In this document: positions 1 through 64,000 of the stretch, piece by piece | Position numbering within the stretch: the first letter of the stretch is position 1 | Layout of the letters: the number at the start of each line of letters is the position of its first letter | DNA from: Alphaproteobacteria bacterium | Lineage (GTDB): Bacteria > Pseudomonadota > Alphaproteobacteria > UBA828 | Reading direction: 5' to 3' | Assembly (NCBI GenBank): GCA_965214705.1 | Contig: OZ243972.1 | Coordinates: 3,712,001 to 3,776,000 of the forward strand | Length of the DNA stretch: 64,000 bases | Notes under the pieces: model-generated | Told to the model about the DNA's origin: nothing | Database searches by the model: none | What the model saw: the letters and a program-made list of their open reading frames with translations, nothing else | Position numbers and translations under genes: made by a program

Positions 1-493
1 CGGCGATCGCCTCGATGTCGTCAATTGCGTCAGGCGTTTCTACCTTTGGAAAAAAGACCACGTCCCGGTTGGCGGCGCGGAGCGCGGGTGCTGCGGGGCG
101 TTGATGGTAGCGGTCGTGGGCGATGCCGACGGCGACGCCGCGCGCACCCTTCGGCGCGTAGCGGACGTGATCGAGGATGGCGCGCGCCTCGACGGCGCTG
201 CCGACCTTGGCCGGCTGGATGCCGTCCGCCCCCATGTCGAGCGCACGCGCGACCATGTCGTAGTCGCCGCCCACGGTGGAGACGATCACCGGCAGGTCTG
301 CCGCCTGATAGAAGCGCAGCATCCGCTTGAGCTGGTCGTAGCCGAAACCGGAGTGCTCCAGGTCGAGGAGCGCGTACTCGCAGCCGGCGGCCTTGAGAAT
401 CTGCCCCATGCCGGGGCTGTCGAACTCGATCACGAACGTGCCGAACTTGGGCCGCTTGGTGCCCATCATGGCGCGCAGCGCGGCACTCGGCAT
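1..493 (-). CDS. HpcH/HpaI aldolase/citrate lyase family protein (3' end outside window)
   Basis: Not in the ORF track. Read by hand from ATG at 493: MPSAALRAMMGTKRPKFGTFVIEFDSPGMGQILKAAGCEYALLDLEHSGFG...ARALDMGADGI; a clear paralog of the adjacent gene. Confidence 0.85.
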   Translation of the reverse strand, partial: MPSAALRAMMGTKRPKFGTFVIEFDSPGMGQILKAAGCEYALLDLEHSGFGYDQLKRMLRFYQAADLPVIVSTVGGDYDMVARALDMGADGIQPAKVGSAVEARAILDHVRYAPKGARGVAVGIAHDRYHQRPAAPALRAANRDVVFFPKVETPDAIDDIEAIA

Positions 494-497
494 CCGC

Positions 498-1289
498 CTA
501 TCCCTTCCGCCGGCCGGCGAGCGCGGCCTTCAGATCGTCGATGCCGTGGCGCAGCGTCTCCCGCATCAGCCAGACGTCGCCGGAGTAGCAGATCATGTCG
601 TAGCCCTTGTGGTAGGCAGCGACGCCGCTCTCGACACTCATGACGAGGCAGCCGAAGGACTTCTTGTTCTTGACGCAGGCGCGCGCGACCCGCTCCTCCG
701 CCGCAATGACATCGGGGTGGTCGAGCTGGCCGGGAACGCCGAGGGAGGTGCTGAGGTCGGAATGTCCGATCCAGATGCCGTCGACTCCGTCCGTGGCGGC
801 GATTGCTTCCACGTTTTCAATGCCCTGCCGGGTCTCGACGATCAGGAACACGGCAACCCGACGGTTGGCGGCGCGCAGCTTGGTCACCGGGGCTCCGGGC
901 GCGTAGCGGTCGTGGGCGACGCCGAGCGCCACTCCGCGATGCCCGTGCGGCGGATACTTCGCGTGCGCCACGATGCGCGCAGCTTCTTCGCCCGAGCTTA
1001 CCATCGGCAGCAGGATCGCTTCGGCGCCCATGTCGAGCGCACGGGCGATGTGGTGATAGTGACGGGACGGCGGGCGTACGATGGTCGGCAGCTCCGCAGC
1101 CTCCATGTAGCGCAGGACCTGCTTCACCGTGTCGAAGCCGAAGCCGGAATGCTCCATGTCGAGGAAGACGAACTGGGCGCCGGCGGCCTTGAGGATGTAG
1201 CCGATACCCGGCGAGGTTAGCTCGATGACGAGCGTGCCGAACTTGGCCCGCCGCGTCCCCGCCATCTCCTTCAACGTGCTCAACGCCAC
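498..1289 (-). CDS. HpcH/HpaI aldolase family protein
   Basis: FLDMEHSG, ARALDMGA, G.RG, IVETRQG and WIGHSDLS motifs; GTG start at 1289 with GGAGA RBS preferred over the track start at 1367. Confidence 0.9.
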   Translation of the reverse strand: MALSTLKEMAGTRRAKFGTLVIELTSPGIGYILKAAGAQFVFLDMEHSGFGFDTVKQVLRYMEAAELPTIVRPPSRHYHHIARALDMGAEAILLPMVSSGEEAARIVAHAKYPPHGHRGVALGVAHDRYAPGAPVTKLRAANRRVAVFLIVETRQGIENVEAIAATDGVDGIWIGHSDLSTSLGVPGQLDHPDVIAAEERVARACVKNKKSFGCLVMSVESGVAAYHKGYDMICYSGDVWLMRETLRHGIDDLKAALAGRRKG

Positions 1290-1576
1290 CCGCAGTCTCC
1301 GCTTCGGCTCGTGCGTTACGCCGGTCGGCACGCGATTCCGCCAGCGCGGGCCGAATGTTAGCAGCAATGGCGCGGTCCGCCGAATCGGTATAGGAACGTG
1401 GCCTTACGATACGCTCGGGGTCGCTTGTTTGTTATCGGTGCCGGGTGGCGTGCGCGACGCGGGTGGGCTCATATGGAGATTGAAGAAAGTAACAGTCTGT
1501 TCACTTTTCTTATGCTTCCATAACAATTTCTTCACAGTTGTCATAACGTCCGGGTGGCTCAGACAGGGAGAGCGCC

Positions 1577-2635
1577 ATGGCCGCCTCAGTCAGTCGAGTG
1601 ATGACGATCATTACGGGCGCCGCCCTGCTGGGGGGCGTGCTCTCGGCTTGCAGCGACGATCCTCCGGACGATTCCATTGTCGTTGGCGGCTTCGTCGCCA
1701 GCCCGTTGGGCTCCTGGTACGCGGATAGCGATCAGGACACGCTGGCAAGTCTGGAAGGCCTGGCGTTCTCGCCGCTTTCCGTTCATGTCAGACGGGACTA
1801 CGCGGAAGATACGAGGGGCGTGTCGTCGCCGGAAGACGACAGCGCCTATATCGAGTCAATCGTGAGAACCAGCACGGGAAAGATCGTCGTCAGTTATGTC
1901 TTGGAGGGCGAGAGAGCGAGTATTGATTTCGACACGAGTGAGGTTGCGTCATACGACAGCATTTTCGGCGAGACGACCCATGACGGCCATCGGTACGCCG
2001 TGCAGCTCTACACCAATCTCGGCACCGCCGACGATCCCGCTCCGAGGGATTACGTAGCCACCGTCCGGTGGTACACGTTCGAGCAGCGACCCGGTGTGTC
2101 GCCTTATGATGGAATAGTTTACGAGTTTTTCGGCACCTACGGTGTGAGGACTCCGTCCGAGCCTCTGTCGGCGCTGGGCAGCGCCAGCTATGAAGGAAAC
2201 GTCCTGGGTAACATTTGGGATACGGGAGACCCCAACCGCCGTACCGGTAGTGAGCTCCTGGAAGGATCCTTATCCCTCAGTGCGGACTTGGATAGCGGCG
2301 ACATTGGCGGACAAGTTACCGATTTTACTCGGTTCGACCGAGACGCGACTAATTTGGGCAGGCAGCCTGTCGCGGATACGAACGTGATCGACATCATGGG
2401 CAGCATCGTGGATGGACGCTTCGCCGCCGATTGGGAAGGCCACGACAGCGGCGGCACGCCTGCTCAGCACAGCGTTGGTGGATTCACGGGAACCATGCTG
2501 GGCGAGTTCTACGGCCCCGCCGGTGAGGAGGTGGGCGGCGTGCTGCGCGGCCATCGCGACGCGACCGCCACGACGCCCGAGCAGATCTTCAACGGGTTCT
2601 TCAGCGCCGGCAGGGAACCGGAAGCCGGGCAGTAG
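1577..2635 (+). CDS. Lipoprotein with transferrin-binding-protein-like C-terminal beta-barrel
   Basis: Hydrophobic leader with lipobox LSAC; GSASYEG, LSLSADLDSGDIGG and GEFYGPAGEEVGGV resemble TbpB/fHbp-type barrels; GGAG RBS. Confidence 0.7.
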   Translation: MAASVSRVMTIITGAALLGGVLSACSDDPPDDSIVVGGFVASPLGSWYADSDQDTLASLEGLAFSPLSVHVRRDYAEDTRGVSSPEDDSAYIESIVRTSTGKIVVSYVLEGERASIDFDTSEVASYDSIFGETTHDGHRYAVQLYTNLGTADDPAPRDYVATVRWYTFEQRPGVSPYDGIVYEFFGTYGVRTPSEPLSALGSASYEGNVLGNIWDTGDPNRRTGSELLEGSLSLSADLDSGDIGGQVTDFTRFDRDATNLGRQPVADTNVIDIMGSIVDGRFAADWEGHDSGGTPAQHSVGGFTGTMLGEFYGPAGEEVGGVLRGHRDATATTPEQIFNGFFSAGREPEAGQ

Positions 2636-2655
2636 GTGCGGCGCAGCGCGAGGGA

Positions 2656-3342
2656 TTACCGGGACTCAAGGGCCACCACGACCTCGTCCGCGGTCATCAC
2701 GTCGCCGAACTGCTGGATGATGGTCTCCAGCGCGTTGCGGTGCTCCTCGTCGGAGAGTGCGGCGCAGCAGTCGGCGAGCATCACGGTCTTGAAGTCGAGC
2801 ATCATGGCGTCGCGCGCGGTCGATTCGCAGCAGACGTCGGTCTTGGTGCCGCCGATCAGCAGCGTGTCGATGCCGCGGCCGCGCACCATCGTCTCCAGCG
2901 ACGAGGAGCCGGGGATCAGCGCGCTGTAGCGGTTCTTGAAGAGGACCGTGTCATCGTCCGCGACCTCCAGATCCGGCCAGAGCTGTTGGCCATCCGCGCC
3001 CGGCGCGAGCCCGGCGATGGTGCGCGCCCGTGCTTCGTCGGAGACGAAATGGTCGAAGAAGCCCGGCCAGTCCGACGCGCCGTGGCGGCTCGTATTCGCG
3101 TGGGCCACCCAGTAGATGGGGACGCCCAGCGCCCTGAGCCGCGCGTTGAGCCCGTTGATCTGCGGCACGATGGCGCGCGCCATCGGCACCTCCACCGGCG
3201 CACCTGGCGCGAGAAACGTCACCTGCATGTCGATGTAGACCGCCGCGGTGCACGCGGGATCGAGCCGCTCGAAGAGGCGCATCCGCCCGCGCCGCTTGAC
3301 GACCCGTTCGACGATCTCCTGACGGATGGCAATGTCGTGCAT
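2656..3342 (-). CDS. Isochorismatase/cysteine hydrolase family protein
   Basis: IDMQ, KNRYSA and TDVCCESTARDA (Asp-Lys-Cys triad). Confidence 0.9.
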   Translation of the reverse strand: MHDIAIRQEIVERVVKRRGRMRLFERLDPACTAAVYIDMQVTFLAPGAPVEVPMARAIVPQINGLNARLRALGVPIYWVAHANTSRHGASDWPGFFDHFVSDEARARTIAGLAPGADGQQLWPDLEVADDDTVLFKNRYSALIPGSSSLETMVRGRGIDTLLIGGTKTDVCCESTARDAMMLDFKTVMLADCCAALSDEEHRNALETIIQQFGDVMTADEVVVALESR

Positions 3343-3412
3343 ATGATTGCTTACCTGCCGGGCCTACACGGCGAATCGCCGGTAGGCCGCACTACCTTGT
3401 CCCGAATCCGAC

Positions 3413-3823
3413 CTATACCCAACTTTGCACCGTCAATTCCCTGAACTCGCGGAAATCGTCCATGTTCGATGTGACCAGCGTCAAGCCGTTGACGCACGCG
3501 ATCGCCGCGATCTGACTGTCGACGAACGGCGGTGTCTTGCCCGCCGCGACGAGCCTCGCGCGCTCTTTGGCATGCCAGTCGGCGGCCTCACGGTCGTAGT
3601 CGAGCACCGGAAAACTCTGCAGCACCACGGTCTCGATGTAGCGCTCGACCGCATCCCGGCGGCGCGAGAGCGGCAGCCTGTCGCACCCGAACCGCAACTC
3701 GTGCCAGACCGGAGACGGAATTGCGATCTCTCCGTCGTACTGCCGCAGTCGGCGCATGATGCTGGCGGCCGGTCGGGGTCGCAGCGGCTCAGACACGACG
3801 TTGGTATCGAGCAAGTAAAGCAC
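3413..3823 (-). CDS. vapC: VapC PIN-domain toxin
   Basis: YLLDTNVVSE...ELRFG...DSQIAAIA...LVTSN..DF PIN pattern. Confidence 0.9.
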   Translation of the reverse strand: MLYLLDTNVVSEPLRPRPAASIMRRLRQYDGEIAIPSPVWHELRFGCDRLPLSRRRDAVERYIETVVLQSFPVLDYDREAADWHAKERARLVAAGKTPPFVDSQIAAIACVNGLTLVTSNMDDFREFRELTVQSWV

Positions 3824-3828
3824 CGGCG

Positions 3829-4068
3829 TTACAACCGAACATCGCGCCCTTGTGCTTCTTTGCGGATGCTCCCGAATAGCTCGCCCGGGTCGAGCGCGAG
3901 GGTCGCCAGGTCAATTTCCTCCGTGAAGTTCCGATATGCCGCGACGAAGCCTTGGCGGCTCGGCGTGGACGGCTCGCCACTCTTGCGACCGCTCAGGTCG
4001 GTCCGCCGATTCGGCTGGGGTCCGACTGCGTCAGCCTGCGACCGTCGTATGCCCATTGTGCCCTCCAC
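3829..4068 (-). CDS. Putative antitoxin for the adjacent vapC (start uncertain)
   Basis: Small ORF ending 5 nt upstream of vapC; antitoxin-like C-terminus (FVAAYRNF...LFGSIRKEAQGRDVRL); N-terminus not recognisable. Confidence 0.5.
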   Translation of the reverse strand: MEGTMGIRRSQADAVGPQPNRRTDLSGRKSGEPSTPSRQGFVAAYRNFTEEIDLATLALDPGELFGSIRKEAQGRDVRL

Positions 4069-4155
4069 GAACTAGACAAACTGCAACTTCGTCGGTCTTG
4101 CGAAGCGTATCAGTTGGGACCACCAGAACGCAGCGCACACTCGGCCCCAGAAAGC

Positions 4156-4434
4156 CTACACCCGCACGATGTCAGTGAGGAAGGGGTCGTCCGCGAGCGC
4201 CGATTCGGTGTCGAGCAGGGCACCACAGCCGGGGCAGAAGAAGCGCCGCAGCAGGACCCGCTCGGCATTGCTGTAGGGCGTGCCGCCGGCGCCCTGCATC
4301 GGCTGCTCGTCGAGCCTAGCGGATGCTTTCCAAGGTTGCCCAGCCGGCCCCAGGACATGACCGCAGGCCGCACACGCGATGGCGCGGTCTTCGTTCACCA
4401 CGAGCGTGGCGGAGATGCGGGTTGTGTTATTCAT
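4156..4434 (-). CDS. Acetone carboxylase gamma-subunit-like protein
   Basis: CAACGH and RRFFCPGCGALLDTE zinc motifs; downstream of a hydantoinase A/B pair. Confidence 0.8.
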   Translation of the reverse strand: MNNTTRISATLVVNEDRAIACAACGHVLGPAGQPWKASARLDEQPMQGAGGTPYSNAERVLLRRFFCPGCGALLDTESALADDPFLTDIVRV

Positions 4435-4435
4435 G

Positions 4436-4541
4436 TTCCCTCAGTCGCCGGGCGCTCGCTCCGCTCGCTTGGCTCCGCGCTACGCGCGCGGCGCAGTCGC
4501 GCCGTCCGGGCCTATCGGCCCGGCGTTATTTCCCTCAGTCG
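4436..4541. repeat. REP-like GC-rich intergenic repeat, copy 1
   Basis: TTCCCTCAGTCG at 4436 and again at 4530; body ...CGCGCGCGGCGCAGTCGCGCCG.CCGGGCCT...GGCCCGGC shared with 59873-59990. Confidence 0.75.
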
Positions 4542-4553
4542 CAGCGCGTTCGC

Positions 4554-6389
4554 TCATTCAGCCGCTACTGCTGTCGGCGCGGCGAGGCGGGCGGCGCGCA
4601 GGGTCTCGCGGCGTGTGGAGGTCGCTGCCTCGTCCACCGCGCCGTTTGCTATCACCACACCGTAGACCGAGGCGGCGACTTCCACCGAGACCATGCCGGC
4701 CTCGATGTCGGCCTGCACCCGTGCGGGCTCGCGCTCCAGCGGGTCGCCGAAGCCGCCGCCACCGTCGGAGCGGACGTAGAGCGCATCCTCGCCCTTGAGC
4801 GGAAAGACGCCCCACGAGATCGTCTCGGCCTCGCCGGTCATCTCGTTCAGCGAGGTGGGGAAGGGGTTGACGTTGCGTCCAGCCTCGCCGGCCTCGTTGT
4901 TGTGCACCCAGCGGTAGGCGCAGGGCGCGCCGGCGTAGCCGCCGCCTAGCCCCTCGCTCATGGAGAACTCGGTGCCCTTGCCGGAGACCACGTAGTTGAT
5001 GCCGCCCTCGGGCGAATCGTGCTGCACCAGGGCGAACTCGAGGGCGTTGCCGCCGCGCCAGCGCCCCGGCCCGCCGGTATCTGGCCGCGCGCGGCGGAAC
5101 AGGTAGCGCACCGGAAAGGTCGCCTCGGTGGTCTCGACGTTGGCCATGCGGCCGATGGGGTTGGGAATCTCGCCGCCGACATCGATGCCATCGGCCCAGG
5201 TGCGCGCACCGCCGGCGCCGCCGAAGGTCTCGGTCAGGATGCCGATGGCCTCCTGCCTGCGCTGGTTGAGCCCGAACATGAAGATGGCGAAGTGGCTGCC
5301 GTGCCAGACCGCCGTCGCCTCCTCGGCGTACTTTTCACTCGCCGACAGCATCTTGGCGATGCAGGTGCAGGCGGCGTTGTTGACCGACTGGATGGCGCCC
5401 ACGGTGGCGAGGGAGACCGGCGCCGGCCGCGTGCAGTTCACCACCGAGCCCTCGGGCGCAATCATCTTGATGGGCCTGAGCACGCCGTCGTTCCAGGTGA
5501 TGTCGTAGCAGAGCAGCGGGAAGAGGGGAGCGAAGAAGCCGCCCCACGAGGCCCAGTAAGTGCAGTTGATGCCGTAGTGCGACTGCGGACTGGAGCCGGT
5601 GAAGTCGAAGGTGAGCTCGTCGCCCTCCTTGGTCATGGCGAGCAGCACCCGGCAGGTCTCGCCCTCGATGTCGAAGTACTGCCGCGCCTCCCAGCGGCCA
5701 TCCGGCAGCTCGCGCAGGCGCTTGCGGAGCAGCGTCTCGGACTGGTCGACCAGGGCGCCGCAGGCCTCGTCCACCGGGCCCGCTCCGTACTTGTCGATCA
5801 GCGCGCCCATGCGCTCCCGCGCCACGTTGTTGGCCGCGATCATGGAGGAGAGGTCGAGCGCCACCATCTCCGGCGCGCGTACCATGTTGAGCAGCGTGTC
5901 CATCACATCGCGGCGCATCTCGCCGCCTTCCACCAGCTTGATGCCGGGCGAGCTGAAGCCCTCGGTAAAGATGTCGCGCGAATCCGGACTGAAGCCGCCG
6001 GGCACCATGGCGCCGATGTCGTAGACGTGGACGAAGCAGGCGCTCCACGCGACCAGCCGGCCCTCATGGTGGATCGGCGCCACGAGATAGATGTCGGACG
6101 TGTGCAGCGCTGCGGTGTAGGGGCAGTTGGTGAGGAATACGTCGCCTTCGCCGATATCGCCCTCGAAGCGGCGGATGACGGCCTTGCACGCCTCGGCGGC
6201 GCTGGTCAGGTGGTGGAGGAAGCCGACGCCCCCCATGAGCAGCGAGCCGTCCGCCCGGTAGAGGGAGACCATGAGGTCGTGGCCCTCGTTGGTGATCGCG
6301 CTGCCCGAGACGTGCTTGAGCGTGATCACCGCCTCGTCGATCACGCGGAAGAGCCGGTGGCGGATGATGGAGAAGGTGATCGGGTCCAT
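4554..6389 (-). CDS. Hydantoinase B/oxoprolinase family protein
   Basis: MDPITFSII start, EGDVFLTNCPY...HTSD, GGPGRWRGG, GGGGFGDPLER. Confidence 0.92.
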   Translation of the reverse strand: MDPITFSIIRHRLFRVIDEAVITLKHVSGSAITNEGHDLMVSLYRADGSLLMGGVGFLHHLTSAAEACKAVIRRFEGDIGEGDVFLTNCPYTAALHTSDIYLVAPIHHEGRLVAWSACFVHVYDIGAMVPGGFSPDSRDIFTEGFSSPGIKLVEGGEMRRDVMDTLLNMVRAPEMVALDLSSMIAANNVARERMGALIDKYGAGPVDEACGALVDQSETLLRKRLRELPDGRWEARQYFDIEGETCRVLLAMTKEGDELTFDFTGSSPQSHYGINCTYWASWGGFFAPLFPLLCYDITWNDGVLRPIKMIAPEGSVVNCTRPAPVSLATVGAIQSVNNAACTCIAKMLSASEKYAEEATAVWHGSHFAIFMFGLNQRRQEAIGILTETFGGAGGARTWADGIDVGGEIPNPIGRMANVETTEATFPVRYLFRRARPDTGGPGRWRGGNALEFALVQHDSPEGGINYVVSGKGTEFSMSEGLGGGYAGAPCAYRWVHNNEAGEAGRNVNPFPTSLNEMTGEAETISWGVFPLKGEDALYVRSDGGGGFGDPLEREPARVQADIEAGMVSVEVAASVYGVVIANGAVDEAATSTRRETLRAARLAAPTAVAAE

Positions 6390-6397
6390 GGCGGGCC

Positions 6398-8518
6398 TCA
6401 GCCGAGCTCGATGGAGATGTTGCGGTAGGCGTCTACCCGGCCGGATTGCCCGGCCTGGACGACGATGGTCGTGATCGGGGTGTGGATCACGGCGGGGCCG
6501 GCGACGACGTTGCCCGGCGCGAGCCGCTCGAAGTCGTAGATGTCGGCTGGCGCGAAGCCGCCTTCCGCCTCCACGAAGATGTCGCGCTTGCCGATTTGCG
6601 CCGCGCCGGGATCGGAACCGTCCAGCGCCGCCCGCTCGATGCGGGGCCGCTCCACCATGCCGCGCGCGGTGAGCCGGAACATCGTCATCTCCATGCCGGC
6701 GGCGCGGTAGGCCGAGCCCTTGCCGAACTTACGCTCGTAGAGCGCCTCGAAGTCCGCGGCGAGGCAGCCCACGGCGTCGTCGTCCATCGGCCCGCCGCCT
6801 GCGACCGGCGTCGTCACCTCGTGCACCTGTCGTCCGTAGCGCAGGTCGATGGACCAGTCGAGGGCGATTGCGTCTTCGGCGAACCCTTCGGCCGCAAGCT
6901 GCTCGCGGGCGCGGGCCACCATCGGCGCGTAGATCTCGTTGATTTCCGCCGCCGGGCTCGGCATGGGGAGTGTCTTGGTGACAGTGTACTCGTGCACGAT
7001 ATCGGCCGAGAGCAGGCCGAAGGCGGCGTTCACCGAGGCAGTGTAGGGCACGACGATCCGCTTGACGCCCAGCTCCGCGCCGAACACGCCGCAGAGCAGG
7101 CCGCAGGTGCCGCCGAAAGCGTGCAGCACGAAGTCTCTGGGGTCGAGGCCGCGTTCCACGGTGATCTCATGGATCAGATCGGTGATCTGCGCCGCGGCGA
7201 TACGGTAGATGCCGATGGCGGCGTCTTCCACGCTCATGCCGAGCGGCTGAGCGACCTTCTCCGCGAAGACCCGGCGCGCTGTCGCGGCATCGAGGGAGAT
7301 GGTACCGCCGAGGAAGGTGCCGGGGTCCATGTAGCCCACCAGCAGCATGACGTCGGTGAGCGTGGGCTCCTCGCCGCCGAGGCCGTAGCAGACCGGCCCC
7401 GGCCTGGCGCCGGCGCTCGCCGGGCCCACGCCCGGCACGCTGGTGGCCGGGTCCAGCGCCACGATGCTGCCGCCGCCGGCGCCGATGGAGACCACCTCGA
7501 TCTTGGGTGCCACGTAGTGGTAACGGTCGACCATGGGTTCGCGGGCGTAGTCGATGGCGCCGCCCTGGATCACGCCCACCTTGAAGGTGGTGCCCCCCAT
7601 GTCGCAGGCGATGATGTCGTCGTCCTCCATGAGCCGGCCGAGATGGCGGCTGCCGATGACGCCGGCGGCGGGCCCGCATTCGAGCATGCCGACCGCCCGC
7701 TCGGCGGCCTCGTCTGCCGGCAGCAGCCCGCCGTAGCCCTGCATCACCAGCAGCGGCCCACCGTAGCCCCGCGCCTGCAGCAGCGTTTGCAGGCTGGTGA
7801 TGTAATCGCTCGCGATACGCCCCGCGTAGGCATTGATGACGGTGGTCGACGCGCGCTCGTATTCGCCCGGTACCGGCGCGATCTCGCTGGAGAGCGTGAC
7901 GTAGACGCCGGGAGCGGCCTCGCGGATCAACTCGCCCACCCGCTGCTCATGCGTGGCGTTGTAGAAGGACCAGAGGAAGGAGACCGCGAGCGCCTCGATC
8001 TCTTCGTCCTCGACCAGCGAGTGGATCGCCTGGCGCACCGCGTCTTCGTCCAGCGCGCGCAGCACGGCACCCTTGTAGTCGACCCGCTCCGGCACGCCCC
8101 TGGTCTTTGCGCGGGGCACCAGCGGCGGGGCGCGGTCGGTCGCCACCGGGTGCTTGATGCCGTCCTCGGTGAGGCCGGCCCAGCGGCCGTAGGCGCCGCG
8201 GGTAATGACCAGCGTGTCCTCGAAGCCCTCGGTGGTAATGAGGCCGGTCCTGGCGCCCGAGCGGGTGAACAGCGTGTTGTCCACGACCGTCGAGCCGTGC
8301 ATGAAGAGCACCGTCCGCGCCAGCAGTTCGTCCGTTGCGAGGCCGATGTCGTCGGCCGCGGCACCGACAGCGGCGAGCACGCCGTCCGCGAAATCGGGCG
8401 GGGTGGAGAGCGCCTTGCCGAGGCGCACCGGCTCGCCGGCCGCGAACAGCACCGCGTCCGTGCAGGTGCCGCCGACGTCGGTCGCGACCACGTAGCGGGC
8501 CTCGCCCGGTTCGCTCAT
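6398..8518 (-). CDS. Hydantoinase A/oxoprolinase family protein
   Basis: [37 protein letters not shown]; start MSEPG at 8518. Confidence 0.92.
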
Positions 8519-8618
8519 TCCGTGCCTTTCCTCTGCCGGCCGCCATCTTGCGCGGCAGGCGGGCGAACGCAAGCGGGCAACCGCTGGACACGGGGCGAAG
8601 ATGGTGTATCGAACGTGT

Positions 8619-8822
8619 ATGGCACGCACCAACGTAGACATCGACGACGACGCCTGCGCAGAGGTCATGCGCCGCTACCGGCTGACGACGAAGCGGGAGG
8701 CGATCAACTACGCGCTGCGCACCCTCGCGGCGGAGCCACTCAGCGTCGACGAGGCCCGCCGGCTGCGTGGCTCTGGGTGGGAGGGCGATCTGGACGAGCT
8801 GCGTTCAGGTCGCGAATCCTGA
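8619..8822 (+). CDS. vapB: VapB-type antitoxin (orphan)
   Basis: [10 protein letters not shown]...[11 protein letters not shown]...[10 protein letters not shown] is typical of VapB RHH antitoxins. Confidence 0.8.
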
Positions 8823-8839
8823 TCCTGATCGACACCTCC
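8822..8839 (+). pseudogene. 5' remnant of vapC (ILIDTS)
   Basis: ATCCTGATCGACACCTCC overlaps the vapB stop and encodes the PIN N-terminal motif; similarity ends immediately after. Confidence 0.5.
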
Positions 8840-8846
8840 ACCCGGA

Positions 8847-9056
8847 TCATCGGCTATCGCGATCCCGACGCAGAAGAACCACGCTGTCTTCCAGAGGACC
8901 GGCGGTCATTGTCCGGATGCGATCGGCCTCTGCAATCAGGTCGCGCCGTTTCCGGCTCCCCGTGTGCGGCGGCCTTAGTTCCCGTTCCGAAGGATTGCTC
9001 TCCGGCATGGCCTTCCGTTCCGACAGGTGGTGTTTGAGTTTGGTGTATTTCGTCAT
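8847..9056 (-). CDS. Possible antitoxin fragment/hypothetical protein
   Basis: C-terminus LIAEADRIRTMTAGPLEDSVVLLRRDRDSR resembles the tail of FitA-like antitoxins. Confidence 0.4.
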   Translation of the reverse strand: MTKYTKLKHHLSERKAMPESNPSERELRPPHTGSRKRRDLIAEADRIRTMTAGPLEDSVVLLRRDRDSR

Positions 9057-9213
9057 TGTAGCGCCGGAAAGGGAACGTGAGGTGACGGGTATTGGCTTCC
9101 CTTCTACTACAAAGATCGCCGATAGGCTCGGGCGCCATTTGGCGATGGCGGCGGGGAGGGGTAGCATTCAAGCAGGGAATAGGGCCCGCAAGGCTCGGGC
9201 AAGGGGGGCAACA

Positions 9214-9699
9214 ATGAGAAGACGAACGTGGATCGCGGGCGTTGTGGCGGTGGCGATGGCGCTGGCGGTATTCGCCGGATCGGGCGCAGCAAGCGCCCAG
9301 CAGGATCACTCGGGCGCGATCAAGGCTCGCATCGCATACATGCAGCTCAACGGCTTCTTCATGGGCCAGCTCGCAGCGATCGCGAAGGGGCAAGTGCCTT
9401 ACGACGCGGCGCAGGCGACCGGGGTTGCCAAGAGCCTGCTCGCGCTCTCCACCATGGACGCAGGCGCGATGTGGCCGCCCGGCTCCGACAACCAGGCCGT
9501 TCCGGGCAAGACTCGGGCCTTGCCCGAAATCTGGACCACCTTCCCGGCGGTGATGGAGAAGGCCAACGCGCTCACCGTGGCGCTGGAGGCGATGGTGGAG
9601 GCGGCCGGCAAGGATCTCGCGAGCCTGCAGGGCGCCTTCGGCCCGGTCGGCGCTGGCTGCGGCGGCTGTCATCGCAGCTTCCGCGCCGAGAATTTCTGA
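9214..9699 (+). CDS. Cytochrome c'/c556 (class II cytochrome c)
   Basis: Sec signal (MRRRTW...ASA), TRALPEIW and C-terminal CGGCH..FR. Confidence 0.92.
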   Translation: MRRRTWIAGVVAVAMALAVFAGSGAASAQQDHSGAIKARIAYMQLNGFFMGQLAAIAKGQVPYDAAQATGVAKSLLALSTMDAGAMWPPGSDNQAVPGKTRALPEIWTTFPAVMEKANALTVALEAMVEAAGKDLASLQGAFGPVGAGCGGCHRSFRAENF

Positions 9700-9768
9700 A
9701 GCGGGACTATTCTCGGTTTCCTCGGGCGTCGGGCGCCCACGCCGGAAAGCTCTGCGGCGGCCCGGCCG

Positions 9769-10595
9769 TTAGGTACCTGACGGCCAGACGAGGGGAAATT
9801 CGGGGTCGTCGAGGGGATCGCCGTCGCGCAGCCGCCGGTGCACCTCGGGGAAGGGTGGCGAAACCTCACCGGGGCGCACCTTGAAGCGCATGTCGTCGCC
9901 GACCCAGCGGTGAACGAAGGCGCGGCGCCGCGCCGACGCCGATTCGTTGCCCGCCGCCCCGTGGACGGTGAGGAAGTGGAAGGCGATGGCGTCGCCCGGC
10001 GCCATGTCGAAGGACGCGATCTCGTAGTCGTCCCGGCGCCCGTCGATATCCGGCATGGTATCGAGCGCCTCGCCTTCGCGCTGATAGTCCACGCCAATGA
10101 ACTTTCTCGGCATGAACGACTTGCCCCAGCGGTGCGAGCCCACGACAAGCTCCAGGCATATTGGGCGGGGGACGGGATCGAGCGCAGTCCAGAAGCTCAC
10201 GCACTGCGTCCCGTCGATGCAGTAGTAGGGCAGGTCGTGGTGCCACGGCGTGCGTGACTCGGTACGCGGTTCCTTCACCAGCACGTGCTCGTGGAAGAAG
10301 CGCGCCGTGCCCGAGCCCATGAGCCGTGCGGCGAGCGCCGCCGCGTGGGAGCGGTACACGAAGTCGCGATACTCGGGCACGCGCGACCAGTTGCAATAGT
10401 CGCCGAAGAAGTAGCCCTTCGAGCCTTCGGGCTCGTACTCGCGGGTGTAGGGGCCGGGAGTGCGCATGTTGCGCTCGACACCGGCGCGCAGGGGATCTCG
10501 AGCCAGTCAGTGAACGCGCCCGCAAGATGGACGACGCCGTCCCGCTGGAAGCACCCGGCGGTGGCGTCATCGCTGCCGGTGTCTGCGGTGCTCAT
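9769..10595 (-). pseudogene. Phytanoyl-CoA dioxygenase (PhyH) family, frameshifted
   Basis: N-terminus FQRDGVVHL in one frame; TPWHHD...FHFLTVHGA...RRA in another; shift at the 4-nt run 10491-10494; may be a sequencing error. Confidence 0.8.
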
Positions 10596-10623
10596 GCGCG
10601 GTTCGGGATCGGGCGTGCCGGGC

Positions 10624-11550
10624 TCAGAAGTCGACCTGATCGCCGCCCTTGAGGCCCAGCATCTCGCGCGCCTCGGCAGGCGTCGCCACCTCCAGCGAGA
10701 GTTCCTCGACGATGCGCCTGGCCTTGGCCACCTGGGCGGCGTTCGACGGCGCGAGTTCGCCCTTGCCGAGGAAGAGGCTGTCCTCCAGCCCGACGCGGAT
10801 GTTGCCGCCCATCATCGCGCCCATGGTGACGAAGCTCATCTGATGGCGGCCGGCGGCCAGGATCGACCAGCGGTAGTCGTCACCGAACAGCTTGTTGGCG
10901 ATGCGGCGCATGTGCATCAGGTTCTCGTGGTCGGCGCCGATGCCGCCCAGGATGCCGAAGATGGTCTGCACGAAGAGCGGCGGCTTGACCATGCCGCTGT
11001 CGACGAAATGGGCCAGGTTGTAGAGGTGGCCGACGTCGTAGCACTCGAACTCGAAGCGCACGCCGTGGCCCTCACCTAAATCCTTCATAATGTATTCGAT
11101 GTCTTTGAAGGTATTTCGGAAAATGAAGTCCTTCGTGCCCTCCAGATGGGGCCTCTCCCAGTCGTACTTGAACTCCTTGTAGCGGTTCAGCATCGGGTAG
11201 ATGCCGAAGTTCATGGAGCCCATGTTGAGCGAGGTCATCTCCGGGCTTGCGCGGCGCGGCGCGGCGAGGCGCTCGTCGAGCGACATGCCGAGGCCGCCGC
11301 CGGTGGTGATGTTGATGACCGCGTCCGACTGCTGCTTGATGCGCGGCAGGAAGGCCATGAAGACGTCCGGATCGGGCGTGGGGCGGCCGTCGTTCGGGTC
11401 TCGGGCGTGCAGATGGAGGATCGAGGCGCCGGCCTCGGCCGCCGCCACGCCGTCGGCCGCAATCTCGTCCGGCGTGACCGGCAGGTGCGGCGACATGGTG
11501 GGGGTATGGATGGACCCCGTGACCGCGCACGTGATGATGACTTTGCTCAT
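10624..11550 (-). CDS. 3-keto-5-aminohexanoate cleavage enzyme family (BKACE/DUF849)
   Basis: KVIITCAVTG, HLHARD, SLNMGSMNF, RVGLEDS. Confidence 0.92.
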   Translation of the reverse strand: MSKVIITCAVTGSIHTPTMSPHLPVTPDEIAADGVAAAEAGASILHLHARDPNDGRPTPDPDVFMAFLPRIKQQSDAVINITTGGGLGMSLDERLAAPRRASPEMTSLNMGSMNFGIYPMLNRYKEFKYDWERPHLEGTKDFIFRNTFKDIEYIMKDLGEGHGVRFEFECYDVGHLYNLAHFVDSGMVKPPLFVQTIFGILGGIGADHENLMHMRRIANKLFGDDYRWSILAAGRHQMSFVTMGAMMGGNIRVGLEDSLFLGKGELAPSNAAQVAKARRIVEELSLEVATPAEAREMLGLKGGDQVDF

Positions 11551-11784
11551 GGCCCGTGGCCTCCCGCTCGTGTTCGCCGCGCCGCGCCGGCGCTTGCGAG
11601 GGTTCTAACCGCCCGCTACGGGCCTCGACAAGCGCGGTTTAGAGCGTTTCCGTTCGCACGGAAACACGCACCTTCTGTGCTAAGTAACTGATTCGATTGA
11701 GATAGTCATCCGTTTCTATTGCCACCGGGCGCGGAATTCAAGCTGATTCCGCACCCCGCTGCAACAGATCGATGACGCGCGATC

Positions 11785-12650
11785 ATGCCACCCATCCGTC
11801 TCACCCAGCGCCGAGTCGATGCCCTTCGACCCAGCCGCAAGGTGCGCGATGTCCGGGACGCCGAGCTGAAAGGGTACGGCGTCCGGGTCATGCCCTCCGG
11901 CACCCGGCGCTACTTCATCCACAGCCAGCACAGGGGCAAACGGGTCTGGAAGATCATAGGCGACGCGGCGGCGATCGCCGAGCCCGAAGCGCGGGCCAGG
12001 GCCAGGTCCATGCTCGCCGCGTTGCGCGACGGCCGGGAGCCCGCCGCGGCGGACCCCGGCGGCACCCTCTTCGAGATCGTCGCCGAGGAGGTCTTCGACC
12101 GTTACAGGCGCCGCTGGAAGCCGCGCACCCTGAAAGTGAACCGCGACTACCTCTACAGGCAGATACTGCCCTTCTTCGCGAGCAGGCCCATCGGAGAGAT
12201 AACCCGGGAGGACGTGCGGGCCTGGTTCCGCTCTCTCCACGCGACGCCCGCTGCCGCGAACCGCTCGGCGCCGATTCTCTCGGTCATCATGCAACAGGCC
12301 GAGGTCTGGGGATACCGCCCGGAGGACAGCAACCCCTGCGCCGGCATCCGCCGCTACCGGCAGGGGCGGATCCGAGCGCTTTCTGACCCCCGAGGAGTAT
12401 CGCCGCCTCGCCTGCGTGCTGGGCCGGCACGAGGCCAGACGCCCCCTGCACGTGGCCGCCTTGTGCCTGCTGCTGCTCACCGGGTGCCGCAAGTCGGAGA
12501 TCCTCACCCTCCAATGGCGCTCCTACCGGGAGGGGCAGCTCTATCTGCACGACACTGGGGAAGGACGGTTCAGATCGGCCGACCGCGTACGGTCTGGCTG
12601 TGCGAGGCGGCGTGGGGCGTCCTTGACCGCCTGCCCCGGTCGTCCTGTTG
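11785..12650 (+). pseudogene. Tyrosine recombinase with arm-binding domain, frameshifted and truncated
   Basis: IRLTQRRVDAL...GYGVRVMPSG arm domain; frameshift near 12370 before ERFLTPEEY; LLLTGCRKSEIL in another frame; the KTG motif is disrupted and the C-terminal HxxR/Y region is absent. Confidence 0.85.
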
Positions 12651-13280
12651 CGCCATCGCTCGTTTTACCTCTCCGCATTCTCGGCTGAAGGCTTGAAAGT
12701 ATACGCCGATGCGATCCCGCCTGAAGATGAACTCGAGGAACCAGAGGAGGGGCAAGACTTTCGCAGTACTTTACGTCACCAAGCACAATTGACGGTGCTG
12801 GCCTTCAAGACCGGGGTCGCGGTCAGCGCAGACCTGTGGCTCGGTGGCTTCGACACCCACTCCAATCATGATCCCCTCCACGAATGGCTGTTCGGGAATC
12901 TCACCAGCGCGGTCGATTACTTGTGGAACTACGCCGAGGAGCATGGCGTCGCCGATCGCATGGTGGTGGTGATCGGCTCGGACTTCGGCCGCACCAACTT
13001 CTACAATTCCGGGAACGGCAAGGATCACTGGCCGATCGGGAGCTACGTGGTCATGGAGAAGAACCGGTCATGGACCGGGCGCGCGGTGGGCGAGACGGAC
13101 GGCCTGCACTTCGCCTACAAGATCGACCCCACGACGCTCCGCCGCGACGATACCTACGGGACGATCATCTACCCGAAGCACGTGCACAAGGCGCTGCGCC
13201 GCTACCTCGGCGTCGAGAACTCGGCAGGCGCTCTACGCTTCCCATTCAACAATACGGAGGATTTCGCTTTCTTTGTCTGA
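12651..13280 (+). pseudogene. 3' half of a DUF1501 gene (paralog of 37749-39014)
   Basis: GGFDTH, SDFGRT and GKDHW; collinear with the C-terminal ~210 aa of 37749-39014; 5' half replaced by the integrase remnant. Confidence 0.85.
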
Positions 13281-13414
13281 TTAGTCGTGGCGCTTGACAG
13301 TCAAATAAGCTGTGTAATCCCGTTGGCGAGTGCGCACGTTGGCATGGGTGTGATTCTCGTATGGCGATATGCCAGTCGTGATGGCGCTAAAGGATATGGG
13401 CTGGTTCATTTTGG

Positions 13415-14800
13415 TCAAGCAGCGAGTGCCAGGACTTCGGTTGGGCTGATGTTGTCGTTAGCTGGTCCGGATCGGGCGTCCATGAGCGCATCCCATGCCC
13501 GGTCGAAGAGGCCGGATTTGATCAGGGCGCGGAAGGTCAGAACCGCCTGCCCGCCGTCGATCCGCCAGCGCATGCCCGAGCGTTTCAAGCGCTGCGCGAC
13601 GAGGGTCTTGCAGGCCGCCTCGACCACACCCGAGCCGATGGCGATGCCCTCTTCCTTCAGGGCGTGGTAGCGCATCCGATGGCGGTGCTTTCGGAAGAAG
13701 GCCAGCTCGCGCTCGATCTCGGCCGGGTCCCCCTTTGCCCTGTCCAGGAGGTAGCGCAGTGCCCGGATCACCTTGTCGACGCCGCGGGGGTCGTGGCGCA
13801 GGATTTCGCGGTGCTTCTCGAACCAGTGGCGCGCCACCGCATGGTCAGAGGCCACGCGGAGATGCTCGCAAGCGTGCCAGAAGTCGATGACCTCGGTCTC
13901 GGGCGAGAGGCTTTCGAGGAAGGTCCAGTTGTCGGCGGCCCCGTCGGCGACGGCGCCGATCCTGATCTTCGGGCTCACACGGCGGATATGGGCGACCTCG
14001 CTTGCAAGTTGCGCTTTCAGCGCGGCCTTGCCGCTCTCGGGCATACGGCCGAGATAGAGGGTCTTCAGCCGTTGGCCCTCGGCGTCGTGGAAGGAGACCG
14101 TGCCGCAAGAGGCCTCGCGCCAGCACGCCTCGGCACGGCCGTCCTCGCCGGCCCGCAGCGCCACCATGACGCCGTCAAGGGAGACGGACGCGGTGACCGC
14201 ATCGGGCGGTATGCCCTGGGTTTCACGGATGCTGGCCAGCGTCTCCGGGGCGACGCTCTCCCAGTGCTCATGCATGCTCAGGGCCAGGCGCTGCAGCGTG
14301 CTCACCGACGGCGTCATTCCGCCCATTTTCGCGAAGAACTCCTCCGCTTCACGCGGCGTACAGTGGCCCATCATCATCAGCCCGAGCTGCGCCGCCGGCC
14401 GCGTCAGGTAGTCGTCGATGAGGCCCAGGCTCTCGTCCACCGGCACCAGCGACGTGCTGCTCGCGCCGCTGCGATAGCGCGCACGCCGATAGGTCACGGG
14501 ACCGAGCGTCGTCATGATCGTCTTCGGCGTCGCCGCCACCCGGACCCAGCTCTGTCCGTCGCGCTCGATCCGGCTCGCACCGTCGTCGCGGCTCTCGGCG
14601 AAGGCCCCAAGGAGCTTGCAACCCAAGCCGTTCATGGCGTCCCGCAGCCCCGTCTCAACCGTTTCGAACGTCTCGGCAGACGGGTCAGACCCAGCCTGTT
14701 CGCGACAGAACTCCACCACCTGGGCGACCGCTTCGGCGACTTCGGCAGGCAGGCCCAAAAGGTCGATGGACGAGGCGATGAGAGACTGCGACACTGGCAT
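13415..14800 (-). CDS. ISKra4-like (UPF0236) DDE transposase
   Basis: SLDGVMV, VADGAADNW, IDFWHACEHL, IGSGVVEAACK; same protein as 23676-25061; AGGAG RBS before MPVSQ. Confidence 0.88.
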   Translation of the reverse strand: MPVSQSLIASSIDLLGLPAEVAEAVAQVVEFCREQAGSDPSAETFETVETGLRDAMNGLGCKLLGAFAESRDDGASRIERDGQSWVRVAATPKTIMTTLGPVTYRRARYRSGASSTSLVPVDESLGLIDDYLTRPAAQLGLMMMGHCTPREAEEFFAKMGGMTPSVSTLQRLALSMHEHWESVAPETLASIRETQGIPPDAVTASVSLDGVMVALRAGEDGRAEACWREASCGTVSFHDAEGQRLKTLYLGRMPESGKAALKAQLASEVAHIRRVSPKIRIGAVADGAADNWTFLESLSPETEVIDFWHACEHLRVASDHAVARHWFEKHREILRHDPRGVDKVIRALRYLLDRAKGDPAEIERELAFFRKHRHRMRYHALKEEGIAIGSGVVEAACKTLVAQRLKRSGMRWRIDGGQAVLTFRALIKSGLFDRAWDALMDARSGPANDNISPTEVLALAA

Positions 14801-15000
14801 GGGAACGCTCCTGATGTTGGGTCTGATGTTGGGTTGTCGGCGCGGCATCCTACCGCATCTCGCGGTGCGGAGCGTTCCCACCCACCACTGCTGGATGCCG
14901 CCGTTGTGACAAAATCCGGCCCTGCACCGGCCGATTGTCACGAAAACCCGATTCTGGCTGCCTACGGCCACCCGCCAATCGCGCTAAATCAATGACTTAC

Positions 15001-16502
15001 GAGCCACTTGCAAAATTCCGCATTTGAGCGGGATTTTGCCGCCGTGGCGGTCAGATTGTCCTGGAAATCGGGACCGCTCTCTGTTCCTGTCGGGTTTCGG
15101 ACAACGTCGACGGAGAGGGCGGCCCCATGTCGCTGGGACAGACACTATCCGGATTCTGGCATCACATTCAAGCGGATCTTTTCCCGTGGCTTGAGGAGGA
15201 GCTCGGGCCGCTCGGCGAGAGGTACCGGCGCTTCGTCACCGTGCTTGAGCTTGCGCGGGTCGAGAGCTTCCTTCCCCATTTCCATGGCCTGCCCGGTCGG
15301 CCGGTCGAGGATCGGGCGGCCTTGGCCCGCGCCTTCATCGCCAAGGCGGTGTTCGACGTACCCACGACGCGCGCCCTGATCGAGCGCCTTGAGAACGACA
15401 AGACGCTACGCCGTCTCTGCGGCTGGACCTATGCCGCAGAGATCCCGAGCGAGGCGACGTTTTCGCGGGCGTTTGCGGAGTTCTCCGAGAGTGCGTTGCC
15501 CGCTCGCGTGCATGAGGCGCTGATCAAGCAGACCCTCGGAGACCATCTGGTCGGGCACGTCTCGCGCGACTCGACGGCGATCGAGGCGCGCGAGAAGCCT
15601 CAGCCCAAGCCCAAGGCGGAGAAGCCGAAGCGCAAGCGCGGCCGCCCGCGCAAGGGCGAGGAGCGGCCCAAGGAGGAGCGCCGCGTGAAACGCCAGCTCA
15701 CGATGAGCTTGCCCCAGATGCTCGACGACCTGCCGAAAGCCTGCGACGTCGGCACCAAGCGCAACGCCAGGGGCCATACCACATCGTGGATCGGTTACAA
15801 GCTGCACATCGACGCCGCCGATGGCGGCATTCCGATCAGTTGCATCCTGACGTCCGCCTCGCTGCACGACAGCCAGGCCGCGATCCCGCTGGCGAGTATG
15901 ACCGCCGACCGCGTCACCAATCTGTACGACCTCATGGACTCAGCCTATGACGCGCCCGAGATCGGCTGGCACAGCTACCTGCTGGGCCACGTCCCGATCA
16001 TCGACGTCAACCCTCGCGACAAGGAGTACAAGGAGGAGCTGGCGCGCGAGGCCAGGGCGCAGAGAGGCGTCGGTCACCGCCACCCGGCGGACGAGCGCTA
16101 CAACGAGCGCTCGAACATCGAGCGCATCAACGGTGGGCTGAAGGACAACTGCGGGGGCCGCCATGTCCGCGTGCGCGGCCATGCCAAGGTTCATTGCCAC
16201 CTGATGTTCGGCATCCTGGTGCTGACGGTCGACCAGCTGATGCGCCTCCTGGCCTGAGCGGCGCCTCCGTCGCTGTCACGCCGGCACGCCTCCCTCCGCG
16301 GAGGCGCAAAAAGCCATGTCCGCATCGCGACGGCGGGTCCAAAATGCGCCCGCATGGGCATCGGTTTGCGGCGAATCGGCGCCCCGGCGGCAGCCAGCGA
16401 CGTCCGCTCGTCCCGAAGTTCATGTTACGTTCCGACCGTCAATGTCCTCACGCCGGGCTCTCGGGAAAAGCAGACCGCGCCTGGGAGTTTTGCAAGTGGC
16501 TC
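15001..16502 (+). mobile_element. IS5/IS1182-like IS nested near the end of ISKra4 copy 1
   Basis: Perfect 15-bp IR GAGCCACTTGCAAAA; 4-bp TSD TTAC (14997-15000, 16503-16506); the empty site is visible in copy 2. Confidence 0.9.
15127..16257 (+). CDS. DDE transposase (IS5/IS1182-like; family uncertain)
   Basis: PSEATFSR, RDSTAI, GYKLH, MDSAYD, YNERSNIERING. Confidence 0.88.
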   Translation: MSLGQTLSGFWHHIQADLFPWLEEELGPLGERYRRFVTVLELARVESFLPHFHGLPGRPVEDRAALARAFIAKAVFDVPTTRALIERLENDKTLRRLCGWTYAAEIPSEATFSRAFAEFSESALPARVHEALIKQTLGDHLVGHVSRDSTAIEAREKPQPKPKAEKPKRKRGRPRKGEERPKEERRVKRQLTMSLPQMLDDLPKACDVGTKRNARGHTTSWIGYKLHIDAADGGIPISCILTSASLHDSQAAIPLASMTADRVTNLYDLMDSAYDAPEIGWHSYLLGHVPIIDVNPRDKEYKEELAREARAQRGVGHRHPADERYNERSNIERINGGLKDNCGGRHVRVRGHAKVHCHLMFGILVLTVDQLMRLLA

Positions 16503-16586
16503 TTACGATCGCCATGCCAGACCTACACCCCGTTGGCAGTCATCGTCAACTGAACATATTCTCAACGTTCCCCAGGTAATGCCGTC

Positions 16587-17495
16587 TCATGTAGTCACTC
16601 TGTCAACCAGGTGGCCATGGCAAGAGAGCTCCGAGTCGATGGCAAGATAGGGCGTGTCGCATCGCTCAAGCCATTCCAAGCCATTCCCTTGCTGTTGCAG
16701 CAACGCCACCGAAGCAATGGAACCTGCGACAACCGCCTGGGCCGCAACAACACTGACGCTCAACAGCCCGTCGATGGGCCAGCCGGTCCGGGGATCGATC
16801 AGGTGACTGTACCGTCGTCCTTCTATTTCCATGAATCGCTCATATCCGCCCGAGGTCGCGAGCGCGCCTTCCAAAAGCCAAACCGTGGCAATTGGCGAAT
16901 TCGTCTTCTGCGGATGTACGATGCCGATCGGCCAGGGCTCGTCACTCGCTTGCGGACCGACAATACAGATGTCACCGCCGAGATTGATTAGACCATGGCG
17001 AACACCAAGTTGCTTGGCGAGAACGGCAGTCGCATCGGCGGCGTATTCCTTCACAACGCCTCCAAAATCCAGCTCCATACCCGGCACAGACAGGTATACC
17101 TTCCCATCGGAATGTTGAACCTTGTCCCAACCCACTTTGATCAAACACGCGTCGATTTCTCCGTGCGACGGCAGGGTTTGCCGGCCTCGGTGCCACACGC
17201 GACGAAACACACCCGACGTGATGTCGAAAGCCCCATTGCTTTGCTCGTAGCAAACCGCTGCGTACTTTAGGAGGGAGGCCGTTTCCTCGTCTATACAGGT
17301 GGGTTCGACACCCGCAGCGCGGTTGATGGCCGTCGTCACGCTGTCTTCACTGTAACGAGAATACTTCCTTTCGAAGCGCCTGATTTCTTCAACACACTCT
17401 CGAATCGCGTGAGAACAATCCTCTTCCGTGGGTGCATATAGCCGCAGTTCGCATGGGCAGCCCATCGCAGTGAATCGATGCACGCACGGGACCAA
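16587..17495 (-). CDS. apbE: FAD:protein FMN transferase
   Basis: FTAMG, GAFDIT, LDFGGVVKEYAAD, NLGGD, ATSGGYER, YSHLIDPRTGWP. Confidence 0.92.
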   Translation of the reverse strand: MVPCVHRFTAMGCPCELRLYAPTEEDCSHAIRECVEEIRRFERKYSRYSEDSVTTAINRAAGVEPTCIDEETASLLKYAAVCYEQSNGAFDITSGVFRRVWHRGRQTLPSHGEIDACLIKVGWDKVQHSDGKVYLSVPGMELDFGGVVKEYAADATAVLAKQLGVRHGLINLGGDICIVGPQASDEPWPIGIVHPQKTNSPIATVWLLEGALATSGGYERFMEIEGRRYSHLIDPRTGWPIDGLLSVSVVAAQAVVAGSIASVALLQQQGNGLEWLERCDTPYLAIDSELSCHGHLVDRVTT

Positions 17496-17498
17496 TGA

Positions 17499-18650
17499 CT
17501 AGAACCTGTACTCGAAAGCGACGGAGGCCAGCGTAAAGTTCAGCAGAGCGGGATGTTCAATACCGGACGTGAGCCCGTATTTTTCGCTGGCTCTATAGCG
17601 ATCAATGCTGATCGTGACCGACCAATCCGGAAAATGAATGACGCCCTTCAACCCCGCGGTCACTGCACCGTAGGCAGCCAGGCGAAAATCGCTGGACTGG
17701 GCAACATTCAGCGGCAGGCTAAAATCGTCGATTGAACGGAAAAAGTCGGCGTCTGTCTGACTGTAATAGCGCACATTTGGGACCAGCTGAAATGAAGCGC
17801 CAACGTTCTGATACCACGAGGTATGAAGTGTGTGAGAGGCGATTCCCCAGTCATCCGTGTAGTAGCGATAGTCGACGTGCAACGATGCGCGCAGATTGTC
17901 CAGGAAGCGTCGATAACGCACACCGAGCGCGCTCTCGGTTCGTTTTCTGGGCCGCACGTCGCGAAGCTTGTAGGGGTCCGACAGGTAGCCAGTGTGCGCG
18001 GTAACGCCAAGCCCGGTGAAAATGACGGAGGAGCGGTCGATCACTTGCGACACGCCGAGAGACAGCGATCGACTCTGCCTGCTTTCCTTCAGTATTCGCC
18101 CGAATGCAGCGGCATCGCTCGGCTCAATGGTGTCGCTTGCGTAGCTCAAGCCTGCCGACAATACGGTCAGAGGGCCATTAATTTCCCATTCGCCGGATAC
18201 GGCCACAGCGTCGGACGTATAGTCGTCTTCGTCTGATCGCGTCAGCGTCAATGCTGCGCTGCTATCCTCAAAATAACGGGTGCCCGTCACACTGACTTCG
18301 GTTCTCTCGTCCTGGATCGTGGCCCCGCTCATGATGAGTGTGGGCTTTCCATCGGGGCCCATCACCGTTGCCCACGGAGAGGCGCCAGACATTGTCTCTC
18401 GCGAGACGTCCAATCCTGCGCTCCATTCTTGGCCTACAGGAGTCAGCAACCTGAACTGATGAATGTCGATGTCGTATCGTTGATTGTCCCCGCTCAGATG
18501 CAAGTGCTCGGGGATGTCGGCCTCCTTGTAGTTGGGGGTGCCGATGGAGAGGCTCGTTTCCACTGGCTGTGAATCGGCAAACGCGGGAAGCGAGGTCGCG
18601 GCAATGGTCAATGCCGTCAGAGGAGAAAGGGACTTCAACCTAGTTGCAAC
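17499..18650 (-). CDS. DUF3570 family outer-membrane protein (start approximate)
   Basis: GYLSDPY, YRYYTDDWGIASHT, RYYSQTDADFF, SSDFRL and a C-terminal Phe; two SGA[S/T] motifs; sits between apbE and DUF4266. Confidence 0.8.
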   Translation of the reverse strand, partial: VATRLKSLSPLTALTIAATSLPAFADSQPVETSLSIGTPNYKEADIPEHLHLSGDNQRYDIDIHQFRLLTPVGQEWSAGLDVSRETMSGASPWATVMGPDGKPTLIMSGATIQDERTEVSVTGTRYFEDSSAALTLTRSDEDDYTSDAVAVSGEWEINGPLTVLSAGLSYASDTIEPSDAAAFGRILKESRQSRSLSLGVSQVIDRSSVIFTGLGVTAHTGYLSDPYKLRDVRPRKRTESALGVRYRRFLDNLRASLHVDYRYYTDDWGIASHTLHTSWYQNVGASFQLVPNVRYYSQTDADFFRSIDDFSLPLNVAQSSDFRLAAYGAVTAGLKGVIHFPDWSVTISIDRYRASEKYGLTSGIEHPALLNFTLASVAFEYRF

Positions 18651-18861
18651 CGCATCCGGCGCCCGCCGTCTTCGCGCGACCGCGGGATGCTTCCTTGCTC
18701 TCGTAGACCTGTTCGTAAAGGGCACTCTGCAACATGTTCGGGTCCAACTGCATTTCCGGACGCGCGAGCGAGCCCCACTGCCAGGGAGAAACGGCCTCGC
18801 AAGCACCCAGCGCGAGTACGAGAGCCGCAACCGGCAGGAAGCGTCGCGCAAGGAGAATCAT
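18640..18861 (-). CDS. DUF4266 family lipoprotein
   Basis: Lipobox LGAC, V.PW..G.LARPEM, SKEAS, C-terminal GCGCN. Confidence 0.88.
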   Translation of the reverse strand: MILLARRFLPVAALVLALGACEAVSPWQWGSLARPEMQLDPNMLQSALYEQVYESKEASRGRAKTAGAGCGCN

Positions 18862-19373
18862 GGCTGATCCACCGGCTGCAGACCGAGGAGTTCGTCGATG
18901 TGGGCCCGTATGGCCCTCATATCGCCCGGCTTGAAGCCCTGATGCACCAGCGTGATCCGGCCTTTGGGGTCGATTACGAACGACGTCGGCATGGCCAGCA
19001 GACCATACGCCTCCGCGATTTTGCCATGCGGATCGCTCAAGTTATCGTAATTGACGGAGTAGCGACTCAAGAACCTGGTCGCATCGTCGATCCACTCGTC
19101 CACGCTGATGGCGATGACCGCCAAGCGCTCCTCCCCCAATTCGTATTGCATGACGATCATCTCCGGGATCGAGACTCGACACGCGATGCACCAGGATGCC
19201 CAAAAATCGAGGTAGCGAACTTTGCCGTGGCTTGCCGACAAGGACTTGATTTCCTGGCCATCCAATGTCGGCAAGGTGAAATCGGGAGCCAAATCTCCTT
19301 CCGAGACGGCCGATGCTGCAGCGGTGAACAGGACGCTCAGCGAGAGAATCACCGATAGCAGCAATGCTCTCAT
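18858..19373 (-). CDS. TlpA-family thiol-disulfide oxidoreductase
   Basis: Signal peptide, APDFTL, DFWASWCIAC, MPTSFVID. Confidence 0.9.
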   Translation of the reverse strand: MRALLLSVILSLSVLFTAAASAVSEGDLAPDFTLPTLDGQEIKSLSASHGKVRYLDFWASWCIACRVSIPEMIVMQYELGEERLAVIAISVDEWIDDATRFLSRYSVNYDNLSDPHGKIAEAYGLLAMPTSFVIDPKGRITLVHQGFKPGDMRAIRAHIDELLGLQPVDQP

Positions 19374-19734
19374 GGACGATCTCTTTCGACGGTCCACGCT
19401 ACTCCAGATTCGCAACAGACCGCATGCTCGATCGAGTATGGCGTGCCAATTGTACCTAGCGGCGCTCGCCGAGGTCAACTCTGCTTGCCTGCGCGATGTG
19501 CTCGCAAGCAGGGGCCAGAGAGGCCTCGTTCACTTCGCTCTACCTCCGACTATTGCAGGCCGTGAAGACGCCTGCGAATTGATCAGTTGGCCGACCGTTG
19601 AGTCAAGTAATTGCTTCCCGTCGTTGAAGTGTCGTCTATACTTGCGGCAAAACTTAAGCACAGGCAACTCTGCTGATCGCCGTGGCGTACATGCGACGGC
19701 TGTCCCGGATCTCATCGCTGCCGCGGGGAGCACA

Positions 19735-20292
19735 ATGAACTGGCTACTGTCGGGCTGGCGGCGCTGGCTTCTCGCGGGTTTGGCCTGCTGCGCCACCATC
19801 GCGGCGGCGTACGCGACGCCCGTTCACGTGCCGGAAGTCGATGTGACGGTTCGCTCGGCGCCCGTCGACGCGTTGTCCGGCCACGTTGCCGCTCTGGCAG
19901 CCGGAGAAGATCTTGGGTCCCTGCTCGCGAGCCGGCGCTGGGGCAATGTTCAGCCGTCATCGAAAGAGCCCGTCGAACCGAGCACGCCGGACCCGCAATC
20001 TGCTCCGAGGATCAATCCCGAACTCCTGAAGATGAACTTTGTCGGGTTGATTACCGTGCAGGATCAGCGCACAGTGTTGCTTGCCGTTCCGAACGTCGGA
20101 ATTGAGAGATTTGTCGCCGGCGATACACTGCCGGACGGCCGCGTTCTGGTCTCCGTGACGGACAACAGTCTCACGATCAAAGCGGAGGATCTTCCGGAAG
20201 AGGAGCTGTTGTTGTTCCCCTCCATCGCGAATGACGCACAGCGGGCTGGGAGATCCGAGGCACATGACCAAGATGTTGGGGAGGCGAGATGA
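19735..20292 (+). CDS. GspC/PilP-like T2SS accessory protein
   Basis: Membrane anchor plus FVGLI...VAGDTLPDGRVLVSV; ATGA overlap with gspD. Confidence 0.55.
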   Translation: MNWLLSGWRRWLLAGLACCATIAAAYATPVHVPEVDVTVRSAPVDALSGHVAALAAGEDLGSLLASRRWGNVQPSSKEPVEPSTPDPQSAPRINPELLKMNFVGLITVQDQRTVLLAVPNVGIERFVAGDTLPDGRVLVSVTDNSLTIKAEDLPEEELLLFPSIANDAQRAGRSEAHDQDVGEAR

Positions 20293-22397
20293 GATTTCCT
20301 AGTCCCGCCATTTTTCCGGCCATGCTGGTGGTGGTGATGGGGCTACTGTCGGCATGTGCGGAACTTCGGGTTGACCCGTTACCGGAACCGATCCGCCCGC
20401 CAAAGGAATATGTGTCCGCGGCGCAGGAGGAGCCAGTGCCGGCGGAGGCACCGGTGGAGCAGGAGTTGCGCACGTCCCGAGCCCCGGGGGTGGTGATCCA
20501 GCGTTCGGTGGCTGAGGGCATTACCGACCGGCTGGGCGAAGATCTCTCCGGAAATCCCATCCGCGTCAGCTTTCACAACATTCCTCTTGTGCCCTTCATC
20601 AACGAAATTTTTGGTGAAGAGCTGGGGATGTCGTTCTTGATTTCACCGGGCTTGCGACGCAAGTCGGATCTCGTGACTCTCAAGTTGACGGAGCCACTGC
20701 CGCCGCGCCAGCTCTTTGCGACGGCCCGTCGGGTTCTGCGCGAGTACGGCGTCGACATCGTAGCGGCAGAGGAAGGTATCCTAACCTTCGTTCCGAGCCA
20801 GGACATCGCCTCGCGCGATGTTCCCCTGTTCGTCAGCGGTCGTGCGTTGCCGGATGTTCCGCCCAGCCATCGCGTGATTTTCCAGTTGGTGCAGCTCAGG
20901 GTGGTTCGCGGTCCGCAAGTCCGGGGATGGTTGAGTGCTGCATTCGACCGCCAGGACCTGGAAGTCATCGAGGACCCCGATCGCAATGCCCTGCTGCTCA
21001 AGGGCAACAGCGACATGCTTGCGCGTGCTCTCGCCATGATCGAGGTGCTCGACCAGCCGTTACTGCGCGGGCGCTACGGCGTCATTATCGAACCCGTCTT
21101 CATGCGGTCCCAGGACTTGGCACGGGCGCTGAACGAAGTTCTCAACGCCGAAGGGTATCAGGCGAGCATCGGCACCGGCGGAGTTGGCGGTTCGATTATA
21201 CTTCTCGCCTTGACGGAGGTGGACAAGATGGTCGCCTTCGCGGCAGACCAGGCCACGCTCGACCACGTCGAGCAATGGGCGCGTCTTCTGGATTCCCGCC
21301 GCAAGGAGTCGATCGATTCGGCGGTTTTTGCGTACGAGGTTCTCAATACCCAGGCAGAAGAGCTGACCGATACCCTGAACCGCATGTTCGGCTCCGGTCT
21401 GGCCGGCAAACCTCAGCCGGACGCGATGGCCGCAGGCGAAGGCGAACGGGGGTCCCGGCCCACCGAGGCGCAACCGGCCAGCGCCAGAATCGTCGTCGAC
21501 AAGAATCGCAACATGCTGCTCTTCCGGGGCTCCGGCAAGGAGTGGGCCGAGATTCGAAGCGTGATCGAAAAACTCGACAGGTCCGTGCCGTCGGCGTTGA
21601 TCGAAGTGCTGATTGCGGAAGTCACGCTGTCCGATCAGGAGAAATCGGGTATCGAGTTTCTCTTGAGGGGCAGCGTCGATGACTATGGTCTTGCCGGCAC
21701 GCTGGGCGGCCTGGGTCTTGGCGGCTCAGGCTTGACGGTGACTCTGGACAATGCCGGAGAGACGCGCGCGGCGTTGAACCTGTTCTACAGGGACGACCGG
21801 GTCGTAATCCGGTCTCGGCCGCGCCTTCTCGTCAAGAGCGGTGAGACTGCAACGATCGATGTCGGCAACGAGATCCCTATAATCACACGAATTTCGGAAG
21901 AGGATCGTCAGACCGTCGATTCAGTCAACATCCTGCAGGACGTCACCTACCGCAAGACCGGCGTGCAACTTGAGATCAAGCCGGTTGTACAGGCCAACGG
22001 GCTAGTCGACCTGCAGATTTCGCAGCAACTCAGCGAAGCGCGGCCGACCGCAGCGACGAGCCTAGCGGGCACTCCCACAATCCTGAACCGTCAGATCAGC
22101 ACCAGCCTGACGCTCAAGGACGGCGGATCGTTGCTGCTCGGCGGCCTCATTTCCGGCAGCCAAAGTGCAGGCGAAACTGGCGTTCCCATCCTCGGGCAAC
22201 TGCCAGGGATTGGCCAGCTATTTCGTGCCGACTCCATTCAGGAAGATCGAACGGAATTGCTGATCATGGTGACGCCGTACGTGATCACCAATCACGAAGA
22301 GGGCTGGGAGCTGACGCGGCAGATCCGAGACCGTCTGGACCTGCATTCGTTTATCGCCGACGATCCTGGACCGCCGCTCCTGCCTGGTGGTCAGTAA
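20289..22397 (+). CDS. gspD: Type II secretion secretin
   Basis: Lipobox LSAC; IEVLIAEV, GETATIDVGNEIP, YRKTGVQLEIKP, GVPILGQLPGIGQLF, RTELLIMVTP. Confidence 0.92.
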   Translation: MRFPSPAIFPAMLVVVMGLLSACAELRVDPLPEPIRPPKEYVSAAQEEPVPAEAPVEQELRTSRAPGVVIQRSVAEGITDRLGEDLSGNPIRVSFHNIPLVPFINEIFGEELGMSFLISPGLRRKSDLVTLKLTEPLPPRQLFATARRVLREYGVDIVAAEEGILTFVPSQDIASRDVPLFVSGRALPDVPPSHRVIFQLVQLRVVRGPQVRGWLSAAFDRQDLEVIEDPDRNALLLKGNSDMLARALAMIEVLDQPLLRGRYGVIIEPVFMRSQDLARALNEVLNAEGYQASIGTGGVGGSIILLALTEVDKMVAFAADQATLDHVEQWARLLDSRRKESIDSAVFAYEVLNTQAEELTDTLNRMFGSGLAGKPQPDAMAAGEGERGSRPTEAQPASARIVVDKNRNMLLFRGSGKEWAEIRSVIEKLDRSVPSALIEVLIAEVTLSDQEKSGIEFLLRGSVDDYGLAGTLGGLGLGGSGLTVTLDNAGETRAALNLFYRDDRVVIRSRPRLLVKSGETATIDVGNEIPIITRISEEDRQTVDSVNILQDVTYRKTGVQLEIKPVVQANGLVDLQISQQLSEARPTAATSLAGTPTILNRQISTSLTLKDGGSLLLGGLISGSQSAGETGVPILGQLPGIGQLFRADSIQEDRTELLIMVTPYVITNHEEGWELTRQIRDRLDLHSFIADDPGPPLLPGGQ

Positions 22398-22606
22398 TTT
22401 CCGCTTCGGACGTGTGGTAGGTGCGACGCATTTTCCTGGTGCGCAAATTCTATTTGCTGAGAGTGTTGGCCTCTCGCCGTACGTTGTGCCTCCGAGCCGG
22501 TGATCGATGGGCTCCGCCAGACACGGCTCTATGCTCGAGGAATGCTCCGGATGACAAGGGGTATTCAGAGCCCGAGCAGTGAGCCGACCGTAAGCCCGAA
22601 GGTCGG

Positions 22607-23305
22607 ATGCCGGCTGTGCCGTGTGGCGGAACAACCGCCGTGATTAGCGCGCGCTATTGCTGCCAGGACTCGGGCTTCAGGCTCGTATCCCCTGACTTGG
22701 TGCCTCTGATCCCGTGGCTTATGCGTCGCGGCCGATGCCCTCATTGTGGCGCGAAAATCTCGCCCGTCGTTCCGGTTCTGGAATTCGCGATGATCGCTGT
22801 GGTGATCGTCACCGCTGTGCTGGTGCGAGACGATGCACAAGCCGCGGCAGGATGCTTCCTGGGATGGCTGCTCGTTCTGCTGGTGATCGCCGATTTGCGG
22901 CACCAAATTCTACCAGACAGCCTGACGGCAACAGTGCTGGCGAGCGGCTTGCTGGCGGCGCTGTTCCTGCCGTCACCGGGCTTCACCGAGGCGCTGATCG
23001 GAGCGGCGATCGGCGGCGGTAGCTTCTTCTTGCTGCGCTTCCTCTATTTCCGCTACCGCGGCATCGAGGGGCTCGGCCTGGGCGATGTGAAGTTGATGGC
23101 CGGACTGGGCGCCTGGCTCGGCCCGGCTTGGCTGCCGCCCCTGGTCCTCATCGCTGCCGTGGCTGGACTCATGGTCGTTCTGCTGCAGTCCTGGCGCCGG
23201 GGAACCGGGGTTCCCGCGACGAGCAGGGTCGCCTTCGGCGCCTATCTCGGCGGTGTGGCCCTGCTGCTCTGGGGCCTAAAATCGACGGGTGTGTGGGAGT
23301 GGTAG
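22607..23305 (+). CDS. gspO: Prepilin peptidase (N-terminus possibly degenerate)
   Basis: RGRCPHCG, DLRHQILPD, GLGLGDVKL, AFGAYL; first TM segment and first CxxC not evident. Confidence 0.8.
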   Translation: MPAVPCGGTTAVISARYCCQDSGFRLVSPDLVPLIPWLMRRGRCPHCGAKISPVVPVLEFAMIAVVIVTAVLVRDDAQAAAGCFLGWLLVLLVIADLRHQILPDSLTATVLASGLLAALFLPSPGFTEALIGAAIGGGSFFLLRFLYFRYRGIEGLGLGDVKLMAGLGAWLGPAWLPPLVLIAAVAGLMVVLLQSWRRGTGVPATSRVAFGAYLGGVALLLWGLKSTGVWEW

Positions 23306-23451
23306 ATGCTTGAATCCCCGTGCCGTCCGAGCGCGCGCCTCTCGTCAGACGCAGGCGTAATTGCTACGGTATGTGAACCGACACCAGACGCTGGAGTCCA
23401 ACCGCCAATGCCCAAGTCGCCGGAACGCGTGTCGGACGCCGCAACATCGGG

Positions 23452-25130
23452 GGGTGTAGGTCTGGCATGGCGATCGTAAGTCATTGATTTAGCGCGATTG
23501 GCGGGTGGCCGTAGGCAGCCAGAATCGGGTTTTCGTGACAATCGGCCGGTGCAGGGCCGGATTTTGTCACAACGGCGGCATCCAGCAGTGGTGGGTGGGA
23601 ACGCTCCGCACCGCGAGATGCGGTAGGATGCCGCGCCGACAACCCAACATCAGACCCAACATCAGGAGCGTTCCCATGCCAGTGTCGCAGTCTCTCATCG
23701 CCTCGTCCATCGACCTTTTGGGCCTGCCTGCCGAAGTCGCCGAAGCGGTCGCCCAGGTGGTGGAGTTCTGTCGCGAACAGGCTGGGTCTGACCCGTCTGC
23801 CGAGACGTTCGAAACGGTTGAGACGGGGCTGCGGGACGCCATGAACGGCTTGGGTTGCAAGCTCCTTGGGGCCTTCGCCGAGAGCCGCGACGACGGTGCG
23901 AGCCGGATCGAGCGCGACGGACAGAGCTGGGTCCGGGTGGCGGCGACGCCGAAGACGATCATGACGACGCTCGGTCCCGTGACCTATCGGCGTGCGCGCT
24001 ATCGCAGCGGCGCGAGCAGCACGTCGCTGGTGCCGGTGGACGAGAGCCTGGGCCTCATCGACGACTACCTGACGCGGCCGGCGGCGCAGCTCGGGCTGAT
24101 GATGATGGGCCACTGTACGCCGCGTGAAGCGGAGGAGTTCTTCGCGAAAATGGGCGGAATGACGCCGTCGGTGAGCACGCTGCAGCGCCTGGCCCTGAGC
24201 ATGCATGAGCACTGGGAGAGCGTCGCCCCGGAGACGCTGGCCAGCATCCGTGAAACCCAGGGCATACCGCCCGATGCGGTCACCGCGTCCGTCTCCCTTG
24301 ACGGCGTCATGGTGGCGCTGCGGGCCGGCGAGGACGGCCGTGCCGAGGCGTGCTGGCGCGAGGCCTCTTGCGGCACGGTCTCCTTCCACGACGCCGAGGG
24401 CCAACGGCTGAAGACCCTCTATCTCGGCCGTATGCCCGAGAGCGGCAAGGCCGCGCTGAAAGCGCAACTTGCAAGCGAGGTCGCCCATATCCGCCGTGTG
24501 AGCCCGAAGATCAGGATCGGCGCCGTCGCCGACGGGGCCGCCGACAACTGGACCTTCCTCGAAAGCCTCTCGCCCGAGACCGAGGTCATCGACTTCTGGC
24601 ACGCTTGCGAGCATCTCCGCGTGGCCTCTGACCATGCGGTGGCGCGCCACTGGTTCGAGAAGCACCGCGAAATCCTGCGCCACGACCCCCGCGGCGTCGA
24701 CAAGGTGATCCGGGCACTGCGCTACCTCCTGGACAGGGCAAAGGGGGACCCGGCCGAGATCGAGCGCGAGCTGGCCTTCTTCCGAAAGCACCGCCATCGG
24801 ATGCGCTACCACGCCCTGAAGGAAGAGGGCATCGCCATCGGCTCGGGTGTGGTCGAGGCGGCCTGCAAGACCCTCGTCGCGCAGCGCTTGAAACGCTCGG
24901 GCATGCGCTGGCGGATCGACGGCGGGCAGGCGGTTCTGACCTTCCGCGCCCTGATCAAATCCGGCCTCTTCGACCGGGCATGGGATGCGCTCATGGACGC
25001 CCGATCCGGACCAGCTAACGACAACATCAGCCCAACCGAAGTCCTGGCACTCGCTGCTTGACCAAAATGAACCAGCCCATATCCTTTAGCGCCATCACGA
25101 CTGGCATATCGCCATACGAGAATCACACCC
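23452..25130 (+). mobile_element. ISKra4-like IS copy 2 (1679 bp)
   Basis: Same IRs as copy 1; TSD ACATCGGG at 23444-51 and 25131-38. Confidence 0.9.
23676..25061 (+). CDS. ISKra4-like transposase
   Basis: Translation identical to 13415-14800. Confidence 0.88.
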   Translation: MPVSQSLIASSIDLLGLPAEVAEAVAQVVEFCREQAGSDPSAETFETVETGLRDAMNGLGCKLLGAFAESRDDGASRIERDGQSWVRVAATPKTIMTTLGPVTYRRARYRSGASSTSLVPVDESLGLIDDYLTRPAAQLGLMMMGHCTPREAEEFFAKMGGMTPSVSTLQRLALSMHEHWESVAPETLASIRETQGIPPDAVTASVSLDGVMVALRAGEDGRAEACWREASCGTVSFHDAEGQRLKTLYLGRMPESGKAALKAQLASEVAHIRRVSPKIRIGAVADGAADNWTFLESLSPETEVIDFWHACEHLRVASDHAVARHWFEKHREILRHDPRGVDKVIRALRYLLDRAKGDPAEIERELAFFRKHRHRMRYHALKEEGIAIGSGVVEAACKTLVAQRLKRSGMRWRIDGGQAVLTFRALIKSGLFDRAWDALMDARSGPANDNISPTEVLALAA

Positions 25131-27772
25131 ACATCGGGCGGGTATTCCGGGCAGCGCCTTGCCGAACTGCTGGTTGAGAGAAACGATGTTCAGCAGGCCG
25201 ACATGGACAAAGCCCTGCAGATACAACGCTCGATCGGCGGCAGGCTCGACGCCGTACTTCTGCGGACCGGCACCATTTCCGAAGACCTTCTTCTTCAAAG
25301 AATCGCCGAAATACAGGGAGCGGAATATCTCCGCAACGCGGAGGAGCTTCCCGGAAAGAAAGACGTCTATGAGTTCATTTCCGAGGCACCGATCAAGAAG
25401 GAGTGGTTTCTCGACAATGGCGTGCTGATGTGGCGCCGCAACGGCCAGCTCTTTTGTATCGCGCGGGACATCATGGATCATGGCGTTCTGGCCGTTCTCA
25501 GCTACTTTTATCCGGACGAAACGGTCAAGTATTGTCTCGCTACCGGCCACCAGATCGACCATCTTCTCGAGTTCGTGAAGAAGGAGCGGGCGAGCCAGGC
25601 TCCCTACTCCGGCGACGATACCAGGCAGCTGACGGAAATGGCCGAAGAGGCGCCGATCATCGAGTTCGTGAACAATCTTCTTGCGCAGGCCGTCTACGTG
25701 AAGGCCTCGGACATCCACATCGAACCGACGGAGGAGCATTTCCTGGTTCGCATGCGCGTCGACGGCGTGCTGCAAACCAAGCAGACGCAACCGGTCGAGC
25801 GGTTTCCGGCCGTCGCATCCCGCATCAAGCTCGTATCGGGCCTCGACATTGCGGAACGGCGGCTGCCCCAGGACGGGCGGATCTCGACCCGGATTGCCGG
25901 CCAGGAGATGGACATCCGTGTGTCGACGGTGCCCTGCGCCTTCGGGGAGTCCGTGGTCTTGCGGATGCTGGCGAAGGAGCGGGCGGACCTTGTCCTGACG
26001 AATCTGGGCATGGAGGCGGATCATCTCTCCCAGTTCCGGCGCTGGTTCCAGACCAGCAGCGGCATCATTCTGGTGACCGGACCAACGGGGTCGGGGAAAT
26101 CCACGACGCTTGCCTCGGCGCTCACGGAGATCGACGACGGCGTCAAGAAGCTCATCACGGTGGAGGACCCGGTCGAGCACCAGATGCCCAACATCACCCA
26201 GATTCAGACGCACGCGGAGATCGGCTATACCTTCGCCCGCGCCTTGCGCGCCATTCTGCGTCAGGATCCGGACGTCATCATGATCGGCGAGATCCGCGAC
26301 CTGGAGACGGCGGAAATCGCCATCCGTTCGGCCATGACTGGCCACCTGGTGCTGTCCACGGCCCACACCAACGACGCGCTGTCCAGCTTCACGCGACTGA
26401 TCGACATGGGCGTGGAGCCGTTTCTGGTCGCTGCATCGGTGCGCGGGGTCCAGGCGCAGCGGCTCGTGCGCAGGGCATGTCCGCGTTGCTCGGAGCCCAT
26501 CGATCCGCCCTCCGCATTCGGCGAGAGCCTCGAGCGAATCCCTCCGGACTTGCTCGGCGACCGCTGGGTGACGGTCCACGGCTGCGACGCCTGCGAACGG
26601 ACCGGCTACACCGGCAGGACCGGCATCTACGAACTCGTTCCGGTGACCGGCGAACTCCAGGAGCTCATCGTTTCAGGGGCGAAACTCAATGAACTGAAGA
26701 CGCTGGCCTTGCAGCAGGGTCATCGAACCCTGCTGGAAGACGGCCTGCTCAAGGCTTCCCATGGTCGCACCACTGCGGAAGAAGTGACCCGCCTCACGCT
26801 CGAGGAGTGATCCACGATGCGGGAGTATCAGTACGAGATCGTCGATCGCAGCGGTCGAGTGGTGAAGGGAGTCGCTGAGGCCGCCTCTGTTTCCGACCTG
26901 GTTCGCGAGCTGAGTGCCGAGGGCCATACCGTGGTCGAGGTGACGGAGCCCCGCGCAACGCGGCCTCCGCTGTTGCGCCGCCGGCTCGGCGCCCAAGACC
27001 AGATGATGGCACTTCACGAATTGGCGACACTGCTTGAATCGGGTGTCTCGCTCGGCAATGCGGTGCAGGCTCAAGTCAGCGGCACCCGGCATCCCTCGCT
27101 GGCCCAGGCCTTCGAGGCCATGTCCAGGGGGCTCATGCGCGGAGAGAGCTTTCTCGAAGCCCTGCGCGCCGGACAGTTGGCTCTTCCGGACTACGTTTAT
27201 CGCCTGGTGGAGGCCGGCGAATTGAACGGTCAGCTCGCGGGGGCTTTGCGCCAGGCCGTCGATCAGATGCAGTACGATCAACGGGTCGCCACGGAGATGC
27301 GCGGCGCGCTGCTCTACCCGTCGATCCTGATCGTCGCCGGCTGCGCGGCAGTGCTCCTCGTCTTTGTCTTCGTGATCCCTCAATTCGCCAATTTGCTCGA
27401 GACCGGAAATGAACTGCCCGTGCTGGCGGAAGCCGTCATGCACACCGGTCTCTGGTTCAATGCCAACGGCTGGCAGCTGGCAGCAGCTCTTGCCGTCATC
27501 ACCCTTGCCATTGCTCTGCTCGTACGGCGCGAAGGTGTCCGTCAGCGAGTCCGGGACAGCCTCTCCACGCTGCCGATCCTTTCCGACTGGTTTACCGAGA
27601 CGGATACCGCAAAGTGGGCTTCACTCATGAGCGCCATGCTGGCGAGTCGGGTGGGTCTCCTGGACGCGCTGGGCCTTGCCGCAAGCAGCGTGCGAATCAC
27701 CCGACGCAAGGCAATGCTGGAGCAGGCGACGAGCGACGTCCGCAGCGGCGCCTCGCTTTCGGCGGCACTAGA

Positions 27773-29932
27773 CCCAAGTTGGCACTTTTGTCCTACCCAT
27801 GTCCTTTATCGTGTTGATGTAACGCGATATTTCTCTCGGCCGGTTCCAACATGGCACTACATTTTGTTGGATTCTGTCAGTTCGGCAGGCGGGTCCTCGT
27901 GCGGTGGATGGCGGGTTCCACGCCCGCCGCCGAGGAGATTGCGGCAACCTCAGCGGCCGGGCGCGTGTCCTGTCGATTGACGATCAAGGTGCCGTCGGTC
28001 TGGCGCAGGCGCGTGGTGATCCGCACCCAGGTCCGCATGCTCTCGCGGATCGATGCCCAGCACTTGTGGATGTCCCGCGCGGCCAGCCGGGAACGGATCA
28101 GATGCACGGCGTGGTAGGCCAGCACGGCGATCAGCAGGTGGGCCGCGATGCGCCGGTCGAGCTGGTGCCAGATCGGGCGAAGGCCGAGTTCGGATTTCAG
28201 GCTTCGGAATGTCGCCTCGATATCCGTGATCCGCCAGTACGTCCGCAGGACCGTCTCGATATCCCAGTCGACGTGGCTGGTGCGCAGCACATAGGCGCCC
28301 GCGCCCTCATCGGCCTCGTCGTATCGCGGCCTGCGCTTGAAGCGCACGGCGGTGGCATTGGGGCCGGTGTCCGCCTTCTCGACCGTGATCTCGTAGTGCC
28401 TGGCGACGGCGGAGAAGCGCTGCTTGAGGCGGCCTATGCTCTCCAGCACCTTGTCGTAGCGCTTGAGGCGGCCCTTGACCGCAAGGCCGCCGTGGAGCCT
28501 TTGCAGCGCCGCCTCGAAGCGGTTCCGCCTCAGGCCGATGATCGCGTTCTCGGCCTTCTTCTTGCCCTCGCTGACGACGTAGAGCCGCGCCTCGCCGTCC
28601 TCGCTGGCAAGCCGCCAGGCCCGCACCTCGTGGCGCGCGCTGGTGATCAGCAGGGCCTCGGGTCCGCCCTCGGGCGGCGCAGGCCTGGCACCGCGGCTGA
28701 CCGCGATCCAGTCGTAGCCCTGCTCGCCCAGCCAGACGATGTTCTCCTCGGTGGCGATGCCCGCGTCCATGACCACCGTGGGCTTCGCCGCCGTGCCGCC
28801 GCATACCGCCTCGAGCCGGGCCAGCGCCTCGTGCAGCGTGCCCGGCTCGCTCACGTTGCCGGGCAGGATCTCGCAACTGCGCGGGAAGCCCGCACCGTCG
28901 AGCGCCAGCGCCAGCGTGATGAGGGGACAGTCGTCGCGCTTCTGCTTGGAGCGCCCGAACCTGGGAAGCTCGCCGTCGGTGTGGCCGTGGTAGTGGACGT
29001 TGGTGAGATCGTAGAAGGCGATCGTCTCGGGCAGGTCGAGCAGCGCGCGCTCACGGTTGAACAGTTCCCTCTGGATGGCGGCCCGGTGGCGCCAGAGCAG
29101 GTCGCCGATGCGGTAGAGCGTCTTGCGCCGCAGCGCCTTGCGGTCGCCCTCCAGGCCCAGGAGCTCGGCGGCCGCGCTGTCGTGGCGGAGCCAGCGGCTG
29201 GTATCACGCTCGCTGGCGGGATGGACCATCCTGGCGACGATCAGCGCGCTGGCGATGCGTCCGTCGCGGCCCTTGATGTCGAGGCCGTGGAGGATTTCGG
29301 CGAAGCCAAGGTCGTCGAGGGCCTTGAGGCACAGGCGCTCGCAGCCGACGGTGCGCGGGTTCTCATGCTCCAGGGTATCGAGGTCGACGGTGGCGATCTC
29401 GGGCTTGCGCGCCTCTTCCTGCATCGCCTCGGCACGGAACCCCCTGGCCCTGAGCTTGGCGACGATGTCCTCGGCTGCGGCCTGCACGTCCGGGACGGCT
29501 TGGAGCAGCGGCGGGCGGCCGTGCAGCAGCGCCTCGGCGAGTTCGGCCACTTCGCGCCATTTCTCCTTCGGCACCGGATAGTCGGTGCCGAGGTTGAGGA
29601 GCGTGCGCTGCCTGACCTTGTCGCCGATGCGCTGGGAGAGCACGAGGCGATGGCTTCGGACGGGCTTGCCGTCGGTGGTGTGGGTCTTGGTTGCCCTGAT
29701 GAACATGTCGCCCGTCGCGAGATTGTTGCGAGGGGCCAAGATTTGTCGGCTTGGGGTCTGGGGTCAAGGGAAAATCGTCAATACCTAACAACTCCTGGCA
29801 CTACAACGCGCTTCCAGCGCCTCAATTACACATATAGTGGCATCATCTCGGAGCTACCCCAATATGTGGTACTTCGGTCCGCAAAATATGGGCAGACCGG
29901 CATTGAGCAACCGGAAAAAGTGCCAACTTGGG
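27773..29932 (-). mobile_element. IS1634-family IS
   Basis: 17-bp IR CCCAAGTTGGCACTTTT; TSD TAGA (27769-72, 29933-36). Confidence 0.9.
27877..29706 (-). CDS. IS1634-family transposase
   Basis: FYDLTNVHY, FGRSKQKRDD, VVMDAGI, IEATFRSLKSELGLRPIWH. Confidence 0.9.
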   Translation of the reverse strand: MFIRATKTHTTDGKPVRSHRLVLSQRIGDKVRQRTLLNLGTDYPVPKEKWREVAELAEALLHGRPPLLQAVPDVQAAAEDIVAKLRARGFRAEAMQEEARKPEIATVDLDTLEHENPRTVGCERLCLKALDDLGFAEILHGLDIKGRDGRIASALIVARMVHPASERDTSRWLRHDSAAAELLGLEGDRKALRRKTLYRIGDLLWRHRAAIQRELFNRERALLDLPETIAFYDLTNVHYHGHTDGELPRFGRSKQKRDDCPLITLALALDGAGFPRSCEILPGNVSEPGTLHEALARLEAVCGGTAAKPTVVMDAGIATEENIVWLGEQGYDWIAVSRGARPAPPEGGPEALLITSARHEVRAWRLASEDGEARLYVVSEGKKKAENAIIGLRRNRFEAALQRLHGGLAVKGRLKRYDKVLESIGRLKQRFSAVARHYEITVEKADTGPNATAVRFKRRPRYDEADEGAGAYVLRTSHVDWDIETVLRTYWRITDIEATFRSLKSELGLRPIWHQLDRRIAAHLLIAVLAYHAVHLIRSRLAARDIHKCWASIRESMRTWVRITTRLRQTDGTLIVNRQDTRPAAEVAAISSAAGVEPAIHRTRTRLPN

Positions 29933-30196
29933 TAGAGAAGCGCCGCGCGCTCACGCCCACCGGTTACAGCCTGCTTCGCATCGGCGAGCAATCGGGGCAG
30001 CTTGCCGAGATGCTGAGGGCGCTCGCGACGCTCTATGACGAGAACAGCCGCCGGCGCATGAAGCGGTTCCTCACCCTGATCGAACCGCTGGCCGTCGTGC
30101 TGGTCGGTGGATTCCTCGGTGTCATCATGATCGGAATCATTCTTGCGATCACCAGTGTCAACGATATCGCGTTTTGACCGGACGGAGAGATCCGCG

Positions 30197-30739
30197 ATGC
30201 CCGGCACAGAACCGCAGTCAACGCGCAAGCGGGGGACCCGGAAAGCAACGCCGCGCCGGCCGCGCCCGGGCAAGGGACGCCGGGCATCCAAGGCGGCGGT
30301 CGCAGGTTCCCCCAATGCAGGATTCACCCTCATCGAGCTCATGGTGGTTCTCGTCATACTCGGCCTGCTGGCGGGGCTGGTCGGACCACAACTCTTCGGC
30401 AGGATCGACACGTCGAAGGTGAAGACGGCCGAGACTCAAGTCAAAATGCTGCGTGGCGCCCTGCAGGCGTTTCGCCTGGACGTGGGCAGATATCCCACCA
30501 CTGCGGAAGGGCTCGCCGCCCTGGTCCGCCCCCCGCCGGAGGCCACAGACTTCTGGAGCGGACCCTATCTCGACGGCGAGGTGCCGGAAGACCCGTGGAA
30601 CGCGCCCTATCGATACCTTTATCCGGCAGACAACCTTCAGGGCTTCGCTCTCTATTCGCTCGGCGCCGACTCGCAGGATGGTGGAGACGGCACCGATGCC
30701 GATGTCGGCTACCTTCCGACAGAGCCGCAGTCGCGCTAG
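30197..30739 (+). CDS. gspG: T2SS major pseudopilin
   Basis: GFTLIELMVV, DVGRYPTTAEGL, WSGPYL, DPW..PY.Y, SLGAD. Confidence 0.93.
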   Translation: MPGTEPQSTRKRGTRKATPRRPRPGKGRRASKAAVAGSPNAGFTLIELMVVLVILGLLAGLVGPQLFGRIDTSKVKTAETQVKMLRGALQAFRLDVGRYPTTAEGLAALVRPPPEATDFWSGPYLDGEVPEDPWNAPYRYLYPADNLQGFALYSLGADSQDGGDGTDADVGYLPTEPQSR

Positions 30740-30783
30740 TGACCCGTTCGAGACGTTTCTATCCGTTTGCGCCGCACTCCACA

Positions 30784-30892
30784 CGTCATGACCGGACTTG
30801 TCCCGGCCACCCGCGGGTTATTTTTGCGGTCGGTACAAAGAACGTGGATGCCCGGATACCCGGAACGGGTCCGGGCATGTTCGGGCATGACG
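30784..30892. repeat. Degenerate REP-like palindrome
   Basis: CGTCATG ACCGGACTTGTCCCGGCCAC...CGTGGATGCCCGG...GGCATGACG with inverted ends; resembles alphaproteobacterial REP elements. Confidence 0.6.
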
Positions 30893-31401
30893 GTGGTGAT
30901 GCGGCGGAGACTGCGCACGACCGCCACCGCTCCGGCCGATCGAGCCGCACTCGTGCAGCGGGCGGCTTCACGTTGATAGAGATGCTGTTCGTCCTGTTTC
31001 TCGTGGCGATGATCACCGCGCTGGTGGCGCCCAATACGGAGCGCCTTTACGCAAGCATCGCAGGCAAGACGGACCGCGAATACATCCTGGACCAGTTCGC
31101 GAGCCTCGGCCGAATAGCCCTACGTCACGGTCAGGCCTATGTGGTCTCTCCCCCCGCACCCGATGGGCCGGAGGCGGCCGCAGCCTCATCGGCAGCGCGC
31201 GCCGCCCCGCCGTTCCACGCGGATACCAAGCCCTATGTCATCGACCTGCCGGAGGGTTGGACCATCGACCTTGACCGGCCCCTCGTGATCGGTGCGAACG
31301 GTGTCTGCTTCGGGGCCGAGGTCACCCTGCTTCACGAAGGCAGGATCGAAGCGCGTCTCGCTCTCGAAGCGCCCTACTGCCACGTCGCGGCGCATGCCTA
31401 G
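30877..31401 (+). CDS. gspH: Minor pseudopilin H-like (start uncertain)
   Basis: GFTLIEMLFVL prepilin motif; position in operon. Confidence 0.75.
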   Translation: MFGHDGGDAAETAHDRHRSGRSSRTRAAGGFTLIEMLFVLFLVAMITALVAPNTERLYASIAGKTDREYILDQFASLGRIALRHGQAYVVSPPAPDGPEAAAASSAARAAPPFHADTKPYVIDLPEGWTIDLDRPLVIGANGVCFGAEVTLLHEGRIEARLALEAPYCHVAAHA

Positions 31402-31828
31402 CCAGCCTTCCTCGGCAGGGTCACTGTCTGCAGGCTTCTCGATCCTGGAGACCATGGTTGCGATGGTGATCTTCGCCGGCGCCGCAACGGCGCTCTACGG
31501 CCTCTTCAACACCAACCTGATCGCGCTGGGACGCGCTCACGACGCGTCGCGACAGATGTCGGCGGCCCATCATGCGGTCGAATACCTCGCCGGCATCAAT
31601 CCGCATGAGGAGCGCGCGGGGCAGATAAGCGTGGATGGGATCGACATCGTCTGGTCCGCGACGCTGCTGGAGCCGGTGCGCCAGAGCCAGACCGTGACCG
31701 CAGAGCGCGGGTACTTCGAGGTTGGCCTCTACGAGATCTTGTTCGAGCCGCGTGAAGACGGACGGTCGCTGGGCACCTGGCGATTGCGGGTCCCCGGTTA
31801 CAGGAAAGTGCGGGAGCCGGTGCCGTGA
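31394..31828 (+). CDS. gspI: Minor pseudopilin I-like
   Basis: GFSILETMVAM; position in operon. Confidence 0.75.
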   Translation: MPSQPSSAGSLSAGFSILETMVAMVIFAGAATALYGLFNTNLIALGRAHDASRQMSAAHHAVEYLAGINPHEERAGQISVDGIDIVWSATLLEPVRQSQTVTAERGYFEVGLYEILFEPREDGRSLGTWRLRVPGYRKVREPVP

Positions 31829-32412
31829 CGCGTCGCCGCCGAAGGAGGACAACCCAGGCTGCGCCCCGGGGGCTGACCATGGTGGAAATGCTCGTCGTCC
31901 TGGTTCTGGTCTCGCTCCTGGGCACTCTCGTGATCCAAGGTACGGGTTTCTTCCTCGGCCAGTTCGCAACGGTGAAGCGCGTTCACCGCGAGGCGGCCCA
32001 TGCCGATCTCCGAGATCATTGGTTCGCCTCGACCGTCGAGGCCATCCTGCCATCCCGACAGGAAGCGAGACGCTTCGTCGGCGACGGCACGTTCTTCGAG
32101 GGCGTCACTCTGCAGCCGCTGGCCGCCGCGGCCGGCCGGCCGCTGCACGTTCGCTGGTCCATCGAGGGCGGCCGCGTCCTCTATAGCGAATACGGCGCGG
32201 AGCCCTGGACCATTCTCGGCGAGCAAGGCAGCGGGCTCAGCTTTCAGTATGCCGATTCATCGAGGCAGTGGCTCGAGCGGTGGCCGATAGAGGGGAGCCG
32301 GGAGCACATCCCGCGCATGGTCCGCCTGTTGTCGGCCGACGGCCGGACCCTCTGGCTCGCGCACTTCGACCTCTACCCCGAGCCGGTCCCCAACTACCGG
32401 GAGGAATTCTGA
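31825..32412 (+). CDS. gspJ: Minor pseudopilin J-like
   Basis: GLTMVEMLVVL; C-terminal LSFQY...WP...PRMVRL. Confidence 0.75.
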   Translation: MTRRRRRRTTQAAPRGLTMVEMLVVLVLVSLLGTLVIQGTGFFLGQFATVKRVHREAAHADLRDHWFASTVEAILPSRQEARRFVGDGTFFEGVTLQPLAAAAGRPLHVRWSIEGGRVLYSEYGAEPWTILGEQGSGLSFQYADSSRQWLERWPIEGSREHIPRMVRLLSADGRTLWLAHFDLYPEPVPNYREEF

Positions 32413-33452
32413 TGGTCGGTCGCGCAAACGCGAACGGTTTCGTGCTGGTCGTCACGCTATGGGCGCTGGCAGCGCTCGGGCTGCTCGCCACCTATATCAA
32501 CCATGTGGTGGCGACCGACGTCGACCACGCCATCGAAGAAAAGCGTGCCTTCCAGGCCGAACTCGAACGGCGCAGTACGGAGTCGACGTTGATCTACCTT
32601 CTCGCCACCGGACGCATGAACCATCACGCTCTGATCCTGGAAGAGGAGCAGCAGTTCTTCGATCCGAGGCGCAACCAGACGCCGTCTCCTTTCAACGTTC
32701 GAGGAGAGTTGCAGGTCACCGGCGCCGCCTATGCCGGCCTTGGAGAAACCCGCTTCTCCATCCAGGACGAGGGCGGACTGATTTCGGTCAACGCGCCACG
32801 CTTTCCACCATTCGCGGCCTTTCTGGAACGCATCGGGCTTGCCGAAGAGGATACACGCCAGGTCATCGCCCGGATCGACGACTACATCGACACCGACGAC
32901 ACTCTCAATCTGGGTGGCGCAGAGCGTCAGGATTATCAGCGCCAGGGCAAGGCGCCGCCGCTCAATTGGATCATGTCGAGCCCGATGGAACTCGGCGACG
33001 TTCTCGGTATCGAGAGCCTGATTCCCCGGGAGAGCTGGCCGCGGCTTTGGCCGGTGCTGACGACGCGTCCCGTCTCCAACTACAACTTCAACACCATGCA
33101 TCCCGAAATCCTCGCGGCCGTTCTCGAGCTTGACGCGTACGGCGTGCGCGGCGTTCTCAACGAGCGCGAGAAGGGCCCGCTGACGCGGCAGACCCAGCTA
33201 GCCATGCTGAGCGGTAAGCATCTGGACATCGACGAAATGGAAGTGGCCGTGGTACCGTCGAATTTCCTGAAGTTGGCGGTCTGGCATGAGACCGTGGGGC
33301 CGCGCTCGGTTGTCGGCATCGAACTGACGCCGCTCGGCGAGGTGGCCCCGTGGCGCAAGGATTATCGGTACTCGGAACCTGCTCCCCAGCGCGAAGATTC
33401 GGGCATTCCCAGTGATCCTCCTCTCGAAGCTGCGACGCCTCTTCTTCGGTAA
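32412..33452 (+). CDS. gspK: Minor pseudopilin K
   Basis: GFVLVVTLW, IQDEGGLISVN, DYIDTDD, GAERQDY, NFNT. Confidence 0.88.
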   Translation: MVGRANANGFVLVVTLWALAALGLLATYINHVVATDVDHAIEEKRAFQAELERRSTESTLIYLLATGRMNHHALILEEEQQFFDPRRNQTPSPFNVRGELQVTGAAYAGLGETRFSIQDEGGLISVNAPRFPPFAAFLERIGLAEEDTRQVIARIDDYIDTDDTLNLGGAERQDYQRQGKAPPLNWIMSSPMELGDVLGIESLIPRESWPRLWPVLTTRPVSNYNFNTMHPEILAAVLELDAYGVRGVLNEREKGPLTRQTQLAMLSGKHLDIDEMEVAVVPSNFLKLAVWHETVGPRSVVGIELTPLGEVAPWRKDYRYSEPAPQREDSGIPSDPPLEAATPLLR

Positions 33453-34500
33453 GCCGAACGCCATCCAGACCCAGGCCGGCGCCCGCCGGCTGTCCTTCCG
33501 GTCGTCGATGCCCAACTGGATCGTGGGCCGGGGGCTTTGCATGTTTCGCTGCGAGGACTTCAGCGCTGTTCCCCGCAGTCGGCGCCGCGCGGCGCTGGAG
33601 TTCAAGCTGCCGGTCTGGAGCCCGTTCGAGCGCACCGGCCATCACGCCGTGTGGTCCGGCGGCGTGGCCATGGTCTGGTTTTGGGACAATGACAAGATCG
33701 CCCCGGCCCGCGAGCGTTTCTCCACGCTGTTTCCCAGGACACGAGGCGGCGTTCCGGCGCGCCTTCGAACGCTGCCCGAGACGGTGTTCTACGGGCGAAG
33801 GGCGGATGGGCTTCGCCTGCAGCCCTGCGCCGACGGCTTCGAGCTGCAACGCTGGCGCGCGAACGTGCTGGCCGACTCGTTCTGGTTCCCGGCCTACCCT
33901 CAGGAGAGCCAGCTGAGCTGGTTCGTGGCGCGGCAGGAGGGCGACGGCGGGTCGCCGCCGCTGACCTTCGGAGACATGCCGGCGCCGGCAAGCGACCAGA
34001 TGGCGCGGGAACCGTGGTCCGTTTCCCTCGATCCTCAGGAGTGGTTCGCGGCGAGCGGGGGCACTCTCGCCGCCGCGTGTCTCCTCGCGCTGGTTCTTAT
34101 CGTGCTGTGGCAGGAAGTTCGCTACTGGAAGATCAGCGAGCTGGAAGAAGCCGCGGCGCGGGAGTTCGACCGCTTGCAGGAGCAGCTCACGCCGATCCTC
34201 GAGGCACGCAACGAGCTGATCGACTTGCGCCGAACGAACCAGGCGCTTCTCCAAATTCTGCAAACGCCGTCGCAGGCCCACTTGATGAGCGCGATGGACC
34301 GCGCCATTCCGAGCGCGAACGCGGAGCTACGCGAATGGCGCTACCAGCAGGGAGAGCTCACGGTATCGATCGAGGATCGGCACGCCGATCCCATCGCTTA
34401 CATCCGCGCGCTTGAGGCGGTGCCTCTGTTCACGCAGGTCAAGGCCGAACCGGGCCCCGGTCAGGATCGCCTTGAGATTACCCTGACAGTGCGGGAATGA
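33412..34500 (+). CDS. GspL-like assembly protein
   Basis: Follows gspK; single TM segment followed by a coiled region and a PilN-like tail. Confidence 0.6.
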   Translation: MILLSKLRRLFFGKPNAIQTQAGARRLSFRSSMPNWIVGRGLCMFRCEDFSAVPRSRRRAALEFKLPVWSPFERTGHHAVWSGGVAMVWFWDNDKIAPARERFSTLFPRTRGGVPARLRTLPETVFYGRRADGLRLQPCADGFELQRWRANVLADSFWFPAYPQESQLSWFVARQEGDGGSPPLTFGDMPAPASDQMAREPWSVSLDPQEWFAASGGTLAAACLLALVLIVLWQEVRYWKISELEEAAAREFDRLQEQLTPILEARNELIDLRRTNQALLQILQTPSQAHLMSAMDRAIPSANAELREWRYQQGELTVSIEDRHADPIAYIRALEAVPLFTQVKAEPGPGQDRLEITLTVRE

Positions 34501-35151
34501 AGGGACCGGCGCGCGCGCTTCGTCCGTTCTTCGCGGGGCTCGCCGCGAATGCCCGGCTGCGGTGGGGCGTCCGGCTTATCCTCGGCCTTCTCATCGGCTA
34601 CGCAATCCTGCTGCAGACCGAGCGTCTCGCCGCGGTCCGGAACGACCACGACGCCGAGCTCGAACGTCTCAAGAAAGCCGAGACCCTGCTTGAACAGCAA
34701 GACGCAGTTGATCTGCTCGCAACCGAGCGAGAGAACCAGCGCAAGATCAGGTCGATGTTCTGGCAGGCGGAAACCGAGGGGCTGGCACAGGCTAAGCTTC
34801 AGGCGGCGCTTGCCCAGCTATTCGGCAATTTCGGGTTGACCAAGGTTAAGGGTTGGGCAGGCTCTCTCTCGAGAGCCTGCCCAACCCTTTTGAACGAAGC
34901 CGCGGGCCACGAGAGGCGAAGTTGAGCTATGTGGAAAGTGCGCTGATGTCAGCGTCAGGCGGCATCCACCGGCAGCAGAGTTGCGCATAAAATCGACGCT
35001 CGCGCCGGTCTTTCGGCAGGCATGCGGGCGCACGCTGCGAGGACTGAGCGGGGTGTGAGCCGAGGGCTGTCAGCCCGGCTCAAGCGGAGACAGGTTCGGT
35101 CGTGCGTCGGCGCTTTGGCGCCGTTGCGCGGGGCCGAAGCGAGCGGGCGTC

Positions 35152-36393
35152 TCACGGTTTCCCCCTGTGGGTCGGCGGCAGCGCCGGCGGGCCGCGCGTC
35201 GAGCGGGGCTCATGGCGGCGGCGGATTTCGCGGACGAGGCGCATGACGCCGCCGCAGTGGGGGCAGGCCACGGGCGCGGTGCCGATCTCGGGCTCTTCGT
35301 CGGGCTCGGCCCGAGCGCCGTCCACGCTTCCCTCGGGGGCGGCGCAGCCGAGGGCGCCGAGAGCCTGGCGTGCTCTCTCCAGCGTGCTGGCGCGGCAGCC
35401 GTTGGCGAGGATGCCGAAGTAGCGAATGCGGTGCATGCCGTCCGGCAGGACGTGCCTCAGGAAGCGGCGGATGAACTCGTCGGCGCTCACGGTGGCGATG
35501 CCGTAGCGCGGCTTTCTCTGCCCCGGCGCCTTGGGCTTTCGGTGGCGGAAGGAGACCGTCTCGCCGTCGAAGGAGACGATGCGGCTGTCGGAGATGGCGA
35601 TCCTGTGCGTGTAGTGCGAGAGGTACCGGAAGACCTGCTCAGGCCCGCGGAAGGGCCGCTTGGCGTAGACCACCCAGTCCCTGGCCCGGGCGGCGGCAAG
35701 CGTGGCGTGGAACTCGCCGGGATTGGCGAGGTGGGCGAGGGTGCCGTGGAACTCCAGGTCCCCCCGGCCGTGGGCGCGGGCGAGCTCCTCGAGGAAGAGG
35801 CGGCGGAACAGGCTGCCGAGGACCTTGACGGGGGCGAGGAAGGTGGTGCTCCCCGTCTTCCACTCGCCACTGTCTACGTCGAAGCCCGCGTTGGGCACGA
35901 CCACGTGCAGGTGCGGGTGGAAGCGGAGCTTCTGATCCCAGGTATGGAGGACCGCGGTGCCGCCGATGCGCATGCCGCCGTGGCGGGGATCGGCGGCGAT
36001 GGTGCGCAGGGTCTCGGCGACGGCCCGGAAGAGGATGTCGAACACCACCCTGCGGTTGCAGAAGGCAATGGCGGCAACCTCCTTGGGCAGGGTGAAGACC
36101 ACATGGAAGTAGGGCACCGGCAGGATGTCCCCGGCGCGCTCCTCGCTCCAGAGGTTGGCGGCGAGACCCTGGCAGGTGGGGCAGTGGCGGTTGCGGCAGG
36201 AGTTGAAGAGCGGATGCTCGCGCCCGCAGCCCTCGCAGGCGTACATGTGGCCGCCGAGCACGGCGGTGCGGCACGCCTCGATGGCGCCCATGACCTTGAG
36301 CCGGGCGGCGTCGATGCGCCCTTTGTGGCGCTCACGGAAAGCGGCGCCGGCGCGGCGGAAGATCTCCGCCACGCCCGCGCGTTCGGCCTCCAC
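35152..36393 (-). CDS. IS91-family transposase
   Basis: CRTAVLGGH, NSCRNRHCPTC, HPHLH (HUH), YLSHY (YxxxY), RIRYFG. Confidence 0.92.
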   Translation of the reverse strand: MEAERAGVAEIFRRAGAAFRERHKGRIDAARLKVMGAIEACRTAVLGGHMYACEGCGREHPLFNSCRNRHCPTCQGLAANLWSEERAGDILPVPYFHVVFTLPKEVAAIAFCNRRVVFDILFRAVAETLRTIAADPRHGGMRIGGTAVLHTWDQKLRFHPHLHVVVPNAGFDVDSGEWKTGSTTFLAPVKVLGSLFRRLFLEELARAHGRGDLEFHGTLAHLANPGEFHATLAAARARDWVVYAKRPFRGPEQVFRYLSHYTHRIAISDSRIVSFDGETVSFRHRKPKAPGQRKPRYGIATVSADEFIRRFLRHVLPDGMHRIRYFGILANGCRASTLERARQALGALGCAAPEGSVDGARAEPDEEPEIGTAPVACPHCGGVMRLVREIRRRHEPRSTRGPPALPPTHRGKP

Positions 36394-36399
36394 GCGCCG

Positions 36400-37278
36400 T
36401 CAGTTGCGCAACGCTGCGAAGCCTGAGATCGGGTGGTCGAGGCCCTCGAACATCTTGCCGGTGACGCGGGCGTAGTGACGGGTCGTGTTCGCGCTTCGAT
36501 GGCCGAGCATGTCCCGGATCACCTCGATATCGCCGCCGCGCTCGAGGAGATGGGTCGCCGCCGAATGGCGCAGGCAATGGAAGGTGTAGCTGCGGTCGAG
36601 CTCGGCAATGTCGCGCGCCCTCCTGAAGGCGGCCTGCAAGGTCTCCGTTGCGATGGGCCTGTCGAGCGAGACGCCGTAGAAGAGCCAGCTCGTCGGACGC
36701 GGCCAGATGTTCCTGTAGTAGACGCGCAAGTAGTGGATGACGATGTCCGGCAACGGTGCCATTCTCTCGGTGCCGCCTTTGCCGGAGGGGATGTGCAGCA
36801 GCTTCTTCTCCGACAGGATGTCGCCGACCTTGATGGCCAAGGTCTCGGAGATGCGGAGCCCGCCGCCATAGCCGGTGACAATGGCAGCACGGTGGCGGAG
36901 GTCGGGTGTCGCAAGGATGAGGTGCTCGACCTCCTGCTCCGACATGTAGCGCGGCAGCTTGCCGGGCTTCTTGCGGGAGCGCAGGCCGGCGACATGGTCA
37001 GGCCAGCCGAGTGTGTCGATGTAGAGGAAGTTCAGCGCGGCGAAGGAGACGTTGGTCGTGCCCGGACTGAGCCCCTTGTCGATCCGCCCCAGGTACCACT
37101 GGCGCACCTGCTCGGCGTCGAGCTCGTCCGGCGAGGCGTCGTAGTACCTGGCCAGGTTCTTGATCTCGCAGATGTAGGCCTTGGACGTGCTCGCGGCCAG
37201 ATTGGCGATGCGGAGCTGCTCCTCCATGCGCTGGCGAAGAGGGGTGACGGTGTTCGTGTCGCACGCGGTCCCGGTCAT
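36400..37278 (-). CDS. Tyrosine recombinase/integrase
   Basis: TPLRQRM, GLRISE, GKGG.ER, HCLRHS.ATHLLE, LGH, HY; catalytic set appears intact. Confidence 0.92.
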   Translation of the reverse strand: MTGTACDTNTVTPLRQRMEEQLRIANLAASTSKAYICEIKNLARYYDASPDELDAEQVRQWYLGRIDKGLSPGTTNVSFAALNFLYIDTLGWPDHVAGLRSRKKPGKLPRYMSEQEVEHLILATPDLRHRAAIVTGYGGGLRISETLAIKVGDILSEKKLLHIPSGKGGTERMAPLPDIVIHYLRVYYRNIWPRPTSWLFYGVSLDRPIATETLQAAFRRARDIAELDRSYTFHCLRHSAATHLLERGGDIEVIRDMLGHRSANTTRHYARVTGKMFEGLDHPISGFAALRN

Positions 37279-37748
37279 TATCGATCTCCCTGGATCGCGA
37301 CGGCGCGCCGCCGGACCGATCCGGCGACGGTCCGTCGCAGGGGTCGATGCTAACCACTGGTGATCGGGAGGCTGCTGGGGATCCGCCACCCGACGGGCGG
37401 AGCGCCACTGACGCAACCGGGAAGCGAACGCACAGAACAAACGGCACCCGCGACGCCTCGGAAATGAATGAACTCTACGCCGCTAACTCCGCGTAGCGGC
37501 TTCGTTCAATACCCATTTCCGGTCGGGCTCAGGCCAACCGGTCCCTGACTTGCCGGGGATTTGGAGAATACAAGTCCGCATGGATACCAATTACCGGCCG
37601 GGACTGGAGCTTCGCATACTCCATGCTCTCGCGACCCATCCCAACAAGCTTATCGTCGATCGTCTCGATCTCAAGCGCCACAATCAGAACGAGGCCTATC
37701 TCGTCCTTATCGTTTCATCCTACTTCGTGGGCGTGGCCACACAGGAAA

Positions 37749-39014
37749 CTAGCTGAAGAAAGCGAAATCCTCGGTATTATTGAATGGGAAGCGCAGGGCG
37801 CCGGCCGTGTGCTCGATGCCGAGGTAGCGGCGCAGCGCCTTGTGCACGTGCTTCGGGTAGATGATCGTGCCGTAAGTGTCGTCGCGGCGGAGCGTCGCCG
37901 GGTCGATCTTGTAGGCGAAGTGCAGACCGTCCGTCTCGCCCACCGCGCGCCCGGTCCATGACCGGTTCTTCTCCATGACCACGTAGCTCCCGATCGGCCA
38001 GTGATCCTTGCCGTTCACCGAGTTGTAGAAGTTCGTGCGCCCGAAGTCAGAGCCGATCACCACTACCATGCGGTCGGCCACGCCGTGCTCCTCGGAATAG
38101 TCCCAGAGATAGTCCACCGCATCGGTGAGGTTCTCGAACAGCCACCTATGCGGCGGGTCGTGGTTCGTATGGGTATCGAAGCCGCCGAGCCAGAGATCGG
38201 CGCTCACCGCGACGCCTGTCTTGAAGGCCAGCACCGTCAGCTGCGCCTGCCGGCGCAGGGAGCTGCGGTTGTCTTGCGTTTCCACCGGTTGCTCGAGCTG
38301 GTCCTCCGGCGGGATGGCATCGGCATAGGCCTTCAGCCCCTCGGCAGCGAAGGAGGAGCCATAGAAGCCTAGATGCATCTCATCCCCCGGCAGCAGGTCC
38401 GGGGTCTCAGAAAGACGCGCCACCGTCGCCGCCCGGTGCGACGCCATCGCCTCCCAGTCCTCATCGCTGAAGAACGACCCCATGTCGTCGATGGGAGAGG
38501 CGATCTCGTGCAACAGACGCGGGTCGTCGAGGCGGGTGAAGCGGGTCAGGCCTGCGGTGTTCGAGAAGCCGCCGAAGCTGAGATAAGGCACCGGAAGGGT
38601 CGGGGCATAGTGGGCGGCGCATAGCGCGCCCAGCGTCGGATAGCCCTCGGAGTTCCGCCCGCTCCAGTTGTGGACGATGCCGACCGAGTGCGCGTTCGTC
38701 TGGGCGTCGACGCCGTTGATGACCAGCATCATGCGGTTATACTTCTCGAAGAACGCTTGGTTGCCGGCGAAAGGGGCATAAGTGAGGTTGCCGGCCTGGC
38801 GGATCTCATCGGTCTCCGCCCAGTGGTTGATGACCTTCTCGCCCGGTGTATTGGCCTTGGGGTCGCAGAAGCTGGTGGGGTCCCAGCCGCCGTCGGCCTG
38901 AACGAAGACGAAGAGCTTGCCGGAATGGTCTGCGGCATGGACCAGCGGCAGGCGGAACCCCGGCGCCGCAGCGGCGAGGGCCAGCAGACCCTTGAGCACG
39001 GAGCGTCGGTTCAT
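37749..39014 (-). CDS. DUF1501 family protein with Tat signal
   Basis: MNRRSVLK; GGWDPTSFCDPK, TNAH, GGFDTH, SDFGRT, GKDHW. Confidence 0.85.
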   Translation of the reverse strand: MNRRSVLKGLLALAAAAPGFRLPLVHAADHSGKLFVFVQADGGWDPTSFCDPKANTPGEKVINHWAETDEIRQAGNLTYAPFAGNQAFFEKYNRMMLVINGVDAQTNAHSVGIVHNWSGRNSEGYPTLGALCAAHYAPTLPVPYLSFGGFSNTAGLTRFTRLDDPRLLHEIASPIDDMGSFFSDEDWEAMASHRAATVARLSETPDLLPGDEMHLGFYGSSFAAEGLKAYADAIPPEDQLEQPVETQDNRSSLRRQAQLTVLAFKTGVAVSADLWLGGFDTHTNHDPPHRWLFENLTDAVDYLWDYSEEHGVADRMVVVIGSDFGRTNFYNSVNGKDHWPIGSYVVMEKNRSWTGRAVGETDGLHFAYKIDPATLRRDDTYGTIIYPKHVHKALRRYLGIEHTAGALRFPFNNTEDFAFFS

Positions 39015-39023
39015 CCCGGCCTC

Positions 39024-42000
39024 CTACAGGTAAAGATACCGGTAATCCATCAACAAGTACGACAGCACCACAACCCATGCCCGCGCTGAATAGTGTACGT
39101 CGGAATAGTTTATACTGTTTATGTAGGCGTCCACGCGATCCCCGTCGAACTCAATAGAGGGTCCCCATTCATTCTGCCGCTCCTGCAAGATATCGTCCAA
39201 AATTCCGTCGAAAAAGTACTTGTCTTCCCAAAATCTACAATCCCAGGGATTAAACCAATCACTTTCCGAACTGGAGCGGCGCTCCGTAACGTCGATAAAC
39301 AACTCAAATGCGGAGTTTACCTCTGGCGAATGTGGCATTACCTCAACGCCCAGAAGTTTGTCATACAGCTCGACCAGCTTGTTCCTAATTGCAGTCGCAC
39401 CGCCGCCAGAAAGTGTTTCATCCAGCACTGCTATTTGCAGCTGCGCAACGTCATCACCAACTTGATCTGCCCGCGCCACGAGTTCAAGCGTGTAGTCTCC
39501 GGCGGCTGAGACTTCGATTGGCGCGTCCACCGAGCCGCTGCAGTGAAGTGCGAAGTGGTCATAGACCGGATGATTGCAATCGCTTACGGGTTCCAGGTTT
39601 TCGAGCTCGTAACTCGCGACAATCCGGCCCGTGGCGTCTCGAATGTCAAGTCGATCCAGACGAACGTGGCGTCCCCTGTCAGATTCGTGATCGTACCAGG
39701 AGTTAAGAAAGCTCATTCTCACCGTGCTGGTGCCCGCCGGCAACGATGCTTCCAGCGAATACGTTTCCCATTCGTCTTCGGCCTCGACATGAAAGAAAGC
39801 GACGTCTCCTTGGTTAGGTATCACATTCGCATCGAAGCCAGCGAACAACTTGCGATCCTCATCCGGCAACAGATAAAGCTCGCGCAGGACTACGGGACAA
39901 CTCGTTCGCACAGCGTGTCTCTTGGCTACACCGGCCATGACAGACGTGATATCCCGCGCTCGTTCGGTGATCCCGTCAGAGTCGATACCGCCGTACAGCA
40001 GGCCAAAAGCCCCGGTCAGTTCATTTGGCAAAGCGTCACAATCGCCCCCGCAGCCGGTATCGACATGCCTACCCCACTGAAAACCAGTTAGAGCGTCCGT
40101 TTTGTGTGCCAACTCCTCAGGTGTCAGCAGGCGTCGGGCGCCCGCATCGCGCAGCGCGACCTTGCGCACCGGGTCCTCGTAGCCGAGCGCATCCGCCCGG
40201 AACCACTTGGAGAGCACAATCTCGACCAGGAGGTCCTTGAGATTGTACCGCGCTCCATAACGGAAGCCCTGCCGGAACCCCGCCGCAAGCCGCCTCACTT
40301 CGGCGCTCTGCGAGTTGGCGGCGAGAAGCTGGCCCACGAAATCGGGGTCACCCTCTTCCGCTGGCGGCTCCGCGACCTCGCTCCCCATGAGCGCCGGCCA
40401 CCAGAACCTGACCGTCGCCTCGGCGAAGCGCGGGTCTGCGACGATCTTCCGCGCAAGCCACTGCAGACCGTCCTCGCCGTCTGGCGCCAGTTCACCGCCG
40501 AAACCCGGAGTCCGCATGTCGCGGTACCACGTGTCCCCCTCTTCGTAGGGGTTGGGGATGACTGCTAGCCTAGCGTAGCCATCATCGCCATAGCGCTCAT
40601 CGTACCCGTTCGACCAGGCAGCCACTTCAACGGTGTAGGGGCCATGTTCGGGAACCTCGACGTCGATAAGAATTTCGCATTCGTAATAATCCCCCCACAG
40701 TCTGAAGTAATCTTCGCGTCCGGTGTCGGGATTACGTGGCTTATCTCCACACACGCCCCAAGACGCGACCGGCGGGACCAAGTCCTCGAACTCCACACGG
40801 GTCACCCGCCGACCCAGCGAATCGAGGACATCCAGACGGTCGAGATACACCTCCCCACCCTCTCGGGCGGCTTCGTCCCAAAAGTGGTTCGGGCGGGCCA
40901 CTTTCAGCTTCTGGATGCCGGCGGCAAGGAACAGCGGCCAACTCAGCGTTACCCGGTCTCGCCAGGAGGTTGTTTCGACATTCAGCTCGGTTCCGAGCTC
41001 TTTTTTGTAGAGTTCATGAAGCGAATCCATGCCGCCCCACTGGTCCTTGTAGAATCCTTCATCGCCGTAGTCTTGGAACGCCCCGGCAACGGGGTCCATG
41101 ACGGTGTGGCAGACGGTGCAGGCGGGGTTGCGCATGGTCGGGTTGTTGGTATCAGCCAAGGCAACCGGGTCCATGGTTCGCGAGGCGGAGTTCTCGATGT
41201 CCACGCCGAGGAAGTGATAGTAGGTCCAGCGCGCCCGCGCCCGGTTGCGGTTGGTGGCCGTCGTGGGATAGCGGAACAGGAATGAGGTCGTGTTGAGCAC
41301 GCCGGCGTACGGATAATCGGTCCGCAGGGAGCCGGGGTCCAAGACACGGGTAGCAAGAAGAGCGGGGTCATATTCGTCCTTGTAGTCTTCACCCCTTCGA
41401 TAATACTTGGAGATCTTCGACGGCTTGAACTCGTGCCAATCTTCAGGATCGTTGAATCTCGTCGTAGCCCCATAGGCTCTGGCCGCAAATGGATTGGCCA
41501 TGATGTAGTCGGCCGTCAGGATCTCCGTGTACGGAAGATCGTTCTCGACAATATGGGCAATCAGCTCTACCGGTGCTCGTCGGAAGCCATGTTGGACTTG
41601 GTTCCACCAATTCCAGTATGACGCCCAGTCATCACTCTCAACTGCAAGCTTCGTACGTCTGTAGCTCTCATTGACGAAGTCAACAAAGAATCCCGCATTT
41701 GGATCAATGACGGCCCCCCCCTGTCCGTCAGCAGTCTGTCATTCGCGCCTCGGATGAGGAAGTCGTGGAACTCTGGTCCGGTCATCATGTTGCGGATGGT
41801 GGAGCGCAGCGCCGTCGGGCTGGCATAGATCGAGGCGTACTCTTCATCCGTCGGGATGCGGCCCGCGAATATCAGCGCCGCGCGGCGAAGCGTCTTGCGC
41901 AACGGCGCCATCTGCACAGGATCGAACAGCGTCTCAACCGTGATCACCGCTGGCACAACGTCCGCATCCAGACGGCCAAGGAACTGCTCCATCTGCGCAA

Positions 42001-44245
42001 AGTCCGCAGTCCCCGCCAGCACCTGCGCACCGCCCCCGTGCGACACACCCTGGATCTTGCTCAGGATGAGAGACGCCCCACTTTCGACCTCCGACAGGAA
42101 GGCCTCAAAGACCTCCAGGTTCAACGCCTCGTGGTCAGGCGTCGTGGACGGCACGAACACCAGCCGCGTGTTCCCCGACACGCCGCCTTCCACATGGCAG
42201 GCAATGCACTTCGACTGAACCACAGCCTCAGAGATGTGCTGGCTGAACAGAGCAGAAGGTCCGTCCAGATGCTCAAGGAACCGCTCCATCTGCGCGAAGT
42301 CCCTGCTCCCCGCCGGCACCTGCTCGCCGCCGCCATGCGACACACCCTGGATCTTGTTCAGGATGACCGAGGTCCCGCCCTCCATCTCCGACAGGAAGGA
42401 GGCGAAGGCCTCCAGGTTTAACGCTTCGTGGTCAGGCGTCGAGGAGCGCTCGAACACCAGCCGCGTGTTCCCGGACACGCCCCCCTCCACGTGGCAGGCG
42501 ATACACTTCGACTGCACCACAGGGCCAGAAATCCACTGTCCAAACACCGCCGCAGCCGTCGCCGTGTCCCCAGACCCTCCCGATGCGTCCGCCAGCAGGC
42601 CAAGCGTGGCGTTCGGTGCCGTCGACAGGTTCGCGAGATGCCCGCTCGGACCAGACAGCAAGTTCATCACCTTAAGACGCCGGTTCGCACTCACCCCCAG
42701 GTGCCATTCCCCATCGCCATCGCCGAGCGAGCCGGAAAGCCTGCTCCCCGTGCCCTCTTCGAGATCAGACACCGTCACCTCACGCGACGCGCCCGCCGCC
42801 AGCGTCAGCTGCACCGCGCCGCCAGCCATCGCGCCCGTGCCGTCAACCCCCCGGATGATGATCTCCGCCTCCGTCGCCGAAGGATTGATCAGCCGGAGCT
42901 TCCCCGTCTGCCCCGGTGTCTCCGCCGCATCCAGCAGCGTCACCTGATGACCCCACGCCCGGCGCGGCACCAGGTCGTGCATCGCCGACAGAAGTCCGTC
43001 CTGAACCCCCAGCGGGTGGACATAGGAGAGAACCGCAATGTCGAGAGAGGTGCTCAGCCGCAGCCGCCAGTCCCCGCTGCCCGCGCCCGTGCCCACGGGA
43101 AGTCCCTTGCCCGAGCTGCCCCCCTCAAGCTCGCCCGAGTTGATGACGAGGCTTTCCAGCGCGCTGAGCCGCAGCGTCACCGGCCCGTACGACGTGCCCG
43201 TGTCGTCGACCGCCTCGATCTCCACCCGGCCGAACTGGTCCGTGCGGTTGACGATGCGCAGCACGCCTTCGAGCTCCGTGCGCGAGGCCGAGGGGAACAG
43301 CCCCACCGTGTGGATCGTCGTCGCCCCGTCGCCGCCGTCCACCGCAGCAACCGGACCGCTCGACAGGTTGCTCATCGCCCCGCTGCTCGAACTCACCAGC
43401 AGGTTCATCACCGCGATCGGACGGTCCGCCGTCACAATCAGACGCCACCGACCCGACCCATCGCCGAGCGACCCGCTCAGACCATCGCCGTCCCCCGTCT
43501 CAAGCTCGGACGCCGTGACCATCCGCGACGCCCGTGCCGGTAGAGACAGGCGCACGGCTCCACCCGGCGAGGCGCCCTCATCATCGATCCCCTCGATGGT
43601 CACCGCCGCCGCCATAGCGCCGGGGTTGATCAGGCGCAACCGGCTCACCTGCCCGGTGGTGCTCGCGGGATTGAACAGAGCGATCCGGTACCCCGAGCCG
43701 CCCTGCCGCACCACGTCCTGCATCCCGCTCACCAGACCGTCCTGCGTCCGGGCGTAGGACAAGACCTCGATATCCAGGGTGCTGCTCAGCTCAAGGCGCC
43801 AGGCTCCTGTGCCCGCGCCGATGCCCGCGCGGAAGCCCGTCTCCGCATCGCCCTCCTCCAGATCGCCGGCATCGAAATGCACCGTCTCGCCCGCGCCGAT
43901 ATCCAGCGTCACCGGGCCATGGCGCAGGCCGGCGTCGTCGTAGGCCACGATGCTCACCGTGCCCGCCGACATCGCATGATTGATGATGCGCACATGGCCG
44001 ACGCTGCCCGTCGCCGTCGACTGCGTGAGAAGCGGCACCGTGAGCGTAGAGGACGCACCTGTCGAGGTCGTCGCCGTGCGATCAACCGCGCCATAAACAA
44101 ACGCAGCGGACACGCAAAGAACTCCGGCGAACACCACAGGGATCGCCAGAGACTTGCGCAGGCCTCGTATCAGTCGCCACGGATGTAGCCCCGCGACCGC
44201 AGCCAGCCATGTTCTTGCCAGCATCCTAACCTGCCAGCATCTCAA
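39024..44245 (-). pseudogene. Large secreted modular protein (~1,740 aa) with three CxxCH motifs and a DUF1588/1592-like core; out of frame at a G8 tract
   Basis: Two track ORFs (41567-44245 and 39024-41501) join if one G is added at 41714-41721; TLRRAALIFAGRIPT, AGVL...YPTTATNRNRARA, CTVCHTVMDP, CIACH twice. Confidence 0.75.
41975..42545 (-). repeat. Intragenic tandem duplication, 297-bp period (CIACH domain)
   Basis: VVQSKCIACHVEGGVSGNTRLVF..S.TPDHEALNLE...KIQGVSHGGG.QV.AG..DFAQME.FL occurs twice; CGACACACCCTGGATCTTG at 42041 and 42338. Confidence 0.9.
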
Positions 44246-44270
44246 CCGACCCGGCCCATAAAACCACTAG

Positions 44271-44419
44271 GGAAGGTCTGAATAAGTGCCTCCTGCATTT
44301 CTCAGACGCGCAAGGCGGAAGCGCGCTTTCCGCTTTGCTCACATTTTCAGTGACTTACAGCCACCGAAAATGGTGGCACATCCCTGTGCCACGGGAACCC
44401 CTGATAAATCAGAGGTTCC
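44271..44419. mobile_element. IS5-type MITE (149 bp)
   Basis: Imperfect IRs GGAAGGTCTGAAT / AATCAGAGGTTCC flanked by CTAG on both sides; left end matches the neighbouring IS5 end. Confidence 0.75.
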
Positions 44420-44482
44420 CTAGAGAAGACCGCAAGCAATCTCTAAATCCAATACAACTCTACAGTCAATTCAGACAACTAG

Positions 44483-45684
44483 GGAAGGTCTGATCAAGTC
44501 GGGTGTGCCATGATTTGCGCATGAGTCGCGGATTGGATGATCGTGTCATGGCACAGGCAAGCTTTGCGGAACTGGAGCACGAGATGAAGAAGCGCCGGAC
44601 GCGGCGCGAGCTGTTCCTTGAGAAGATGGACAAGCTGGTTCCGTGGGAGCGGCTGGAACGACGGATCGAGCCGTTCTATCCGAAGGCGGGGCGCGGTCGG
44701 CGCCCGTACCCGCTTGGGGTGATGCTGCGGGTTCACTGCGTGCAGTTGTTCTACAACCTGAGCGATCCGGGGATGGAGGACCTGCTCTACGAGGTGGAGT
44801 CGGTGAGGCGTTTCGTGGGGCTGCGCCTGACGGAGGCGCTGCCCGACGAGACCACCATCCTGAACTTCCGGCATCTGCTGGAGAGGCACGATCTGGGCGC
44901 GGGTCTGTTCGAGGAGATCAATGCGCACCTGGCATCGCGCGGCCATCGGCTGCGCACGGGGACGATCGTTGACGCGAGCATCATCGAGGCGCCGTCGTCG
45001 ACGAAGAACCGGCGCCGGGCACGGGACCCCGAGATGCGTCAGACGAAGAAGGGCAAGCAGTGGTATTTCGGGATGAAGGCGCACATCGGGGTGGACGCCG
45101 GGTCGGGTCTGGCGCACAGCGTGGTGACGACGGCGGCCAACGCAAGCGACGTGACGCAGGCGGGAGCGCTGCTGCATGGCGCTGAGACGACGGCGTGGGG
45201 CGACGCGGGCTACCAGGGGGTGGAGAAGCGGCCTGAGCACCGGGATGGCGGTGTCGAGTGGCGTGTGGCGATGAAGCCGGGGCGGCGGCGGCTTCTGGGC
45301 GAGGGCGGCGCCGAAGCGGCGGCGGAGACGCGCAAGGCGTCAGTGCGGGCGAAAGTGGAGCATCCGTTCCTGTACGTGAAGCGGCACTTCGGCTACGCCA
45401 GGGTGCGCTACCGGGGCGTGGCGAAGAACAGGCAGCGCATCGCGTTGCTGCTGGGGTTCTCGAACCTGCTGATCGCCGGCCGCTACGCGACGCAATGACA
45501 GGGGAGCAGGTTGCCCGCTGCGGGCGGGACGGCGGGGAAGGAGGCGGATCGACACGGATATCACCCGTTCGCAACGCATCCCGCGACAAAAGCAGCCCCC
45601 GGCCCGTCGGCAATATCGTCGAGCTTCAAATCCAAGCTGCCTCTCCCCCTCGAAGCCGAGAAGATGGGGTTGTTCAGACTTTCC
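44483..45684 (+). mobile_element. IS5-family IS
   Basis: IRs GGAAGGTCTGATCAA / TTGTTCAGACTTTCC; flanks CTAG (left) and TTAA (right). Confidence 0.88.
44548..45498 (+). CDS. IS5-family transposase
   Basis: PDETTILNFRHLL, VDASII, WYFGMKAHIGVD, GDAGY, RAKVEHPF, RYRG. Confidence 0.93.
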   Translation: MAQASFAELEHEMKKRRTRRELFLEKMDKLVPWERLERRIEPFYPKAGRGRRPYPLGVMLRVHCVQLFYNLSDPGMEDLLYEVESVRRFVGLRLTEALPDETTILNFRHLLERHDLGAGLFEEINAHLASRGHRLRTGTIVDASIIEAPSSTKNRRRARDPEMRQTKKGKQWYFGMKAHIGVDAGSGLAHSVVTTAANASDVTQAGALLHGAETTAWGDAGYQGVEKRPEHRDGGVEWRVAMKPGRRRLLGEGGAEAAAETRKASVRAKVEHPFLYVKRHFGYARVRYRGVAKNRQRIALLLGFSNLLIAGRYATQ

Positions 45685-45881
45685 TTAACGTGAACAGGCC
45701 CTACCGGAACGGCGGCGAATAGAGGGCGCCGCGTCTGCTTTCGATCGAGTGTCCGGCGGTTGCCTCAGGACCGCTCTCCCCATAACATCCTGCCGCCCGG
45801 CACACGAGGAGGCCGGGCCATGATCGAATCGGCGCGTCGTCGAGCCCGAGCGGCCCGGCGTGCGCCTCACTGCGTGGGAGA

Positions 45882-47930
45882 GTGGTGTTGACAGATTATC
45901 TGGTCGGAATCGACGTCGGAGGCACGTTCACGGATTTCGTGAGCTACAATTCTGAGACCAGGGCGGTCGATGTTTGGAAGATCCTGTCGACGCCCCACGA
46001 CCCCAACGAAGGCATCCTGGGCGGGCTCGGGCGCTTCGAGGCGCCGTCGGACATCCGCAACATCAGGCTGGGGACGACGGTGGCGACCAACGCGATCCTG
46101 GAGCGCAAGGGCGCGAAGGTCGCCTACGTGACCACCGAGGGCTTTCGCGACATCCCGTTCATCCAGCGGGGCAACCGGCGCAGCCACTACGACATCACCT
46201 GGATCAAGCCGAAGCCGCTGGTCAAGCGCCGCAACTGCTACGAGGTGAACGAGCGGATCATGTCCGACGGCACGGTGCACGTGCCGCTCGACGAGGACGG
46301 GGTCCGCGCCATCGCGCAGCAGATCAGGGAGGAAGGCTCCATCGAGGCGGTGGCGGTCAACTTCCTGTTCTCGTACGTGACGCCGGATCACGAGCGGCGC
46401 GCCAAGGAGATTCTGGAGGAGGAGCTGCCGGATATCCCGATCTCCATCTCCTACGACGTGCTGCCGAAGTGGAAAGAGTACGAGCGCGCGTCCACCACCA
46501 TCGCGGACGCCTACGTCAAGCCGGTGGTGAACAGCCAGGTCGCGAACCTGCGCGAGCGCTTCAAGGGGAGCGGGGTGACCGACCAGGCCGTGGTCATCAA
46601 GTCCAACGGCGGCGAGATGACCCTGGAGGCGGCGCAGCGGACGCCGATCCAGATGACCGTCTCCGGCCCGACGGGCGGGGTGATCGCGGGCAAGCATGTC
46701 GCCAAGCTGAGCGGGATCAGCCACCTCGTCACCCTCGACATGGGCGGCACGTCGACCGACACGTCGACCATCGTGGGCGGGCAGGAGAACTTCACCACCG
46801 ACTACGAGGTGGAGTTCGGCGTCCCCATCCAGATCCCCATGATCGACATCCGCACCATCGGCGCAGGCGGCGGCTCCATCGCCTGGATCGACAAGGGCGG
46901 CATGCTGCGCGTGGGGCCCGAGAGCGCCGGCGCGAACCCCGGCCCCGCCTGCTACGGCACCGGCGGCGAGCGCCCGGCAGTGACCGACGCGAACCTGCTA
47001 CTGGGCCGCATCAACCCCGAGAACTTCCTGGGCGGCGAGATGGCCCTCGATGTCGCGGCGGCCGAGAAGGCGATCGCGACCGTTGCCGAGCCCTTGGGCC
47101 GCACCGCCGAGGAGACCGCACTCGCCATCGTGCAGATCGCCAACAACAACATGGTGGGCGCGCTGCGCTCGGTGCTGATCGAGCGCGGTCTCGACCCGCG
47201 CGACTTCGCGCTATTGGCCTTCGGCGGCGCGGGGCCGCTGCATTCGGCCGACCTGATGAACGACGCCGGCATCCCGTCGGGCGTCATTCCCAACTACCCC
47301 GGCCAGTTCTCGGCCTTCGGCTTCATCCTCACCGATGCCCGCGTCGACGTGCAGCGCACGGTGCAGATGACCTCCAAGCGCTTCGACCAGGCGCGGGCGT
47401 CGGAGGTGATGCACGCGCTGATCGAGACCGGCATCGCCGAGCTGAAGGCGCAGGGCTACGTCAAGAACATCGAGATCTACCGCTCGCTGGAGATGCGCTA
47501 TCTCGGCCAGAACTACGAGCTGGAGATCCCGGTCGCCTTCGATTCCTTCACCGACGAGACCACGCCCAAGGTCTGGCAGGCGTTCCACGACATGCATCTC
47601 GCGCGTTTCGGCTTCAACATCCCGCGCGAGGTGATCGAGGTCATCACGGTCAAGGCCACCGTGGTCTCGCTCACCGAGAAGCCCGATCTCGCCACCATCG
47701 GCAAGGCCGACGGCGAGCCCGAGGTCGTCTCCACGCGCTCGGTCGTGTTCGACGACGGGCGCCACGACACGCCGATCTACAACCGCGCCCAGCTGCGCGA
47801 CGGCCACGCGATCACCGGGCCTGCGGTCATCGAGGAGCCGGTCTCGGTGACCGTGCTGCGCCCAGGCCAACCCATGAAGGTGGATCAGTACGGCAATCTT
47901 CTGATCGGCCGCATCGCCGAGGAGTCCTGA
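45882..47930 (+). CDS. Hydantoinase A/oxoprolinase family protein
   Basis: GIDVGGTFTD, GTTVATN, SGPTGG, DMGGTSTD, IGAGGGS, FGGAGPLH. Confidence 0.93.
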   Translation: MVLTDYLVGIDVGGTFTDFVSYNSETRAVDVWKILSTPHDPNEGILGGLGRFEAPSDIRNIRLGTTVATNAILERKGAKVAYVTTEGFRDIPFIQRGNRRSHYDITWIKPKPLVKRRNCYEVNERIMSDGTVHVPLDEDGVRAIAQQIREEGSIEAVAVNFLFSYVTPDHERRAKEILEEELPDIPISISYDVLPKWKEYERASTTIADAYVKPVVNSQVANLRERFKGSGVTDQAVVIKSNGGEMTLEAAQRTPIQMTVSGPTGGVIAGKHVAKLSGISHLVTLDMGGTSTDTSTIVGGQENFTTDYEVEFGVPIQIPMIDIRTIGAGGGSIAWIDKGGMLRVGPESAGANPGPACYGTGGERPAVTDANLLLGRINPENFLGGEMALDVAAAEKAIATVAEPLGRTAEETALAIVQIANNNMVGALRSVLIERGLDPRDFALLAFGGAGPLHSADLMNDAGIPSGVIPNYPGQFSAFGFILTDARVDVQRTVQMTSKRFDQARASEVMHALIETGIAELKAQGYVKNIEIYRSLEMRYLGQNYELEIPVAFDSFTDETTPKVWQAFHDMHLARFGFNIPREVIEVITVKATVVSLTEKPDLATIGKADGEPEVVSTRSVVFDDGRHDTPIYNRAQLRDGHAITGPAVIEEPVSVTVLRPGQPMKVDQYGNLLIGRIAEES

Positions 47931-47932
47931 CC

Positions 47933-49660
47933 ATGACCCAGAAGCCCGACGTCGACATGGTCGCCATGTCGATCATCGACTCCACCATGACCGCGGTCTG
48001 CCGCGAAATGGGCATCGTCCTGATGAAGACGTCGTACTCGACGATCTTCAACGAGGCGCTGGACTTCACCTGCGCGCTCGCGAGCCCCGAAGGCGAGATG
48101 ATCGCGCAGGCCGAGTACTGCCCCTCGATGATCGGCGGCGTGCCCCTGCTGGTGCGAAGCTGCGTCAAGGAGATCCCGCTGGAGACCCTCGAGCCCGGCG
48201 ACGTGATCTGCCACAACGACCCCTATCGCGGCGGCCTGCACTGCCCCGAGCACACGCTGATCAAGCCGGTCTTCGTCGATGACGAGCTCATGGGCTTCGC
48301 CATGACCATCGGGCATCTGCAGGAGATTGGCGGCATGGTGCCGGGCGCCTTCGCCGGCGAGGCGACCGAGATCTTCCACGAAGGCATCCGCGTGCCCCCG
48401 GTCAAGATCAAGAGCCGCGGCGAGGACGTGGAGGAGGTGTGGAAGCTGCTGCTCGCGAACGTCCGTACCCCCCGCTACAACTACGGCGACCTGCGCGCCC
48501 TGATCGCGGGCGTGGACGTGGGCGAGCGCGGGCTCGCGAAGCTCATCCGCAAGTACGGCAAGGACAACTTCCGCCGCAACGTTCTGGACCTGATGGACTA
48601 CTCCGAGAGCCGCATGCGCGCGGAGATCGGCGCCATCGAGGACGGCGTCTATCGCTTTCAGGACCAGGTCGAGGACGACGGCATCGAGAGCAAGCCGTAT
48701 ACGATCAAGGTGGCGGTCCACGTCCAGGGCGGGGAGGTGGTGATCGACTATTCCGGCACCTCGCCGCAGGCGCTGGGCCCGATCAACGCCACCCTCGGCG
48801 TCTCCTACTCCGCCGCCTACAACGGCATCCTGCAGGTCACCGACGAGACCATCCCGAAGAACTCGGGTTGCTTCCGCCCGATCCGCGTGGTCTCGCCGCC
48901 CGGTACCTTGCTCAACGTGGACTATCCGGGGCCGGAGGTCGGCGGCAACACCGAGACCCACTGCAAGATTGCGGGCGCGGTGATCGGCGCGTTGGCGCCG
49001 GCGCTGCCGGATCGCACCATGGCGGCGGAGGGCGCGACGCACACCAACTTCGTCTTCGGCGGCACCGATGAGGAGACCGGCGAGGCCTTCGTCTGCTACG
49101 CCATCGAGCTCTCGGGCTGGGGCGGGCGCAGCTTCGCCGACGGCAACGACGCCACCGATTCGATCAACGGCAACTGCCGGGTGGTGCCGGTGGAGGTGTT
49201 CGAGACCCGCTTCCCGTTCCGCACCGAGTCCTACATCCTGGTGCAGGATTCCGGCGGCGCCGGCCTGAATCGCGGCGGTCTCAGCACCCAGCGCACGCTC
49301 AAGAGCCTGGATACCGAGATCATGGGCAGCCAGATGTCCGACCGCCACCGCAACCGGCCCTGGGGGCTAGGCGGCGGCCAGCCCGGCGGGCTTGCTGGCA
49401 CCTGGTATCAGCAGGCGAACACGACGAGCTGGCACATGATCGACGAGGCCTTCGGCAAGGCCAGCCCGAGCAAGTGGAGCAACGTGCGCATCCGGCCTGG
49501 CGATTCGATCCGCTTCCAGACTCCGGGCGGCGGCGGCTGGGGCGATCCGCGCGAGCGCTCGCGGGAGCAGGTGATCGAGGATCTGGCCGAGGGCTACATC
49601 TCGCCCGCCTCGGCGCGGGAGCACTACGGCCTGGACGGCGCCGCCGAAGCGGCGGAGTAG
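47933..49660 (+). CDS. Hydantoinase B/oxoprolinase family protein
   Basis: MTQKPD start 2 nt after the A-subunit stop; PGDVICHNDPYRGGLH, DSGGAG..RGG, TPGGGGWGDP. Confidence 0.93.
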   Translation: MTQKPDVDMVAMSIIDSTMTAVCREMGIVLMKTSYSTIFNEALDFTCALASPEGEMIAQAEYCPSMIGGVPLLVRSCVKEIPLETLEPGDVICHNDPYRGGLHCPEHTLIKPVFVDDELMGFAMTIGHLQEIGGMVPGAFAGEATEIFHEGIRVPPVKIKSRGEDVEEVWKLLLANVRTPRYNYGDLRALIAGVDVGERGLAKLIRKYGKDNFRRNVLDLMDYSESRMRAEIGAIEDGVYRFQDQVEDDGIESKPYTIKVAVHVQGGEVVIDYSGTSPQALGPINATLGVSYSAAYNGILQVTDETIPKNSGCFRPIRVVSPPGTLLNVDYPGPEVGGNTETHCKIAGAVIGALAPALPDRTMAAEGATHTNFVFGGTDEETGEAFVCYAIELSGWGGRSFADGNDATDSINGNCRVVPVEVFETRFPFRTESYILVQDSGGAGLNRGGLSTQRTLKSLDTEIMGSQMSDRHRNRPWGLGGGQPGGLAGTWYQQANTTSWHMIDEAFGKASPSKWSNVRIRPGDSIRFQTPGGGGWGDPRERSREQVIEDLAEGYISPASAREHYGLDGAAEAAE

Positions 49661-49669
49661 GGCGGGCGG

Positions 49670-50908
49670 CTACGACTGGCGGCGCTCCGCAACGAGGGCG
49701 TCGAGCTTCTCGAGCAGGGCTGTGCGGTCGGGCGCGAAGTCCTGCTCGATCCACCAGTCCTCGACGGCTCTGAGGAGCTGGCCGACCTCGGGTCCCTCTG
49801 GAACGCTGCGCGCAAGCACATCGGCCCCAGTGACCGGGAACGTTGGCGTCTGCCATTCCTCGGCTGTCTCCAGCATCGCTCCCCAAGCCGCCTCGTCCTC
49901 GCTCCTTCTCTCGTCGGCCCAGGCCAGAAACACCCGGTCACGAAAGCCCTCCGCACCCAGCCGATAAAGGAGGCGCCGTTGGCCAGCCGGGTCGAGATTT
50001 AGATCGTGGACTAGTGCCGCAAGTCTCGCGGCGTCGGCGCTCGCGAGCTGCCAGCGTATGGCAATGGACCTCGCAGCGTCGGCGGCATCTCCGCCGCTGA
50101 TCAAGGCAGCGAGCCGTCTGATCGGGTCGGCGGGCTCGACGGCGGTCTGCTCGATTGCAATGAGGTTGGCAAGGCGTTCCGTCCCTTTCGCCTGTGGCAG
50201 CAGCACGTGGAGCACGCTGGTGTTGCCCATTTCTCGCACCGAGGGCACTGGATCGGGGGCCGCCAGAAGCTTCAGCACCTCCGCCTGCACCCGCTCGCCG
50301 GAAAGGGTGGGGATCGTGTGCGCCGCGTCCCTGCAGGCTGCCAGCGCGGCCAGATCAGGGGCGCCGTGGCCGTACCAGGCGTGAAAGCGGAAGAAGCGGA
50401 GAAGGCGCAGGTGGTCCTCGGCGATGCGTGTGGCGGGGTCGCCGACGAAGCGAACGCGCCCTGCTACTAGGTCGTCGAGTCCTCTGAAATAGTCATGCAA
50501 GGTGCTGCCGTCGGGCGCGGCGCTCATGGCGTTGATGGTGAAGTCGCGGCGCGCTGCGTCTTCCCGCCAGTCGTCGGTGAAGGCGACCTCGGCATGGCGG
50601 CCGTCGGTGCGCTCGTCGCGTCTGAGCGTCGTGATCTCGTAGCGCTCGCCGCCGGCAAGCGCAGTGACGGTGCCGTGCTCGATGCCGCGCGGGACGGTGC
50701 GGGTCTCGATGCCTGCGTCCCGTAGCAACGCCATCACCCGCTCGGGCGGATCGGGCGTGCCGATATCGATGTCGTCGCTCTCGCGCTCCAGCAGCGCGTC
50801 GCGCACGCAGCCGCCGACGAAGCGGACATCGGCGCCCTCGGCGGTGAGCGCGTCGATTACCGCGCGGGTGGCCGGCGCGGTGATCCAGGGAGCGTGGACG
50901 GTGCTCAG
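49670..50908 (-). CDS. CCA tRNA nucleotidyltransferase/poly(A) polymerase family
   Basis: FVGGCVRD, DIDI, EITTLRRD, RRDFTINAM, EDHLRLLRFFRF; start uncertain (possibly CTG at 50908). Confidence 0.9.
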   Translation of the reverse strand: MSTVHAPWITAPATRAVIDALTAEGADVRFVGGCVRDALLERESDDIDIGTPDPPERVMALLRDAGIETRTVPRGIEHGTVTALAGGERYEITTLRRDERTDGRHAEVAFTDDWREDAARRDFTINAMSAAPDGSTLHDYFRGLDDLVAGRVRFVGDPATRIAEDHLRLLRFFRFHAWYGHGAPDLAALAACRDAAHTIPTLSGERVQAEVLKLLAAPDPVPSVREMGNTSVLHVLLPQAKGTERLANLIAIEQTAVEPADPIRRLAALISGGDAADAARSIAIRWQLASADAARLAALVHDLNLDPAGQRRLLYRLGAEGFRDRVFLAWADERRSEDEAAWGAMLETAEEWQTPTFPVTGADVLARSVPEGPEVGQLLRAVEDWWIEQDFAPDRTALLEKLDALVAERRQS

Positions 50909-51183
50909 TCGATGACCTCGCCGGGCACGATCTCGCCGTCGACGATGCGCGCCGGCACGTAGGTCCCCTCGGGGTCGCCGCCGGCGGTCAACGCCCATAC
51001 CACCAGGCTCGCCGCCGCGAGAACGAGGCCGCTGCCGAGGAGCCTGACCCACGGCATCTTGCGCAGCTGCGCCGCCATATGGCTGCGGCTCAGCTGAAGC
51101 CGTCGCGACAGGATGAGGAAGGCGAAGTAAAGGATCGTCGGCGCGAGCAGGATCAGAATATGGATCAGGGTGGTTCTCAACAT
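50905..51183 (-). CDS. DUF6111-like small membrane protein
   Basis: Two TM segments and GTYVPARIVDGEIVPG; lies between nudL and cca. Confidence 0.75.
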   Translation of the reverse strand: MLRTTLIHILILLAPTILYFAFLILSRRLQLSRSHMAAQLRKMPWVRLLGSGLVLAAASLVVWALTAGGDPEGTYVPARIVDGEIVPGEVID

Positions 51184-51839
51184 GATGCGCGCACCACATC
51201 CCGGAAGTTGACGAGAATCGCCGCCGTAGCGCCCCAGATATGATACGCCTCGTAGGGCATCACGTAAAAACGCCGCTCGACGCCGCCGATCGTCATCTTG
51301 TCGCGGCGGTAATTGGCGGGCTCCAGCACGAAAGAGAGCGGCACCTCGAAGACCTCTGCGACCTCGCTTGTATCCGCCTCGAAGGCCGGCGACGCCGTGA
51401 CGAAGCCGACGACAGGGGTGATGCGGTAGCCGGTGCCCACCAGATAGTCGTCGAGCCGGCCGACGATCTCGACCTGCGGTGCGGGCAGCCCGATTTCCTC
51501 CTCGGCCTCGCGCAGCGCCGTTCTCTGCGGGGTCCCGTCCTCGGGATCGGCGCGGCCGCCGGGGAAGCTGATCTGGCCGGCGTGGCGCGCGAGCCGTTCG
51601 GCTCGCTTGGTCAGCAGTACCGAGAGCGTGCCGGCACGCTCGATGACGGCGACGAGCACGGCGGCAGGCGTAATCGGCTCCGATGGCGGCAGACGGCCCC
51701 ATGACTCTTCGCTGTGACGAAGCGAGCCCGGTACGCGGGCGGCGGGCTCCCGCTCCGCTGCGGCGATGACCGCCTCCCACGGCTGGTCCGGCGCGCCCGG
51801 CGCACCACGCGCCACGGCGCGCAGAATGTCGGCTTGCAT
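51177..51839 (-). CDS. nudL: CoA pyrophosphatase (Nudix)
   Basis: LLTKRA..L..HAGQISFPGG, ALREAEEEIGL, IWGATA. Confidence 0.88.
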   Translation of the reverse strand: MQADILRAVARGAPGAPDQPWEAVIAAAEREPAARVPGSLRHSEESWGRLPPSEPITPAAVLVAVIERAGTLSVLLTKRAERLARHAGQISFPGGRADPEDGTPQRTALREAEEEIGLPAPQVEIVGRLDDYLVGTGYRITPVVGFVTASPAFEADTSEVAEVFEVPLSFVLEPANYRRDKMTIGGVERRFYVMPYEAYHIWGATAAILVNFRDVVRASC

Positions 51840-51859
51840 CGACGGGGCTCGTCAGGCGC

Positions 51860-52378
51860 TCAGGCTGCGTCGTCGAAGGGAAAGAACACGCCGTCGCTCC
51901 AGACGCCGAGCACCGGCCGGCCCTCGATCTCCCGCTCGACGCAGAGCTCCACCAGCGGATAGTAGGCCGCGCGCGCCACCCGCGCCTCCAGGCCATCGCG
52001 AACGGTGAGGTAGGGCGCCTTCTCGTTGGACTCCGGCAAGGAGCGGAAGGCGAGGGGATGCGCGGCGTCGGCGCTCACCCACTCGTCCAGGTTGGTGCGG
52101 AAGCGCAGGCGCTGGCCCTCGCCGTTGCCCTCGGCCTCCATCTCGACCGCAATGAAGGGCACGTCGTCGACCGTGATGCGCGCCTTCTCCACCGGGGTGA
52201 CGAGCCAATAATCGCCGTCCTCGCGTCTCAGCACGCTCGCGAAGAGCTTGACCAGCGGGAGCCGGCCGATGGGGCAGCCTTCGTGAAACCACGTGCCGTC
52301 GCCCGCGATCCTGATGTCGATGTCGCCGCAGAAGAGCTGCGGCGGCCGCCCAGCGGCCGGTGCCTGCGATTCGCCCAT
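51860..52378 (-). CDS. DUF1285 family protein
   Basis: IDIRIAGDGTWFHEG.PI.R..LVKLF, LVTPVEK, FRTN, PYL.VR.GLEA. Confidence 0.85.
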   Translation of the reverse strand: MGESQAPAAGRPPQLFCGDIDIRIAGDGTWFHEGCPIGRLPLVKLFASVLRREDGDYWLVTPVEKARITVDDVPFIAVEMEAEGNGEGQRLRFRTNLDEWVSADAAHPLAFRSLPESNEKAPYLTVRDGLEARVARAAYYPLVELCVEREIEGRPVLGVWSDGVFFPFDDAA

Positions 52379-52553
52379 GCGCGCACTATAGCCGAGCGAA
52401 GGGGTTGCGGGGTCATATCCGATGATCGCCCTGCCGCATTCGGCGAGTAGCTCGGAAGCACCCCCTCCTCACCCCAAACGTCTATATGGACGCTTCCCAC
52501 CGCTGATGCTGTCGCTCGGGAAGGTTGAGGAGGGGGCTACGAAGCCTACAGTC

Positions 52554-52728
52554 TCAGTCGTTGAAGGGGACGTGGGCGATACCCTCGTCGACCTTGATGC
52601 GGAGCACACCGCAGAAGCTGCCGAGAAACTGGTAGCAGCCGATCGTCACCACGAGATCGACGAGCCCCGCGTTGCCGAGCTCTGCACGCGGCTGAACCAC
52701 CAACGCGTTGTCAACGTCTCCGTCGCCG
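52554..52728 (-). pseudogene. Diverged duplicate of the 3' end of the CMD gene
   Basis: Ungapped match to 55354-55528 (offset 2800); encodes ...ELGNAGLVDLVVTIGCYQFLGSFCGVL...AHVPFND*. Confidence 0.85.
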
Positions 52729-52800
52729 CGCTTCTGTAAGACCCAGCATGAAGGGCGCAGGGCAGGGCGCGTCAGGGCACCCCGCCCTGCGCAAGGGAGG

Positions 52801-53919
52801 CTACTTCGCGAGCCAGGTGTTGAACACCTCGTCGAGCTCTGCCCGGTGGTCGGCCCACCAGACGTAGTCGAAGTCGAAAATAGTCGCGGCGTTGTTTGGA
52901 TCCGTCGGCATATGGGGCTTCATGTCGATGCCGAGATCGGCATGGTTGCCCACGAGCGGCGCCGACGAGTAGCGCGCCGGACCGTAGGAGATGAACTTCG
53001 CCTGGTCCGCCAGACGCTGCGTATCCGTGGCAAAGTGGAGATACGCCTTCACCGCATCGAGATCCTTGACGCCGACCGGCACGACCCAGCCGTCGAGATC
53101 GAAAATCTGCCGATCCCACATCATGGCGATGGGCTGGTTCTTCTCCGCGATGGCCGAGAAGAGGCGGCCGTTGTACGCCGAGGCAATGACGACCTCGCCG
53201 TCCGCCAGAAGCTGCGGCGGCTGGGCTCCCTTGGTCCACCACACCACCTGATCCTTGATAGTATCGAGCTTTGCCAAGGCACGGCTCACGCCCTCGGACG
53301 TGCTGAGCATGCCGTAGACATCCGCAGGTGCCACGCCATCGGCGAGCAGCGCCCATTCGAGATTGTTGATCGGCCGGCGCTCCAGCGAGCGCTTGCCGGG
53401 GAACTTCTCCAGATCGAACACGTCGGCGATCGAGGACGGCTGCTCACCCTCGAAGACATCGGTGCGATAGCCGAAGGTCGTGGAATAGACGATCTGCGGG
53501 ATGAAGCAGTTGGTGCCACCCGGTGACAGCGTGCCGGCGAAGAAATCCTCCGACGCTGGCGTTCCATCGGGAGCCGGGGCCAGCCACGTGTCGGGATCGA
53601 TCTCCATGATCAGGCCTTCGTCGCACGCGGTAATCGCATCGGCTGCGACCATGTCGACGATGTCCCAAGTGACGTTGTTCGACTCCACCTGTGCCCGAAC
53701 CTTGGCCAGCCCTTCGGCGGCGTTGTCGTCATTGATGATGTTGATGTCGGGGTTCGCGGCCATGTAGGGGTCGTGATAGGCCTTCTGCTGGCTCGCCGTA
53801 TAGGCGCCGCCCCACGACACGATCGTGAGGTCGAGTGCCTGGGCGCTCCCCGCCGCCAACGCGACGCCGGCGGCAACGATCGTGGAGCCCATCAAAAGCC
53901 TCACTGCCTTTAGCCTCAT
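52801..53919 (-). CDS. PotD/PotF-like ABC substrate-binding protein
   Basis: Signal peptide; VSWGGAY, NVTWDIVD, FDLEKFPGKR, LEWALLADGV, YNGR. Confidence 0.88.
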   Translation of the reverse strand: MRLKAVRLLMGSTIVAAGVALAAGSAQALDLTIVSWGGAYTASQQKAYHDPYMAANPDINIINDDNAAEGLAKVRAQVESNNVTWDIVDMVAADAITACDEGLIMEIDPDTWLAPAPDGTPASEDFFAGTLSPGGTNCFIPQIVYSTTFGYRTDVFEGEQPSSIADVFDLEKFPGKRSLERRPINNLEWALLADGVAPADVYGMLSTSEGVSRALAKLDTIKDQVVWWTKGAQPPQLLADGEVVIASAYNGRLFSAIAEKNQPIAMMWDRQIFDLDGWVVPVGVKDLDAVKAYLHFATDTQRLADQAKFISYGPARYSSAPLVGNHADLGIDMKPHMPTDPNNAATIFDFDYVWWADHRAELDEVFNTWLAK

Positions 53920-53999
53920 TGCTTTTCCTCCTTCGGTTGAGGGTGGGATCGACCGGCCGATGCTCGACGACCGCGCCGCCCATTGCATTTTCGAACGGT

Positions 54000-54045
54000 T
54001 CTAATACTATATTGTCTATTCTATCACATAAAATACTATTGTATC
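54000..54045. promoter_or_regulatory. AT-rich divergent promoter/operator candidate
   Basis: AATACTAT repeated at 54003 and 54032 between the SBP and GntR genes. Confidence 0.35.
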
Positions 54046-54371
54046 GCAGCTCAAACACAGCTTTTTTGCAAAACCCGACCCGGCGGGCGCCAGGCACATG
54101 ATCGTCGAAACCTTGGCCGGCCGGTGGATGGCCGCGTCGAGATACGCTAGGCTCCGCGCCGATGCGTCCTATACGACTTGAGGCGAATGACGTGATCACC
54201 AACCTCGCCGAGAGTTGCCGAATGACGTCCGCAAGGGTGACGTCGGGGCGTCCCCCGACTGGTTCGCCAAGGCTGCCGTGCCACCGTCCGCTTTGCCGGT
54301 CTCGTGGCCGTGGATCGTATGGCCCCCATTGGGCAGGTCGATAGCGACCGACTCGGGCAGACACAGGACAC

Positions 54372-55319
54372 ATGAACCAGCAGGAAGCACCGCCGCCGCA
54401 GGCGGCCGCCACAGCGACAGGCGGCAGCATGCCGAGCCCGCTTCAGCTCGAGATGGCGCGAAACATCCTGGAATATCTGTGCCGCCGCGAGATGAGTGCA
54501 GGAAATCACCTCACCGAGCAGGAGCTGGTGCGCGAGTTCAAGGTGTCGCGATCGCCCATCCGTGGCGCGCTGTCGTACCTGGCACACATGGGGATCGTCG
54601 AACGACGGCCCAACCGCGGATACTTCGTCAAGCTGAGCGGCAGTGAGCTCCGTCTCGACAGTCTGGAATTGCCCAGAACGGACGACGAAGAGCTCCTGCT
54701 TACGGTGGTGGAAGACTGGTTCGAGAAGAGGGTGCCGCAGTCGTTTTCCGAGGCGGAATTCCGCAGACGCTACGGGCTGGGCAAGATGACCGCCTCGCGC
54801 ATCCTCGTGAAGCTGTCCGAAGATGGCATCATTTCGCGAAATCGCGGCCACGGATGGCGTTTCGAGCCAGCTCTCAACACCAAGGGCGCGCGCGACGAGA
54901 GCTTCGCCTTCCGCATGGCCCTGGAGCCGGCCGCGATTTGCTCGCCGACCTTCGAGCTCGATCGAGGCCTGGCGGAAATGTGTCGTCGCAGGCACGACAC
55001 GGCGCTGCAGCAGCGGGAGCTGCCTTCGTACAGCACGTTGATCGAAATCGACGCCATGTTTCACCGACTGATCGGTGTTTCATCGCGCAACAGATATTTC
55101 CTTGTGGCCATCGAGCGACAGATCTCTCTCCGGCGCAGCCTGGAGTATGCAACCTGGACTGCCGTGAGAGCGCGCGTGATCGAGTCCTGTGGCGAGCACA
55201 TGGAGATACTGGACGCGCTGGAGATAAATCGGCGCGATGACGCCGCCGAGATGATGCGACTCCACCTCGCCGGCTCTCTCGACCTCACCACCTGGCGCGA
55301 GCTCGGCAACGCCGATTGA
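54372..55319 (+). CDS. GntR-family regulator (two wHTH + FCD)
   Basis: LTEQEL...VSRSPIRGAL; second HTH ...GIISRNRGHGWRF; FCD with FHRLI and EH.EILDAL. Confidence 0.85.
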   Translation: MNQQEAPPPQAAATATGGSMPSPLQLEMARNILEYLCRREMSAGNHLTEQELVREFKVSRSPIRGALSYLAHMGIVERRPNRGYFVKLSGSELRLDSLELPRTDDEELLLTVVEDWFEKRVPQSFSEAEFRRRYGLGKMTASRILVKLSEDGIISRNRGHGWRFEPALNTKGARDESFAFRMALEPAAICSPTFELDRGLAEMCRRRHDTALQQRELPSYSTLIEIDAMFHRLIGVSSRNRYFLVAIERQISLRRSLEYATWTAVRARVIESCGEHMEILDALEINRRDDAAEMMRLHLAGSLDLTTWRELGNAD

Positions 55320-55353
55320 GTCACGGCGCCCAGCGTAACGTGGGCCGACAGCC

Positions 55354-55911
55354 TCAGTCGTTGAAGGGGACGTGGGCGACGCTCTCGTCGACTTGGATGC
55401 CGAGCACGGCGCAGAAGCTGCCGAGCAGCTGGTAGTAGCCGATCATCACCACGAGATCGACGAGGCCGGCGTCGCCGAGCTCCGCGCGCAGCCGGGCCAC
55501 CAGCGCGTCGTCCACGTCTTCGCCGCCGGCGACGAGGCGGGCGAGGCGGAGCGCGGGCCCCACGGGCGCGGGCTCCGAGTCCATCGCCGGCGTCCCGACC
55601 ACGGCGCGGTACTGCTCCGGCACCTTGTGGATGTGGTGGTCCCACTCGAAGACGTTGCCGACGGCCTGCGAGACCGTGCAGATGACCATCTCGCGCAGGT
55701 CGTTATCGAGCGCCGAGTGCCAGCGCACGTGCTCGCCCACCGAGGCGACGGCCTGGAGCGCCTCGGGACTCTGCCCCATGACCGCGAACATGTTGGGCAT
55801 GAAGGCGAGCTTGCGGGTCTCGACTACGTGGTCCCAGATCGGCATCTGCTCGGCTGAGAGGTCATCGCGCTCCGCCCGCGGCAGGCGCGGGGCTGCGGCA
55901 TAGCTGGTCAT
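55354..55911 (-). CDS. Carboxymuconolactone decarboxylase family protein
   Basis: LREMVIC...FEWDHH...VDLVVMIGYY. Confidence 0.8.
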   Translation of the reverse strand: MTSYAAAPRLPRAERDDLSAEQMPIWDHVVETRKLAFMPNMFAVMGQSPEALQAVASVGEHVRWHSALDNDLREMVICTVSQAVGNVFEWDHHIHKVPEQYRAVVGTPAMDSEPAPVGPALRLARLVAGGEDVDDALVARLRAELGDAGLVDLVVMIGYYQLLGSFCAVLGIQVDESVAHVPFND

Positions 55912-55999
55912 CGGATTCTCTCTGTCGTGTTCCCTCAGGCGCATCGCGCGCTCAGGCGCGCGTTACCGCGCGACGCTACGCGCCAGTCGGCGCGGCGGT

Positions 56000-57016
56000 T
56001 CAGTCCGCGAATGCGTCGATCATCGCTTCGTGGTTGGCCAAAGATTCCTCGCGCTCGACGAAGGGGTTGGGGCAGTAGAGCAGGATGGTCTCGAACAACC
56101 CCTCGAAGCGGTCGAGCTGTCCGCGCACGTCGTCGGGCGTGCCGGCGAGCGCCAGTGCGTCGATCATGTCCTCGGTCACGAGCTCGGCCATGGCGGCCAC
56201 ATCGGCCCGTGCCCAGGCCTCGCGGATCGCCAGCTTCTCGCGCGTGAAGCCTGCCGGGTCGAGCACCTGGTCGAAGTATGGAAGCCGCGTGTAGAAGGCC
56301 ACGCAGGGCCGCGCCCGTTGCCTGGCGCGGGCACGGTCCTTGTCCACCGAGCAGATCTTGACCGCGCAGTGCTCGAACGATGACGGGTCGCGGCCGGCCC
56401 TGGAAAGCCCTTCCTTGACCGCCGGGTGCACGATCTCGGTGAAGTAGTGCGGCGTGTTGAGCACGTTGGCGAGCAGGCCATCCGCCACCTCGCCGGACAG
56501 TCTCAGCATCCCCTTCTGCACCGCGGCGAGGTAGATCGGCGGCGGCTCGCAGGGCGGCGCGATCAGGCGGCGATAGTCGCGCACTGTGATGATCTCGCCT
56601 TCGTAGTCGATCGGCGCGGTGGGAGTCGCGGTCCACATCCGCCTGATCGAATTCACATACTCCCGCATGCGCTGGACCGGCCGCTGGTACGAAACCCCGT
56701 GCCAATTCTCGTTCCATTCCTTGGGCGCGGTGCCGAGGCCCAATACGAAGCGCCCCTCGGTGAGCTCCGCCATGGACATGGCGCTGATCTCGGTCATTGC
56801 CGGCGGCCGAGCGAAGACGGCGACGCCGGTGCCGAGGCGGGCGCGCTTGCACCTGGCCGCCATGCCTGCGAGCGGCACGAAGGCATCGCGGCCAAGCTCG
56901 GTGGTCCAGAGGCTCTCCGCGCCCGCGTCCTCGGCCTTGGCCGCGAAGTCGATGGTTTCGGCCAGCGTCAAATTGTCGCCGCTGAAGAGCACGCCCCATT
57001 TCCATTTGCGGGCCAT
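56000..57016 (-). CDS. LLM-class flavin-dependent oxidoreductase
   Basis: AEDAG.ESLWTTE, LGTGV, GRFVLGLG, PIYLAA, GEVADG, LAGTP. Confidence 0.88.
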   Translation of the reverse strand: MARKWKWGVLFSGDNLTLAETIDFAAKAEDAGAESLWTTELGRDAFVPLAGMAARCKRARLGTGVAVFARPPAMTEISAMSMAELTEGRFVLGLGTAPKEWNENWHGVSYQRPVQRMREYVNSIRRMWTATPTAPIDYEGEIITVRDYRRLIAPPCEPPPIYLAAVQKGMLRLSGEVADGLLANVLNTPHYFTEIVHPAVKEGLSRAGRDPSSFEHCAVKICSVDKDRARARQRARPCVAFYTRLPYFDQVLDPAGFTREKLAIREAWARADVAAMAELVTEDMIDALALAGTPDDVRGQLDRFEGLFETILLYCPNPFVEREESLANHEAMIDAFAD

Positions 57017-57033
57017 CGTCTTTCTCTCTCTTG

Positions 57034-58776
57034 TCAGCGGGGCTCGGCGCGGAGCGCGGCGGTCGCGGCTTCGTCGACGCCGCCGTCGGCGGCGATGATG
57101 ACTCCGTACTGGTCCCGCGCGCGCTCGGTCGAGATGTAGCCGTCGGCGACATCGGCGGCGACCGCGTCTGCCGGGCGGGTGAGGGGATCGCCGAAGCCGC
57201 CGCCGCCGCCGGTCACCACGGCGACGCGGTCGCCCTCGCTCAGCGCCTCGTAGGGGATGCGGGCGACCCGCTTGACGCTGCCGTCGCTCTCGATCCGCAT
57301 GTAGTTGTTGGAGCCTTCGCCGCCGCCCTCCAGGCCCCAGGGACGCTCGATGGAGCGGCCGATGCTGCAATAGGTGTGCGCGTCCGCGCCCGCCACCTCG
57401 AACTCTCGGACCACGCCGAAGCCGCCCCGGTGGCGGCCGGCGCCGGCGCCGTCTTCCACGTTGAGCGCGTAGCGGCGGATGGCCAAGGGGAACTTCGCCT
57501 CGAAGAGCTCGACCGAGTAGTTGTAGGTGTCACCGTCGGTGGTGGCGATGAGTGCGCTGGTGCCGTCGCCCGCTGCGGTCGCGCCCCAGCCGCCGATCGC
57601 GGGCTCGATGTGGACGTAGACCTCGCCGCTCTCCGGATCGCGGCCATAGAAGTAGGTGCCGGCGAGGCTCATGTAGGAGCCCGCGCTGAAGCGCTCGGGC
57701 GCGACCTCGGCGAGCGCCTTCCAGGCGAGCTCGGAGGCGTGGGCGGAGCCTTCGTAATACCAGCCGGTGGGCGCGGGTTTCTCGGCGGTGAAGACGGTGC
57801 CCGGCGGGCAGACCAGGCTCACCGGGCGGAACCAGCCCTCGTTGGAGGGCGCCTGCGGGTCCACCAGCGACTTGAACACGGTCTTGACCGCCGAATCCAG
57901 CGCCCCGAAGGCGCAGTTGATCGGCCCCTTGACCATCGGGCTGGTGCCGGTGAAATCGAAGGTGATCGAATCGCCCCGGATGCGCACGACGACGGCGACG
58001 CGGAAGCGCTCCTCCGAGATGCCGTCGCCGTCGATCCAGTCCTCGGCCGCGTAGTCGCCGTCGGGCAGCGCCGCGACGGCGGCCCGGCTCAGGCGCTCGC
58101 TGGTCTCCAGGATGTGGCCGAAGGTGGCCTTGACCGCGTGGGTGCCGTAGCGGGCGAGGACCTCGTGCAGCCGCGTCTCGGCGATGCGCACGGCGGCCAG
58201 CCCTGCGTTGAAGTCGCCGAGGGACTGCACCGGCAGGCGCACGTTCTCGCGAATCAACGCGATCACGTCGTCGATGGTCTCGTCGTCCCGGCAGACCCGG
58301 ATGCCGGGGAAGTGCACGCCCTCCTGATAGATCTCGGTGGCGGTTGGCGAGATGCTGCCGGGCACGGCGCCGCCGACTTCGCTCCAGTGGGCCACGGAGA
58401 TGGCGAAGGCGAAGAGCCGACCCTCCACGAAGATCGGCTTGATCAGCGCGATGTCGCAGCTGTGGGTGCCGCCCTCGAAGGGGTCGTTGGTCATGAAGAC
58501 GTCGCCCGGCCGCATGGTCTCGCCGTGGCGGCGCACGATGGAGCGCACCTGCGGCGCGAAGGTGCCGGTGAAGAGGGTGATGCCGTTGGTCTGCACCACG
58601 AGCTCGCCGTCCGCGTCGCAAAGGCCGCAGGCGAAGTCCAGCACCTCGTAGATCACGGGGCTCATGGAGGTCTTGGCGATGACGATGCCCATCTCGTCGG
58701 CAAGCGCGAGCAGCTTGCCGCGGATGATCTCGCGCGTGACCGGATCGGCAGCGGACTGGTTAGCGGGTGCGGTCAT
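57034..58776 (-). CDS. Hydantoinase B/oxoprolinase family protein
   Basis: DPVTREII, SPVIYEVLDFACG, PGDVFMTNDPF.GGTH, GAGRHRGG, GGGGGFGDP. Confidence 0.92.
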   Translation of the reverse strand: MTAPANQSAADPVTREIIRGKLLALADEMGIVIAKTSMSPVIYEVLDFACGLCDADGELVVQTNGITLFTGTFAPQVRSIVRRHGETMRPGDVFMTNDPFEGGTHSCDIALIKPIFVEGRLFAFAISVAHWSEVGGAVPGSISPTATEIYQEGVHFPGIRVCRDDETIDDVIALIRENVRLPVQSLGDFNAGLAAVRIAETRLHEVLARYGTHAVKATFGHILETSERLSRAAVAALPDGDYAAEDWIDGDGISEERFRVAVVVRIRGDSITFDFTGTSPMVKGPINCAFGALDSAVKTVFKSLVDPQAPSNEGWFRPVSLVCPPGTVFTAEKPAPTGWYYEGSAHASELAWKALAEVAPERFSAGSYMSLAGTYFYGRDPESGEVYVHIEPAIGGWGATAAGDGTSALIATTDGDTYNYSVELFEAKFPLAIRRYALNVEDGAGAGRHRGGFGVVREFEVAGADAHTYCSIGRSIERPWGLEGGGEGSNNYMRIESDGSVKRVARIPYEALSEGDRVAVVTGGGGGFGDPLTRPADAVAADVADGYISTERARDQYGVIIAADGGVDEAATAALRAEPR

Positions 58777-58933
58777 GGTCCCTCCCGGCGCGGGATTGTT
58801 CCCGAGGCTCAGGTGTCGTGCAAGCGGGCGGGTCCGTCCGCGTCGGGCAGGAGACCCCGCACCATGGTGCGGTGGCCGTGGGCACCGGCGGGCGCCACGA
58901 TGCGCCGTTTCGTCCGATACGAAAGGAGTCATC

Positions 58934-59806
58934 GTGGCCACACAGCGACAGATCGAAGCCAACCGCCGAAACGCCCGGTCGAGCACCGGCCCGAAGACCG
59001 AGGCCGGCAAGGCCGCGTCGTCGGCCAACGCGCTCAGCCACGGCCTTACGGCCGCCGACAACGTGGTGCTGCCGGAGGAAGACCCCGATGAATTCGAGCG
59101 GCTCAGGGAGGGCGTGATCGCCGACCTCCAGCCGGCGGGCCCGCTGCAGGAGGCGCTGGCGGAGCGCGTCGCCGTGCTGCTCTGGCGCCTCGACCGCGTC
59201 GCCCGGTTCGAAGCCGGGCTCTTCGTTCACGGCCAACTCACCGTGATACGCGACAGGGTGGGCGACCCGTTTCGTTCTTCAAGCATCTTGCAGGGTCTCG
59301 CCGACCTGCCGAAGGAGGTCACGCAGTTGCAGGAGAAGTGTGCACGGTTCAAGCGCAGGATCGACGAGGACATCCAGGCCCAGGCACCCTCCGCCCAGGT
59401 GCTGGTGGAGCGGCGCCAGAGTGCGCGCGCCTTCGACCAGATTGCGCGCCACGAGGCGATGCTGCAGCGGTCGCTGAACCGGACGCTCGACGAGTTCCGC
59501 CGCTTGCGCGACGCATCGGCTGCGGCAGCCGAATCGAAGGCGCCGCCGCCGGCCGCGCCGGCCGATCCCGACCCTGCGCCGGTTCGCGACGTTCCCCCGC
59601 CTGCGTCTGCGGGCCCGCAGCCGGCCAGCGACGAGACCCGTGGCGAGGCCGGGCGCACGGGCGAAAAGGCGTTTTTGCAAAACGAAGCCAATTCAGCGCA
59701 AACGCCTGACGTGGAAGCCGATTCGAAAGCCGGAACGGAATTACCGCAGGCCGGGACCGGAGGGCCGCCACTCCCAAGAACGGAACTCGCGCCAGGGCAC
59801 GATTAG
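58934..59806 (+). CDS. Hypothetical protein (ANRRNA..STGPKT..GK family)
   Basis: AAAGGAG RBS with GTG start; N-terminal QIEANRRNARSSTGPKTEAGKAASSANALSHGL; Pro/Ala-rich tail. Confidence 0.7.
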   Translation: MATQRQIEANRRNARSSTGPKTEAGKAASSANALSHGLTAADNVVLPEEDPDEFERLREGVIADLQPAGPLQEALAERVAVLLWRLDRVARFEAGLFVHGQLTVIRDRVGDPFRSSSILQGLADLPKEVTQLQEKCARFKRRIDEDIQAQAPSAQVLVERRQSARAFDQIARHEAMLQRSLNRTLDEFRRLRDASAAAAESKAPPPAAPADPDPAPVRDVPPPASAGPQPASDETRGEAGRTGEKAFLQNEANSAQTPDVEADSKAGTELPQAGTGGPPLPRTELAPGHD

Positions 59807-59872
59807 ACCTTACCTGATCGCTGCAGCCCGAAGAGCGCCCACCTCCGGCTGTCCCCTTCTAAACCTATACGT

Positions 59873-59990
59873 TTCCCTCAGTCGGCGGGCGCTCGCATCA
59901 CGCGCCCGCGCGCGTGTGGCCGCGCGACACTCGCTTGCCTACGCGCTTACGCGCGCGGCGCAGTCGCGCCGACCGGGCCTGCGGCCCGGC
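59873..59990. repeat. REP-like GC-rich intergenic repeat, copy 2
   Basis: Matches 4436-4525 with an extra internal palindromic insert. Confidence 0.75.
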
Positions 59991-60029
59991 ATGGCGGAGG
60001 GGGACAGCGGGAGGTGGAGCTCCGAAGGA

Positions 60030-61139
60030 TCAGCCGAGGCGTTCGTCGATCAGCCGGTTCACCTCGGTGGCAGCTTCCATCTGGACCATGTGGCCCTGGC
60101 CCTCCATCACCGTGCAGTCCACGCCGTCCGGCAGGCCGTCGGCGTGGGAGGCGGGGATGATCTGGTCGCCCGCGCCCCAGATGACCAGCGTGGGCACGCT
60201 GCCCGCCACGTCGCGCATCGCCTCGGCCTGGGCGCCGCCCGGTGCGAAGGCATCACGGACGGTGCTGAGCGCGGCAGTGACCCCGTCGATCCGCTTGAAG
60301 GCGAGCAGGTCGTTGATGAGCTGGCGGGTCACCAGCGCCGGATCACTGAACAGCTTCTCGACGTGGGGCTTGAGGTCCTTCCGGCGCTCGGCCGAGATGA
60401 AGCCCTCCAGATAGTCCCCGTCGATATCGGAACCCAGGCCGGCGCTGCCGATCACGGTGATCGACGCCACCCTCCCCGGTGCCGCACGGGCCACGGCAAG
60501 CGCGATGGCGCCGCCCATGGAGTGGCCCACGAGATGGGCGGACTCAATCTCCAGGGCGTCGGCGAAGCCGGTGACGATATCGGCGAAGAAGCCGATGGAG
60601 CCGTCGCCCACGTCCTTGCTGGAGCTGCCGTGCCCTGGAAGGTCGAGGGCGTGGACAACCCGCTTTGCCGCGAGCGCCTCGTGGTTGAACAGCCAGTTGT
60701 TGAGATCGCCGCCGAAACCGTGGATCAGGATGACCGGCGTGCCGCCTTCGCCCCGCGTGAGGTAGCGAATCGTGCGCCCAGCGATTTCCACAGACTCGGT
60801 CGCCGGTCCGCCGTCCTCATCGTCGTCCTCGGGCGGCACGAAGTTGGCCTGAAAGTCGGTGACGAAGGCGTCGATATCGGCGTCGGCGACGCTCTCGTCG
60901 GCGACGATGCCGAGCAGGCCGCCGACCGGCAGCACGTCGCCCTCCTGGGCGACGCAACGGCGGAGCGTGCCCGCGTCCGCCGCCTCGACCGCGCTGGAGA
61001 TCTTCTCGGTCTCGATGTCGATGATCTCATCGCCCGGCGTGATCGAATCGCCCTCATCCACAAGCCATCCGGCCACCTTCCCCTCCTTCATGGAGAGGCC
61101 CCATTTGGGCATGCAAACGGTGCGGATGCCTTCGCTCAT
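60030..61139 (-). CDS. acoC: Acetoin dehydrogenase E2-like subunit (lipoyl + alpha/beta hydrolase)
   Basis: MPKWGLSM.EG, IETEK lipoyl site, IHGFGGD, GHSMGG, GHM. Confidence 0.88.
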   Translation of the reverse strand: MSEGIRTVCMPKWGLSMKEGKVAGWLVDEGDSITPGDEIIDIETEKISSAVEAADAGTLRRCVAQEGDVLPVGGLLGIVADESVADADIDAFVTDFQANFVPPEDDDEDGGPATESVEIAGRTIRYLTRGEGGTPVILIHGFGGDLNNWLFNHEALAAKRVVHALDLPGHGSSSKDVGDGSIGFFADIVTGFADALEIESAHLVGHSMGGAIALAVARAAPGRVASITVIGSAGLGSDIDGDYLEGFISAERRKDLKPHVEKLFSDPALVTRQLINDLLAFKRIDGVTAALSTVRDAFAPGGAQAEAMRDVAGSVPTLVIWGAGDQIIPASHADGLPDGVDCTVMEGQGHMVQMEAATEVNRLIDERLG

Positions 61140-62149
61140 TTGCTGGACTCCATCACCGCCTTCACGGCCTTCTGCACCGCCGCGGCGTCGGGGATGTAGA
61201 GATCCTCGAGCGTATCCGAGAACGGCACGGGGGTGTGCGGTGCGGTCACCTGCTTGATCGGCCCCTTGAGGGAATCGAAGGCCTTCTCGCAGACCATCGC
61301 CGCGATATCGGTGGCCATGTTGCAGCGCGGGTGTGCCTCGTCCAGCACCACCAGCCTTCCGGTGTTCTCCACCGTCTCGATCACGGTGTCCTCGTCGAGC
61401 GGCGAGGTCGTGCGCAGGTCGACGATCTCGCACTCGATGCCGTCGTTGGCGAGCGCACTCGCCGCCTCAGCCGCGACATGAACCATACGGCCCAGCGTCA
61501 CGATCGAGACGTCATCGCCCTCGCGCACGATGTTGGCTTCGCCGAAGGGGAGCGCATAGGGCTCCTCCGGCACGTCGCCTTCAAGGGTGTAGAGCCCCTT
61601 GTGCTCGCAGAAGATCACCGGGTCGTTGTCGCGGATCGCCTGGATCAGCAGCCCCTTGGCATCGTAGGGCGTCGCCGGGGTCACGACCTTGAGCCCGGGG
61701 ATGTGGGTGAACACCGGATAGAGGCACTGCGAGTGCTGGGCGGCAGCGCGCAGCCCGGCGCCGTACATGGTGCGGATCACCACCGGCGTCTCGGCCTTGC
61801 CGCCGAACATGTAGCGGAACTTCGCCGCCTGGTTGAAGATCTGGTCGAAGCAGACGCCCATGAAGTCGATGAACATCAACTCCGCCACCGGGCGGAGGCC
61901 CGCGGTCGCCGCGCCCACGGCGGCGCCGATGAACGCGGATTCGCTGATCGGGGTGTCCATCACCCGATCGCCGTACTTGCCGTAAAGCCCCTTGGTGATG
62001 CCGAGCGGGCCGCCCCAGGCGTCGCGCTCGCCGTCGGTGCCGAGCCCGCCGGCCACGTCCTCGCCCATGACGACGACGGTCTCGTCGCGCTCCATCTCCT
62101 GCGCGAGGGCTTCGTTGATCGCCTGCTGGTAGGTCGCTGTGCGTGCCAT
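61136..62149 (-). CDS. acoB: Acetoin dehydrogenase E1 beta subunit
   Basis: MGEDV, DTPISE, AELMFIDF, AAAQHSQ, DLRT. Confidence 0.88.
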   Translation of the reverse strand: MARTATYQQAINEALAQEMERDETVVVMGEDVAGGLGTDGERDAWGGPLGITKGLYGKYGDRVMDTPISESAFIGAAVGAATAGLRPVAELMFIDFMGVCFDQIFNQAAKFRYMFGGKAETPVVIRTMYGAGLRAAAQHSQCLYPVFTHIPGLKVVTPATPYDAKGLLIQAIRDNDPVIFCEHKGLYTLEGDVPEEPYALPFGEANIVREGDDVSIVTLGRMVHVAAEAASALANDGIECEIVDLRTTSPLDEDTVIETVENTGRLVVLDEAHPRCNMATDIAAMVCEKAFDSLKGPIKQVTAPHTPVPFSDTLEDLYIPDAAAVQKAVKAVMESSK

Positions 62150-62164
62150 GACTCTCTCCCTCGC

Positions 62165-63133
62165 TCAGTAGGATACGTAGACGTCGGTCAGAAGATCGGC
62201 GGCGGTCGGCGGCGGTGCCACCTTGGCCTTGGCGACCGCGCCATCGATCTGGGCTTCGGCCTCGCCGTCGATCGCGTCGAGATCGGCGGCATCGAGCAGG
62301 CCGGCTTCAGTCACCCTGCTGCGGAACATGGCGAGACAGTCGCGCGATTCGCGCAGCTTCTTGACCTCGTCGGGTCCGCGGTAGGTCTGCGCATCGCCCT
62401 CGAAGTGCCCGTAGTAGCGGTTGAGCTTGCATTCCAGCAGGCTCGGGCCGCCACCCTCGCGGGCGCGCTTGATGGCCTCGCCGGCGGCCTCGTAGACCGC
62501 GAAGAAGTCGTGCCCGTCGATCACGACGCCCGGCATGTTGAAGCCGCTGGCGCGGTCGGCGGCGTCGTCGCAGGCGATCGACCACTTGGACGAGGTCGAT
62601 TCCGCGTAGCCGTTGTTCTCGATCACGAAGATGCAGGGCAGGTTCCAGACCGAGGCCAAGTTGAGGCTCTCGAAGGTGGTGCCCTGGTTGGAGCCGCCGT
62701 CGCCCACGAAGGCGATGGCGACGCCGCCGGTGCCGAGCTGCTTTGCGGCCAAGCCGGCGCCGCAGATCAGCGGCGGGCCGCCGCCCACGATGCCGTTCGC
62801 GCCCATCATGCCCTTGTCGAGATCGGCGATGTGCATGGAGCCGCCCTTGCCGGCGCAGAGGCCGTCCTTACGGCCGTAGATCTCCGCCATCATGCCGTCC
62901 ACGTCGCATCCCTTGGCGATGCAGTGGCCGTGGCCGCGGTGGGTGCTGGCGATGCGGTCGCGATCGTCGAGGTGCATGCACACGCCGACGCCGCTCGCCT
63001 CTTCGCCGGCATAGAGGTGCACGAAACCCGGAATCTCGCCGGTCGCGAACTCGATGTGAAGGCGTTCCTCGAACTCGCGAATCGTGCGCATGGTTGTGTA
63101 AGCCTTCAACAATTCGTCTCTGCTGAGCTGCAT
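62165..63133 (-). CDS. acoA: Acetoin dehydrogenase E1 alpha subunit
   Basis: IPGFVHLYAGEEA, STHRGHGH, GKGGSMH, GDG...ENN ThDP motif, GHFEGD. Confidence 0.9.
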   Translation of the reverse strand: MQLSRDELLKAYTTMRTIREFEERLHIEFATGEIPGFVHLYAGEEASGVGVCMHLDDRDRIASTHRGHGHCIAKGCDVDGMMAEIYGRKDGLCAGKGGSMHIADLDKGMMGANGIVGGGPPLICGAGLAAKQLGTGGVAIAFVGDGGSNQGTTFESLNLASVWNLPCIFVIENNGYAESTSSKWSIACDDAADRASGFNMPGVVIDGHDFFAVYEAAGEAIKRAREGGGPSLLECKLNRYYGHFEGDAQTYRGPDEVKKLRESRDCLAMFRSRVTEAGLLDAADLDAIDGEAEAQIDGAVAKAKVAPPPTAADLLTDVYVSY

Positions 63134-63172
63134 ACCAGTGGCTCCCCTTTGCCTGCGTGGTGGCGTTCGGCC

Positions 63173-64000
<828 letters not shown>

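Follow-up and report, generated by a model that had tools for sequence, protein, structure and literature searches.

The window analysed here is a stretch of 64,000 nucleotides (contig OZ243972.1, positions 3,712,001 to 3,776,000 of the forward strand), and all positions below are those of this whole stretch. The genome that carries it, G000, holds two copies of the island described here: copy 1, the locus in the window, and copy 2, elsewhere in the genome. Pfam and NCBIfam searches, together with ORF translations, recovered every part named in a preliminary description of this DNA, and confirmed its compact layout. On the left, a broken, frameshifted tyrosine integrase with many copies in the genome (11785..12696, + strand; Pfam Arm-DNA-bind_3 and Phage_int_M) abuts and truncates a left copy of DUF1501, of which the 3’ half persists (residues ~214-420; 12648..13280, +; PF07394; 88% at the amino acid level against the right copy). 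This half corresponds to the DUF1501-apbE junction in copy 2 and is the remnant of a left cytochrome/DUF1501 pair. It is followed by two adjacent multicopy IS elements (13345..16502; PF06782 and PF01609+PF05598), each with many near-identical copies. Next comes a cassette of four genes on the minus strand: the flavin transferase gene apbE (16587..17495; PF02424, E 4e-70), DUF3570 with two SGA[ST] flavinylation motifs (17499..~18645, start approximate; PF12094, E 7e-59), a small DUF4266-like protein of 73 aa ending in GAGCGCN with a C-terminal CxC (18640..18861), and tlpA, encoding a TlpA/ResA-like thioredoxin (18858..19373; PF00578 and PF08534, with NF002854 below its cut-off). NCBIfam gave no match for the 73-aa ORF, the name of which rests on its slot and CxC end, on same-slot homologues and on the family description in the available part of PMC8238504.

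The start of tlpA is separated by 361 bp from that of the divergent gspC, in agreement with the ~360 bp noted before, and from there a type II secretion (T2SS) set comprising C, D, E, F, G, H, I, J, K, L, M and O, complete by gene content, runs on the plus strand. It consists of a gspC-like gene (19735..20292), the secretin gene gspD, with a lipoprotein-type signal (LSAC; 20289..22397; PF00263/PF03958; TIGR02517 at 283 bits against a cut-off of 351; assignment also supported by trees), the prepilin peptidase gene gspO (22607..23305; PF01478), the ATPase gene gspE (25131..26810; PF00437), gspF (26817..30177; PF00482 in both halves), gspG, H, I, J, K and L (30143..34500; PF08334, PF07963, PF21687 and NF037980) and gspM (34497..37756; NF040576 weak, both halves lying within one 197-aa Binatia ORF). 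gspC and gspL have no Pfam or NCBIfam match; their names rest on their position and on homologues that occupy the same slots, those of gspC preceding gspD in related loci. The stop codon of gspM, ending at 37756, overlaps by 8 bp that of a DUF1501 gene with a twin-arginine signal on the opposite strand (37749..39014, −; PF07394, PF10518 weak), beyond which lies the gene of a large secreted c-type cytochrome (39024..44245, −).

This copy is decaying. An IS element (23452..25131, +), inserted close to the start of gspE, cuts this gene off from its first codons, gspF is split by another at 27772-29933, and gspM by an IS91-like element at 34841-37509. The cytochrome is here divided into two ORFs (41567-44245 and 39024-41501) by a frameshift of one base within a stretch of eight G (41714-41721), so that the large protein with three CxxCH motifs claimed earlier exists in the second copy, as an intact product of 1747 aa (C1:2004218-2009461), and not at this locus. 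An assembly error is an unlikely cause of the frameshift: contigs of X2 and X6 match gap-free, X2 possibly stemming from the same source as the window, and a single X5 contig, at depth 7, carries one base more. In the second copy, gspE and gspF are intact, the ApbE cassette is mostly deleted and the gsp genes stop within gspL; an intact gspM is absent from the whole assembly, and IS-free gspM joints are seen in three of four sequencing runs. Both island copies are decaying, neither holds a full set of intact T2SS genes, and the copy in the window is probably dead. IS elements abound in this genome.

The island was described as mobile, and this is borne out: its GspD occurs in none of 20 congeners and its DUF1501 in none of 60 relatives, and copy 2 adjoins F-type tra genes and integrases. 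The alphaproteobacterium acquired it horizontally.

The cytochrome is composed of a signal, two N-terminal units of 230 aa, two haem domains, and a DUF1588-like helical core with the third CxxCH and two CBM-like inserts. PF07627 (PSCyt3/DUF1588) scores 25.7-26.1 bits on it, just under the cut-off of 27, which three of five homologues scanned exceed. A haem domain aligns to positions 31-144 of the RoxC model NF051462 (PMC10837239) at 38.5 bits against a cut-off of 900; the likeness is confined to the third-haem N-terminal domain, the rest of the model having no match, and the protein as a whole does not match a RoxC-type rubber oxygenase. Foldseek and VIA comparisons with a 1085-aa cytochrome model matched only the beta inserts and barely probed the helical core; matches to a Cry toxin and to BIRC6 were set aside (TM-scores <0.1). 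The arrangement recalls the DUF1501 and PSCyt/PSD modules of PVC bacteria, in which a Tat-DUF1501 likewise stands beside a CxxCH protein with carbohydrate-binding-like domains (PMC3542564, PMC5615132), but here the core is a divergent PSCyt3 (DUF1588)-like one rather than PSCyt1/2-PSD1, and extra haem domains, S-layer-derived units and a link to a T2SS are present.

A cytochrome core lies upstream of DUF1501 in all 34 full-length loci with enough upstream DNA, among 45 fetched. The twin-arginine residue R4 of DUF1501 is invariant in 31 homologues, and D45, D280, H282, D337 and H338 are conserved. DUF1501, which may be linked at clan level to the metalloenzymes of the alkaline phosphatase superfamily, lacks the 230-aa unit. 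PDB profile searches with DUF1501 gave no match, and those with the unit, the cytochrome core and both S-layer-like families nothing useful. Seven cytochromes of other lineages are without the unit (L029, L030, L032, L034, L035, L037 and L038), and six of these come from genomes that have no such T2SS; therefore the cytochrome/DUF1501 pair does not depend on the T2SS everywhere.

The two N-terminal units (unit 1, 43352..44044; unit 2, 42614..43312; both −), which the preliminary description had overlooked, are copies of an unnamed module in which two ASRT/TM1070-like beta-sandwiches follow each other; both were identified by homology, and unit 2 was modelled (AF2 pLDDT 94). Structure comparison (VIA) of the first half of the unit 2 model gave Z-scores of 10.2 to 1nc7 (rmsd 3.0, 100 aligned) and 9.3 to 2ii7 (rmsd 3.2, 96 aligned), the next match being at 6.0, while Foldseek with the unit returned no match at E<=0.001. 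In the Atlas the unit falls in unnamed clusters, the nearest named family being DUF5719, with recognition below threshold; DUF5719 matches 44 of 59 units at E<=1. According to the available part of PMC2739507, ASRT/TM1070-like domains form dyads and tetrads in secreted proteins and are predicted to bind sugars. The unit resembles this ASRAH superfamily (ASRT, TM1070, and actinobacterial and Chloroflexi secreted forms; Pfam DUF5719/ASRT) in fold, in such arrays and in the Asn ending strand 2 of both halves (N22 nearly invariant, N143 invariant). Unlike the three families set out in that part of the paper, it lacks the strand-1 Trp (consensus HxVPLFP / HRVxxFNP), is a terminal module on very diverse passengers and is linked to S-layer proteins and a T2SS.

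Judged by their sequences, the unit halves are homologous to the C-terminal domain of an S-layer-like family encoded behind gspD in G501 and G718 (hhalign 96.3% and 96.0%, E 2e-9 and 4e-9). The unit HMM reaches at least 15 bits on 82 of 89 members of that family, the reversed control peaking at 1.9, and weak matches fall on positions 270-327 of the Slr4 profile. About 3,700 protein clusters contain the unit, which usually sits at a terminus and is joined to LRR, fn3, cadherin and protease passengers; among the best 150 matches the block is terminal in 125, or in 138 if the limit is relaxed, and exclusively internal in 12. It was found in none of 400 other Alphaproteobacteria, and no plasmid match was obtained. 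All units in G000 (four) and in G002, a Ca. Binatia genome (Binatota) with the closest intact island (six), belong to cytochromes beside the T2SS. In a sample of 40 genomes the unit is present in 28, 25 of which also have the T2SS clade, compared with none of the 12 unit-free ones; this co-occurrence is not independent, because the genomes were picked via DUF1501 and are mostly related Gammaproteobacteria. The three exceptions (G008, G026 and G039) are fragmented assemblies. An independent sample held three unit genomes, one without such a T2SS (G685), and the unit was absent from 10 of 12 genomes with a related GspD.

A GspD tree had been proposed as a check for a distinct lineage, and in it both copies of G000, G002, the metagenome contig L137 and L138 form one clade (100/100), nested among S-layer-associated T2SSs (100/99). 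The published P. tunicata GspD was left out of this tree, a supporting quick tree comprised 40 rows, and a gspD search of metagenome contigs yielded only five loci. Published genes for Slr4, which builds a p4 lattice (PMC7821379), and for NpdA stand after gsp clusters (PMC7821379, PMC10765051). Directly after gspD, 14 of 19 unit-bearing gammaproteobacterial genomes examined encode a secreted protein of 470-670 aa, and 33 of 75 homologues of this family carry the Slr4 Pfam. The “S-layer” label is inferred, since the Slr4 Pfam itself matches none of 19 gspD-downstream proteins scanned and the S-layer-like A4 family behind gspD connects to Slr4 via one member. G501 and G718 have glycan genes bordering their S-layer T2SS. 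Three queries (A4, A5 and PF19526) detected no S-layer gene in either G000 or G002, and gspO is inside the cluster in G000, G002, L137 and L138, with no match in the gammaproteobacterial clusters compared. The mobile subclade has lost the S-layer gene and carries its own gspO. It shares with S-layer-dedicated T2SSs (Slr4 of Pseudoalteromonas tunicata, NpdA of Paracidovorax and VapA of Aeromonas; PMC7821379, PMC10765051, PMC3658858) a GspD clade whose usual neighbour, right after gspD, is an Slr4-like secreted gene, but differs in lacking that gene, in having gspO, in gene order and in the cytochrome/DUF1501 pair. In those systems it is a lattice protein that is exported; here homologues of the S-layer C-domain sit at the N-terminus of a cytochrome.

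Linkage of the T2SS to the cytochrome/DUF1501 pair is restricted to the mobile subclade, where it is seen twice in G000, in G002 and on L137. G002 has the 12 gsp genes as full-length ORFs, placed between two DUF1501 and three cytochrome genes; on L137 cytochrome, DUF1501, gspO, gspE and gspF form one co-oriented run. The DUF1501 genes of G000, G002, L137 and L003 also group together (99). Elsewhere the picture is different: the nearest DUF1501 is at least 200 kb away in eight of nine chromosome-level gammaproteobacterial genomes with this GspD clade, and the usual gspD neighbour is the S-layer-like gene. A T2SS dedicated to the cytochrome, as first suggested, is therefore not supported in general, although within the mobile subclade the two do travel together.

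The preliminary description had gone further, uniting the T2SS, the ApbE cassette and the cytochrome/DUF1501 pair in a single module for assembling a haem/flavin surface redox complex and exporting it. TlpA could indeed serve haem attachment, and the cassette adjoins a DUF1501 gene or fragment in five of the six unit genomes with DUF3570 (G000, G004, G005, G028 and G039). These neighbouring cassettes are, however, 57-72% alike to that of G000 and may go back to one inherited junction, and in six other DUF3570 genomes DUF3570 lies on other contigs or >1 Mb from DUF1501. Moreover, the cassette was found in only six of 28 unit genomes and not in the remaining 22, including G002 with its intact island, and it faces gspC in this genome only. 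Nor was a conserved ApbE motif found in the cytochrome: across 35 ORFs >900 aa, [ST]GA[ST] is missing from 17 and occurs at varying places in the rest. With the cassette also mostly lost from copy 2, we reject the three-part complex as very improbable; of the proposed linkage, the T2SS with the pair stands, in one subclade, and the cassette drops out. The cassette is a known hitch-hiker, complete here, which PMC8238504 describes, in its available part, as a system having DUF3570 as a substrate of its own. It has the same four genes as the ApbE-DUF3570-DUF4266-thioredoxin (DsbD-type) cluster there, with two SGA[ST] motifs and the DUF4266 CxC end, and like 316 clusters in that source it has no adjacent DsbD, a DsbD/CcdA-family gene lying elsewhere in the genome; it differs in adjoining DUF1501 and, in G000, a T2SS. 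The combination had also been called undescribed. This does not apply to the cassette, whereas our literature search found no prior description of the 230-aa unit, of this island or of a T2SS beside DUF3570; it hardly extended to the table of clusters in PMC8238504 and the list of architectures in PMC2739507, which may bear on novelty.

We consider it rather probable that the island represents a horizontally moved T2SS of the S-layer lineage (Slr4/NpdA/VapA-type), which lost its S-layer gene, gained gspO and travels with a unit-tagged cytochrome/DUF1501 pair, the cytochrome being exported to the surface. The cytochrome would be exported by Sec, receive c-type haems from the host maturation system and then be handed on to the cell surface by the T2SS. 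Its units, derived from the S-layer C-terminal domain, would make it a T2SS client, acting as recognition signal, anchor or both. Once there, it would most likely use its haems for redox chemistry on glycans or polymers to which its CBM-like inserts hold on, and the Tat-exported DUF1501 would be a putative partner enzyme, either periplasmic or carried along. An integrative element could instead have picked up the T2SS together with unrelated neighbours from a gammaproteobacterial secreted-protein region, with no functional link between them. The IS-rich genome and its two decaying copies fit such chance cargo, and G028, in which about 70 kb encompass a cytochrome, DUF1501, the ApbE cassette, the T2SS and further unit proteins, offers a plausible donor layout. 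We nevertheless think it unlikely: three arrangements, at 60-83% identity, keep the pair against or inside the gsp genes, the gain of gspO was accompanied by loss of the S-layer gene and of the other unit proteins, and G002 is intact with three cytochrome copies.

The coat-derived end module of the cytochrome may be a portable tag for export or surface display. The choice of folded substrates by the T2SS has long been an open question, and we know of no general modular export signal for it. It is conceivable, though less likely than not, that the unit is an export tag for the T2SS, derived from S-layer proteins and portable to either end of a protein, which routes unrelated proteins (cytochromes, proteases and the “eukaryotic-like” LRR, fn3, cadherin and spondin proteins found in sponge-associated bacteria) through S-layer-type T2SSs, and that T2SS and tagged cargo move between phyla as a plug-in surface-display kit. 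The chances are not far below even that the unit is instead purely a surface anchor, attached to LPS or capsular glycan or docking on a p4 S-layer by imitating its four-fold node within a single chain, with export relying on other features and the T2SS linked only as all the cargo is extracellular. The sugar binding predicted for ASRT/TM1070-like folds, the four domains that two units provide in view of the p4 lattice of Slr4 (PMC7821379), and the glycan genes beside the T2SS in G501 and G718 all point this way. In G002, however, six units and an intact T2SS persist with no S-layer gene found, and the unit bears only a weak likeness to the C-domain of A5, the S-layer-like family that the hosts themselves have (hhalign 16% and 32%; none of 71 members reaches 10 bits), a distance that weakens lattice docking and not glycan anchoring.

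As a discrete domain from the C-domain of an ancestral S-layer cargo that moved together with the secretion machine to an alphaproteobacterium and to a Binatota genome, the unit is a testable candidate for a T2SS signal or a Gram-negative surface anchor, and it suggests a route by which sponge-associated bacteria could display host-like repeat proteins and proteases. If only an anchor, it would still be an unnamed, greatly expanded surface module. By analogy, it resembles the T9SS C-terminal domain (PMC4804311), likewise a terminal beta-sandwich common to many unrelated secreted proteins; it differs in its secretion system, in its putative export role and in occurring at either end of its passengers.

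The gene content and order given in the preliminary description are present in the island (window 12651-44245): a DUF1501 half gene, two IS elements, a minus-strand apbE-DUF3570-DUF4266-tlpA cassette and gspC-D-O-E-F-G-H-I-J-K-L-M. As claimed, the divergent region between the cassette and gspC measures 361 bp, gspM and the Tat-DUF1501 gene overlap by 8 bp, and DUF1501 in turn lies behind the large CxxCH cytochrome gene. In the window, gspE, gspF and gspM are each interrupted by IS elements and, because no intact gspM is present in the whole assembly of this genome (G000), the T2SS machine is probably dead there now, judging from the sequence. A G8 run (window 41714-41721) frameshifts the cytochrome gene, which may be either slipped-strand switching or plain decay. 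In contigs from 4 of 22 listed public sequencing runs, of which X2 may share the source of the window, the frameshift allele recurs in X2 and X6, an X5 contig has one extra base at that site, joints free of the gspM element occur in X2, X5 and X7, and joints free of the gspF element, which could stem from the second island copy, occur in all four. A MITE-like element of ~157 bp (window 44265-44425; ~18 near-identical copies in the genome) lies just upstream of the cytochrome gene. The GspE N-terminus, next to an IS (window 25203-25310), weakly matches an MshE-type c-di-GMP-binding motif (NF053729, 21 bits).

The second copy (C1:1,991,572-2,009,486) comprises an intact gene for a 1747-aa cytochrome, DUF1501, an apbE remnant, gspC to gspK and a cut gspL. 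The remnant is fused to the gspC upstream region, the equivalent of window 17278-19558 being missing, and gspL is cut by the same IS91-like element as gspM in the window. Integrases and F-type tra genes adjoin this copy. With island-type GspD in none of 20 congeners, island-type DUF1501 in none of 60 relatives, and a GC content of 57-65% in island segments versus 67% in the flanks, the claim that the island is mobile was upheld. The conjugation cluster beside copy 2 (C1:1960001-1984200; L196, L001) encodes TraE, K, B, V, C, W, U, N, F, H and TrbC, is accompanied by an S24-type repressor and two integrases, and is probably an ICE.

G000 also shows a very large IS expansion, in which four IS types or more occur in dozens of near-identical copies; the integrase at window 11785-12696 has many relatives across the genome, and REP-like short intergenic repeats are common to window 4436-4562 and 59873-59980. 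Two hydantoinase/oxoprolinase A-B pairs (window 4554-8668 and 45882-49660) and a beta-keto acid cleavage enzyme gene (10624-11550) flank the island. A GcrA gene is present, from which the host was taken to be an alphaproteobacterium. A number of related records and runs bear the label sponge metagenome, and most related MAGs, judged from their names, are presumably sponge symbionts.

The cytochrome N-terminus consists of two 230-aa units in tandem. One unit was modelled as two sandwiches (pLDDT 94), the model being closest to TM1070 (Z 10.2) and ASRT (Z 9.3); it resembles the ASRAH superfamily in its strand-2 Asn and its dyads and tetrads, but is without the strand-1 Trp (PMC2739507). The unit HMM matches 3,671 protein clusters at E<=0.001. 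Among the top 150 matches, a unit block lies no more than 120 residues from the start or 30 from the end in 125; with a 300-residue limit it is terminal in 138 and solely internal in 12. Passengers, from 15 of 16 locus proteins and 29 of 45 scanned from the top 150, include LRR, fn3, cadherin, reprolysin, trypsin, papain, leishmanolysin, spondin, SRCR and FGE-sulfatase domains. Literature searches, which did not take in the extensive supplementary files of PMC8238504 and PMC2739507, turned up no paper describing the unit or the island.

The ancestry of this T2SS is suggested by the slot after gspD. Of 19 unit-bearing gammaproteobacterial genomes examined, 14 encode a secreted protein of 470-670 aa in it, and such a protein is encoded elsewhere in each of the three searched among the other five. 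The Slr4 family PF19526 matched none of 19 scanned gspD-downstream proteins, and is carried by 33 of 75 of their homologues. The same layout of gsp cluster and S-layer gene is published for Slr4 and NpdA (PMC7821379, PMC10765051), and an S-layer-dedicated T2SS of this type is known from Aeromonas (PMC3658858). G501 and G718 have in this slot, before glycan genes, a related, unannotated secreted family of ~555 aa (A4; L173:733-2436 and L175:635-2296), and the slot in G726 holds the start of an A4 gene; the 89 homologues of A4 include Cellvibrio, Alkalimarinus and Stutzerimonas. A4 members are probably S-layer proteins, most of which escape the Pfam Slr4 model. Both halves of the unit show homology to the C-terminal domain of A4 (hhalign 96%), and the unit HMM scores at least 15 bits on 82 of 89 A4 members (reversed control maximum 1.9). 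For A5, the S-layer-like family of the unit hosts themselves, the C-domain match is weak (hhalign 32%, controls <1%; 0 of 71 reach 10 bits). Neither A4 nor A5 nor PF19526 matched anything in G000 or in G002, a Ca. Binatia genome with an intact island. We infer that the T2SS lineage descends from an S-layer exporter. Related T2SSs in G499, G593, G630, G722 and G753 (L161-L168) are without an S-layer-like gene after gspD.

In these bacteria this T2SS is found alongside numerous proteins whose tag is a doubled relative of the S-layer C-domain. Among 40 genomes, the unit is present in 28 (highest copy number at least 61) and the T2SS clade in 25 of these and in none of the 12 others, a co-occurrence that is not independent, the genomes being kin and having been chosen via DUF1501. 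Of 300 further genomes from the order of G017, three have the unit, a related GspD being present in two of the three, and ten carry a related GspD but no unit; the unit was found in none of 400 other Alphaproteobacteria. The alphaproteobacterial MAG G039, a fragmented assembly, has units and yielded no T2SS. In G000 and G002 the total of units equals that on cytochromes beside the T2SS. Export of the tagged cytochrome by this T2SS appears likely. That the unit would act solely as an anchor is a real possibility; that it is a true export signal is slightly less probable.

The proposed linkage of cytochrome and DUF1501 to the T2SS stands for one subclade only. DUF1501 adjoins gsp genes in the G000 window, in G002 (12 full-length gsp ORFs flanked by two DUF1501 genes and three cytochrome genes) and on contig L137 (cytochrome-DUF1501-gspO-gspE-gspF in one run), but lies at least 200 kb from gspD in 8 of the 9 gammaproteobacterial genomes that carry this GspD clade and are assembled to chromosome level; in G028 the distance is 40-55 kb. 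In GspD trees (27 rows, and a quick one of 40), G000, G002, L137 and L138 form one clade (100/100), a mobile subclade nested within the gammaproteobacterial T2SS group. These four carry gspO inside the cluster, which the gammaproteobacterial clusters compared do not, and in the DUF1501 tree G000, G002, L137 and L003 group together (support 99). In this subclade the T2SS, the tagged cytochrome and DUF1501 have come together as a self-contained mobile kit. In the Myxococcota MAG G033 (L038/L179), an unrelated GspD-type secretin gene is immediately followed by a cytochrome-DUF1501 pair that has no unit, which may be a separate link to a T2SS.

The ApbE cassette did not hold up as part of one module. 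ApbE, DUF3570, DUF4266 and a thioredoxin-like gene form a described cluster with two flavinylated motifs in DUF3570 (PMC8238504), both found in the window DUF3570. DUF3570 was detected in 11 of the 40 genomes and 6 of the 28 with the unit, not in G002, and no conserved ApbE motif was found in the cytochromes. Five of those six have the cassette beside DUF1501, as a gene or as a fragment, perhaps through inheritance of a single junction; it faces gspC in G000 alone. The cassette is thus a known system separable from the T2SS and cytochrome, and a functional link between them is very improbable.

The cytochrome core lies upstream of DUF1501 in all 34 full-length loci with enough upstream DNA (45 DUF1501 loci in all); modules of DUF1501 and Planctomycete-type cytochromes have been described without an assigned function (PMC3542564, PMC5615132). 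For the C-terminal 1085 residues of the protein from copy 2, structure prediction (pLDDT 82.7) gives a haem domain, a helical core that holds the third CxxCH, and a pair of beta inserts, of which the second resembles CBM-like jelly rolls (best Z 9.9) and also matches CBM60. There is a weak match between the haem domain and the N-terminal portion of the RoxC model (PMC10837239), and haem-lyase family genes are present in G000 and G002. The three haems, together with inserts of glycan-binding type, seem to favour a redox enzyme acting on polymers over an electron conduit of the Shewanella kind. The unit is absent from a close cytochrome of a Latescibacterota MAG (G007, L010), and that genome is without this T2SS. 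In a Gemmatimonadaceae MAG (L006), two cytochrome-DUF1501 pairs stand head to head and retain just ~40 residues of the unit, either a rearrangement or an assembly artefact.
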